From Saccostrea echinata (taxonomy: Eukaryota): a stretch of 64,000 nucleotides of DNA. The position numbers were made by a program, and so were the translations under genes. Under the pieces are notes generated by a model. It had not been told where the DNA came from. It saw nothing but the letters and a program-made list of their open reading frames with translations, and did not search any database. Shown here one piece after another: positions 1-64,000 of this stretch (position 1 is the stretch's first letter; the number at the start of each line of letters is the position of its first letter). Location of the stretch: contig NW_026889750.1 of NCBI RefSeq assembly GCF_033153115.1, positions 2,232,001 to 2,296,000 on the forward strand, read 5' to 3'.

Positions 1-965
1 ATTCCAACAGATTGTTGGAAGACCTGGTCTCCAAAAACCACATAGATATTGTCAATCAGAAACTCAAGGATCTTTTTAATATCAACTTCAGAGTACTTGT
101 GTGCCAATCAGAATGCTTTTTAACAAAATAGTTTTGCAAATGACCAATGACAAGGTAATTATATTTACATTTTTCTATTTTTATTGCAAAAGCAGCTGTC
201 AATGATGTCAAAAAGCCTGGACTCTAATTCATCTTGGGGAATGGTTGTATAAAGTGTTGAAAAGTCGTTCGTTTTGATGTTATTGATTTTGTTAATATTT
301 TATGATTTCAAATTTTCTAAAAATTCCTTGGATTTTTTAAGTATCCACATCTGATTTATACCACTTCTCGAATATACTGTTGTACAATACTCGTGAAGTT
401 TCTCCTTCACTGCTGAAAATATTTAAATGAGAAGTAAAGAAAGAGGCTCGGTAGGACATTTACTGGAACCCGCTCTGTATCTTTGTTTGTAAGGATTTTT
501 ATGGAGTTTTTGGAATCCAGTAAATGTATGATAATTCAAATTCATTTTGATTGCTGGGAATATTAAAAATATTCAAAGCAAACATATGTTTTGAAGAGGG
601 GAGCTGTGGGTATAGGTTGGATTACCACTCGCAGACTAATTCCTAGTTCCTCTAAAATAAAATTTAAATAATGAGCCTTACAAAGACAATGTTGTTACCT
701 GCTTTGTCAGCGGGGACCAGTACGTACTGATTGTGTTAGCTATCTAATTCTTTTTTCACTTCTGAATTAATGAAGACAGATAGATGGTTTTTATATTGCC
801 CCTCAATTGCTTAACAACATCCATCTGATACATTTAATCCATTCTGACAAAGTGTCAAGGCTTTCTTTTTCATGTTTAGCTCATCATCTGGCGTAATATT
901 CATAATATTTATGAAATTATGATCGAGTTAAGAGATCGTGGTTCTCTAAATGTTGGCCCTCTTAT
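1..965 (-). mobile_element. Penelope-like retroelement RT fragment (decayed)
   Basis: Minus-strand translation with frameshifts gives VLVPADKAGNN, QMWILKKSKE, DFSTLYTTIP and EFLIDNIYVVFGDQVFQQSVGI, motifs typical of invertebrate Penelope-like RTs. Confidence 0.85.
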
Positions 966-1479
966 AATAAATAATATACCATATCATTTTCAAATTCAAC
1001 AGCATTGGAATTGAATTTTAGAGATTTTGAGCTTCAAATCTTAAAAACATTCTACAGTAAAGTGTCATAGTAAATCAAAGTATCAAAGTACGAGTAATCA
1101 AAAAGCTCGCGAACTAACTGAATTACTTCCATAAAAGAAATAACATTAGGTTTCAGTGTTTATTGTTTTTAAAGTAGCCCTCTCCAATTCTAATGCACAT
1201 CTACAACTCTGTTCTACCCTTGCGCGAATCACGAGATCCACACTGTCACGTGACATGCTCCGTAGCGTTCTGTTCACAGAAGCTAAAAGATTTTCCGAGT
1301 CTTAAATTTCTTATAATGCAAGTTACTTTCTTATAACAAGAATAGTCCATTTGTCACAAATGGCCAAATCTCGGCAATAGGATGGTCGGATAAGGATATC
1401 TTTTCCCAGAATGAGCATGGTGAGCATCACAACCCGACTACTCTGTCTTGGATAACCAAGTTAAAATTCAAAGTTTAAT

Positions 1480-2347
1480 TTTTAAATAGTTTTAACACCC
1501 ATTGTAGTTTATGAAAAGTGCTGCAATCCTATATAGATTCTACTATTTCATTGTTAAAATCATATTTGAACGAATGCATACTCATAATGTGTACTGGCTA
1601 TAACATATCGTGGGTACTAAGTATGCGTAAGAAAATAAATCAACACTTTCTCTGAATAATAAATATACCTCTTATGCATTTTTTATTAGCTCATTTGCAT
1701 AGAAACGCCTATACCTAGCCTTAACTCACATGTGTAATTAATTCAGTTTCAAGATTTCAACAGGATCGCAGCACTTTTCAAATAGCTTAATACTTCTAGA
1801 GTTTATTATTAAAAACTTGTCATGATCCATTGAGGGTATGCCCTTGCACTAGATCGATTTGTTAAGACTCTTAGACCATCCTCCAATGTACCTGCATACA
1901 AATATACGGAGGTATCCGTTAATTAGGAAATGTACGAGAAATATATGAACAAAATCATAAAGAGGGCATTACATCCGAATTAATGACCTAAAAATCTGCA
2001 AATAATATTTTATTTATTTATAAAATACATTTCTTTGTTGTGAAAATATTACTTGATCTGCCTCTCACTGCATACAAACTGCGTAAAGTTTTACGGAATG
2101 ACGTCATATCGACAAGTGCAGTTCGATCAGAGACTTGTTTAAATCTTGCTATGTGGGATTTAACTAACGACAAAAAGGCATGTTATAGTAAGTTTCGATG
2201 TAGTTTAATTATCTCCTATAGTTTAAAATCGCAGATCACTTCATTTTGATGTATGTTTGAGAAATATTAGTTTCTGTGATGTTATAGTAAATATTTCCCG
2301 TAAAACTTAGGCCCCGCCTCCTTTTTGTAGCCTTAACTGTACTGCGA
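1480..2347. mobile_element. Right arm of a non-autonomous TIR DNA transposon (family also at 24141-25988 and ~39230-40018)
   Basis: Several hundred bp align by eye with the other two copies, and all end in AGGCCCCGC(C/A)..GCCTTAAC(T/A)GT(A/G)CTGC. Confidence 0.65.
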
Positions 2348-2965
2348 AGTTATTATGTGCAACTGCAAAGATCGAATTTCAGATATACGTTAAACTTTAA
2401 AGTCGTTCGTTGCTCGAGTACGACTGATTCAATCGTGTTTTGTCACAAGTTATCTATATATTGACGTCATTTTCACATTGTGACGTCACAAACATGGAGC
2501 AAAACATTACTTAACATCTGCTATTAAAGAACCTGTCTATGACTATATGTGTGCCAAATTTCATTCCGATCTGAATTGTGATTTTGTAAATATAGAGATA
2601 GTTCGCAAACTTTTTGATCACCCCTTGTATTTACTATAGTTAACTATAGTAAACTAGAATTAAATATAGTACATTTTTGTAAGGGTATCTCCATATATTC
2701 TATAAGTTGTCAGATGACTATATACATCTATCTTTACTCCTTGCAATTTTTTTGCTCAATCAAAGAAGGGAGCCATTCCTCATTGACTTTATTTTTAAAT
2801 AAATTTTCAATAATGTTTCTGTATTGAATTATTTAAGAAGTGAATTATTTGAAAAAATTCACAAAATTTCACAAAATGCTGTTTATACATGTAATAAGCT
2901 GTCTTTGACCCAAAGATATGAAAAAGGAATGATTAAAGTTCAAAAGGGCAACGCTAACTTGATAG

Positions 2966-3001
2966 TCATTGGTTGAAATGTATGAAGTTATCACTATTAC
3001 A
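2966..3001 (-). CDS. Gene B last exon (visible 3' end): CNSDNFIHFNQ*
   Basis: The CN that terminates an LU-type domain lies immediately beyond the gap; stop TGA at 2968-2966. Confidence 0.7.
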   Translation of the reverse strand, partial: CNSDNFIHFNQ

Positions 3002-6000
3002 NNNNNNNNNNNNNNNNNNNNNNNNNNNNNNNNNNNNNNNNNNNNNNNNNNNNNNNNNNNNNNNNNNNNNNNNNNNNNNNNNNNNNNNNNNNNNNNNNNN
3101 NNNNNNNNNNNNNNNNNNNNNNNNNNNNNNNNNNNNCCTTTTAAAGGTTTTTGGATAGGCAGTTCCGTCATGAACAATGTCAGTCATGCAAAAATGTTCA
3201 TCCGATGCACAGTTCTGTAAATTTCCCAAGTAGATTGTCCTCGTATCACAGGAAATAGATGAATTAGCGTCTCCACATGTATGGCACTTTCTGATGACTT
3301 TGATAAATAATGTAAGAATTTAAAACGCATATTTCTATAGATTAGTTATTAAAAATGTTATGAATAAAAACTAATAAAGAGAAGTTTACAAAACTCATCA
3401 TCATTCAGTAGTAATCATTATGATACACGAGACATCAACAATAACGTTTAAAATCAACATTTCGCCAATTCCATAGTAGTTTTAATAACCTTGTTTGCGA
3501 CTGAGTCGAAATGTTGAACTTATGTTTATTATAAAAATAATTAGGCCATTGTTTCATACTGACTTGCTATCGATTAGCTCTTTGTGTCCTCCGTAAATGA
3601 TAAAGTTTGAAATATTGTATAATGATGCATGATAATGGTTATTTTGTTTCATGTCTTAGGAAAGGCAGAGATTGACCAATCAAAATTTAACAATGAAAAT
3701 TCCGGCCACGTGGCGTGTCACTATGCCTCTTCTGCAGTCTTGGAGACTGACGTTTATTTAAGTTTGTAATTTATTTTATCGCGTATTTGGTGAGTAAAAT
3801 TATTCTAGCATGTCCTCATTGGTAAAACTTCGGTCGTCATTCTTGGTCACTCAATTGTGCGTCGTTTTCACGAATTTTTGAAACATGGTGATAATATTTA
3901 GATATTCAACAGGGTTCTCCATCATTTCAAATTTAACTGTGGCACAAGACTTACGCGAAGTGCTAATATTCACGGTCATTTCGCGACCGATTTCGTGAAG
4001 GAACCACGAAATAAATTGAAAAATACACAACCCAATGAATCAATGGTTTAATACGCAACTGACATTTATTATTTGGCAAATTGATCATTAAAATTAATAA
4101 AAAAAATAATCAATCGATATCGATTAAACATGCATGTAGTGTAAAAAAAAATGTCTACAAAATATATGCATACTGTCGAAAAGACACCCCCAACACATAC
4201 GTACTTATAAATAAACAAATATTAGCTTATAGAATCTGAAAATTAAAGTACTAGTAACAACAAGTGTTAAGCATTAAACCCTATTTTTTAATAATAATAA
4301 TAATAATAATACTTTTTTTTGCAAAAGACAAATTAAAGTGTTCATTAAAGGACAGGTGAAATTCTGGTAAGTCACACAATCAAGCTTACATCAATATATA
4401 TATTAATTTTGCAATTATCGGTCTAAAGACCGAAATAAAGTAAAACTTGTGAATTAAAAAAATACTTAAGCAGTTTAGAGACATACAATAATATTTTGGT
4501 GGATCTATCGTTAATTTTTCAACATTACAAATATACATGATTACGATACACATGCGATGTGTGACTCCAGTGCCAATGCAATTTTAGAGACGTTGTTATC
4601 TGTAGTACTATTCAAGTGAATTGATTAATATAAAATTTTCATTAGCAATTATCGTGAAGTGTGGAAAAAATGGCTTGTCTCTTTTTATTTAATTGTCCAG
4701 CGAGGTCTAGAAGATAATTGCTTGTGCAAGCCAATCAATGGGACCTAATTAGAGTAAATTGACGGTTTAGCATTAGAAAATGGAAAAAGGTACATAATTT
4801 TGAGATTCCTTTGGTTTATAAATTTATATATTTATCTTACTGACGACGACGATCTAACTGTGTCGTTAATATTTTAACTGTGGCAGAACTATGGCACTGA
4901 TTTTTTTTAACTGTGTCGCTAAGGAATTTAACTGTGGCGGGGCCGCCACGTTAAATGGCCCATGGAGAACCCATTTCAAACAAATTATTAAATATCACAA
5001 AGTTGTAAACACATGACAAACTGTTTTATAGACTTTTTACTCATTGAAAGAGGATAAAATAAGGTGAAAAGAGAATTATTGAAAGTAATAAGCAATTTAA
5101 TGGGTAGCTGGGCTATCAAAATACTCATTGCATTTATATGAAAAATTATATGAGAGCTTTAAAATTTTTTCCATCGAACACTGTGAATGAAAGAAATTAC
5201 TCTGGGAGGGTTAATATAGCATTTTAGACTGGTATTCTATAAATTGTGAGCACAAGTTTTGTAAGAAGGGAGAGTTCTCTTGCGGTTAACTTTAGTAACA
5301 TTGTAGCAATTGTTAATAATTACCTTCCACTTATTCAGATCAATACTTTGAATGGTTGTTTAAATGTATGTTGCAATATTGAACATTAACAATGATCTTT
5401 TCTATCTCTATGAATTATTACTATGATAATATATACATGACATTTATTTAATCACTGCTTTTTACTAAAAAAGATTTTAATGGTAACCTAACAACAAAGC
5501 TTTATGATAAACGTGATGATTTCAACTTTTTAATCGTCAACTTCCCTTACTTATGTGGCAATATAGCCTTATCACACTGCATATTAGGTTTATTTCTCTC
5601 AGTTGATTCGATACGCAAGAGAATTATCTACGTATGAACAATTTCTACAACGAGGTAAGTCATTGACAAACAAGTTGATGACACAAGGATATCAACAGTC
5701 TCGTTTGAGGTCATCAATTTGCAAGTTTTATTGTCGATACAATGAACTTGTCTGCACACATTTTCTCCTTTGATTGGAATTTGAGGAATCTTATACCGGA
5801 CTGTACATTTTTACCCTGATTCAACTTAAAACTTTACAAATATATAGTAATTTAACAACTGAGCTGTTGAAATTTGTGCAGCAATACCAGCACTCCTTGG
5901 AATATTTTGCTTCTATATATACCTTGTTTCAGTTAAATAAAATAGAGCACGGTCTTGCACCGAATAATTTTTGTTAATGTCCTTTATAGTCTTTTGTAGT

Positions 6001-9000
6001 AAAGAACAATGACGTCATAATTTGACGTCATAATGTGTACTGCCTATGTAATGTCGTGGGTACCAAGTATGTTTACCAATAAGTTTTAACTTTCTCTGTA
6101 TAATGGATATAGTCCTTAGGCATTTTAATTAGTTTATTTGCATAGAAATGCCTATTCCTAGCCTTAACTTACTTGCGTAATAGATAGGCCATTATTTATA
6201 CACTGAACCGTCTACGGATTTTTCCGGGTTTTTTTTGTTCATGACAAGGAGCACACGGCGGCAGGGGATGCTCACTCTTCCATGGCACTTGATTCCACCT
6301 CTTAATTTTGAGGTCCGTGTTTGCTCTGCTCCAAATTTGTATCGTTTCATTGGACCATACGGAATGAAATGGATTTTAAGATTTCTTGTGACTTTTATAA
6401 ACCTTCCAAACACATAGGTACCTGAGAATTACCCATTTAAAGTTTATTTCACGCATTATATGTTCCGCCCAAAATCTCAGGCGGAACGAGCTCGTTAGAA
6501 AATGGCCTTCGGATGTAAGAGTCCGAGGTATATAAGGAGCGTAGGGACTTTAACCGAGGCTCTTACTTGTAGGAGTAACCCGTCGTGTGCTCCTTGTCAT
6601 GATCAGAAAAAACGGAAAATTCCGTAGATTATTGTAAATAATGGTCTTACAATTAGTATGAAAAAGTTCAGCCAGCATTCGACTTAAAGATAGACTGTAT
6701 TTGCTGACAATGTCATTGTATCGACCATAGAACTTGCAAAATGATGACTTTAAACGAAATTTTTGATATTCTTGTTTCTTCTACTTGTTTGTCAATAGCT
6801 TGCCTCGTTTTAGAAATAGTTCGTACGCAGAGCTAAAACCACCTTATTATGCGGTAGACCTGTCCGCTATGTCAGTGGCTTGTAGATACTTTGTTGATTG
6901 ATTGTCTTTCTGAGTTTCTATTATTGGAAGTGCCTCCTTTTTTACCTTTCATAAGAGTATTTAAGGAAAGTAAACATCTTTTTACCTATTCTACAAGGAA
7001 AGGTAAAATGATGTCATACATGTTTTGAATGTTTTGAACATGTTAGTTCTTGTCAAGATTATAGTTACTTTTATGCAAATTTGAAACTGAATTTACACAA
7101 ATCTATCCTCCAATCATAGCTGTAAACTCTCAAGTAGGAAACAAACTTCAAATAAAAGGGAAATGAAGTTGACATTTATCTAAGGTAAAGTCGATATAAC
7201 TTGACGACTGAATTAAATGTAGTTTTGATTCAATATTTTTACCTTATGTGGAAGTTATACTCTTGCATAATTTTTATTTGTTAGCATAATGCAAGCTAAC
7301 AAAATACATATATATCTTTTATGTGAAGGCAAATATTATATTCAATGGATCTATGAAGAAGGTGAATATAAAACAAGAGGCCCATGTGCCACATCGGTCA
7401 CCTGAGCACATTGGCTAGGAAGAAGCAGAAATCAGTTCAGTATTGAATGGGACGGTGGGTGGGGGCACTCTTTAATTTAATTAAACTTTAATTTAAACTA
7501 CCTCAGGATACTTCCGTATCAATATTACTTTTCATGGCTAAATTTGCTCTTCTTAAAAGAAGAATTTAAAACTTTTTCCCTATGCTTTCCTATTTAAAAC
7601 TCTGATCTCTCATTGTGCTCCCACCCTACACACCCTAAATTTGAAAAAGATTTGAATCTTCACTACCTGAGGATGCTTCCATATATATAAATATGACTTA
7701 TCATGGTTTTGCTGTTCTTGAGCAGATGAGTTTTTTTTTCAATATGAGTCCTATATATTCTTACTCTGACCCTCTGTTGTCCCCCCAAACCCCTGGGGTA
7801 ATAATTTGAACAAACTTGATTCTACAATTACTAGGGTTGTTTCTGTATAAATATGACTTATAATGGCCTAGTTGTTCTTGAGGAAAAGATTTTAAACATA
7901 TTTTCTATTTAACATGTATGATCATGTTCTTACAAGGAATATAGAGGTTTTCCTTTTACTCTGTCTGAGTTAATGATTGGAATGATTTTTAAGAAACCTC
8001 TTTCTGAGGGTATATCACATAGTACTTAACTTATTTAACTCGTATCTAGAGATGAGTACTGGGTAAGGTACTACTTGCACCGTGTTTTTCCCTAGGTTCC
8101 TATTGATAGATAAGAACCGGTGTTTTGAATCTTCTTCAGATTTACTACACACAGAACTTAACATAAATTCCTTAGGACACTTGCCACTGGTGTTTATAAC
8201 TTTTATACTTTTATTTTGCTCTTACCCTTAGGGTTTTCCAACCCTAATAGGACCAAATTTTTTATCCTTGAATCACATACTACTCTAAATATTAATTTAA
8301 AGCATTTTACAGTAGAAAAGGATTTACCAAGAGAAAGTTTCAAAAATGTAATTAACTAAACAGTAATTAATAAAAAAAAAAAAAAAAAAAAAAAAAAGAT
8401 TGCATTGAAGTGTATGGGGACAAGCGATTTTTTAAAAATAAAAATTCAAAGAATAAGAATATCAATAAATACTCTAGAGGAAAGATGCATTAAAATAGAA
8501 TCGCAATCGAAAACGGTTTTTTACCAGACAAGTTCTTTTAAAATTTACTTTTTTATTAATTAAACACACAATTAAACTCTTACCAAAATAATTTAGGACA
8601 CATCCCACCCTTACAACCTAATAATAATAAATGGGAATTATGTCTAAATATACTCAGTATTCAACCCCAACACATCTGTATTCAATTTCTTTGAATCTGT
8701 TGCTATTTGGGATATAATACCTTAACTTCTTTATTGTTGATTCTACATCCAACTTCTTCAGCTAGCTTCTGAATGCCAGACCTTCCCAAAGCTTTGCCTT
8801 ATATACCCTTTGGTTTGGCTAGTCCATTCCAATGGTTGTTAGGTCATTCCACTATTTGAAGTCTTCAATGTGTTTTACTCAAATGCCCCTTAACCATTAC
8901 ACCTTTATATTCCTATGTAAAACTTTGACCCACTGCTTTGGCCCCGCCCTACCTCCGGAGGTCATGATTTGAACAAAATTGAATCTACACTACCTGCATG

Positions 9001-12000
9001 AGGATACTTCTGTATTGATATGACTAGTAATGGCTTAGCTTTTCTTGAAGAGAAGATTTTTAAAGATATTTTCTATATATTCCTATGGTAAAATTTGACC
9101 CCCTGTTTTGGCCTTGTCCTACCCCCAGAGGTCATGACTGGAACAAACTAGAATCTACACTACCTAAGGATACATGTACTTCTATCATAATATGACTAAT
9201 CATGGCTTTGCTGTTCTCGAGAAGAAGATTTTTTAAGATATTTCCTATAAATTCCTATGTAAATGCTACGATTTATGATTTTGATATTTAATGTCACATG
9301 TTTTTATCGACATGTTGTAAATCCGAGTTTCCTTCATTAATTGGGAACGTTAAGATAACAAATAATCTTATACGAAATTTACACATAAACAGGCATTTCC
9401 CATAAACGTAACCGTGTGAATAACCTACTATTTATGTTATTCCGACATTATAAACAGTCGTATGATCCTCCAACTGACATAACTCTAATTAAGGACATAC
9501 GCAACATAGTTTGAACTTTATTGTCTTTTTCCCAGGAGTTGAAGAGTTCCAAAACTTAAAAGAACTGTGTGCTACATTTTAATGTCTATATATGCTATTG
9601 TACACTTCTTCTAAAACAAGTTTGGATAAACAAAACATCTAGAATATATGTTTAGTAATTTTTGTATATTTTTCTTTGATTAATACAAGAATTTTCATCA
9701 ATTGATATCTTTTCAAAACCCCTGGTAATGCATGCTGATTTTTTGTATACGAACATCTAATGACACTATAATCTTAAGTTAAGAATATCTTGAAAAATTA
9801 TCAGTAGGTAAGGAACGTTGCGTATGTCCTTAAAGCGGATCTGGCATTGTTTTTAAATACATCGATATCGCTTAGCACGATAAACTTCCGGTGCAGGTCA
9901 CATTGCGGGAAAAGGGGGGGGATCGTTCGTCATTTCTCTAGCAACGTAATACGATATAAACAGCGGTCAGATGGTCATCAGGAGCATTCTGCTCATTGCC
10001 TCAACTGACGAGAACGAACTAAAATTTGGGAATATGGAAAGCAGATGGGTAATTAATTAATTTATCATTTCTTACCCAGTGGTTCTTGAGAAATATTTTT
10101 TTAAAAGATGCTACCAAATCTTCACGAATTCTTGATTATCTCCCCTTGAAAGAGGATGCGGTACTTCCTTAGAACGAATTGAAATCTCTTTTATCCAAGG
10201 ATGCTTTGGGGCAAGTTTTGCTAAAATTGGCCAAGTGGCTCTTGAGAAGAAGTCGAAAATGTGGAAAGTTTACAGACAGACGCCGGACACTCTTTGATCA
10301 GAATAGCCGAGAGCTAAAGAAGCTAAAAAGCGGTCAATGATTCAATGTTAATAACAATACAAATCCTGGACCTTGAAAGTCCAGACGTGGGATCAGGTGC
10401 CTAGATCTATACAAGACACCATGTTTGTTGAAGTATTTGCAGTACAAACTTGTGTTTCTGAAGATGTTATTGCTGATATATATACCTGTGTATGTTGTAG
10501 GACGATTATTCGATGATGTAGTAGTTGGTGGTACAGATCCTGTGCTTGTTGATGTTTTTTCTTCAGTTATTTGGGTCGTTGCTGTTTTCATTGTCATTGA
10601 TTGCGCCGTAGGTGTAGAGTCTAATAGAAATAAAAAGAGCTTAGCGGTTCCTCTGATTTTTCTTAGAAAGTAATAGTTATAACATTTTTTAATATCTTAA
10701 AAATTGCCGAACAATTTTGTCGATCTTTTTAAATAAATATGTATGATTTTTGACGAACATAAATTACAAGGGATGCATTTTGGAAATTTGAGGGTCTACC
10801 CATAATTACAAATTTTTCACAAAATTAAAGCCTCCAAAACGGATGAATAGCAGCTTAAGTACTTCTCAAATTCTTGATAATGCTTATATAACAAACAAAT
10901 CTCTGAAGCAATTGAAGATTTAATTGAATTAAAGACATGCATTGACATATTTACAACTATAAAATAATACTTAATACTGCTTCATTTCTAGTCATTTGGA
11001 AACAAATATAGGGCTATTTCTATTTAAAGCATTTTATAATATTTTTTTCAATATGGATATAATTCATTAGCATATTACTGCTGAAAAAATTCAGATTACT
11101 GTAAAATCACTTAGACTTATTTTGGTTGGGTCAGATTTTCGTGCTTTGACGAATAAATGTAGGTTCGTTGGGATTTGATTTCGTGGTTGAAGAAATGTAC
11201 TTTGATTGTACCTTGCCATTTTTACATTTCGTGGAGGACAACATCAATTAAACTCTCACGATAATAAGTGATTTCACAGTATTTATTCTAGTGAAGAATT
11301 GTGAAGGTGGAATTTGTAAACCTATAATGTTTAGAACAGACATTTTATTTGAACATTTTAAACTTGGACTATATCATATCTTAATCATTTTAGTTATTAA
11401 TAGTGAACTTAGTAGTGACAGTAAAATAAAATAAAAGGTTATGAAACAAGGATGTACAGTATTAGTGTACCACATACAGTGACTTTATAATTGGAAAAGG
11501 GACTTTATGTTCATGAACTATAATTATCTTGTTAGAACAAATTGAATTTTGTTGTTGGTACAATGAACTATAATTTTGTAAATCATTTTATAATGGAATT
11601 GATCAAATTAGACCAAACAAGTTCATCGATACCAAGTAATAAAATTTTAACGGAAATGCAAAGTTACTATTAAGATTCTTGACCAAGAGTAATAAAATTG
11701 GGAACTTTAAAGTAGATAAGTAAAAGAGCTTAGGGCTAGAACTCCTGTGGTGCAGAGATTGGAACGGAGTCCATAAATATTATTAAAGTAGGTATACCTG
11801 GATTGGAGGGTGGTGCCATGTTGGGGTTCATAGGTCAACGGACAGACCTACGGACAAAGCGTAGGTGACATGGCAATGGTAAGACAGCCAATGAAAAGTA
11901 TTTTTATATCCCGGACCATGAATACCCTCTGAGCACAATATACCCTGTTTTGCCGAAAAATTCTTTGACTCTTTTGGAATACTTTTTGGACTCTAATTTT

Positions 12001-15000
12001 TTTGGACCTCACCTTAATTATTACTTTTGGAGTTTTAATTCTACGCTCTTCTTAAATATTTGGGAAGGATCTTTAAAACTTTTGCTAGGTTTAATAAACT
12101 TTTCAAAAAACTGACAAATTTTGTTATCGGCTTACACCTGCTAAGTCAATTTGGTGCTCGTTGACCGGGATTTGTGAAGTACGAAGGATACATGTAGCTA
12201 CTATTGAATAATACAGTAAGATCAGAGACACTTAAGGTGAGACAATTTCTCTTTTCTACTTAACTTTTTAGATGCCCATGTAAATCAAAACTTAATTGAA
12301 TTTCCTTGTTAAATTTACGCAATAAGCATCAAATCCTAAATTAAAAGGAAATTATTTCATGCATTTACAATGGCAAAGGCTCCAACACACAGGGAACAGC
12401 TTAATCGAGCATTAGAAGAATTAACTCAACAAATGTCTGAAACAGAAATGTTAAATACGAGAAATTTGGATGAAGAAAATGAAAAACATGAAAGTTCAGG
12501 GTACTTTCCTGATGGGGGCAAAAAGAATGAAAATGGAGATGATGATGATAAAAATATAAAATAATAAATGAATTCTATTTTAAACCAGGTTAAATCATTA
12601 ACCGCGGCCATTTCAGTACCCATTAATCAGGTCATTACCTATTTTGAGGGGAGTCCTACAAATTTCAAACAGTGGATTAAAGATATTGAGAAATACGCAA
12701 AAATGTCAAACATGGCTGGTGAAGATATTCCAAAAATCGCGTATGTAACATGTAAAGGGTCTGTGGGGGACTTTGTTAAGAGATATTTGACAGAAAATTG
12801 AAGTTTCGAGTGAATTACCTAGTTTGAATGACTTAAAACATCTTTTAAAAAGTCGATTTGCAGTAATTACTGACCCCCAACACGCATTGGCAATTATGAG
12901 AAAAATGAGACAAACTTCCAATGAGAGTGTGCAAGTATTTGCCGAAAGGTTATTACAGGTAGCGGAAGATGCATATTCGCCTGAAAAATCAAAAAATCAA
13001 ATTGTTCAAAATCAGTTGGTTGACATATTTAGTGATGGTATGTTGTTTGATTTTGTGAGAATGAAATTATATTATTACGGAGAAATCCAAAAACTTTTGG
13101 AAAACGCAGTTCAAATGGCAATGCATGAACAAAAACTGCGTACTAAACGTTTGGCATTAAGAACAAATGACACACTTAATGACTCCTTGTCGCATCACCC
13201 TTTGATAAATAAGTCAATTCCAAATTTATTTGAAACTCCACATTTTCCAGAAGTCCCATCTCGTGAAATTGAACCCATGGAAGTAGATCACTTCCGCAAT
13301 CAGCACTGTCACAGATGAGGTAAAGTAGGTCACAGAGCAGAATTCTGTCATGCACAAGTTTTTACGAATAGAAAAAATATGGGAAATCAAAGGAACAGGT
13401 CACGCATAAATGAAATTTCAAAAACACCAAACAGGGGGGAATACAATTTACAGTGTTGGCATTGTGAAAATTATGATCATATTAGCGGACATTGTCCTCA
13501 GAGATATTCTGGCCGTTTCGATAGGTCGTTTAGACACAGGCCTACATATTACTACTCAAAAAGAAACCCAACCCAGCAGGAAAACTAAGACACTCTCTTC
13601 ATGTTGAAGCCGATGGAGAGGGGGACAAAACTGTGGTAGAAAAAATGTATATAAGATTTGTTTAACTGGAAATCCAAGTTCTTGTATTATGAAATTGGGG
13701 AAAATGAGATATAGGGCATTAGTAGACACTGGGGCTGAAGTTTCGCTTATTAGTAGAAAAATGTATAATAATCTATAGGTCAAACCAGCTCTGAATAAAA
13801 AAGAAAAACCATATCTGCAGGCTGCAAATGGTGAATCACTTTCAGTGATAGGTAGAGCAGACTTAGCATTTTCTATGAATAGGTTACCATGAATCATACA
13901 TTTTATGTTACAGAGGGACTCGATCGTTGTGTCATTTTAGGACGAGATTGGTTAAAAGCGAATGGGGTCAGAATATATTTTGATTTAGGGTGTTTGAGAG
14001 TTGAAAAAACATATGTAAAATTAGAAGATCTCCATATCTCATCTTTAGTGAGAATAAATAAGAAGGTTTTAATAAAACCGCAAATTGCAGTTGGATGTTA
14101 CGGAAAATTAAACTCCGCCTTTCCAAGAAAATATGAAGGGTTGATAGAGATTAAAAATTTACATGACTGTCTTAATGAGGAACCCGGTTTAATATTTAAA
14201 GAGTCAGTGCGTGTAATAAGAAACACGCGTAAGGTGCCAATCATGATCATAAATCAGTCTAACCGCGCGTATCAATTGAAGCCCGGGAGCGCTGTATGTA
14301 CAGTTCGATCTGTTTACAAAAGAGAGATAAATGCAATAAAAACAGCGGGGGAGATAACAAACTTTAAAACATTGCTGTGACGTCATGCCTATGTTCTTGC
14401 AATCTAAAACATTACCTGTAGCCGTCCGATAATAGTCATTACCTGTCCAATAACATATTATCGGACGGCAGTGATAACAAAATCGGACAGTTTTAAAAAA
14501 CAACATGTAGAGTGAAAACAAGGTTTATTATGTCTAGAAAAAAAAGTTGGGGGAAAAACAAATTTAGGGAAAGCAAACGAAAGGAAATTAAGTTGCTACA
14601 AAATACCATGCAAATCCATGAAGAAGAAAATGGAGTTTTAACCCTCCTTAAAAGTAACACTTTCCATTGGTTTTTATGCCCCCGTATCGAAGATTCGGGG
14701 GTATATAGTTTCTGCCCTGTCCGTCCGTCTAGCTGTCTGTTTGTCCGCAAAAACTTAACATTGCCCATAACTTTTGATTGGTTGGAGCTATGGCTTTCAT
14801 ATTTCACATGTGTATTCCTTGTGACAAGACCTTTCTTTGGGTACCACCATATTTGATCTTTTGACCTTGACCTTGGAGTTTGACTCAGTTTTGCAAAATT
14901 TTATCCACTTTTAACCTTGGTCATAACTTTTGTAACCGTTGGTGCTAAGGCTTTCATACTTCACCTTCACCCTAACGGGCCTCAAACAGTCTGATAATTT

Positions 15001-18000
15001 TACATATAGAACAGTATTCGGCATATATCCATTACATACATTAGACTTAAACGAAGTAGATGCGTCCGAAAAATATAAATCCTATACAAGGCAACTTGTA
15101 CAACGTAACAAAGATCTGTTTGCTAAAATGTATAGTGAGTTAGGGCACACTAAAACTGTAACAATGAAAATAGAAACTGGTGACCACCTCCCAATAAAAA
15201 ACAGACCTTACAGAACTCCGCTAAACAAAAGACAAATTATTGATAAAGCAATTGATAAAATGCTTGATGCAAAAATCATACAATGATCACAATCGCCGAG
15301 GTTTTTCCCGTTGGTAGTAGTTGGAAAAAAAGACGGAACGCAAAGAATGTGTGTAGATTTTCGGTCATTAAATAAAATTGTAAGACCAGCATCCTACCCA
15401 CTTCCGCTAATAGATGATATCCTGAGTTTATTGGATAAATCTAAATATTTTACTACACTAAATCTTAAAAGCGGATATTGGCAAGTTCAACTGCATTTGC
15501 TTGTCATAAAGGTTTATTTCATTTTAACAGAATGCCTTTTGGTTTAAGTAATGCACCCGCAGTATATCAAGAGCTTATAAACATTTTTACAAGGATGCGA
15601 AAAATTTGCCATTGCCTATCTCGACGATATGTTGTCATTTTTTCGAAAACACCTGAAGAACATCAAGCCCATATAGAGGAGATTTTCGGAGAATTTTGCA
15701 GCATGGTCTTAAATTAAAATTAAAGAAATGCAAATTTTCCAGGAAGAAACAGAATACTTAGGTTTTGTTATAGGCCCGGAGGGGGTTAAACCTGATGAAA
15801 AGAAAATAATGGCCATTAGAACATTACCAGCGCCAACTACAGTAAGGGAGGTTAGAGGGTTTATTGGCATGTGTAGTTATTACCGACGTTTTTTTCCCAA
15901 TTTTTCAAAAATAGCGGAACCTCTCATAAATCTTACAAGAAAATATGCAAGGTTTAATTGGGACGAACAATGTCAAATTGCATTTGATTTTCTTATGGAA
16001 AGTTTGACTGTTGTACCTTTGTTAGCAGACCCGGATGTAAACAAACCGTATGTACTTTACACTGATGCTAGTGAAAATTGTATTGGAGCGGTTCTTACAC
16101 AGCAAACTAATGAGGAGGAGGAAAAACCCATATATTATCTCTCGCATAAGCTTAGTAGTACTCAGACTAGGTGGTCCACAATAGAGAAAGAGGCATTTGC
16201 TATTCATTACGCATTACAAAAGTTAGATCATTATTTGCATAACGCCACTTTTACTATAAAAACTGACCACAAACCATTAAAGTACCTATTAGATGCCCCC
16301 ATGCAAAATAAAAAGATACAACTTTGGGCATTAAGTATAGCAGGTTACAATTGCAAAGTACAGTACATTGAGGTAGATATAATTGTTGTGCACATTTACT
16401 TTCCAGACTTCCGTCTACAATTAGTAAGGAAAATGATGAGGGAAATGAGGAAGACAATGAAACAGATGTAAATGAAAATGCTTTTGAACTCAATGTGATT
16501 AATTCTAACAGAATCGAACCCAAGAAATTTGCAAGTTGTGAATTATCGGTACCTGATGATTTAATAAACCATTTTTAGAACTACCAGAGGGTATTGATAT
16601 TCAACAATTACAAAATTCAGATGAGCAGATAATGAAATTGAGGGAAAAATTTAACAAGGGAAAAGCTACTCAATTTGAAGAAAAGAAATTTATAGAAATT
16701 GATGAATTGCTTTATTATTTGTCAGATGGTGATTCAGAGTCACCAAAATTGAGATTATTTATCCCAGCAGAGTTAGAAGAACTTACTCTAAAACAATATC
16801 ATGACAATTTAGGGCATATGGCTGTAGACAAGACCTATGATGCTATCCGACAAAAGTACTACATTCCCAATCTTTATAAAAAGTTAATCAGTTATATAGA
16901 AGAATGTGTTATTTGACAGACTAGGGGTGCTAGAAAAAGTCAACCTCCTGTGCACGAGACGTAAATTCAACCTTATCCTTTTGCAAAAATCGCACTTGAT
17001 TTGTCAGGTCCATACCCGACTACTTTGTCTGGAAACAAGTACATCGATTCATTGGTTAGATATTTACTCGGGGTGGCCGGAAGCATTTAGTGTCTCAGAT
17101 AAGTCCGCTGAAAATATAGTACATATAATTTTGGACGAGATCTTTCCAAGATACGGGTGTCCTTTACAGCTATTAACAGACAATGGTACTGAAAATGTTA
17201 ATAAGGCGGTAGCAGAAACACTAAAGGAATTGAATATTCATCACATTACTACTTCTTATTACAATCCACAGGGTAACGGGAAGGTAGAAAGGTTTCATCG
17301 AACTCTGCATGATGTAATGGCTAAAAAGGTTCAAGAAGATACACAAACTTGGGATCTTTATATAAACCAAACACTAGCTGCCATTAGGTATCACACCAAT
17401 GAATCAACTAAATACTCTCCTTTTTATTTATTGTATAACAGGGATGTAGTTTTACCATTAGATACTATATTGAAGGAGGTATTTGGGGGAGGATCAACAA
17501 AAAATTGCAATTCAACAGCAACATAAGGCATTTGTAAATGTTTACATAAATTTGAAAGAGGCAAAGCATAAACAGAAATTACGAGCCGATAAAGGGAGTA
17601 AAGAAGAAACTTTTCAAATAGTTGACCCTATTTATTTAAAAAATAATCGGAGGACTGGTAAGCTAGATAAAAAATGGGTACCCTATTACCGCATTGTTGA
17701 ACAAACAGGTCCCGTTAGCTTTGTTGTTAAAAATCAGTTAAATAATACCTCCACTAAAGCTCACGCAAGGCACCTTCATCATGCTCGAATTAATGAGTGA
17801 GAAATTCCACAAAATTCTGGAGAACGCACCTTAAGACAAACTCAGTATGTAGTACCCCCAGAAAACGAGTCTGATAGCGAAAATTCTGAACAGGAAGTAG
17901 AGCAGCCAGCCTTACAAAGAATGATAAATAGAAAACGAGTCGAACGCGAAAATTCCTCTGATGAAGACGACATCCCGTTACAAGAGTTAAGGAGGAGAAT

Positions 18001-21000
18001 TTGTGCTCGTGCTTTAAACAATCGCGAAACAGACAAAAATGAAAATTCAAACGAGGTAAATAATGACCATCTAATAACACCTAACGCAAATAACCGAGGT
18101 AAAGATACGGAAATGGAATATGGTTCTGACTCTACTATTGATAACAATTATCAATACTCTAATTCTGATTCGGGAAATGAAGAATATGGATTAGATATAG
18201 ATCCTACTATGCGTGATTCACCAGAGCGGTTAATTGAAGTAGAACAAGAAATGGAAGTTGACGGTATAAATATTAAATGTAATAACAACAAGTTAAAAAG
18301 AGGCTTCTGTAATAGTTGTGTAAAACCAACTGTAATGCCTAGAAAACGGGTATTAGTGCTAAATAAAGAGTGTTCGCAAAGTATAGATCTTAGTTATAAA
18401 CCTAAAGTTAAACCTAGAAGACCACAGGAACAGAAGGAGTTGTGTAATAGCGCATTACGAGAGAAAATAGTAATGTCGCAGATCAATTTATCAGGATCGT
18501 GGGGAAATTACTTCAAGTATAAATCGGGTAAAATTTATGAGTATTAAACACACTGTGTTTAGTTTGAAAGTTTCCTCGACCCTTTAAAATTGACAAAACA
18601 TATAAATTTGCCCCGAGAAAAGTGGATGTAAAGAGTTGAATAGTTGCCTTTGGACATCTCTCTTTTTCAGTAATCCCACTTATGGATCTTTGACAGCTAC
18701 TTGTAAATACTCAAAAAGAGCTACCAAATTTTAAACAATAATTGAAAATTCCATTCGTTTCCATTTTAACGTCTTGCATAACCTTACTGGAAGTTGACCA
18801 TCTTGTAATTGTTACAACTATTTGTGTATAAACATGATGAACAACATACCATAACAATTATGGGGAATGGTTAAAATATCATCCAACGTAATGTTTTACT
18901 TTATTGAATGTGGGATCATATTCAGCAATAACAAATCAAAACGCGTAAGACTTTGTGTCATTAAATTTTGGGTGTAAAGCAATTTATGGGTCTTTGATAC
19001 TACCACCTTTTTTATAATCAGGAGAGTACCTTTGATTTATTTTCATCTACCTTTTAATATTTTGTTTAAAACAAACGTCACTTTGTAAAAATTGATTTAA
19101 AAAATGTTTCTCTCCTAGAAAAATTAAAGGCACATCAAAGAATTACCTTTTCTTAATTTAATCAAAGAATTGTCTTTAATTTAGTAGATAATGTTGAGCC
19201 TATGCCTACGGACAATGGTTTCAAATGTCTTGGTTCAATTTATCTTCATTTTGCATTTGATCTATACCTAAGTGTGGAATGAGAACATTGATTCCAAAGC
19301 GAACAATATTTGTGAAGAGTAGTAAAGCGTAGTAAAAAAATATATCTATGCGTAGATAGTGATGTAAACATATATTGGACACTTATATTGGACCCATATA
19401 ATCAGTGCAACCAACTGTAACCTTTTATATTGGACTTAACATCGGGAACAGGAAGAATATGTCTGCGAACCTCATACGCTGTTCGATTATCGTAATATAT
19501 GCGATTAACAATTAATAAATTGTGACTAAATTATTTTCAAAGACTGGGCATTTTGTTTAATAAAAGTGAACAGTTTTGTTGGAATAATTCTTATCTTGTG
19601 AACGAACTAAACTGTAACTAAGTTTAAAGTTATGTTCAGGATTTAACAGAGAAATTTCAACTGGGAAATTTCTTATTGTGTGGGAATGTAAACCTGTAGT
19701 GTTTAGAACGGAAATTTTATTTGAACATTTTAAACTTGGACTATATTCATATCCTAATCATTTTAGTTATTAATAGCTAACTTAGTAGTGACAGTAAAAT
19801 AAAATAAAAGGTTATTAGGCAAGGATGTTCATTATTAGTGTACCACATACAGTGACTTTATAATTGGAAAAGGGACTTTATGTTCATGAACTATAATTAT
19901 CTTGTTAGAACAAATTGGATTTTGTTGTTGGTACAATGAACTATAATTTTGTAAATCATTTTATAATGGAATTGATCAGAAGAGACCAATCAAGTCCATC
20001 GATACTAAGTAATAAAATTTTAACGGAAATGCAAAGTTACTATTAAGATTCTTGACCAAGAGTAATAAAATTGGGAACTTTGAAGTAGATAAGTAAAAGA
20101 GCTTAGGGCTAGAACTCCTGTGTTGCAGAGATTGGAACGGAATCCATAAATATTATTAAAGTAGGTATACCTGGATTGGAGGGTGGTGCCATGTTGGGGT
20201 TCATAGGTCAACGGACAGACCTACGGACAAAGCGTAGGTGACATGGCAATGGTAAGACAGCCAAAGAAATGATTTTTATATCCCGGACCATGAATACCCT
20301 CTGAGCACAATATATCCCTGTTTTGCTGAAAAAACGTCTCTCTCTTTTCTTTGACTGTTTTGGAATACTTATTGGACTCTAATTTTTTTGGACCCCACCT
20401 TAATTATTACTTTTGGAGTTTTAGTTCTACGCTCTTGTTAAATATTTGGGACGGATCTTTAAAACTTTTGCTACAACCAGCGTATTGGTCTATTCTGGTG
20501 AAATTTCAGAAACAAGCATTTAAGGACCCTCTCTACACTGCACCCTATTTTCAGGGTACCTTTGTGTAATTAGACTGACCCACCATTTGACATATAAGTA
20601 GAATAAGTATTCTAAACATTATATCAGACCAAGATAGAGTATTTGAAAACTTTATTTCATGTATTTTATCCATTTGAGTAAGTGAAGGCAATTTTTCTTT
20701 TTCTATTACTTCAATGTCTTTGAAGATTTTTCCTGAATAAAAAGGCACGCTCCCTATATTAAAAATGGGTTAGTTAATTTCGAAATATCCTCCTTTATGT
20801 TATATAATTTTCTCAAAGTCCAAAAAACATTTTTCATCAGTGTATAGAGGGTCCTTAAAAATCTTTATGATCACGGTAGTTTAATAAACTTTTCAAAAAA
20901 ACTTACAAATTTTGTTATTGGCTTACAAATTACCATCGCAATTCTATTATTAAATTAAGATTTTCAACTACAGAGATTTTGAAATTCTTATATATATGTT

Positions 21001-24000
21001 ACATATCTATTTCGTCCACTTTTGTGAATTGTTTACCAGTGCGCAGGAAATAAAAGATACCACGGAGTCTGACACATCTGTTTCATATTTGGATATCTAT
21101 ACTTATAAATTAATAAATTTTGCAAATAAACTCCGAAACGGGTGGACCAGAGTTCTTACTTACTCCTCTAAGAATACACACGATACAAGATGATGTCCGT
21201 AAACTATATTTAGATTTCACTTGCATTGTAAGTATCGTACATTAAATTAAAAGTCTACTTTTATTTTCTATAAACAGCCATGAAATAGCAAAAACGTGAG
21301 TACGGTGGCGTTCCCGGTTGGCGGATCTAAGTTACTGGCAATTTTTAATGAAACTGGCAACAAGCAATCGTTTATTTATTTCATTAAACGTCATTACTGA
21401 ATTATTCAATCAAAACTTGATTTAAATGATATAAAAGAAATAAGTTGTGATAACCAATTAAAAAGGAAAATGTGCAAATTATTTTCGTCATTCAACGATC
21501 GTAATATTGACGGAAGCTTCTAGAACATCATATAGCATCGAGCCCGATGTTAAAAAGAAACCAGCTGCTTTCAAATAAAAAAAAAAGCTTTTGTGTGAAT
21601 GATCATTGAAATAATGGTAAATCATTGTAAGTTGTGAATATATTTATATATCGAAAGACTATTACATATATTTAGTAGGTTTTCATAATAAATTTATCGG
21701 TAAAATTTGTATATATATTTCTCACTGAGAGCATCGTGGCAACGAACCCGAAGTACAATTTGTACTTCGTAATAAACCTGCTTACATGAAAAGAGAAAAT
21801 TAATGAATGAGGTGATGTTCAAATACATAATGCTGTAAAAATTTTGCGCTTTAATTCAATACATCTCATTTTTTTTCTGAATACAGTTTTTTGTATCAAA
21901 TACTCGGCCTATTCCAGTGGCGGATCCAGGAATTTTCAAAAGGGGGGGGCGACCAGTTTGGGGTTGGGTAGGGGCCCACGGACACCCCCACCCCAAATGA
22001 TTTTTTAAATTTTATGTATATTTTGGATACAAAACGGGAGGGGGCTGGGGGCTGGATCCCCCTCTAAATCCGCCGGTGTATTCATAGGGCGTTATATAAA
22101 AGCTAATTTTACACAGGTACTTAGGTCCTGGATTATAAATATGTATGTACCTTATTGAAACGTAAAAAAAAAAGAGGTAATGTGCAGTTTTTACATATCA
22201 ATAAGGTACATATATATTTATAAACCAAGACCCAAGTACCTATGAATTTTTACCAAAAAAAAAAAAATCAATTTCTCAGTAAAATGTGCATTTCTTGACG
22301 GAAATGATATAAGAGCACCTGAAGTACAATATCCATAACATAGTATATAATAGGTTTCACAATATACGTCAATTAATGAAATTATTATTTAAGTTTTACA
22401 AAGGGGGTGGGGGTGGAGACGTACTTCTACTTCATGCGGGATTTTGAACAAAGCATTTCTTCCTGCTATAAACCTGTAGGCTGTCAATAGAAACTACAAT
22501 ATATATATTATTGGATTTTTTCTGTCGGTAGTGGTATAAATTCAATTCCCCGCGCTTGCGCGGGATTTCATCTAGTTTAACTAGAAAAAGACGTTTATGG
22601 TAATGTAACAACAAAGCTTTATGATAAATGATGACTTTAACTTTCCAATCGTCAACTTCCCTTAATTATGCACCCTCATCTACCCTTATCACCTGCATAT
22701 AAGGTGTATATCTCTTAGTTGATTCGATACGCAAGAGCATCCTCTACGTATGAACAATTTCTAAAACGAGTTAAGTTATTGACAAACAATTTTATTAAAC
22801 AAGATTACAACGGTCTCGTTTAAAGACATCAACTCGTAATATCTATGGTCGATACAATGAACTTGTCACCAAATACAATCTATCATTAGTCATATGCTGA
22901 CTTAAACTTTCTCATACTAATTGTTAGGCCATTATTTACACTCTGAATTGTCGACGGATTTTCCGTTATTTCCCTATCTTGACAAGTAGCACACGGCGGG
23001 ATGCTCACTCCTCCATGGCACCTGATCCCACCTCTTTTTTGGGGGGGTCCGTGTTTGCTCCAAAATTTGTATTGTCTGATTAACTTTTGAGCTTGAATAC
23101 TGTTTGTTATCTCCATATATTTAATGTTGCATACTGACATAATATACTGTAGTTCATCCACGTGGCCTTACGTCCAGATGTTATTAATTGGTTACACAAT
23201 TAGTTTGGGACTTTATAAATACGAAGTCCACGCAGCACTGTTAAGGTGTACTTTGAAAAACTCAACGGAATATAGACGTGGACAAATTGAAACTACTCGG
23301 CTATGTAAAGGCTTCCCGAAGCTTTAAAATGCGTTTAAACCATAATATTGCATTGCGAGGGGTCGGTTTTGATTTTAATTTGTAAGCTATGTACTTAAGT
23401 ACAGCCAACTTCTATTGAGGGTTCTCTCGCCTATATATTAAAATATTTGCTATGATATCACATGACTCGTAGATCACGTGAAGGTCATTTATAATTTTTG
23501 AAGTGTTTCACATAAATCGCTTCGACGCAGCCTTTTAACAAAATTATTATAAACATTTTGTTATATAAATCAATTCATCGTATCCTTGTGTACCCGAAAT
23601 GTGCTTGGGAAAGGTCATAGTATGACTTGAGTATACAAAATATTCAACGAGAAGTTCAACTTACCGGCACATTTCGGGGTGTTTCCCACTCAATATCGTA
23701 ATCTGTATTAAAACAAAGCCACCACACATTTTTCCCAAGCAAGATTCAGTTAGAGAGCAAACTCCTCTTACATATTTACACAAAAGATATCAAATTAATC
23801 CTCATTAATTGCCTGCACCAGACTCTTTTATACACACATAATAAATTCTACCTCTAATCACGGGTATGAAACAGAATACATTTCAAAAGCAAAAATTTTT
23901 CCGTAGGCATTTTGAACACGCATAATTGCAATTGAAGTTAATTAAACGAAGTATTTGAAAATATTCAGACACATAAGATCTAAAAATACAATCAAGACGT

Positions 24001-26453
24001 ATGAATTTTGCAACAGCTTTCATATTTAACATGCGATTTAAAATAAGGTGTAGTTTATGACACTCTCCCCGTCATAACAACTAACGTTTGCAGTGACTTG
24101 ACGCCATTTTCCATTATGACATCATATATTGGTAGTTCAGAGCGCAGTACAGTTAAGGTGCCATATGGAAATATCGGTGATTTTTTTAGATAGAAAATAC
24201 ATTCTATATAAGGATGGGCTATTCTTTTTAGGATTTTACTATTATCGGACAAATGTAATGTGGTTTTAAAACTACGTGTTAAGGACAGTTAGATTTGTTA
24301 TTTAGACTTGTCACCTTGATGTGGTAGTCACATGATCGGTATGTATTGAGGTCATCTATATAAATTCCAATATCGTAAGGGCATAACCAACTTAAAAATC
24401 TAAGTTCAATTAATAATTATTTTCAACACTCTTTGTAGTTTTTGAAAAGTGGTGCGAACCTATATAGATTCTACTATCCAATTGCTAGAATTATAATTGT
24501 TATGTTGAATATTTTGCTGGTCAACTACATTAAATATAGATATAATTATTTCATTTGCAAGATTTTATCAGGTTTGCAATTTAAAACACCTTCATTCTTC
24601 TTGAGTTTATCCGTAAAAACTTGTCATGATCCATTCAGGACATGCCCTTGCAATTATTAAGAGCCTTCTATTACCCTTCAATGAATTTGCATGCATACAT
24701 ATATACTGCAGTATCACATGTGTAGGGAAGGTACGGAAAGTTGTGAAAAAAATCATAAAATAGACATCGCATCCAAGTTAATGGCCTATTATATATCTGC
24801 AACTAATATTTTATTTGATTACATTTTCAACTGTATAAAAAAACTTGGCTCACTCATTCTTGTAAACTGCGTCAAATTTTACGATATGACGTCAAATTGA
24901 CTAGTGCATTGCTATCAGTGAATTGTTTATATTTTGCTATGTAGAGTTTAACTAATGGCAGTAGTAAGTATTGATATAGTTTCAAGCTAGCTAGTTTGGA
25001 TACCTTATTTGACAGTCACGTGATAAATGCATATAATGTGTACTGCATGGAAGTCATATTAAACAAATTTCAATATCGCAAGAGCAAACCCTAGTTCAAA
25101 TTGTGTTAAATTGTTTGCGCACATCTTGTAGTTTCTGGAACGTGCTGCTGCGTTAAATAGAATTCGCATTTTATTACTTTAAATTTCAAGTAATTGACCT
25201 CAAGTTAAAATAAGTGTGGTCTTTACCAAGTATTTTATGTATTTATTAAGTGTAACAGTTGAGAAAATGTATGACTGGACCGGGAATCGAACCCGGGACC
25301 CCTGCACCACTAGTCAGGTGCTCTACCGACTGAGCTATCCACGGCCCAAACCATTACACAAGTTCTTATTTGCCCTTGGTAGGACTTTCACCTGCATCTC
25401 CATGGGTGGTCAACGGCACCAATTTACTAGTATGTAACAGGAAAGATGAAAATATATGGCTGGACAGAGAATCGAACCCGGGACCCCTGCATCACTAGTC
25501 ATGTGGTCTACCGAATAAGCTATCCAGGCTGATATCCACGACCCAAACCATTACATAATTAACGCTCTCGATTTTTGGAAAGCAGCAGCACACTTCAAGT
25601 TAAGGAATATTTCCTTTATGTAATATAAAAAAAATTGGTCAAAATCTGTTAAATGTATGCCCTTGCGATAAGGCGATTTAATTAGGCACTTCGATGTTAA
25701 ACATGCCAACCCTGTACACAAAAACAAAGGTAGATTATTATGATACATTCTCCCGATAGTTATTGAATAATGGCAGTAAACAAAGGTTTCTTATTGGTTT
25801 TAATGGTCTATTTTACATCTTGCATCAGTGTTAAGTTTTGATGTAGTTCATTACTTATACAGTTTTACATCGCAAATTATTTCATTTTCTGGTATTGTGA
25901 AGAATTGCTATTTTTTGGTGATGTCACGGTAAACTTTTCCTGTATATTAGGCCCCGCACCCTTAATGCAGCCTTAACAGTGCTGCTTACGATGTGATATG
26001 GATATCCGTTTTAGGGCGAGGCGAAGGTGATTTTCACCGTGGATGAATTGGGTCCCAAACTAAATATGTAACGAATTATTCCCGCTGAAGACCTTTACAA
26101 GCTTGGTTTAGAGTTGGTTACATATTAAATAAAATATGAAATATAATTTAAAATATCATTGAACATCACATATTCTCGATATATCGTTATCACAGTTAAG
26201 ATATGGATTATAAATTTCAACAAAGAAACCGTTTCTTGTCGCCATTTACTTACATTAGATACACAGAATTTCGATGTTAAATACACTTCTTGCTGGGGAC
26301 GGTTTATTTAAATATTTCAGGGTGTCAGGTGATCTAATTTTAACCAATCAGTTTCCTACAAATTTGTCTGAACCGGGATAATATTAGTTATGGAAACACC
26401 TAGAAGGGTAATAGGGAAATATATCGGGTCCTTGAAATAATGCATATTTAGCA

Positions 26454-26486
<33 letters not shown>

Positions 26487-41400: not shown

Positions 41401-43531
41401 GCTTACCCAAGTGGTACAATTCAAAGTATCCCATTCCGATCTATCAATGAGGTTAAAGAAAACTCAACAGAAACATATGAATTTGTACATGTATATCATT
41501 AAGTGATTTGATTTCCACACATATTACATGGTGCCCTAGTGAACACAAATCCAATAAATGATAGAATAGAAGCATTAATTCCAACCCCTACGACAAATGA
41601 AAACTTGACACGTTTACAATATAAGGAATTATTGGTCGTCAAAAGTCACAAATGATGATAATCATTTAATCAACATTTGGTGCTTTTACATTAATGATAT
41701 ATTTCTATAGTTTGTGTGACTTCTTGTTTGCTAATGTACTATTTTATTATAAGTGGCTTTGTGTCATTCATAAATTAAAAAAATAAGATTGTGTATACTT
41801 TCTAAGAGTTTTAGTGAAAATGCATATGGACGTCAAAGATATTTTGTCAAAAATACAAAATAATACCTGTACAAGAACATTTCTTTTCATGGCAATAATT
41901 GTGTTCACCATGATCGCAGTGATGATCAAAGCAATCCTTGTCTCGGAAACAAAAGGTACCTGTTTGAAAATATTTTATATACTAAAGAAAGATGCTTCAA
42001 TAGAGATTTATATCATAAATTAGTACACGAATAAATGTCATATGAATATGCCGTAATAAATTACAAATTATTTGCAATACATATTGGTTGATTGTATTGA
42101 ACATTATAGTTCTGGATTATTAGTTATACTAAACATATAACACCTAGACCTTCAGCAAGGGGGTTGCGCTTTTCAATGGTTTTAATATGTTCATTGTGAA
42201 CTGCTAGTTATATGAAACCAAAAAAAAAAATCGAAATTAAAAAAGAAAAAAAAGATGGTTACTTAGCTATACTATTTCAAGAAATTGTCGAGAAATTATT
42301 CGTGATATATTTATTTAAAATATTGCACAAATAAAATATTTATTGTTTGATATCATTTTTATACGAAGAAAATAACTACTTTCTTATATTATGTCCAGTT
42401 TTCATGAACTACCTTCCTTTAACTTTGTATACTTTTTGCCGTTTGGTAATGTTGAAGATGAATGTTTTGAAAACAGAATGCCTATTATACATTTGTATTA
42501 CATGTATCATGGGATTGTAAAACCAGGTAATATTTTTGAAACAGTGACTAGTGAGTATTCCACTTAACTACTTTTGTTTCCATTTGGACAAAATATTTTA
42601 AAAAGGGAGAGAAATTTAACAAAAATGATGAGCTGGTAGCCCTACAAATCTACATGATACCCCATTTCTCTACACTCATTCGTATGTTCTTACTGAGCAG
42701 ATATCCAAGCCTTCTCTGATTTGTGAGTTCTACCAACTCTTTCTCTTCTTTTTAATATTTTTAACCACACGGAACAAGTTAGATAGTAAATGCTCAGTGT
42801 TTTTTTTTTCAGAAATATCACCAAGTTTTATAATTCCTTGATAAAACATATAATCTTATCTTGCCCTCTGTTCTCGTTCTCGCACTCATTTTCAACAAAC
42901 GCAACGAACGTTTTATATATGGAAGATTATCAATGAAAACTGCATGTATTAAAGAAAGCATTTAATTATATCATAATATGTTATTTTTGCATTTTAGCTA
43001 CATGTATTGAAATAAATACTTAAAAGATATCTGGGAACACTGAATGTCAAAGATGGTTCATGTGTCTGACGACGAGAGTGAATTTTGGCAGAGAGAAGTG
43101 GAGATACCATGAGACATGCTTTTAAATAACATGTAAGAATCAATGATTCAATACTATTAATTTTAATACTATAATCAAACTATTCTTTAAAGAATGGAGA
43201 TAACATGATTTACGACATACCAAAAAGGAAACCATCCACCGAAGAAAAATACAACCCTTAAAAGAAATATAACCTGCAACAGTATCATTCTTGATATTCG
43301 TATTCAGAAATTATTTTTTTTTAAATTATAATTATGTCTTTGAAATTATAACTGGAATATACTATAAAGTCCTTTTTGCACAACTATATAGCCATACAAA
43401 ATACTTCAAGCTACTTGAACGTTTTTGTGAAATGTATAAAACGTGTATGTTTTGATACTTGGTAGAAAAAATAAAAAAATAAACTCAAAATTACCTGTAA
43501 ACAAAACCAAAAGAACATCAAAATTCCTCAT
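2966..43531 (-). CDS. Gene B (multi-exon span): secreted protein with signal peptide, 7 cvSI/I84-like 6-Cys modules, Thr-rich linkers and a C-terminal three-finger (LU-like) domain
   Basis: Phase-compatible GT-AG exons: 43531-43495, 43256-43221, 42481-42413, 41959-41867, 40601-40581, 32376-32245, 32063-31956, 30866-30735, 30553-30446, 29360-29229, 29024-28917, 10620-10486, 3297-3138, then gap..2966. They join into one open frame. Joining them into a single transcript is inference. Confidence 0.7.
3002..3136. other. Assembly gap (135 N)
   Basis: Run of N. Confidence 1.
3138..3297 (-). CDS. Gene B exon: N-terminal half of three-finger/LU-like domain (IRKCHTCGDANSSISCDTRTIYLGNLQNCASDEHFCMTDIVHDGTAYPKTFKR)
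   Basis: Acceptor ttatcaaag, open phase-1 frame, CxxC...C...C...C...KR pattern; the donor G abuts the gap. Confidence 0.8.
3910..4974. mobile_element. Non-autonomous hAT-like TIR element
   Basis: Ends (C)AGGGTTCTCCAT / ATGGAGAACCC with TTAACTGTG(G/T)C subterminal repeats; TSD not clean. Confidence 0.55.
5455..5830 (+). mobile_element. Penelope-like RT C-terminal fragment
   Basis: Translates to TTKLYDKRDDFNF.IVNFPYLCGNI...SQLIRYAR...KFYCRYNELV. Confidence 0.8.
6185..6800. mobile_element. Two Penelope-like 3'-end fragments in opposite orientation (~6185-6400 +, ~6585-6800 -)
   Basis: CATGACAAGGAGCACACG...GGGATGCTCACTCTTCCATGGCACTTGATTCCACC on +; reverse-complement CGTGTGCTCCTTGTCATG on -. 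Confidence 0.6.
7371..10330 (+). mobile_element. Helentron/HINE-type element with internal ~170-bp satellite units (Cg170-like), interrupted by insertions
   Basis: Starts AACAAGAGGCCCATG..CACATCG..CACCTGAG, has repeated GATTTGAACAAACTTGAATCTACACTACCTGAGGAT-type units, and ends in a CAGACAGAC tract and GAGCTAAA. Confidence 0.75.
9493..9829. mobile_element. TTAA-flanked MITE (Kolobok-like)
   Basis: TTAA|GGACATACGCAAC ... GTTGCGTATGTCC|TTAA: perfect 13-bp TIR. Confidence 0.8.
10486..10620 (-). CDS. Gene B exon: Thr/Ser-rich mucin-like linker (STPTAQSMTMKTATTQITEEKTSTSTGSVPPTTTSSNNRPTTYT)
   Basis: 135 nt, phase 1-1, acceptor ctttttatttctattag, donor cag|gtata. Confidence 0.85.
11099..11279. mobile_element. 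TA-flanked MITE (Tc1/mariner-like)
   Basis: TA|CTGTAAAATCACTTA ... TAAGTGATTTCACAG|TA. Confidence 0.65.
11315..12136 (+). repeat. 5' LTR (822 bp)
   Basis: Direct repeat of 19687-20927; TG...CA ends; AATAAA near its 3' end. Confidence 0.95.
12152..12171 (+). promoter_or_regulatory. Primer-binding site, tRNA-His-like (TGGTGCTCGTTGACCGGGAT), 15 nt downstream of the LTR
   Basis: Begins with TGG; resembles the complement of the metazoan tRNA-His 3' end (TGGTGCCGTGACC..GAT) with two extra bases. Confidence 0.65.
12370..13588 (+). pseudogene. gag: Gypsy gag (disrupted), two CCHC zinc knuckles
   Basis: Consecutive ORF pieces; CHR*GKVGHRAEFC and CWHCENYDHISGHC; ends QQEN*. Confidence 0.85.
13650..14370 (+). 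pseudogene. pol: Gypsy aspartic protease region
   Basis: YRALVDTGAEVSLI and VILGRDWL motifs. Confidence 0.9.
14370..15034. mobile_element. Nested non-Gypsy insertion in pol, including a Helentron/HINE-type end (~14670-14970)
   Basis: pol homology breaks after ..GEITNF and resumes at TLDLNEVD. The insert has a TTTTTATGCCCCCG..CGGGGG hairpin, a GTCC/GTCT tract and TTGACCTTGACCTT. Boundaries approximate. Confidence 0.7.
15035..16471 (+). pseudogene. pol: Gypsy reverse transcriptase + RNase H (frameshifted)
   Basis: PIKNRPYR, RMCVDFRSLN, YPLPLIDD, MPFGLSNAP, YLDD, YLGF, LYTDAS, EKEAFA, TDHKPL. Confidence 0.95.
16632..18547 (+). pseudogene. pol: Gypsy integrase plus long acidic C-terminal extension (frameshifted)
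   Basis: H..GH..C zinc finger, LLTDNGTE, YNPQGNGKVERFHRTL, SPFYLLY, then acidic ORF 17921-18547. Confidence 0.9.
19687..20927 (+). repeat. 3' LTR (1241 bp including a 331-bp MITE)
   Basis: Direct repeat of the 5' LTR; preceded by a short purine tract GGGAA. Confidence 0.95.
20524..20854. mobile_element. TTAA-flanked MITE (Kolobok-like) in the 3' LTR
   Basis: TTAA|GGACCCTCTCTACACTG ... CAGTGTATAGAGGGTCC|TTAA; absent from the 5' LTR; related copy at 46190-46571. Confidence 0.9.
21035..21100 (+). mobile_element. Short Penelope-like RT fragment
   Basis: Translates to EIKDTTESDTSVSYLDI. Confidence 0.6.
21915..22078. mobile_element. Short MITE (hAT-like ends)
   Basis: CAGTGGCGGATCCAG ... CTAAATCCGCCGGTG imperfect TIR with G/C runs inside. 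Confidence 0.55.
22585..23120 (+). mobile_element. Penelope-like RT C-terminus plus 3' end
   Basis: TTKLYDK..DFNFPIVNFP...LIRYARA...YGRYNELV, followed by GGATGCTCACTCCTCCATGGCACCTGATCCCACC. Confidence 0.8.
23229..23640. mobile_element. Left-end fragment of a CAC-terminated TIR element
   Basis: CACGCAGCACTGTTAAGG is nearly the reverse complement of the family's right end CCTTAACTGTGCTGCGTG (40018). Confidence 0.5.
24141..25988. mobile_element. Non-autonomous TIR DNA transposon hosting a TRIM
   Basis: GCAGTACAGTTAAGG ... CCTTAACAGTGCTGC inverted ends; interior similar to 1480-2347 and 39230-40018. Confidence 0.6.
25251..25555 (-). mobile_element. TRIM with tRNA-derived LTRs (Helenus-type non-autonomous LTR element)
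   Basis: LTRs 25555-25433 and 25358-25251, both TGTAA...TTACA. A box TAGCTCAGTCGG and B box GGTTCGATTCC in the left LTR, slightly decayed in the right. 74-bp interior with PBS TGGTGCCGTTGACC. Flanks TAAG/TAAT (3 of 4 match). Confidence 0.85.
26383..26510. repeat. Imperfect ~125-bp palindrome (foldback)
   Basis: TTATGGAAACACC..GGTAATAGGGAAATATATCGGGTCCTTGAAA / TTTCAAGGACCCCATATATTTCCGTATTACC..GGTGTCTACATAA; a further half-copy at ~27838-27890. Confidence 0.7.
26755..27680 (+). mobile_element. Helentron/HINE-type element with ~4 satellite units
   Basis: ACAAGAGGCCCATGGGC..CACCTGAG start, the same ~170-bp units as 7371-10330, and a CAGA(T)GACAGACGGA tract near the end. Confidence 0.75.
28917..29024 (-). 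CDS. Gene B exon, 6-Cys module type b (CIGDKDCICPEGKTPHCEYNSTHVHQRFCRCSQII)
   Basis: 108 nt, phase 1-1, ttttag acceptor and gtatgt donor. Confidence 0.85.
29229..29360 (-). CDS. Gene B exon, 6-Cys module type a (ATTTSDCKDDFDCTSHVCPNEARIPYCKSHGVFFLQTYKCDCI)
   Basis: 132 nt, phase 1-1, tacag acceptor and gtatgt donor. Confidence 0.85.
   Translation of the reverse strand: MPQQPLTVKTILTVHLMSVRMKLEFLTAKVMVFFFFKLTNATV
30446..30553 (-). CDS. Gene B exon, 6-Cys module type b (CIGDKDCICPAGRTPHCQYNSTHVHQRSCRCSHTT)
   Basis: 108 nt, phase 1-1, GT-AG. Confidence 0.85.
30735..30866 (-). CDS. Gene B exon, 6-Cys module type a (ATTTTDCKDDFDCISHVCPNEARIPYCKSQGDSSNQTYKCDCI)
   Basis: 132 nt, phase 1-1, GT-AG. 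Confidence 0.85.
   Translation of the reverse strand: MPQQPLTVKTILTVYLMSVQMKLEFLTAKVRVILPIKLTNATV
31956..32063 (-). CDS. Gene B exon, 6-Cys module type b (CIGDKDCICPAGSTPHCEYNSTHVHQRSCRCSHTT)
   Basis: 108 nt, phase 1-1, GT-AG. Confidence 0.85.
32245..32376 (-). CDS. Gene B exon, 6-Cys module type a (TTTTTDCKDDFDCTSHVCPNEARIPYCKSQGDSSSQTYKCDCI)
   Basis: 132 nt, phase 1-1, GT-AG. Confidence 0.85.
   Translation of the reverse strand, partial: LPQQPLTVKTILTVHLMSVQMKLEFLTAKVRVILPVKLTNATV
33030..33610. repeat. Degenerate ~120-bp tandem units, probably within an old Helentron-type element
   Basis: CATCCA(C/T)(A/G)CAAG(T/G)TTG(G/A)TC recurs at ~33061, 33362 and 33481. Confidence 0.5.
36378..37494. 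mobile_element. ~1.1-kb element with a ~165-bp near-perfect palindrome at each end
   Basis: Palindromes 36381-36545 and 37324-37492 (TAAGGAATCACTGTCTAG...CTAGACA(G/T)TGATT(T/C)CTTA) with CGAAG/CTTCG loops; inner arms ~36600-36865 and ~37070-37270 are also inverted. Confidence 0.8.
38330..38418. repeat. Palindrome with GCGAAGC loop (partly deleted)
   Basis: TATGGAATTTATTTCACGAGT...GCGAAGC...CGAGTGAAATAAATTCCATA. Confidence 0.6.
39230..40018. mobile_element. Right arm of CAC/GTG-terminated TIR element
   Basis: Best-preserved copy of the family; ends CCTTAACTGTGCTGCGTG; left boundary uncertain. Confidence 0.65.
40581..40601 (-). CDS. Gene B 21-nt microexon (DNVDTNT)
   Basis: tattttcag|ATAATGTCGACACAAATACAG|gtatgc, phase 1-1. 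Confidence 0.7.
41867..41959 (-). CDS. Gene B exon, first 6-Cys module (TFCFRDKDCFDHHCDHGEHNYCHEKKCSCT)
   Basis: 93 nt, phase 1-1; C-x5-C-x4-C-x7-C-x4-C-x-C spacing, close to the half-domains of oyster cvSI inhibitors. Confidence 0.85.
42413..42481 (-). CDS. Gene B candidate exon (ILFSKHSSSTLPNGKKYTKLKE)
   Basis: 69 nt, phase 1-1, open frame; weak acceptor and aag|gtagtt donor. Confidence 0.5.
43221..43256 (-). CDS. Gene B exon 2 (GLYFSSVDGFLF), end of signal peptide
   Basis: tttcttttaag acceptor and gtatgt donor, 36 nt; VDG|F fits a signal peptidase site. Confidence 0.8.
43495..43531 (-). CDS. Gene B first coding exon (MRNFDVLLVLFT), signal peptide
   Basis: CAAAATG start context, hydrophobic run, cag|gtaat phase-1 donor. 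Confidence 0.8.
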
Positions 43532-45311
43532 TTTGACTGCTAGTACGTAAGAACTGAAGAAGAAATGAGAATTTCGTAACAGATAAAAGGTCTAAAGAGT
43601 GTCGGGATAAGATATAAGAATGTGCCAAATGTTTGTGCAGTACGGTTAAAGATATACACGCTATATAAACGCGATTTTTTATGTGAAACAAAGTGATTAA
43701 ATGATTTGAGAATTATGATGTGTAATAAAAAATATTTACTTTCCACAAAGTTTTACTAAATAAGTCTTTGTAATTATAAAACAATTAAGCAAGATCTGCA
43801 ATTAAGAATTCAGCCTATTCATGAATATTGATGAAGGAAGTGCGTAAACAGTATGTAGACACGCATGTCCGCTGGAAATCATAGACAACGAGGTACGTTG
43901 CATTCTGACTACTATTTTGAATAAAAGTTAATATCTGTCATTACAGAGTAGATTGTTAATACTGGTTGTTTTCAAAGATAAGTATCTTTAAGCATAAAAC
44001 GTATGCCATCCATGTCAAAAGTTATTTTGTATACCAAACGGCCTACCTCGTTTTCTTGATGCCATTTTTGTTTAACAATCTAAAAGTAGCGACGGTGTCA
44101 CATGATGCATGAATTTAAATATAGGCATTACTTTCCTAGTAGGATAATAAATAATTATAATTTGAGATCTTTATAGTGCTTTCATTTCCAATTGTGTAAT
44201 TAACAATATTTTCGTAACTTTATTTGGTAAACAAAATAAATAAATTTCCAACTTTATTTTTAACTGACGCAAGTTATAACGTGTATATCTTTAAACAAAA
44301 TAAAAAGTATATTTAAACATCTTTATACGTAGGTTGTCCCAGAAAAAAACTCGGACATTTTCAATATTCTTTGTTTTACTAGTATTATAAAGTCAAAAAT
44401 TAGCATGCATCATAATCAATATTTGTTAAAGCTCCTTTGAAATTTCGATAAAATGTCCCTAGAAATAACTTTATGCCTTTCATTTATCTTATGCAAGATG
44501 AATGCATGTACAGTAGAGAATGTGTGGAAATCAGTTCCATCCTTGTCCCGCAGCTTGATAATATTTACTCCTAAAAGACACTACAAGACATGTTTTGATG
44601 AATATTGTCATTTGTCAATGTGTAAAATATGACTTTTTGGACTTAATATGAATTTTGTGTAAATTAACTTTTCGGACCAAATATGTAAAATAGTTATAAA
44701 AAAAACTTTTCGTATATTTCTGCAAATTTGATATTTTTTTTAAAATTCCACACAGCCCTTATCCAAACCGAGGCATAGTCAGAGATGGACAGTTAATCTC
44801 TTAATTGACCTCTGTTTATATTAATTGACTCATAATCTTTCACCTGCTTTAATTCTATTATATACATGTACATGCCACTAAAATACCAGTCGCTCAATAG
44901 CTGTTTGTTAATTGATTTATTTATACTTTTTGTTAATCCATTTATTTTTTCTCTTTCTTTGTTCAGTTTGTATGTTTTGTTGTTAAAAATGATAGTCATT
45001 TGGAATCAGACCTTCAGTACTGAAACATCCCAAACTCGTGTAAAAGTATATAAAAGTACAAAAATTGAAACTCGTGTTTGTGTCTTTGAGGTTTTGTGAA
45101 TCTGGGTTCAACAATAAGAGGAAAATTCAGGGTTGGCCAGGAATCAGTACTTGGACAGACAAACACATACTGTAATACTTGGTCGGAGAAGCCTTACGGT
45201 GCTGTTTACAGATGAAGCAGACGTATCATTAGGACAAATACAGCGATGGAATATTCTTTACAACCGCAGTAGAGACAGAAGTTTAATTTTCATGCAGTGT
45301 GCGGAAACATG

Positions 45312-47020
45312 CACTGTGGCAACGCACTTTGAAAAAAAAATTCAAAGTGCGTTAAAATTGAGACAAAATCAACGCACGTTGAAAAATATTTTCAAAGTGC
45401 GTTAAATTTTGGACAAAATCAACGCACTTTGAATTTTTTTTTCAAAGTGAGTTAAGAGTGTACATCAATATTTTTAACCATGGAGACACTTAACGCACTT
45501 TGAAAAAAAAAGTATAAAACAAAAATTCTGGACTTAAATTTTAATAATAGACAGCATTAATTTGTTACACTTCTTCCGAAAAACTGATGAATTGATCTAC
45601 ACTCATCGAGATTAACGAGGAGAAGACAGGTAAAAAGTCCCTCAGCCCAACTCTCTATCTTTCCTACACAAACATATGTATTTACATAACTGGTATGACA
45701 TTGATATTATTTCTCTCAATAAATTTGAGTTAACGTAAAATAGATGAAAAAATTGATGTAAGCTTTCCTGAAAAAAGAAATTACACACTCTATTATATTA
45801 AAGAAGAGAACCGCATAATCCTTATTCAAAACGAATCCACAATGATTCCTCAGAAGAAATGCATTTACACGGTAATTAAAACATGCTATTTGACATGTCT
45901 AGCGTTTTTATGATATCAAATTACAGATTTAGAAGTAATCTGATTGTATAACTTTTTTGAGAAAAAGTCATCGGTACTAGTGAACGAGGTAAAAATTTCA
46001 GTCGAGTGAGTAATGTTGATAAGGTTTTTCTTACTATCAAATAAATGGTTCAACCATTGTTTCATATATGTTCACAATAGATAGATAGATGAATATGATA
46101 GAAAAATAGATGAGAGAGAGAGAGTATTTTCATGGTATTGAAAAATCATTAATTGCTCCCTTTTCCCTAAGAAAAATGCTATGCTTTAAGGACCCTCTAT
46201 ACACTAGAGGAAAATATTTTTTGGACATTGAGAAAATTATAGTATGTAAAGGTGTAAGTATTGAGCTTTTCTATCACATTTTCAACATAAGGTGCCTTGC
46301 ATTTACCCCCAGGAAAAATGTTCAAAGACAATGAAGTACTGATGAACATAAATCACCGCTGTTTACTTAAGTGGGCAAAATACCTGCAAATGAAGTATTC
46401 TATCTATTCATCTTGGCCTATTAAAGTGTCATGAATGCTTGATTTGATCACAAATTAAGTAATAAACTGTACATTCAATTTATTTTATTTTTGATCAAAG
46501 GGCAGATCACTCTATCTGCATAAAAATACCACAAAATCAGAACTCTCTGGTGTGCAGTGTATAGAGGGCTCTTAAGTCACTTATCGACACCAACATCAAC
46601 CGAACTTACTAGAGACTGGATAGAATTTAAAAAAGAAAAGAAAAAAAGAAACGAAACTGTGCTATCATACAATCATTCCTCCATTATTTCTAAGACCCGT
46701 TTCCCTTTTATAACAGTTAAGAGAACCTTTGGAAACAAGACAACTCCTAAAAATCTTTAAAACATCTATATCTCAGATCCTGACGTCATCACCGAAAAAA
46801 TATCCAACCAGGTTCAAATAATTATTTATCATACCTAAAATTTGCAAACATATTGACCAAGCCGTGCACATCTTTTATTTTCAAAGTGCATAAATATGGT
46901 CGATATTAACGCACTTTGAAAAGAATTTTTTTTTTTAAAGTGCATTAACGTGGTCCCAAAATTTACGCACTTTGAAAAAAATTCAAAGTGCGTAATTTTT
47001 CAAAGTGCGTTGTAACAGTG
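45312..47020. mobile_element. Non-autonomous CACTA/EnSpm-like element
   Basis: CACTGTGGCAACGCACTTTGAAAAA ... TTTTTCAAAGTGCGTTGTAACAGTG with many subterminal AACGCACTTTGAA repeats in both orientations; no clear TSD. Confidence 0.75.
46190..46571. mobile_element. TTAA-flanked MITE, same family as 20524-20854, opposite orientation
   Basis: TTAA|GGACCCTCTATACACT ... CAGTGTATAGAGGGCTC|TTAA. Confidence 0.85.
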
Positions 47021-48199
47021 CATCCTAACGTTTTATGTTTCGCGTTTAACCAGAAGTGCTACCGATGTCACAGAATTGGACATTATAATTATTTCAGGAT
47101 GTGTTTTACACAGATGAAGAAAGTAGAATCAAAATCATACCAAAAAGGACCAGTCCCTAGCAGTCATATAAATAGTCAGTTGGAATCAGACCTTTGGTAC
47201 TGAAACATCCCAAACTCGAGTAAAAGTATATAAAAGTACAAAAATTGAAACTCGTGTTTGTGTCTTTGAGGTTTTATAGAATCTGGTTTCAACAGTAAGA
47301 AGAAAACTCAGGTTTGACCCAGAATTAGTATAGATGGACATATTCATACCGTAAAACATTTATTAATGACAAAAATAAACAACTTATTACAAATAAACTA
47401 CCTTAACTACTAGGGAGATCCCAGATAAACGTAAAGAAAATTAATGAACACCTTATATCACACAGTCAGTGGGACCTCCCTAAAGATTAAGTAAGTAATG
47501 ATTAACATTTAGAAGATGGGAGATCACCAGGTAACATTTATACAAACTAGTCCACAGCAATGGCGGGAGGGGGGGGGGGCTACCTGTCCTATGAAAACCA
47601 AAACTTTTTTTTATCTCTGTTAAATGAATCTTGAAAAAAGCTGTCGGCTCATCAGTGACGACGTCAAAACACAGCTGATGACAATTGTGGATTTGTTCAG
47701 AAATTGTGCGTCCTAAAAAATTGAAGGTTTAATTTGTAGCATAAAGTCGACACTGCATTTGACTTTCTGTAGGTTACCAATTTATCCATCTCACACAGAC
47801 AAAGACTACCAAAGGAATTATTCTTTTAATAGACAATTTCCCAACCCCGAACACAACCTTACAGATCGCACTGTTAAACTGCCAGCGACTGACTTTTCAG
47901 TTTGTCATTAATTTTGTTGGTCTACCAAACGCTTCTTCCATTAGATAATTCCATTCCAGCCATCACTGAATATCTTTTGCCAGGTATAAGCCAGTGTCCG
48001 AGACGTGTGTTTGTGTAGTTCCATCGTTTCCATCTCTTTTCCCGTATGTACAGGAGACATACTCCACTCAGAGCAGAACTGCAGGATAATTTAGTGCGCC
48101 GCATTACCGCCCGACGGTCGTTTTTAGCAATATCAAACGAAAAGGGTTTGTGCATATAACGTTATATTTTTTGTTATTTATAATATCATATAAGTTAAA

Positions 48200-48935
48200 T
48201 TGAAACTTGTGTGAAATCTTTACTATAAAGTGTAGATTCAAGTTTGTTCAAATCAGGACCCCCAGGGTTGAGTGGGGTCACAATGGGGGATCAAAGTTTT
48301 AGAAAAAAAACTTCAAAAAATTTCTTCTCCAGAACAGCAGTGCCATGATATAGAAGCATCCCACTCAGATAGTGTAGATTCCCTTTTTGTTCAAATCATG
48401 ACTCCTGGGGTAGGTTTGGGCCACAATTGTTGATCAAAATTTTTAAATAGGAATTTATAATTATAGGAAAAAAATATTTAAAATCAGAAAGCCATGATTG
48501 ACCATATTGATAGAGAAACATCCTCAGATTTTGTTCAGATTATGACCCCTTAAGGTTGGGTTGGGCCACAGTGGGGGTCAAACTTTTATAGAGGAATACT
48601 TAGTTTATCAATCTTCTTCTCGAGAACATAAAAACCCTGATTAGCCATTTTGATATGTAGGCATCCTCAGGTAGTGTAGACACTCAATTTCTTTCCAAAT
48701 CATGACCCCAGGGTGTAAGGCGGGGCCACAACGGGTGATCAAATTTTTCCGTAGGAATAAATGGAAACAAATCTTTTAAAATCTTCTCAAGAACAGCAAA
48801 GCTATGATTAGTCATACTGATCTGGAAGCATCTTCAGGTAGTGTACAGTGTAGACTCATATTTTTTTTTCAAATCATGACCCTCAGGGTTAGGGTAGGGC
48901 CACAATGAGGGATCAAAGTTTTACATTTTAGGAAT
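48200..48935 (-). repeat. HINE-associated ~150-170-bp satellite units, ~5 copies
   Basis: Reverse complement of the units in 7371-10330 (GCATCCTCAGGTAGTGTAGA..CAAATCATGACCCC..GGGCCACAA). Confidence 0.75.
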
Positions 48936-49804
48936 GGATGTTTACATAACTGATGCATTATAAATTGTAAAAAGAGGAAAATTAGATTGTTATTATTTAT
49001 AGATTTCGACCCCTGCAGTTCAATAGAATTAGAAAGACATTTGATCTTTTTTCGAGATATTTGGTTCATTTTTAATCACAGGCTTTTTATAACCCCAATT
49101 TCAGTTAGGATTTCCATATGTTGTGATAGCGCCAGAGAAGAATTCGCTAGAATGATGTTCAGAACCTTGGAAAACATATCTGATATTACACTGTGCGTCA
49201 AATGACTTTGGCTGTGTGCAGACATTACATTGATAGTAAGTGGCGAATGTTTAAATAATTAAGTCGTAAAGGTTAACTATAGGGGCATTTGGAGATGTGA
49301 TTGGGGGTCCGTTCGGGAAAAAAGATCGGAAAAGTAAATAACACATTTACCAAACTGGATTTATCTAGGTACAACAGAGGATACTTAACATGTAGAACTC
49401 TCCGTTTGGCAGTTAACTTTTCCCAATTTTTCTTTCTTAAAAGCGGGCTTTTAAATACATGTATAATGAATTCGAACTGCCAATGGGATTTATTATTAGT
49501 AGTAGTAGTAGTGGTAGTAGTGGTATCATAGATAATTGAAGTGAACACAGCTTAGTTTGTGAGTAGAGTGTTAAGCTACCCCCACGTTTGTTGCGGCGTG
49601 CATATTACGTGAGTATCTTTGCACGTCTGACGGATTTAGCTTACCACAATTCATCTCTAATCGAGCCGCTGTAAACATGGCGCAGTTGCAACATGATTAT
49701 ACGGATAACTGGTCAATGGAAAACAGTTAACTTGGTAATCAACGCTGAAAATTGATTAATATATTAAAATTTTGTTTGGCTTAAAACATTAACTTGCTAC
49801 AATT

Positions 49805-50235
49805 CATTGAATTGAGTGAGTATTCATTGATTGAACTGATTGATTGACTATTGATTGATTGAATATTGGTTGATTGAATATTGATGGATTGATTTGATGA
49901 TTGATTTATTGATTGATTGAACTGAATATGATTGATTGATTATTGTTTGGCTTAAACATAAACTTACAACAATTTATTGAATTGAGTGAGTATTGATTGA
50001 TTGAATTGATTAATTGAATTGATTGGTTGAATATTGATTGGATTGAAAATTGATTGATTCATTGATCTGAATATGATTGAATGATTGAATTCCGTATTCT
50101 TTTATTGATTGAATATTCATTAGTTGATATGAAAAAATGGTTGATGAATTGAACTGGATATTGATTGATTGAATGAATTCTTATTTGAGTATTGGTTGAT
50201 TTATTAATTGAATATTGATTTATTGATGAATAATT
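49805..50235. repeat. Degenerate (ATTG)n microsatellite
   Basis: Direct reading. Confidence 0.9.
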
Positions 50236-50827
50236 ATTATTCATTATAAATTATTATTTATGAATTATGATTAGGCTAGTGCACTGCAAAATAGGAAAGC
50301 AAAGGCTAGTCTTATAGTGTAAAAATTGACATGTGTAGAATTAATGATTGATTGTCTGCTTTGATTGCTTCCAAAAACCAATTTGGTCGGCATCCACTGA
50401 ACACATGTATAATAAATGATTGATTTGCAACCAGTTGTGGCCATATAATGCCAAAATGTAATATATAAATAATTTGGAAATGGCGACACTTGCTTTTTTT
50501 ATAGGTAGTCTGTGATAAATCTATTTTAATTTAAACTAATGTGTTACACTACAAGGCAAAAAATACATACAAATACATACAAATTGATATAAATGTATTT
50601 ACAAACAGTTCAGTATGAGCCTGAAAAACTACTAAATCATCATCATGTGCGACAGAGATTTTTTTTTCATCATCTGTGAACAATTTTATACAAGATAACC
50701 CTCATTCTAAGAAATATATTAGCAGGCAAAGATCAGGCTCCTGGGCCATGAAACTTAGAGGAGCTCATTTTTGAACTCAGTTTCACTTTTTCAGCCCAAA
50801 TTCTATTTGTAAATGTGAGACTGAGAT

Positions 50828-50868
<41 letters not shown>

Positions 50869-51614
50869 CCTGAGCATGATTGGATTCTTAAAAATATGAG
50901 AAAACATAAATTCATTTTAACTTTCTTAGTTGAAAAACATATTTTGAAAATAATATATAAATAATAAGCAAAAAAGATGGTACAGATTCTTCTGTGAATA
51001 ACTGTCCTAGGAACAATATCAACATTTCTGATCATTCGTGGAGATACATTAAGAAAAGTATTAATGGACAACGACTTCTTAAATTTTGAGATATTAACTT
51101 CGATTTCTCACCGTGACGACGTTAACAAAAGTTGCAACTTGCTGGACGACCACGCTATTGAATCACAAGAAACCTGATTTTAGTTCCATTTAGACTGTAA
51201 TGTATTTCTGTGTAACTTTGTTGTCCTTAATGCTCACACTTTTAATGTTTAATACAAGTAAATAGAGTTCTAATTTCAGTTTATTCAAATTCTTTTTTTT
51301 TTCTCATAAGGTCTGAAGTTTTCGATTTTGCAATTTTCAAAATAACCATGTTTTCACTGGGAGAAATTGTAGATGTATGCCTGTTGTTTGGCAATATTTA
51401 AATATATGATTTATTATGGACCATATCGCGTTGAAAGTTATATTATTTTGCGATTGTAATACATCCTACATTTCTATGCGTTGTCGTAATGGAAAGGCAA
51501 TGTTAATTTTAAAGAATGCATGAAAGGGAGAATAAAAAGGGAAAGATGATCAATTCGGTTAAGGAAAGGGTCTTGTATCGATAAATATTTGTGGTCAGAC
51601 TCTGTGATATATAT

Positions 51615-51617
<3 letters not shown>

Positions 51618-51650
<33 letters not shown>
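51618..51650. repeat. (GA)n microsatellite
   Basis: Direct reading. Confidence 0.9.
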
Positions 51651-51652
<2 letters not shown>

Positions 51653-52929
51653 AATATGTCATTGTACAGAATAAGTATGCAAATTATACATGTATATCTA
51701 AAGATGCATACCTGTAGAATTCACAGCACTGGAATAATATTGGATTTGGTATTTTAGATAGATGAAGTAATGGGGCAAAAAGATCGGAAATCGTTTATAC
51801 AAGAGATCTGAATTTCTTTTTGAAATTTTTAAAATTAGTATGAAAAAGAGGTAGGACCAAGAACCTTGGACGAGGAAGCATTCCCTGTAGACTGATCACA
51901 CATGTCATGACCTCTGTGCATTGGTCTGATAAATTAATTTATACTCAAAATTAGTGTGATAACAGTTGTCTGACTATTAGTATGAAGGATGTCAGTAAAA
52001 TTGAGACCCAACGATAGATATATATATAGTATTATATAAAACAAGAGTTTTATAACGACTTTAGAATGTGTAAAATGCCTACTTTAAACAAAATATTCAT
52101 TTAAAGTGCACGTTTTCCGAATTACTCTTTAAAAGCGTATTAATAGAATAGTAAATCTTGTCTCGTCGTTCAGAAATGAGAACATCATTTTGCAAAACTG
52201 ATAAAGTGCACAAGTACTCTGTCACAAGGAATAAATGGTAATCAAGGTCGCGTTCCAAATCTAACATAACAGATACAACTTGTCAATTATCTAGCATGCC
52301 AAAAGCACCAAGTTTTCAATTACAGTGGGTTGGTGTATTTCGCTATCTCATTTTCATAAGAAATGCATTATAAATGTTCACTTCCTATATTATTACATAT
52401 TTAAACTTGTAATACAACATGAATAATTAGCCTCCCATCTGACTTTATAATGATGACTGTATATGTAATTGCCATATTATAAAATATGACAAACAGAAGT
52501 AGCAAAACACGTACGGTTGCAGTAGACTTATTAGTAACAGAAAGGTGTCTTTCATATCTCAGGTTAATGCAGGAATTAGTAACTACATAGTTTTCTAATT
52601 ATTCATAAATTGGGCAATTTCTACAGCGAAACGCATTACACAAGTGTCGGATTAAATAGGTTTTACTATATGAATAATAATTTAATTAGAACATTTAATT
52701 TACTAAGTGAATAATTTTTTTTTATTGTTTTACGAATTACTGGTGAAAAAAGAACCATGGGAAGAGACAACCTAAACGAGCTTTGCCTCATCATTACTAA
52801 TTAATTTATGTGCATGATTAGTTTAAGAACCTTTTAAATTTCAATTCACATTTTCGTCTTCAGAACTCTTTCAACTCGATTCCAACATACATATTATAGC
52901 CTTACGCAGGATGTGTCTTAAAACAAGAC

Positions 52930-53170
52930 TACAAATATTGTTTGGCCATTCTTTACACATTGAAATTTTGGATTTTTTCCGTTTACTCGATCATGACAAA
53001 GAGCACACTGCGGGTGTGACCGGTCGACAGGAGATGTTTTATCCTCCATGGCACCTGATCCCGCCTTTGATGTTTTGTGGAGGTCGGTGTTTGTTTTGCT
53101 TTCGATTTACATTGTTTGGATGGACTATATAATTATGAGCTTAAATACTTTTCGTTATCTCCATATTTCA
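52930..53170 (+). mobile_element. Penelope-like 3'-end fragment
   Basis: GCGGGTGTGACCGGTCGACAGGAGATG...CCTCCATGGCACCTGATCCCGCC; older minus-strand copies at ~51845-52100 and ~10360-10410. Confidence 0.7.
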
Positions 53171-54379
53171 CTCTAGATTTTGCTGTAAGGGGCAGATGAG
53201 TCTAAGTGTGACGGTTTGACGTTCAAAGAGGAGATACTGGATTGTGCCGATATTGTTGATGAAACCCCTAGGCCTGATATGAATAAAAGAGAAGTATTTA
53301 TATATTTCAGAATTTGCAGATTTTTAAGGATTGTAAATTAATTATATTTCTTATGAATCAATTTTAAATGGGAATTTTTGACACGAATACATAACCTACT
53401 TTATAAAACTGATATTTTTTTCTTTATTCTTTAGAGTATTAATTAGAACATGTATCCACGACATTATGTCCCAAGTAAGTGATAAAACTTCAACAATTCA
53501 CCAAAATCAGAATGTAAAAAAGCTAATAAATAAATTCCTGATTCTAAAGAGGATGTTGCAAAAACTCGCGATTTTTCCCCATATCGAGGACATTAAAACT
53601 CCAACGACCCATGAGGAGTGATCTCTAAATATAGATACACTACGTACATGTAGATGACTTTATTCATAATACGGGTCCCTGTTAATGCAAAAACACACAA
53701 ACATTTTATGTTTATTTTATGTGCATTTTATCGAACATTTCAAGCACTTGGCGATCTACTGAACTCTATTCGACTCATTAATACTGTATATATACATGTA
53801 GGTGCTACCGCCTCCAAAAGAGGCAAATAAGACAATGCACCTCGACAGTATTTGGAAAATATTATTTATGTTGTAGACAAATTGGGTATGTAATTCTATT
53901 TAAAGAAAAAATTGTATCCCATAACTACATTGCGGATGCTACATCCAAGACATTCATTTGAGATCGGACCATAGTGGAATCGTAAAATACACATATCTTC
54001 ACTTAACTGTCTATATTAGGCTAATGTGCTTACTTTTGAGCTTAATCTGAAAAGCATTTGACTGTCCTGCATAAAGGCTTGGGTTTAATTACACCCCGGA
54101 AGAAGTATAAACTTATCACCAGCATATAATTGTGGTTTTAAATTGTATTACACTTAAAAAAGCCTTAGTTTATGAAAATGTAAACAGCTAGTCCTATTCC
54201 TATATGCATTGGGAAAAGAAAGAAAAATCATTTCAATTCCAAAAGTATTTCAGCAGATTTGTGATGATAAAAAAACACTTCATCTTTGTGACACATCTAT
54301 TTATTTATAGGGCAGATGCCTCATATTTAAACAAAGCATGCGAACCATACTGTCAAAGTAATATCGAAATGAAGTCAGT

Positions 54380-54478
54380 CTAATTTATTCCTAGGTAACT
54401 TCTTAAGCAATCTCTGTCACTACAACAGAAGATTTCCGCATCCGATAGAACATTCTTCATGAAACTGCAGTCTTCTTT
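54380..54478 (-). CDS. Gene A last exon (KEDCSFMKNVLSDAEIFCCSDRDCLRSYLGIN*)
   Basis: tttttgacag acceptor, phase 0, CCxxxxC motif, TAG stop. Confidence 0.88.
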   Translation of the reverse strand, partial: KEDCSFMKNVLSDAEIFCCSDRDCLRSYLGIN

Positions 54479-57400
54479 CTGTCAAAAACACAGCATTTTA
54501 ATACTAAGTAAGTGCTCCATTGTTAGCATTATGATGTTTTATTTAATAGATTTATATCAATACTGTCTTTATTTTGTGGATTCGCAGTTAAGATTTTTTT
54601 ATCTGCTATTTTGTAGGTATCGATAAAATGTAAATCTCCATAGATAACATACATAGAAACACTCTTTGTGCCATGCAGTTCCCGATTTATTCTACACAAA
54701 ATTATCCTGAATAAATTAGATAAATAACTACCAACATGGTAGAGGTTAATTTACACGTCACCTAGCACAATGAAATTACACACATACCAAATGAATAAAC
54801 AATGTATGTCAAAGCCTTAACTAAGTTGAGTGTTTTTTGTTTTTTTTTTAAATTTAAGATATGGCTGATTGGTTCATCAAATATCATGCTGAAGAAGTTT
54901 AAATATTAAATTTTACGTAGATAAACGTATAACATATTACTCTTATACAATGCGTGGTAAACTTAGTTCCTGGATATTGTCGTATCATACAAATCTCTTC
55001 CGGATAACATGTCTGGTTCCATACACAGTTTAATTCTTCATCGCATGTGGGACACTGAAAACCTATAATATCAAAAAAAAAAAAAATGTCTGCAAACTCT
55101 TTTTCCGATTTAATAGGGAAAAAAAAACAGATGAAAACTGGACAAAATATGATCAGAACAAGGTAAAAAGGTAACATTTTGTTTTAGCTAAGGCTTCCAA
55201 ATGCCAAATGCACAAGATAAAAAATTTATNNNNNNNNNNNNNNNNNNNNNNNNNNNNNNNNNNNNNNNNNNNNNNNNNNNNNNNNNNNNNNNNNNNNNNN
55301 NNNNNNNNNNNNNNNNNNNNNNNNNNNNNNNNNNNNNNNNNNNNNNNNNNNNNNNNNGAACAAGATTTTATTTTTAAAAATATGAACTGGGATATTATAT
55401 ATATATGACGCGTTTTTGCTCTTGTGTTGAATGGAAAAGCAAACAGTAATCGATGTAGATTTGTTTTCATGTGTCAACAATTTCTTTGATGCAAATGTTA
55501 CAATGTACCTGTTAATTTGGACCACTGTGTAAGATTTCACAACTATAGATTTGATATTGTGTACAATCTTCAATTAAATTTTGATTTTTTTTTTAAATGT
55601 AAGATGTTATTGAAGCTTTTAAGTATTTTTTATTCAATTGTTTTGTGAAAAATAGTATCAGTTTCTTAAATACTTAATTGCTAGATATTTTTAAAAACGG
55701 TCGCTGCTAGCTAAGAAGCTTTGCTCTCTCTACTTTTAGTACTTGGGTTTTACCATCTGTTGTTGTTGCTGCTGCTGCTGTCGTTAAGCTTATTGTTGTT
55801 ACTGACGTTGTTCTTGTCGTTGTTTCTAAATGTCAATAGAAAGAGAAATTTGCTGATACAACTGGAAACTAACACCAAATTCTTCTAGAACAATGCTTTA
55901 TTTTTTTTTCATTTCACACTTATGTGTGCAAAAGAGGATTACTAATAAGCTGTTGGTTCTGTAAAAATGATGCATCCTACATATTGAAAATATTAATTGA
56001 TTTCAAAGCGATAAAAACATCTTAAAAAATCTTTATCCTACAGAATGATGACACCATTAATTGTCATATTGTTTTCTGTATATCGTAAAAAAATTCTCCT
56101 AACTGGGTATGAAATGATAATGAATTTGAAAAAAAAAGACCAATACTAACTTAAAGATTTAGTTCTAATCACTGTGAAGAAGGTCAACCTATCACGGAGT
56201 CTAAAAATACGTAAAATATGGTAGTGTTCTGTCAAATTTTTGACATCAAGTAGTCATATCCCGTAAATATTTTTTGCGGTATAATATGACCGCAGAATTA
56301 AAATCTCAAAAATTAATTGGTTACCTTTTAAAGGTCAGATCGCCAAAAAATTCAACCGCAGAAAATACCAAATATACGATAATTCTCACTGCTTCTTAAC
56401 CGTCACTTTAGTCTAATAGTAGGACATTCGCTTTGTGATCCGGAGGCCCGGGTTAAATTCTTGCTAGCCGCACCGAGTCAAACCTAAGACTTAAACATAG
56501 GTAGTAACTGTTCCTTCGCTAATCAATTTCATAAGTGAAAGTCACAGGTCTTTAGGATGAGACCTTAAAAACCAGGGTCTCCTTTCACGGTAGGCGTTGG
56601 CACGATAAAGAACTTTCACTGCTCAATGGCGCTCAATACCGAGAAAGGATCTAAATATATCCCTTCACCGGAATGTGGTGACTTCTGTACAAGAGTGAAA
56701 AATTTTCGAATCGGACGTAAACAACATTCAATCAAACAACCAATAATCCAATTTCATTGTGTTTGTTAAGACTTTCATTGAGTACAAGTTAAAGTCAACA
56801 GCCCGAAGTTATGACAAAGTAAATATTAGAGCGATAAAAATAAAACCTAGGATTGCTTATTTATAACAAATTAAGGGGGCATCAAATGTTTTTGGAAAAA
56901 GTTTGAAAAATGCCATTTGGAAGCATATTTAATGTATGAAGCAATCTTGCAAATTCAGCTGTAAGTTATATTCACATATGGGAAGCGAAGTTAGTCAAAT
57001 AACGATCAATCGTTTGAAATAAAATGTAGATAATGATGAGTTCAGAACATTTTCATCACATGTATGAATTTGATCAAGATTTTTGGATTTTTCAGCGTGT
57101 TCAGCGAGAGGTATAAAATAAAAATAAAATATTAATAAAAAAAAAAACACTGAAGGACTGGCCAAGAAATATGTGAGCAATGGCGACGTTTTGTCATTTA
57201 AATTGTACATGGTATACACATTTTATACCATAATATCTGTTATATGAATCCAATTCAAAAAGTTTGATTTTAAATATTTGAGCTGAAATGTTATTAACTG
57301 TATTATTAAGTCTTTGGATATAAACTGTTAATTTTTTCATGATTGATTGATTGATTCTATATTGTTTTACGTCCCATTCGAGAATTTTTCACTCATATAG

Positions 57401-60400
57401 AGACGTCACCATATACCGGTGAAGGGCTTCAAATTTTGACCTTTACTCGGCACTCAGGGCCATTGATCAGTGAGGGATCTTTATCGTGCCAACGCCTGCC
57501 GTGACACGGGGCCTCGGTTTTTAAGGTCTCATCCGAAGGACCCGCAACTTTCACTTCAAAATGCCGAGCGCATGGCGAAGGAACAGTTGCTACCTATTTT
57601 TTATCGACTTAGGTCTGTCGCGGCCGAGATTCGAACTAACGACCTCCCGATCACGGAGCGAGCGCTCTACCGACTGAGCTACCGTGAACGGTCAATTTTT
57701 TTCATTACAAAAGTCAAAACTTAAAAACTTTTCAACATGAAGCGATGTGTAACTAAAACTGTCCATATAGTTTCTTGATGTCGTAGATATCGGTAATTAG
57801 ATGTATAGTGAAAATACCACCAAAAAACACAGATCTGAAATACCCAAAAAGCGACATTGTCCATCTGAACAGAACAGTGGGCAATCCTAAAATGCCGTCG
57901 GATACGAAGTGAATAATAGAATTACATGTATAAGAGGAATTATTGGAACATTTCAAGCTCATTGTATTAGGTGTGTTATAAATGGATTTTTGATGGTGTG
58001 AACAATTTGAGAGACGCTGCAAGAAATGGAATATCATTTTTGTAATTGAACTGAGAATTCATGACGAATTTGCATATCCACCATATTTAAACATTTCCAT
58101 GATTTAACCAATGTAAACATGCTTTGAAATTTGTATTGAAACAATGTCATGAATATGAAATGCGTTTTAAATATGTAGTTAAAACTGAAAGTAAATACCT
58201 ATTAAATACTTAGAGTAATTATGTAGTACCTGCGATTTCGTCACACACGCAGCTGTGTGAATTTTGTAAAAAATCAAAGTGACATCTGCCAGCCGAACTT
58301 TGAGGACAAATACAATGCTTGTGTTCCGTGCAAACTAAAACAAACAAACAAATACCGACAACGAAAACTTCTCATAAAACATGTTTATGAAGAAAAAAAA
58401 AAGATTTTGAGATTTTCCAGCATTTTTGTCAGAATTGATCAGTAAAAATGGACAATAAGTTTTAAATTAGTGTTCACAATTTGGAGTTCTGGACAAAAAG
58501 ATCTTTCCTTCCTGATAATGACTCTTTAAAGTCAATCAAAAGTCCAGATTTATATTCCTTATTTTCTGTATTATTGTTTAAAACAGCAATTACATGTAAC
58601 TGTCGAATAATATTTCACTTACAAAATGATTTTAAACCATCTCCTATTTCTGAAAGTATTTTGTGTGAACTAAAGCTGTATTTGTTGACTTTGTTGAATT
58701 TCGGTGCCAAGGCAATATTATCAGCTAATTACTTTATACTGTCATATTTCTCCACAAGAGAAGATTTAAACAAATAGTTTGTTCATAAACTTTAAAAAAC
58801 TTTTATTCAAATTACTAGTCTTGGATGTTTTGAAAGGCATAAAAGGGAACGGTGAACAATTTTTCTGATTTGTATCTCAAATGGTTAACCTACTCTTATG
58901 AGGAATATAATTATTAAATACTGTCAATTCAGGTATTTTGAAAAAAAGAATACATTTACCTGTGCATTGACATGTTGAAGAATGTTTATCAATATTGCAG
59001 TAAGGATGTTTATGAGAGGGGCAGACGTGGTCACTACAGTCAGTATGATAATGACATGTTGAAAGTGTTGTAGGAATCTCTTCGGTTGCGATTGATGCGG
59101 TTGGCGTACCCACTGGCTTGCGAAAATAAGCTGAATTAACAAATTTGATAAGGATGTTTAAATCTTAACTTAAAGAAAAAAGTATTTTATAAAATAAACA
59201 TGTCTCTTTTTTTTCAATTTCAGTGAATCGCTGAATTGCTCATCTTAATTTTTTCTTTAAAATATTCTGATAACAAAATATACATACATGAATTCGTAAA
59301 ATAAAAGTTGTTTTAAGGGGCATAGACACGTGTTTACATCCTTTAAAATTCTCGATAGAATTTCATGACCTCCATGTTGTTAGAGAGTTTCAGCAAGTGT
59401 GTCTATGTCCCTTTAAGGATGACGTTCACTCAAACGACGAAAAAAAAATCCACTGATAGAAATGAAAAACGATCTATTGTACATTTTAGACCTATGATTG
59501 TAGTGTTGTTTTTCACTTTCAAATAACTAAGTTATGACTGAAATGCGTTCTGTCTGCGTTTCTTCATCCGTTTGACATCCGTTGGAGCTATCCGGTAAGG
59601 TGTGACTGAACCCGTACGCTATGAGCAATGTTTTCTTTATTAACAAAGTATAACAAGTAACAAAAGTTTCTGGACAATGAAATACAATGAAAGTGTGGTT
59701 TTTAAAGCATAGAATCCAATTTTTTCTTCACACGGATTGAGATGAAACTAAAACTATAGGACAGCAAGTCACTCAAATGTTTTCATATACATTCATTTGC
59801 TGTCATTTTGTGTGGTTTCCCCTATGTTGGTTACCAATTTTCAGATTTTCTTCGGATGGTAAAAAAAACCCAAGAATTTTGCCTGATAAAAGTAAAAATG
59901 ATCTCGCAGTCGAATAAAATCGCCTATACGATTGTTCTGAGTTGCAATGCCTACCCAACATTTTTACATCACACAAGTGCATGTACGTGAAGATATTTTC
60001 ATCTTGGTACAAAGGATTTGATGTGAATAAAATGTGAATCTTAGTATTTTATTAACATGTGGTGATAAAAATACCACAAAAATGGCCTTGACGTGACATC
60101 ATATTTGACGTCGTCAAAGGGGAGTAACCAGAATTTTATGATTCTGTAAATTCTTCGAGTTGTCTTTCAAGGAAACGAGGGAATTTTGTTAATAATTCAT
60201 AGCTCTATAGAAAATTTCGAAATATTTAATTTCAATCATTGTATCCTGGTATTTATTCTTTTAGTTTTGTTTTTCACTAGTAAATTCATTTCACCATGCA
60301 TCGGACACAAATTAACCATGCATCGGACGTTGTCCATTGTGGATAATTTACTTCCTTTGTCGTATAGAGATACGTGTATAATACCCATATGACAGTTCCT

Positions 60401-62429
60401 TTTGCAGAAATGAAAAAAATAACTCAATACATTCAGTGTAAATACAATATATCGAAAACTAAAAATGGGCTCTTCTGTATTAATTATATCTTCACACTAG
60501 AATACAATAGCTTCCGAGAGCAAGGCGGAAGTTGCCATATGACGAGGCATGGAAGGGCCTTTCTAAGGCAATGTAATGCGACCATAATCTCTCCACATTT
60601 GCGAATCGATAAAGTCAATCAAATTAAAATAGGGAGTTGATTTTTAAATGAAGCTTAAAAATTTCCTGTCTGTAATTTATAAGGGTTTCAGATCTTTTAA
60701 AGGCCACTGCGATAAAGGAAATTAAAGAGATTATCCGGTTTAGTATATTGTTTGTACGATGCAGTGGTGAATATTGTCCGATCTATGGTGAATTCTGGCT
60801 CATTAAAATCGTTTTTAATGATATTTTCTCAATAAATAGCATTAAACTGTCTCAAATTCATATTTTCATCACGAAATACATGTTAAGCTCCATTTCGATA
60901 CATTCGGTTGTTAGCAATATCGCTTATATTTGTTGCAAGTACGAGGGTGCCCGATGCATGGTGAACTAACCCTAACTATAAAATTAAATTATTATCAAGT
61001 TATTCACATTTATAGATATTATTTACCTTCAGTCGTCGAGGCTAAAAGAAAATATATTAGAAGAATTCGATTACTGTATACACATACACAAATACTGTAC
61101 ATGTATATACTGTATAAACAATATACACATTTGTGAAAAGGGTGAAGATAACGAACAGTGATCGATCTGTGAACAGGGCATAAGACACGGACTCCTGGTC
61201 ATTTCAGAGATGGCATAGATGCCTAGGAGAAGAAAGCATCCCCTGTCGACCGGTCACATCCGCCCTAAGCCCTAATATCGATCAGATAGATGGCATTTTC
61301 CGTAGTCAAATTTAATATAAAAGCCAAGGCCTAGCAATTTGTATGAAAAACGTCATCCAAAATACGACTAAACGATAGATCACATTTGCTTAGCAAAATT
61401 GCATTTCAAAACATGATAACCAGAATATTTCTAAAGAAATGTATAAAAAAAAAAAAGAGGAGAAATTAAAGAAAATATAAAAAATTAATTGTCATTTTGG
61501 TTATTATTTTATAGTTTCAGTAACTTCGTTCTTTTAATGTCGTTTAATTAAATCTACAATACTTTGAAGTTATTCTCTTTTTAGGAATTATTTACCTGTA
61601 GTCGTCGGAGCTAAAAGAAAATATAGTATTGGAAGAATTTGATAACAGTATCATATAAACAGAATATAAATTTATCTTAGAAGAATTGAATTAAAAACAT
61701 GATTAACATGCAGAATTAAAAACAGAAGAGACCAAAATTTTTAAATTTCCTTTCATTTATTTTTTTCTACTTTTATTCACTTTATGTTTTTAATGTCATT
61801 CATATTTTTCCTTACATATTAATTTTTTTCTTTTATTGAAACATTTACCTTCAGTCGTCGTAGCTTAAAGAAATTAATAGAGGAATATGATAAACAATAT
61901 CAAATCAACAGTATATATATATCTATCTTAACAAAATTTCATTTGAAAACATGATTAGCGGAATAATTCTTTCTAGAGCAAATAAAAATTTAAATCAAAA
62001 TAGAAAAAAAAGAATATACCAAAATTTAAAGAGATTTATTTCGATTTATGCTATTTAATGTTAGTTACTTAATCTTTTTAATGTCGTATCTATAGCTAAA
62101 TATGTAATATTAGGAAGTTATTCAAATTTTTAAAAATGATATACCTGTAGTCGTCGGAGCTACAAGAAAATATGTTAGAAGAATTAGATAACCACATCAT
62201 ATAAACAGCATATAGACATGTACAGGTTTCCTAGCAAAATTGCATTTCAAAACATTACTAACATAATATTTGTATAAAGAGTAGAATTAAAAACAGAAGA
62301 AACCAAAATTTAAAATTCATTTATTTATTATTTAATCATTTAACTCTATCTTTTTGATGCCATTTATATTTTCCACAGATTATGAATTTTTTTTACTGAT
62401 AATATATTATATACCTTGAGTCGTCTTAG
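54380..62429 (-). CDS. Gene A (3' part; 5' end beyond window): Thr-rich microexons, 6-Cys module pair, Thr/Ala linker, three-finger (LU-like) domain
   Basis: Exons 62429-62415, 62159-62145, 61863-61849, 61610-61596, 61041-61027, 59112-58960, 58334-58230, 55825-55754, 55062-54941 and 54478-54380 are all GT-AG, phase-compatible and free of internal stops; AATAAA on minus at ~54305-54300. Confidence 0.85.
54941..55062 (-). CDS. Gene A exon (GFQCPTCDEELNCVWNQTCYPEEICMIRQYPGTKFTTHCIR)
   Basis: 122 nt, phase 1-0; with the next exon gives a 10-Cys LU-like pattern. Confidence 0.88.
55230..55357. other. Assembly gap (128 N)
   Basis: Run of N. Confidence 1.
55754..55825 (-). CDS. Gene A exon (ETTTRTTSVTTISLTTAAAATTTD)
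   Basis: 72 nt, phase 1-1, GT-AG. Confidence 0.85.
56400..56745 (+). mobile_element. tRNA-derived SINE (old copy)
   Basis: Decayed tRNA head, GGCACGATAAAGA core, GAGTGAAAAATT..GGACGTAAA and (CAAT/CAAA)n tail. Confidence 0.75.
57341..57693 (-). mobile_element. tRNA-derived SINE (Meta-type core likely)
   Basis: A box GGTAGCTCAGTCGG, B box GTTCGAATC, (CAAT)n tail, TSD AATTTTTT(T)CAT. Confidence 0.9.
58230..58334 (-). CDS. Gene A exon, 6-Cys module type b (CTEHKHCICPQSSAGRCHFDFLQNSHSCVCDEIA)
   Basis: 105 nt, phase 1-1; same C-x5-C-x-C-x7-C...CxC pattern as gene B type b. Confidence 0.88.
58960..59112 (-). CDS. Gene A exon, Thr linker + 6-Cys module type a (GTPTASIATEEIPTTLSTCHYHTDCSDHVCPSHKHPYCNIDKHSSTCQCT)
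   Basis: 153 nt, phase 1-1; shares DC..HVCP....PYC...CxC with gene B type a. Confidence 0.88.
59317..59412. mobile_element. Tiny TTAA-flanked MITE
   Basis: TTAA|GGGGCATAGACAC ... GTGTCTATGTCCCT|TTAA. Confidence 0.65.
61027..62429 (-). repeat. Tandem array of five 15-nt microexons in ~250-300-bp intron-exon units
   Basis: tttcttt(t/a)ag- or ttcttgtag-type acceptors, C(C/T)nnGACGACTnnAG exons, gta(a/t) donors; in transcript order they encode AKTTQ, APTTT, ATTTE, APTTT, ASTTE. Confidence 0.9.
61135..61385 (-). mobile_element. Penelope-like 3'-end fragment in a microexon intron
   Basis: GAAAAGGGTGAAGATAACGAACAGTGATC...GCCTAGGAGAAGAAAGCATCCCCTGTCGACCGGTCACA is the reverse complement of the family's 3' motif. 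Confidence 0.75.
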
Positions 62430-62498
62430 CTAAAAGAAATAAATAGAATATGATAAACGATATCAAATCAACAGAACATGCATATACCATTATCTTAA

Positions 62499-63403
62499 AG
62501 GGGCCTTGACACAGTTGCACTGTCTACAATTTTAAATGTCTAATTTTTTTTATTTCAAAAAGGACACAGTTGCACTGTCTACAATTTTAAATGTCTATTT
62601 TTCATTTCAAAAATTATCCTCAGTTAAAGATTTGAACTTACAAGAGTATTCTAAGAATTCAATGACAACGACATCGCACTAAGCACCTGTGTTTGTGAAC
62701 AGGGCACGAGCTCTGTTATTGTTAGTGTTAACGTTTTATTGGATGTGTTCAATTTGTTTTAGTCTGCACACACCACTGAGCACGAACTGATTGATTGTAT
62801 TTTGTTTTACATCCCGTTCGAGAATTTTTCACTCATATAGAGACGTCACTATATACCGGTGAAAGGCTTCAAATTTAGACCTTTACTAGGCACTCACAGC
62901 CATTGAGCAGTGAGGGTCTTTATCGTGCCAACGCCTACCGTGACACGAGGTCTCGGTTTTTCAGGTCTCATCCGAAGGACACGCAACTTCAAATTGCCGA
63001 GTGCTTGGCAATGGAACAGTTGCTACCTATTTTTGAACGATTTAGCTCAGTCGCGGCCGTGATTCGAACACAAGACCTTCCGATCACGGAGCGAGAGCAC
63101 GGATTGACAATACTGGTGAATTTGTTCTGCTTTTCGCATTTTTAATCTGAACTTTCTGGATTATAGTTTTAATATTTTTTATTAATACACAACAAAACTT
63201 CTACTTTTCTTAAGTATTATGAATAAAGTCTACCTTGTGAAAGTGCAAGGATATGTGTCAATCAAAAACCTCCCAAAAATCGTAGTTTTAATAATTTGCA
63301 GATAAAAGAATTTTTCAACATTTACAGTTGAAAATGCTCTGGCATTATATAAGTTATGATATTATTTAGAAAGTTTTAGCTTCAAAATTCTGTCTGAGCC
63401 CCT
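62499..63403. mobile_element. TTAA-flanked Kolobok-like element containing a SINE
   Basis: TTAA|AGGGGCCTTGACA ... TGTCTGAGCCCCT|TTAA; the flanks rejoin to match the empty site in the sister unit at ~61925. Confidence 0.8.
62788..63095 (-). mobile_element. tRNA-derived SINE, 5'-truncated
   Basis: Aligns with 57341-57693 over ~300 bp. Confidence 0.85.
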
Positions 63404-63486
63404 TTAACAAAGTATCATTTAAAAACATGATTAGCAGAATACTTTTTTCTAAAGCAAATAAAAATTGAAATTAAACTACAAAAAAA

Positions 63487-64000
63487 CTGTGGAATCATTA
63501 GATTTCGTGGTGTCTCAGTTTTCGTGAAATTCGTGAGTTCCTTTTCTTCGCGAGTTAACAGTCGCCCGCGTGGCGCAGTGGTTAGAGCGTTCGCTCTAGA
63601 GTCGCGGAGTAAGGAGTTAATCCTTACGAATCCCACTGTTGGACGTGGAGACCGGTCCTTCGGTTGAGACCGTATAAACTGAGGTCCCGTGTTGCAGTAG
63701 GTGCTGGCACGAAAAAGATCCCTCACTGCTCAATGGCCCTAAGTGCCGAGTATAGGTCAAAATTTGTAGCTCTCCACCGGCAAGTTGTGGCGTCTCCATA
63801 CGAGTGAAAAAATCTCGAGAGGGACGTTAAACAATAAACAAACAAAAAAAAAAAAAAACGAGTTAACATCCTCCACGAACTAATGAACTACGGTTACAAA
63901 GTTATATTTCCTTTTTTGGGTATAAAGAGAATACACGAAATGTGTCCCCAAAAACCTGTAATATTTCTGCAATCCACGAAAATTGGCCCCTACGAATTTA
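63487..64000. mobile_element. MITE (CTGTGGAATCATT.. TTTCGTG type) interrupted by a SINE; runs to the window end
   Basis: TTTCGTG repeats at the left end and CACGAAAA repeats at the right end, as in 11099-11279. Confidence 0.5.
63561..63858 (+). mobile_element. tRNA-derived SINE, full length
   Basis: A box TGGCGCAGTGG, GGCACGAAAAAGATCCC core, A-rich tail, perfect 10-bp TSD CGAGTTAACA. Confidence 0.92.

Follow-up and report, generated by a model that had tools for sequence, protein, structure and literature searches.

Two head-to-tail genes of Saccostrea echinata as probable members of an oyster family of modular cysteine-rich, mucin-like proteins with three-finger domains

The minus strand of a 64,000-nucleotide stretch of the Saccostrea echinata genome (hereafter the window; positions 2,232,001 to 2,296,000 of contig NW_026889750.1, our C1) carries two runs of very small exons, and the question that they raise is whether these belong to real genes and, if so, to what kind of protein family. 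The first-pass annotation had read them as a head-to-tail pair of hidden genes that encode six-cysteine modules, Thr-rich linkers and a terminal LU-like (three-finger) domain, and had likened the modules to the cvSI protease inhibitors of MEROPS family I84. We think it probable, in a single judgement that covers the architecture, the family and the proposal of secreted products together, that gene 1 and gene 2 are head-to-tail members of an oyster-restricted family of modular genes for cysteine-rich, mucin-like proteins with an LU domain.

Exon structure of the two genes

A scan of the window for the 6-Cys pattern returned 10 matches on the minus strand as opposed to 0 on the plus strand, and 9 of the 10 are modules, every one of them bounded by AG and GT and of phase 1-1. 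The other match, at 61.1 kb, is probably spurious. The modules fall into types a, b and c, which are variants of one 6-Cys miniprotein. All of the exons described below lie on the minus strand.

Gene 1 (62.4-54.4 kb) is a real gene whose exons are spliced together. In three public runs of two studies, whose RNA nature is a guessed label ('RNA?'), contigs carry both borders of the exon for a linker and the a module (58960..59130; C-x5-C-x4-C-x8-C-x9-C-x-C, phase 1-1) and of the b exon (58230..58334; C-x5-C-x-C-x8-C-x12-C-x-C, phase 1-1), and the joints 59130|59288, 58334|58960 and 55825|58230, the last of which leads into a phase 1-1 Thr-rich linker exon (55754..55825), are GT..AG and fall exactly at the predicted borders. 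The S. echinata RefSeq model XP_061172197.1 (P0002, LOC133181654) is 100% identical to the a, Thr-rich and LU exons, with residues 3-59 corresponding to the a exon and residues 60-84 to the Thr exon (100% identity each), but it lacks the b exon that is present in the contigs of all three runs. It joins the Thr exon straight to LU exon 1 (54941..55062; six Cys, phase 1 to 0) across an assembly gap at 55230..55357, which is intronic and therefore touches no coding frame. LU exon 2 (54380..54478), also identical in the model, contributes four Cys including a CC motif and closes with the stop TAG at 54382-54380; it has no hydrophobic tail and thus no GPI signal.

The 5' end of gene 1 can be drawn in three ways that disagree, two of which give no secretion signal, and a signal-peptide exon was looked for in this gene and not found. 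Five 15-nt microexons, all phase 1-1, can be read upstream at 62415..62429 (A-K-T-T-Q, with AG/GT flanks and a polypyrimidine tract), 62145..62159 (A-P-T-T-T), 61849..61863 (A-T-T-T-E), 61596..61610 (A-P-T-T-T) and 61027..61041 (A-S-T-T-E); the first lies beyond the part of the window on which contigs were placed, and the fourth coincides with a weak joint of 21 letters by which a contig of run X3, carrying 347 additional letters upstream of the a exon, connects that exon to about 61592-61612. A start-codon piece, ATG TTG G (59955..59961), fits the 'ML' start of the RefSeq model, gives no signal peptide and has no contig depth in the three runs. In runs X1 and X2 the contigs continue instead into an alternative 5' exon (59288..59513), which has an in-frame stop 8 codons ahead of its donor and so serves as 5' UTR or as part of an unproductive isoform.

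Gene 2 extends from 43.5 to at most 3.1 kb and comprises a single c module followed by three a/b pairs, then a Thr-rich exon and a first LU exon. Its putative first coding exon (43495..43531), with the signal-peptide start M-R-N-F-D-V-L-L-V-L-F-T and a phase 1 donor GTAATT, resembles by eye the N-termini of the orthologue P0004 and of P0008. The c module (41867..41959; C-x5-C-x4-C-x7-C-x5-C-x-C, phase 1-1) matches that of P0004 by tblastn (E 7e-6). The a/b pairs follow at 32245..32376 and 31956..32063 (copy 1, its a module 61% identical to S. cucullata P0031, with which its b module was also compared), 30735..30866 and 30446..30553 (copy 2, from the module scan and comparison of copies) and 29229..29360 and 28917..29024 (copy 3, the oldest and closest to S. 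cucullata, placed by comparison with the other copies and P0031). A 45-codon Thr/Ser-rich linker exon (10486..10620, phase 1-1; tblastn to the P0031 linker, E 2e-6) precedes LU exon 1 (3137..3297), which is of the long LU subtype, ends in phase 0 at '...KTFKR', is 83% identical to P0031 and scores 21.9 bits against Pfam UPAR_LY6 (E 2.5e-4), under the 24.8 cut-off. The exon order a-b-Thr-LU is that of S. cucullata LOC134262785 (P0031), at 61-83% identity exon by exon. An 18-kb intron of gene 2 contains a Gypsy-type element. No protein of gene 2 was found in the databases searched. The description 'hidden' holds only by half, since a RefSeq model of gene 1 exists.

An unfilled assembly gap (3002..3136) starts exactly where LU exon 1 of gene 2 ends. 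The same LU position is an exon end in the paralogue L042, where an intron of ~680 bp and a last exon of 60 residues follow. No homologue of this last exon was found in positions 1-3001 of the window or in L028, between which lie 2 kb that the search did not cover; positions 1-2623 are mostly interspersed repeats, and 2624-3001 has no match among the sequences compared. For these reasons the earlier placement of the LU terminus at 2966, by reading 12 minus-strand codons from 3001 to 2966, is unsupported; neither as DNA nor as protein does that stretch resemble the paralogue or the tails of orthologues, and it is probably a chance reading. In the assembled sequence searched, the last LU exon is missing.

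Family membership and growth by exon duplication

Searched exhaustively with a profile of the a modules, a set of 1.84 billion proteins gave only 8 clusters at 50% identity, all from Ostreidae, and Pfam searches with the a, b and c modules matched no family, which bears out the suggestion of a real but poorly described family. Cluster members go by such names as 'uncharacterized', 'mucin-2-like', 'zonadhesin-like' and 'integrin beta-6'; the automatic names of the RefSeq models are misleading, and no model is characterised. Both genes belong to a larger minus-strand cluster on the contig, with a second cluster ~4 Mb off, and in each cluster the other family modules of the S. echinata genome are confined to the strand of the genes. 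Immediately left of the window there is a degenerate module in which cysteines have been lost.

The orthologues have the architecture SP-c(n)-Thr-a-b-Thr-LU, and their C-termini are hydrophilic, with no hydrophobic GPI or transmembrane tail. We propose that the proteins of this family are put together from one-exon units joined through phase-1 introns, in the order signal peptide, c modules (none to several), a Thr-rich linker (in gene 1 apparently assembled from the 15-nt microexons), at least one a-b pair, a Thr/Ser-rich mucin-like stalk and a closing three-finger domain that would carry no anchor signal. The products may be secreted, O-glycosylated extracellular proteins of binding or defence, and a role in mucus or immunity can be conjectured. 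Their repertoire would be widened by exon duplication and by the skipping of symmetric exons.

Duplication within gene 2, anticipated by the first-pass annotation, is evident in the tandemly triplicated a/b pair and is recent: intron divergence between the two youngest units is 1.4%, and 5/5 of their exon differences alter the amino acid. Frame-preserving skipping of module exons, also foreseen, is supported by RefSeq isoforms, which are computed models: what distinguishes X1-X4 of C. angulata LOC128165644 from one another, and likewise three isoforms of C. gigas, is exactly one c module or a single a/b pair. The omission of the b exon from XP_061172197.1 fits the same pattern.

Neither S. echinata copy is proven complete, because the gene 1 annotation has no signal peptide and the gene 2 assembly no last LU exon, and one or both might be decaying relics, transcribed without making a canonical secreted protein. 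We judge this somewhat unlikely. It would account for the stop-bearing 5' exon of gene 1 and the RefSeq 'ML' directly before the linker, for the retrotransposon and missing database protein of gene 2, which could be a pseudogene, and for the decay of the neighbouring module; yet 15/15 module and linker exons retain open frames, all six Cys and AG/GT sites, a/b copy 3 has diverged by 8-9% in its exons as compared to 20% in its a-b intron, the missing parts coincide with the assembly gap and an unread 5' region, and the run X3 contig does continue upstream of the a exon.

The cysteine-rich modules and the three-finger domain

The LU-like domain of gene 1, as had been proposed, is predicted to adopt the three-finger fold. 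Its AF2 model (residues 83-156, pLDDT 70-83) aligns with Prod1 by VIA-align at Z 7.4 and rmsd 2.8 over 68/71 residues, and the top 50 chains are almost all three-finger or LU proteins; the Pfam LU model does not reach this domain. For the modules, an alignment of 31 sequences yielded a model of pLDDT 89, a miniprotein with a short helix, a beta-hairpin and, by prediction, three disulfides.

Were the modules true I84 (cvSI) homologues, the oyster proteins would be multi-headed, mucin-tethered protease inhibitors with an LU targeting domain, a reading that we regard as unlikely. The I84 peptides, among them cvSI-1, cvSI-2 and razor-clam scSI, consist of two 6-Cys modules of one exon each and are mollusc-specific and tandemly duplicated, as is the case for the oyster family. 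Compared by published spacing (C-x5-8-C-x4-5-C-x7-9-C-x4-C-x-C) and one published motif (T-C-G-D-V-S-D-C-T-H-V) rather than by I84 sequences, the c modules of the orthologues (5-4-7-4-1) match each I84 half-pattern exactly and the a modules show an I84-like '(S/T)-D-C-x-x-H-(V/I)-C', the motif after Cys 2 being similar. Small protease inhibitors also make up several of the module's top structural matches, all of them weak. Against this, loop 4 of the a modules (8-14 residues) and loops 2 and 4 of the b modules (1 and 8-12) exceed or fall short of the I84 ranges, the c module in the window itself is spaced 5-4-7-5-1, no module pair fits the full 12-Cys pattern, and the structural matches (Z <= 2.6) do not discriminate. 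At E <= 0.001 the exhaustive profile search recovered nothing of the small I84 type, and a word search limited to 31-100 aa gave no I84-type match at E <= 10. The cvSI link drawn from cysteine spacing is not established by these comparisons.

A further reading, by which the modules do not inhibit proteases and are antimicrobial or binding peptides of a defensin-like or knottin-like kind carried on a glycosylated stalk, seems quite improbable. The helix and hairpin with a terminal C-x-C resemble cysteine-stabilised alpha-beta peptides, Foldseek gives its highest TM scores with scorpion toxins (TMq 0.57-0.59) and a plant defensin, and Phmmer pairs a c-type module of P0004 with nodule peptide NCR13 (E 0.016), but the defining C-x3-C helix motif is missing (the modules carry C-x4-C or C-x-C), none of the matches is statistically strong (E >= 4, Z <= 2.6) and the disulfide pairing is not readable from the model.

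Comparison with known systems

The closest counterparts of the two genes are RefSeq models of other oysters, such as C. gigas LOC105344865 and C. angulata LOC128165644 (both uncharacterized), S. cucullata LOC134262785 and the C. gigas isoforms named 'integumentary mucin C.1'. They share with the S. echinata genes the a, b and c modules, the Thr-rich linkers and the LU domain at the C-terminus, and also the order of these parts. Gene 1 differs from these in its short LU subtype, and gene 2 has three a/b pairs where S. cucullata LOC134262785 has one. The I84 peptides resemble the c modules in Cys spacing, but are ~8 kDa peptides of a single module pair, whereas the oyster proteins are long and multi-domain, with mucin-like linkers and LU, and profile and word searches found no significant sequence link between the two.

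Schistosome micro-exon genes contain arrays of very short symmetric exons that encode parts of secreted proteins and allow frame-preserving skipping. Gene 1 may share such an array, but only its linker (five 15-nt exons) is so built, the use of these exons is suggested by a single 21-letter joint, and there is no sequence kinship with the schistosome genes. SLURP-1, Prod1 and CD59, of the secreted Ly6/uPAR proteins, have a ten-Cys three-finger fold like that of the gene 1 C-terminus, in which the final 'CN' motif of LU domains reads 'CL'; the oyster domain has no anchor signal. Invertebrate LU proteins with non-standard architectures are known, such as Kunitz+LU in cnidarians and C1q+LU in molluscs (PMC13719153), and the combination of LU with another Cys-rich domain is common to these and the oyster family, in which, unlike Kunitz or C1q, the partners of LU are an undescribed 6-Cys miniprotein and mucin-like stalks.

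Exon organization and transcription of gene 1

The two family members in this AT-rich window (33% G+C) lie head to tail on the minus strand, gene 1 at 62.4-54.4 kb and gene 2 from 43.5 to at most 3.1 kb, and are built from one-exon modules with six cysteines (types a, b and c), threonine-rich (Thr) linker exons and a C-terminal Ly6/uPAR (LU) domain. A scan of both strands of the window for the 6-Cys pattern gave ten matches, all on the minus strand, of which nine are modules: the a/b pair of gene 1 at 59.0 and 58.3 kb, a single c-type module at 41.9 kb, and three a/b pairs of gene 2 between 32.4 and 28.9 kb. Every module is a single exon with a polypyrimidine-AG acceptor, a GT donor and phase 1-1 borders, which bears out the first-pass annotation in its description of small, symmetric module exons confined to one strand. 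The linkers in the window are short, consisting of two minus-strand Thr-rich exons of 24 and 45 codons (55825-55754 in gene 1 and 10620-10486 in gene 2) and five minus-strand microexons of 15 nt at 62429, 62159, 61863, 61610 and 61041, each of phase 1-1 and each encoding five residues of the form A-x-T-T-x; the Pro/Thr/Ser stretches of the orthologues can exceed 150 residues, with tandem repeats. The ten-Cys LU domain of gene 1 is split between exons at 55062-54941 and 54478-54380 (-), with the stop codon in the second. There are two runs of N in the window, at 3002-3136 and 55230-55357, the latter falling within the gene 1 intron that separates the Thr exon from the first LU exon, where it touches no reading frame. 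Exons were searched singly, the joined products being represented by database proteins. A microsatellite array of the (ATTG)n type occupies 49802-50088 and a 55-bp tandem duplication occupies 62508-62613.

Contigs from three public runs, here X1 to X3, which come from two studies and carry two organism labels, were placed on positions 55700-61699. Minus-strand contig records from the three runs skip the intervals 59130|59288, 58334|58960 and 55825|58230, all of them bounded by GT..AG, and the ends of the skipped introns coincide exactly with the borders predicted for the a, b and Thr exons. The label "RNA?" attached to these runs is only a guess, but a single record with three canonical introns removed must derive from spliced RNA, and the exon chain proposed for this part of gene 1 is borne out at each of these borders. 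The longest contig record continues for 362 letters past the b exon, beyond the 55700-61699 stretch, a length that fits the Thr exon, both LU exons and some UTR. The RefSeq protein for gene 1, XP_061172197.1 (P0002 in our listing; "uncharacterized protein LOC133181654 [Saccostrea echinata]"), is identical to the gene 1 exons, but it lacks the b exon that is present in the RNA contigs of all three runs; the RefSeq model can therefore be corrected, the b exon having been left out.

At the 5' end of gene 1, runs X1 and X2 begin in an exon at 59513-59288 that contains an in-frame stop, and the RefSeq model starts from an ATG at 59961 that yields only "ML". Run X3 supplies 347 more letters and reaches the microexon at 61610 by way of a weak joint of 21 letters. 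No signal-peptide exon for gene 1 was found anywhere from 59.2 to 74 kb, a span reaching 10 kb past the upstream end of the window. The X3 contig also differs from the window on the minus strand at 59065-59097 by seven substitutions and a 3-nt deletion, all in the linker before the a module, with one more substitution in the a module at 59014 and an identical b exon; these differences reflect either a hypervariable linker or a sister lineage. A second frame is also open across the a (58960-59130) and b (58230-58334) exons of gene 1 and would run on from an ATG at 59323 in the alternative 5' exon; this is probably due to chance. Two repeats lie within the gene. The first, of about 350 bp at 57340-57690 in the intron between the b and Thr exons, has word depths of 2,000-19,000 in all three runs, is covered by many short contigs at 90-95% identity, and is an abundant, transcribed interspersed element. 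The second, at 61130-61280 between microexons 4 and 5, has a contig depth of 117-455 and many loose ends.

Gene 2 and its lost 3' end

Gene 2 shares its exon order with P0031, the Saccostrea cucullata protein from LOC134262785, with identities of 61-62% for the a modules, 67-71% for the b modules, 47% for the Thr exon and 83% for the first LU exon, and the shared order supports assigning the exons at 10.6 and 3.3 kb to the same gene as the a/b array at 29-32 kb. A putative start exon at 43531-43495 is suggested by its likeness to the N-termini of two relatives, P0004 and P0008. The 18-kb intron of gene 2 harbors, in antisense orientation, a decayed LTR retrotransposon of the Gypsy type at 12824-18547 (+), in which Pfam recognizes RT_RNaseH (E 3e-35) and the integrase core (E 2e-11) along with a weak match to the Gag p24 C-terminus. 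An open reading frame at 40941-41063 with a "CC..D..C" look has no homology and was dismissed as chance.

The gap at 3002-3136 opens exactly at the end of the first LU exon of gene 2, in phase 0. In a paralogue on another stretch of the genome (L042), DNA identity across this exon is 81% and the exon ends at the same point; beyond it lie an intron of roughly 680 bp and a last exon of 60 codons. No homologue of that last exon was found in window positions 1-3001 or in contig positions 2,220,001-2,230,000 (L028). To the left of the gap, interspersed repeat occupies the sequence as far as position 2623, and positions 2624-3001 matched nothing among the sequences compared. The first-pass annotation had read an LU C-terminus ("C-N-S-D-N...") at 3001-2966; with no homologue of the last exon found there, this ending is unsupported. 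What can be flagged next to gene 1 is an unannotated gene whose 3' end has been lost in an assembly gap.

Domains and distribution of the family

The terminal domain was judged by the LU pattern of 8-10 Cys, in which C-x2-C lies near the N-terminus and CC...C(N) near the C-terminus. Gene 1 conforms with ten Cys on two exons, a C-P-T-C start and a CC-x4-C end, and has L after the final Cys, where N is usual; for gene 2 only the first LU exon is present, and it starts with C-H-T-C. Against Pfam UPAR_LY6 this half domain of gene 2 scored E 2.5e-4 and 21.9 bits, below the cut-off of 24.8, and Pfam gave no match for the gene 1 LU exons or for full-length orthologues. The AF2 model of P0002 has pLDDT values of 70-83 across residues 83-156, and VIA-align of its LU region placed Prod1 first (Z 7.4, rmsd 2.8, 68 of 71 residues), followed by uPAR, PSCA, CD59, snake toxins and SLURP-1 at Z 5.0-5.5, with Lypd6b also listed. 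This ranking identifies the C-terminal domain of gene 1 as a three-finger beta fold, in agreement with the LU-like domain first proposed, and its association with 6-Cys modules gives invertebrate LU domains a new partner architecture.

The modules themselves have no curated domain model, and Pfam returned nothing for them from single exons or from eight full-length relatives. A PDB sequence search with P0004 had NCR13 as its sole match (E 0.016), and the ESM Atlas value of 0.78 for the c-module part was uninformative. In the AF2 model of P0002 made from 8 sequences the a module is unfolded (pLDDT 35-43); with an alignment of 31 a, b and c modules (A3) it reaches pLDDT 89 and is predicted to form a short helix and a beta-hairpin. 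In this alignment the six Cys are invariant, with the consensus C-x2-H-x-D-C...C-P-x-G-x2-P-Y-C...C-x-C, and hhalign relates the module types to one another at modest probabilities (a-b E 2e-5, a-c 3e-5, b-c 5e-4). Structure searches with the 35-residue model gave weak, non-discriminating matches (E >= 4, Z <= 2.6) to knottins, CS-alpha-beta toxins and defensins, small protease inhibitors and EGF. The predicted helix and hairpin recall the CS-alpha-beta and knottin folds, at a weak best Z of 2.6, but in those folds a helix with C-x3-C is joined to the C-x-C of the last strand, whereas the modules have C-x4-C or C-x-C instead. EGF and WAP, which the first-pass annotation had named as contrary folds, are not favored: neither has a Pfam match, EGF reaches only Foldseek E >= 4 with TMq of about 0.3 and omwaprin only Z 2.0, no better than the knottin or CS-alpha-beta matches.

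Two other contigs of the genome carry module exons as well, and so do the stretches at 2.157-2.221 Mb (-), to the left of the window, and at 6.30-6.54 Mb (+); those within a cluster always share one strand. About 11 kb to the left of the window, L028:665-748 (-) encodes a degenerate module of the b/c type that has lost its C-x-C pair and represents a decayed exon or else a divergent cluster member. Stretches L026 and L027 of the same contig (2.18-2.21 Mb, -) contain repeated modules of hybrid spacing 5-1-7-4-1 (C-H-F/Y-D-H-D-C-x-C...), which bridge the b and c types.

Against the complete set of 1.84 billion cluster representatives, profile A1, built from 14 a modules, retrieved eight proteins at E <= 0.001, and every one is from Ostreidae (S. 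echinata, S. cucullata, C. virginica, C. gigas and C. angulata). About 30 more proteins, from these genera and Ostrea edulis, came from word searches, as did one from Mytilus coruscus that has only the long LU subtype in common with the family. As far as this exhaustive search shows, the family appears to be confined to oysters. Its proteins (156-687 aa) are ordered as signal peptide, 0-6 c modules, Thr linker, 1-3 a-b pairs, Thr/Ser-rich stalk and LU domain, the last being of a short (gene 1) or long (gene 2) subtype. In four C. virginica and C. gigas proteins (P0012, P0013, P0025 and P0028), variously named "thrombospondin-2-like", "adhesion GPCR B1-like" and "thrombospondin-1 X4", these LU subtypes or a-b units follow thrombospondin type-1 repeats, which points to exon shuffling between families. 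Other misnomers in the annotation include "integumentary mucin C.1", "integrin beta-6", "EGF-like comC" and "zonadhesin-like". Gene 1 and its orthologues already exist as automatic models; the family, the module and the architecture are uncurated, and undescribed in the literature searched.

Module duplication, isoforms and comparison with I84 inhibitors

That the family grows by exon duplication, as first suggested, is evident from recent tandem copies of the gene 2 a/b pair. The two youngest units differ in their introns at 16 of 1133 positions (1.4%) and in their exons at 5 of 240; each of these five exon changes alters the amino acid and none is synonymous, a number too small to test. The third unit has exons that are 8-9% diverged as against 20% in the a-b intron, which points to constraint on the exons. 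Of the four isoforms of C. angulata LOC128165644, isoform X1 has 494 aa, X2 is missing precisely the third c module, and X3 and X4 retain a single a/b pair out of two; C. gigas isoforms follow the same pattern. Together with the S. echinata model without the b exon, these whole-module isoforms support the frame-preserving exon skipping that had been anticipated, on the basis of annotation models plus one discrepancy between RNA and model. Phase 1-1 module exons, recent tandem duplication and whole-module isoforms make this a clean case of modular evolution at the level of the exon.

Oysters have no adaptive immunity and rely on expanded, fast-evolving families of secreted effectors, and the present family offers a concrete case of how such repertoires are built. 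From the signal peptides of orthologues, the Thr-rich stalks and the hydrophilic C-termini, we infer that the products are probably secreted, O-glycosylated extracellular proteins, most likely with a role in binding or defense at mucosal surfaces. A more specific scenario seems to us unlikely, namely oyster-specific effector diversification in which cystine-dense heads, possibly of the I84 type, would be combined with O-glycosylated stalks and a three-finger targeting domain and varied in number and identity by very recent exon-pair duplication (with amino-acid-changing differences only) and by skipping of symmetric exons, 15-nt microexons among them. C. gigas "integumentary mucin C.1" (LOC105319878) is induced by bacteria in larvae; we mention it, untied to the module family, as a lead only.

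The first-pass annotation had likened the modules to the cvSI inhibitors of MEROPS family I84, which are peptides of about 70 residues with twelve Cys in two modules, one module per exon and phase-1 ("type 1") introns, and with the spacing C-x5-8-C-x4-5-C-x7-9-C-x4-C-T-C-x6-23-C-x5-7-C-x3-6-C-x5-8-C-x4-C-x-C (PMC9198434). The family shares with I84 one 6-Cys module per exon and phase-1 introns, all a, b and c exons being of phase 1-1, and in orthologues the c modules (5-4-7-4-1) agree with each I84 half-pattern. The spacings in the window are 5-4-8/9-9/12-1 for a, 5-1-7/8-12-1 for b and 5-4-7-5-1 for c, and none of these fits a half-pattern; the full pattern of twelve Cys is fitted by no family protein and no module pair. 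The A1 profile found no I84-type protein at E <= 0.001 among the 1.84 billion representatives, and a word search with the a-module alignment over proteins of 31-100 aa, aimed at I84 precursors, gave no match. We regard the family modules as a possible distant relative of I84, not a member, and protease inhibition by them would be a minority reading. Were they inhibitors of this kind, a known anti-parasite defense, that of cvSI against Perkinsus proteases, would be linked to mucin-tethered, multi-headed forms. I84 inhibitors are small secreted peptides with a single module pair, whereas the family proteins, at 156-687 aa, add linkers and an LU domain.

Follow-up and report, generated by a model that had tools for sequence, protein, structure and literature searches.

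In the SmPoMuc multigene family, the polymorphic mucins of Schistosoma mansoni, exon 2 is a 27-bp exon that, in the sections of Roger et al. (2008, PMC2576457) on which we draw, is carried in units of about 1 kb in up to about 20 copies with introns >93% alike, and the differences in repeat number are put down there to unequal crossing-over. For chicken Muc13 and its zebrafish homologue, mucins of the SEA/transmembrane type, at least 12 repeats of 20 residues are described in the portion of the report by Lang, Hansson and Samuelsson (2006, PMC1552070) that concerns them, and its authors propose length control via alternative splicing. The micro-exon genes (MEGs) of schistosomes, as presented in excerpts of PMC4350168 and PMC4015677, encode secreted products by very small symmetric exons, which account for the greater part of the coding sequence (as much as 75%) and for which skipping has been demonstrated. 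Molluscan Family I84 inhibitors of the cvSI type have 3 exons, 12 cysteines and products of 7-9 kDa, according to part of PMC9198434. In a limited literature, supplements apart, we found no published report on bivalve microexons or on the oyster gene LOC105344865; papers on microexons and oysters held nothing on the present array in their titles or the starts of their abstracts, those on molluscs, micro-exons and mucins dealt nearly all with schistosomes or parasites, and the portions of PMC4948705 that were available contained no relevant passage.

Here, we describe five 15-nt exons in a 64-kb stretch of AT-rich animal DNA (the window), which very likely belong to the Saccostrea echinata gene LOC133181654 and lie upstream of its annotated part. 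Their closest parallels are the exon-per-repeat stalks of SmPoMuc exon 2 and chicken Muc13, the oyster unit being shorter. As in SmPoMuc exon 2, for which this is reported in the sections of PMC2576457 cited above, a short exon is tandemly repeated with its flanking introns and the repeats hinder assembly or annotation; unlike there, the oyster exon measures 15 nt, the units are of about 270 bp, five copies are visible, the introns are 75-80% alike and two unit types alternate, and we point to a likeness of design, with no claim of homology. As in the part of PMC1552070 on chicken Muc13, a Pro/Thr/Ser-rich domain is built with one repeat per exon: each repeat lies on its own exon, which is repeated with its flanking intron, and the 25 residues coded by the five exons include 14 Ser/Thr and 2 Pro. 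Unlike Muc13, the oyster protein is small, its units have 5 residues, and neither a VWD nor a SEA Pfam hit was obtained in any of eight family proteins, the full-length P0009 among them, so that the product of LOC133181654 is not a classical gel-forming or transmembrane mucin. The original prediction also found the array reminiscent of schistosome micro-exon genes. The oyster exons are likewise very small and symmetric, and their product is likely secreted, but they contribute just 12% of the visible coding sequence (75 of 641 bases; the 5′ part of the gene lies outside the window), so LOC133181654 is not a MEG; furthermore, only 347 nt lie upstream of the first annotated cysteine-module exon (exon A) in contig X3, a transcript contig described below.

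Results

Five 15-nt exons on the minus strand

All five exons lie on the minus strand of the window, in the transcript order 62415-62429 (E5), 62145-62159 (E4), 61849-61863 (E3), 61596-61610 (E2) and 61027-61041 (E1), and encode AKTTQ, APTTT, ATTTE, APTTT and ASTTE, respectively, where the first residue of each 5-mer takes one base from the preceding exon. The coordinates, AG acceptors and GT donors of the original prediction, which had described five 15-nt exons with canonical splice sites, were borne out. The acceptors are pyrimidine-rich (four TAG, one AAG), the donors read G-GTA(A/T)AT with the first G ending the exon, and all five exons are of phase 1-1 and symmetric, which keeps the frame on skipping. 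To rank them, a splice matrix trained on 22 other splice sites of the window (11 acceptors, 11 donors) was applied to 3,062 candidates, namely the open symmetric stretches of 6-45 nt on both strands of the window. The five exons took ranks 1 (E2), 2, 4, 5 and 6, rank 3 being held by a training exon, with acceptor scores of 7.1-11.3 and donor scores of 7.5-10.2 compared with leave-one-out scores of the training sites of -0.4 to 8.4 and 0.6 to 9.4, respectively. The weaker APTTT acceptors that a first matrix had suggested (3.3, 4.8) were gone (10.3, 7.1) once near-duplicate training exons had been removed. A mismatch search found no sixth exon copy within the 64-kb window.

Repeat anatomy of the array

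The repeat unit consists of exon plus intron and spans about 250-300 bp. It had been predicted that exons and splice sites are better conserved than the introns, and this holds by a modest margin: mean pairwise identity is 80% for the exons versus 75-80% for whole introns when gap columns are ignored, while flank alignments show 49-60% when gaps are counted. All five copies agree in 10 of the 15 exon columns, 7 of them consecutive. The 15-column windows of the upstream intron contain on average 6.4 invariant columns (maximum 9; 48 windows) and those of the downstream intron 4.2 (maximum 10; 198 windows, four copies), and the longest invariant run in the introns is 4. A repeat with an exon-like core by chance, that is, an intronic minisatellite, would also yield alike exons, since one chance motif would be copied along with the repeat, and the exon identity is indeed near that of the gap-free introns. 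Yet 23 of the 33 columns over splice sites and exon are invariant, the exons are without indels, and contig X3 carries spliced homologues in register and in frame, which nearly excludes this reading; overall, we consider it highly improbable.

E2 and E4 are identical in sequence, E3 and E5 differ at two bases, the E5-E4 intron is 80% like the E3-E2 intron, and the intron upstream of E5 agrees at 88-91% with that between E4 and E3; these pairwise likenesses and the identity of E2 and E4 point to the copying of a two-unit block of about 550 bp. A dimer of this size had been proposed for the whole array. It applies to the exons from 62415 to 61596, with periods of 566 and 549, and does not extend to 61027, whose 569-bp spacing contains an unrelated insert of about 250-260 bp. 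The flanks of E1 group with those of E2/E4 (upstream 74% and 65% versus 56% and 51% to E3/E5; downstream 76% and 71% versus 48% and 56%). A tree of the upstream flanks unites E3 and E5 at 95%, and in that of the downstream flanks support is 60-73%, with the branching not settled.

Sequence of the intron unit that reappears around 63405-63485 had been read as a sign that the array continues past the window. This stretch contains no new unit and is E5's own upstream intron, split by an insertion of 905 bp (62499-63403) with short inverted ends between TTAA copies: 62430-62498 is 91% identical to positions 213-281 of the E4-E3 intron, and 63404-63470 on the minus strand, beyond which repeat sequence runs to the window end, is 88% identical to its positions 150-217. 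The two are thus adjacent parts of one intron on the template, and 63404-63470 was rejected as a further repeat unit. Continuation nevertheless seems probable from the intron type and the position of the gene start outside the window; elsewhere, an intron of this type follows an APTTT exon, which makes a sixth exon beyond the window likely. The TTAA target sites of the insertion presumably recall Kolobok or piggyBac elements. Within the insertion lies one of four copies (72-88% alike) of a dispersed repeat, at 62788-63098, the others being at 56493-56739, 57348-57665 and 63560-63849; two have a tRNA-like head, the repeat is very deep in all three sequencing runs, and we take it to be SINE-like.

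Host gene, paralogue and protein domains

Downstream of the array, five further coding exons of LOC133181654 were located, all on the minus strand. Exon A (58960-59130) encodes a YFRKPVG-Thr-rich stretch and a six-cysteine module, exon A2 (58230-58334, 105 nt) a second six-cysteine module that is 44% identical to the C. angulata homologue, exon B (55754-55825) a Thr-rich linker of 24 residues, exon C (54941-55062) the first part of a Ly6/uPAR-like C-terminal domain and exon D (54380-54478) its end and the stop codon. Exons A, B, C and D are part of the RefSeq protein XP_061172197.1 (P0002; 100% match over exon C), which has 156 residues, begins with MLAYFRKPV without a leader and leaves out both exon A2 and the microexons. 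An ATG at 59961, with a donor at 59955 spliced to the acceptor at 59130, would account for its start. A second in-frame AG lies 18 bases downstream in exon A (59112), and 59110-59130 scores as a possible 21-nt piece; the three transcript contigs X1, X2 and X3 use the acceptor at 59130 and not that at 59112.

A paralogous gene or genes occupy the window from 43531 to about 3100 on the minus strand, with leader exons at 43495-43531 and 43221-43256 (hydrophobic, by eye), a six-cysteine exon at 41867-41959, a 21-nt phase-1 microexon at 40581-40601, a Thr exon at 10486-10620 and, near 3137-3300, a longer Ly6/uPAR-like exon interrupted by an assembly gap. At 28917-32376 (minus strand), a pair of six-cysteine exons is present in three tandem copies, the first two 1.5-kb units being 98% identical; the 108-nt exons there end in AA followed by GT. 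A paralogue intron harbors, at about 12300-18550 on the plus strand, a fragmented LTR retrotransposon with ORFs in several frames. Judging from their motifs, these ORFs are gag-, protease-, RT/RNase H- and integrase-like.

With the Family I84 inhibitors, as far as they are described in the part of PMC9198434 cited above, the oyster genes share two six-cysteine modules on separate exons with similar cysteine spacing (by eye; C-x5-C-x4-C-x7-C-x4-C-x-C in the paralogue exon 41867-41959) and, in the paralogue, a signal peptide split over two exons. Unlike those inhibitors, the last loop is x8 in exon A and x10 in exon A2, stalks and a Ly6-like end are added, and LOC133181654 has at least 10 exons and domains besides the six-cysteine modules. 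The likeness is a resemblance of pattern only.

The C-terminal end is likely a Ly6/uPAR (three-finger) domain, as judged from a structure model with pLDDT 67-81 over residues 81-156 of XP_061172197.1: in a structure comparison (VIA), the best match was Prod1 (Z 7.4, rmsd 2.6, 68 aligned) and the top 15 rows were all three-finger-fold proteins, and the best Foldseek match was CD59 at E 0.22, below the firm threshold. XP_061172197.1 itself had no Pfam hit; a paralogue exon gave a match to UPAR_LY6 with an E-value of 2.5e-4, which falls short of the curated cut-off. Relatives occur in oysters of Crassostrea/Magallana and in S. cucullata (C. angulata LOC128165644, C. gigas LOC105344865, C. virginica LOC144625411 and LOC144625706, and in S. 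cucullata LOC134260917 and the 'mucin-2-like' XP_062614376); all are uncharacterised or named by resemblance and, like LOC133181654, consist of six-cysteine modules, Thr-rich linkers and a C-terminal cysteine-rich domain. In the homologues of C. angulata, C. gigas and C. virginica, the exon-A module is immediately preceded by a Thr-rich stretch. The protein of C. angulata carries three additional modules ahead of the stalk as well as a hydrophobic leader, and P0009 begins with a hydrophobic leader (by eye). The 5-mers themselves occur in none of nine other proteins (P0003-P0005, P0007-P0010, P0012, P0013) and not in the near copy P0011; P0006, an unrelated-looking repeat protein, was left out of the alignment (A3). 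A length of 415 versus 410 residues in C. angulata and C. gigas was dismissed as evidence on the stalk, the difference sitting in a later linker. A homologue search with XP_061172197.1 yielded none among 643 longer candidates and three, the query included, among 46 of near length, none of 48 pattern matches in a metagenome scan was confirmed, and ESM Atlas matches of 0.78 and 0.77 serve as leads only.

Altogether, the protein is likely secreted and composed of a Thr stalk, two six-cysteine modules, a Thr linker and the Ly6/uPAR-like end. Judging from the homologues and the neighboring paralogue, a signal peptide and N-terminal cysteine modules would lie beyond the window.

Transcript evidence

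Contigs from three sequencing runs were available, which are not recorded as RNA and were taken as such by guess; each of the contigs X1, X2 and X3 joins 58960 to 58334, the loose ends matching the first 30 bases of exon A2, and hence they are spliced RNA. X3 (947 nt, depth 13) differs from exon A by 9 letters and a one-codon gap and stems from a related oyster. It contains two units of the 15-nt type in tandem and in frame with exon A at 59129/59130. The unit adjoining exon A agrees with E1 in 13 of 15 letters and codes the same peptide, ASTTE, and the second agrees with E3 or E5 in 12 of 14 letters and codes KTNE (both by eye). Both unit boundaries coincide with predicted exon boundaries of the window, and the probability of the two matches by chance is about 1e-6 and 3e-6 each. 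The tandem in-frame units of X3 together with the splice ranks make it very likely that the five 15-nt blocks are real exons. The claim that they are coding microexons of a Thr-rich stalk is upheld by these units, by the Thr-rich stretch of the homologues at the same place and by the Ser/Thr content of the 5-mers. The two X3 units could lie in one exon in the genome of the related oyster. No APTTT unit was seen in X1, X2 or X3, for which 30 of the 347 letters upstream of exon A are visible, and there was no RNA support for E2 and E4. The stretch 61714-62287 is without cover in all three runs, and we did not count this as evidence, 15-nt pieces being probably too short to align.

Transcripts from the two runs closest to the window differ from X3, and the 15-mers predicted for transcripts were seen in only part of the runs. 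X1 and X2, >99% identical to the window, splice an apparently repeat-derived, non-coding exon (59288-59513, minus strand, the 5′ end being that of the contigs) to 59130 at a depth of 5-6 and have no loose end listed at 59130, so microexon-type units appear in one of the three runs and another 5′ partner in two. The exon 59288-59513 overlaps an inverted repeat and a dispersed repeat and contains stop codons in each of the three frames; it may represent a start site within the intron or a cryptic cassette. The microexons might accordingly have been real once and be bypassed or decaying in S. echinata, with repeat-derived starts or splices between 61027 and 59130 leading to a 5′-truncated, non-secreted or non-coding RNA. 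The use of the donor at 59288 in both X1 and X2 fits this, as do the lack of an in-frame Met in 59288-59513 after the last stop, the RefSeq start, which may reflect another intronic donor (59955), and the insertions that interrupt three introns of the array region. However, none of the five exons has lost its open frame or its top-ranked splice sites, E2 and E4 are the same, X1 and X2 reach a depth of just 5-6, and contigs can show that an exon is present but not that it is absent. We regard loss by bypass or decay as unlikely: the five blocks are almost certainly real exons in origin, and their use in S. echinata is highly probable.

X3 also bears on the idea of real exons that undergo regulated or stochastic skipping, so that one animal makes a ladder of stalk lengths. 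All five exons can be skipped in frame, X3 passes from an E3/E5-type unit directly to an E1-type unit without APTTT in between, and there is precedent in the alternative splicing of SmPoMuc and the proposal for chicken Muc13 (in the sections available of PMC4015677 and PMC1552070, respectively). On the other hand, the grouping of the E1 flanks with E2/E4 makes the order in X3 that of a plain two-unit ancestor, for which skipping is not needed, and the symmetry is a family trait, since most other exons of LOC133181654 and its paralogue are of phase 1-1, too. The splice sites, moreover, score at or above those of other exons. An upstream TGC motif marks regulated neural microexons, and TGC is absent from the 40 bases upstream of each of the five. 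A ladder by skipping is therefore a tentative possibility.

Discussion

We lean, with limited assurance, toward coding microexons of LOC133181654 that arose by tandem duplication of exon plus intron, are mostly included, and set stalk length mainly through DNA copy number. Against it stand X1 and X2, two of the three runs and those closest to the window, as well as XP_061172197.1, all without microexons, and also the absence of APTTT from the visible contig sequence and of the 5-mers from the other proteins examined; the identity of E2 and E4 beside introns that are 75-80% alike counts for coding microexons, and the duplicated exon+intron units of the downstream paralogue count for tandem duplication. 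A two-unit block, made of an AxTxE/Q-type and an APTTT/ASTTE-type unit, would have been copied by unequal crossing-over. Since every copy has 15 nt and is of phase 1, the frame survives the gain or loss of units, and duplication of the block would be tolerated because each unit keeps it. We infer that all five exons are included in S. echinata; spliced in a row, they would yield a 25-residue spacer, probably O-glycosylated in view of its composition, which exon A would lengthen by about 24 residues and which, in mucus or haemolymph, may separate the six-cysteine modules from one another as well as from the Ly6/uPAR-like end.

A more far-reaching view is that of an immune or mucosal protein that combines I84-like modules with a Ly6-like end and in which a lineage-specific array of 15-nt exons serves as a five-residue ruler with a per-animal splice ladder, copy number differs among Saccostrea species, and the array can be uncoupled by a repeat-derived exon. 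We consider this combination doubtful; if true, it would be a host-side, mollusc counterpart of the polymorphic mucins of parasites.

The array is an unannotated example of a design known from mucin genes; its unit is unusually short, and RNA supports it in part. For the gene model, it entails a correction, as the RefSeq protein has no leader and is without the 105-nt cysteine exon and the five microexons. Biologically, the effect is probably small, with five residues per exon in a segment of 25. The exon-per-repeat stalk of flatworm and vertebrate mucins would have arisen in a bivalve as well, as a young array with a 5-residue unit, and LOC133181654 offers a test case for an issue brought up for Muc13 in 2006, namely whether variation in such arrays comes from splicing or from differences in DNA copy number.
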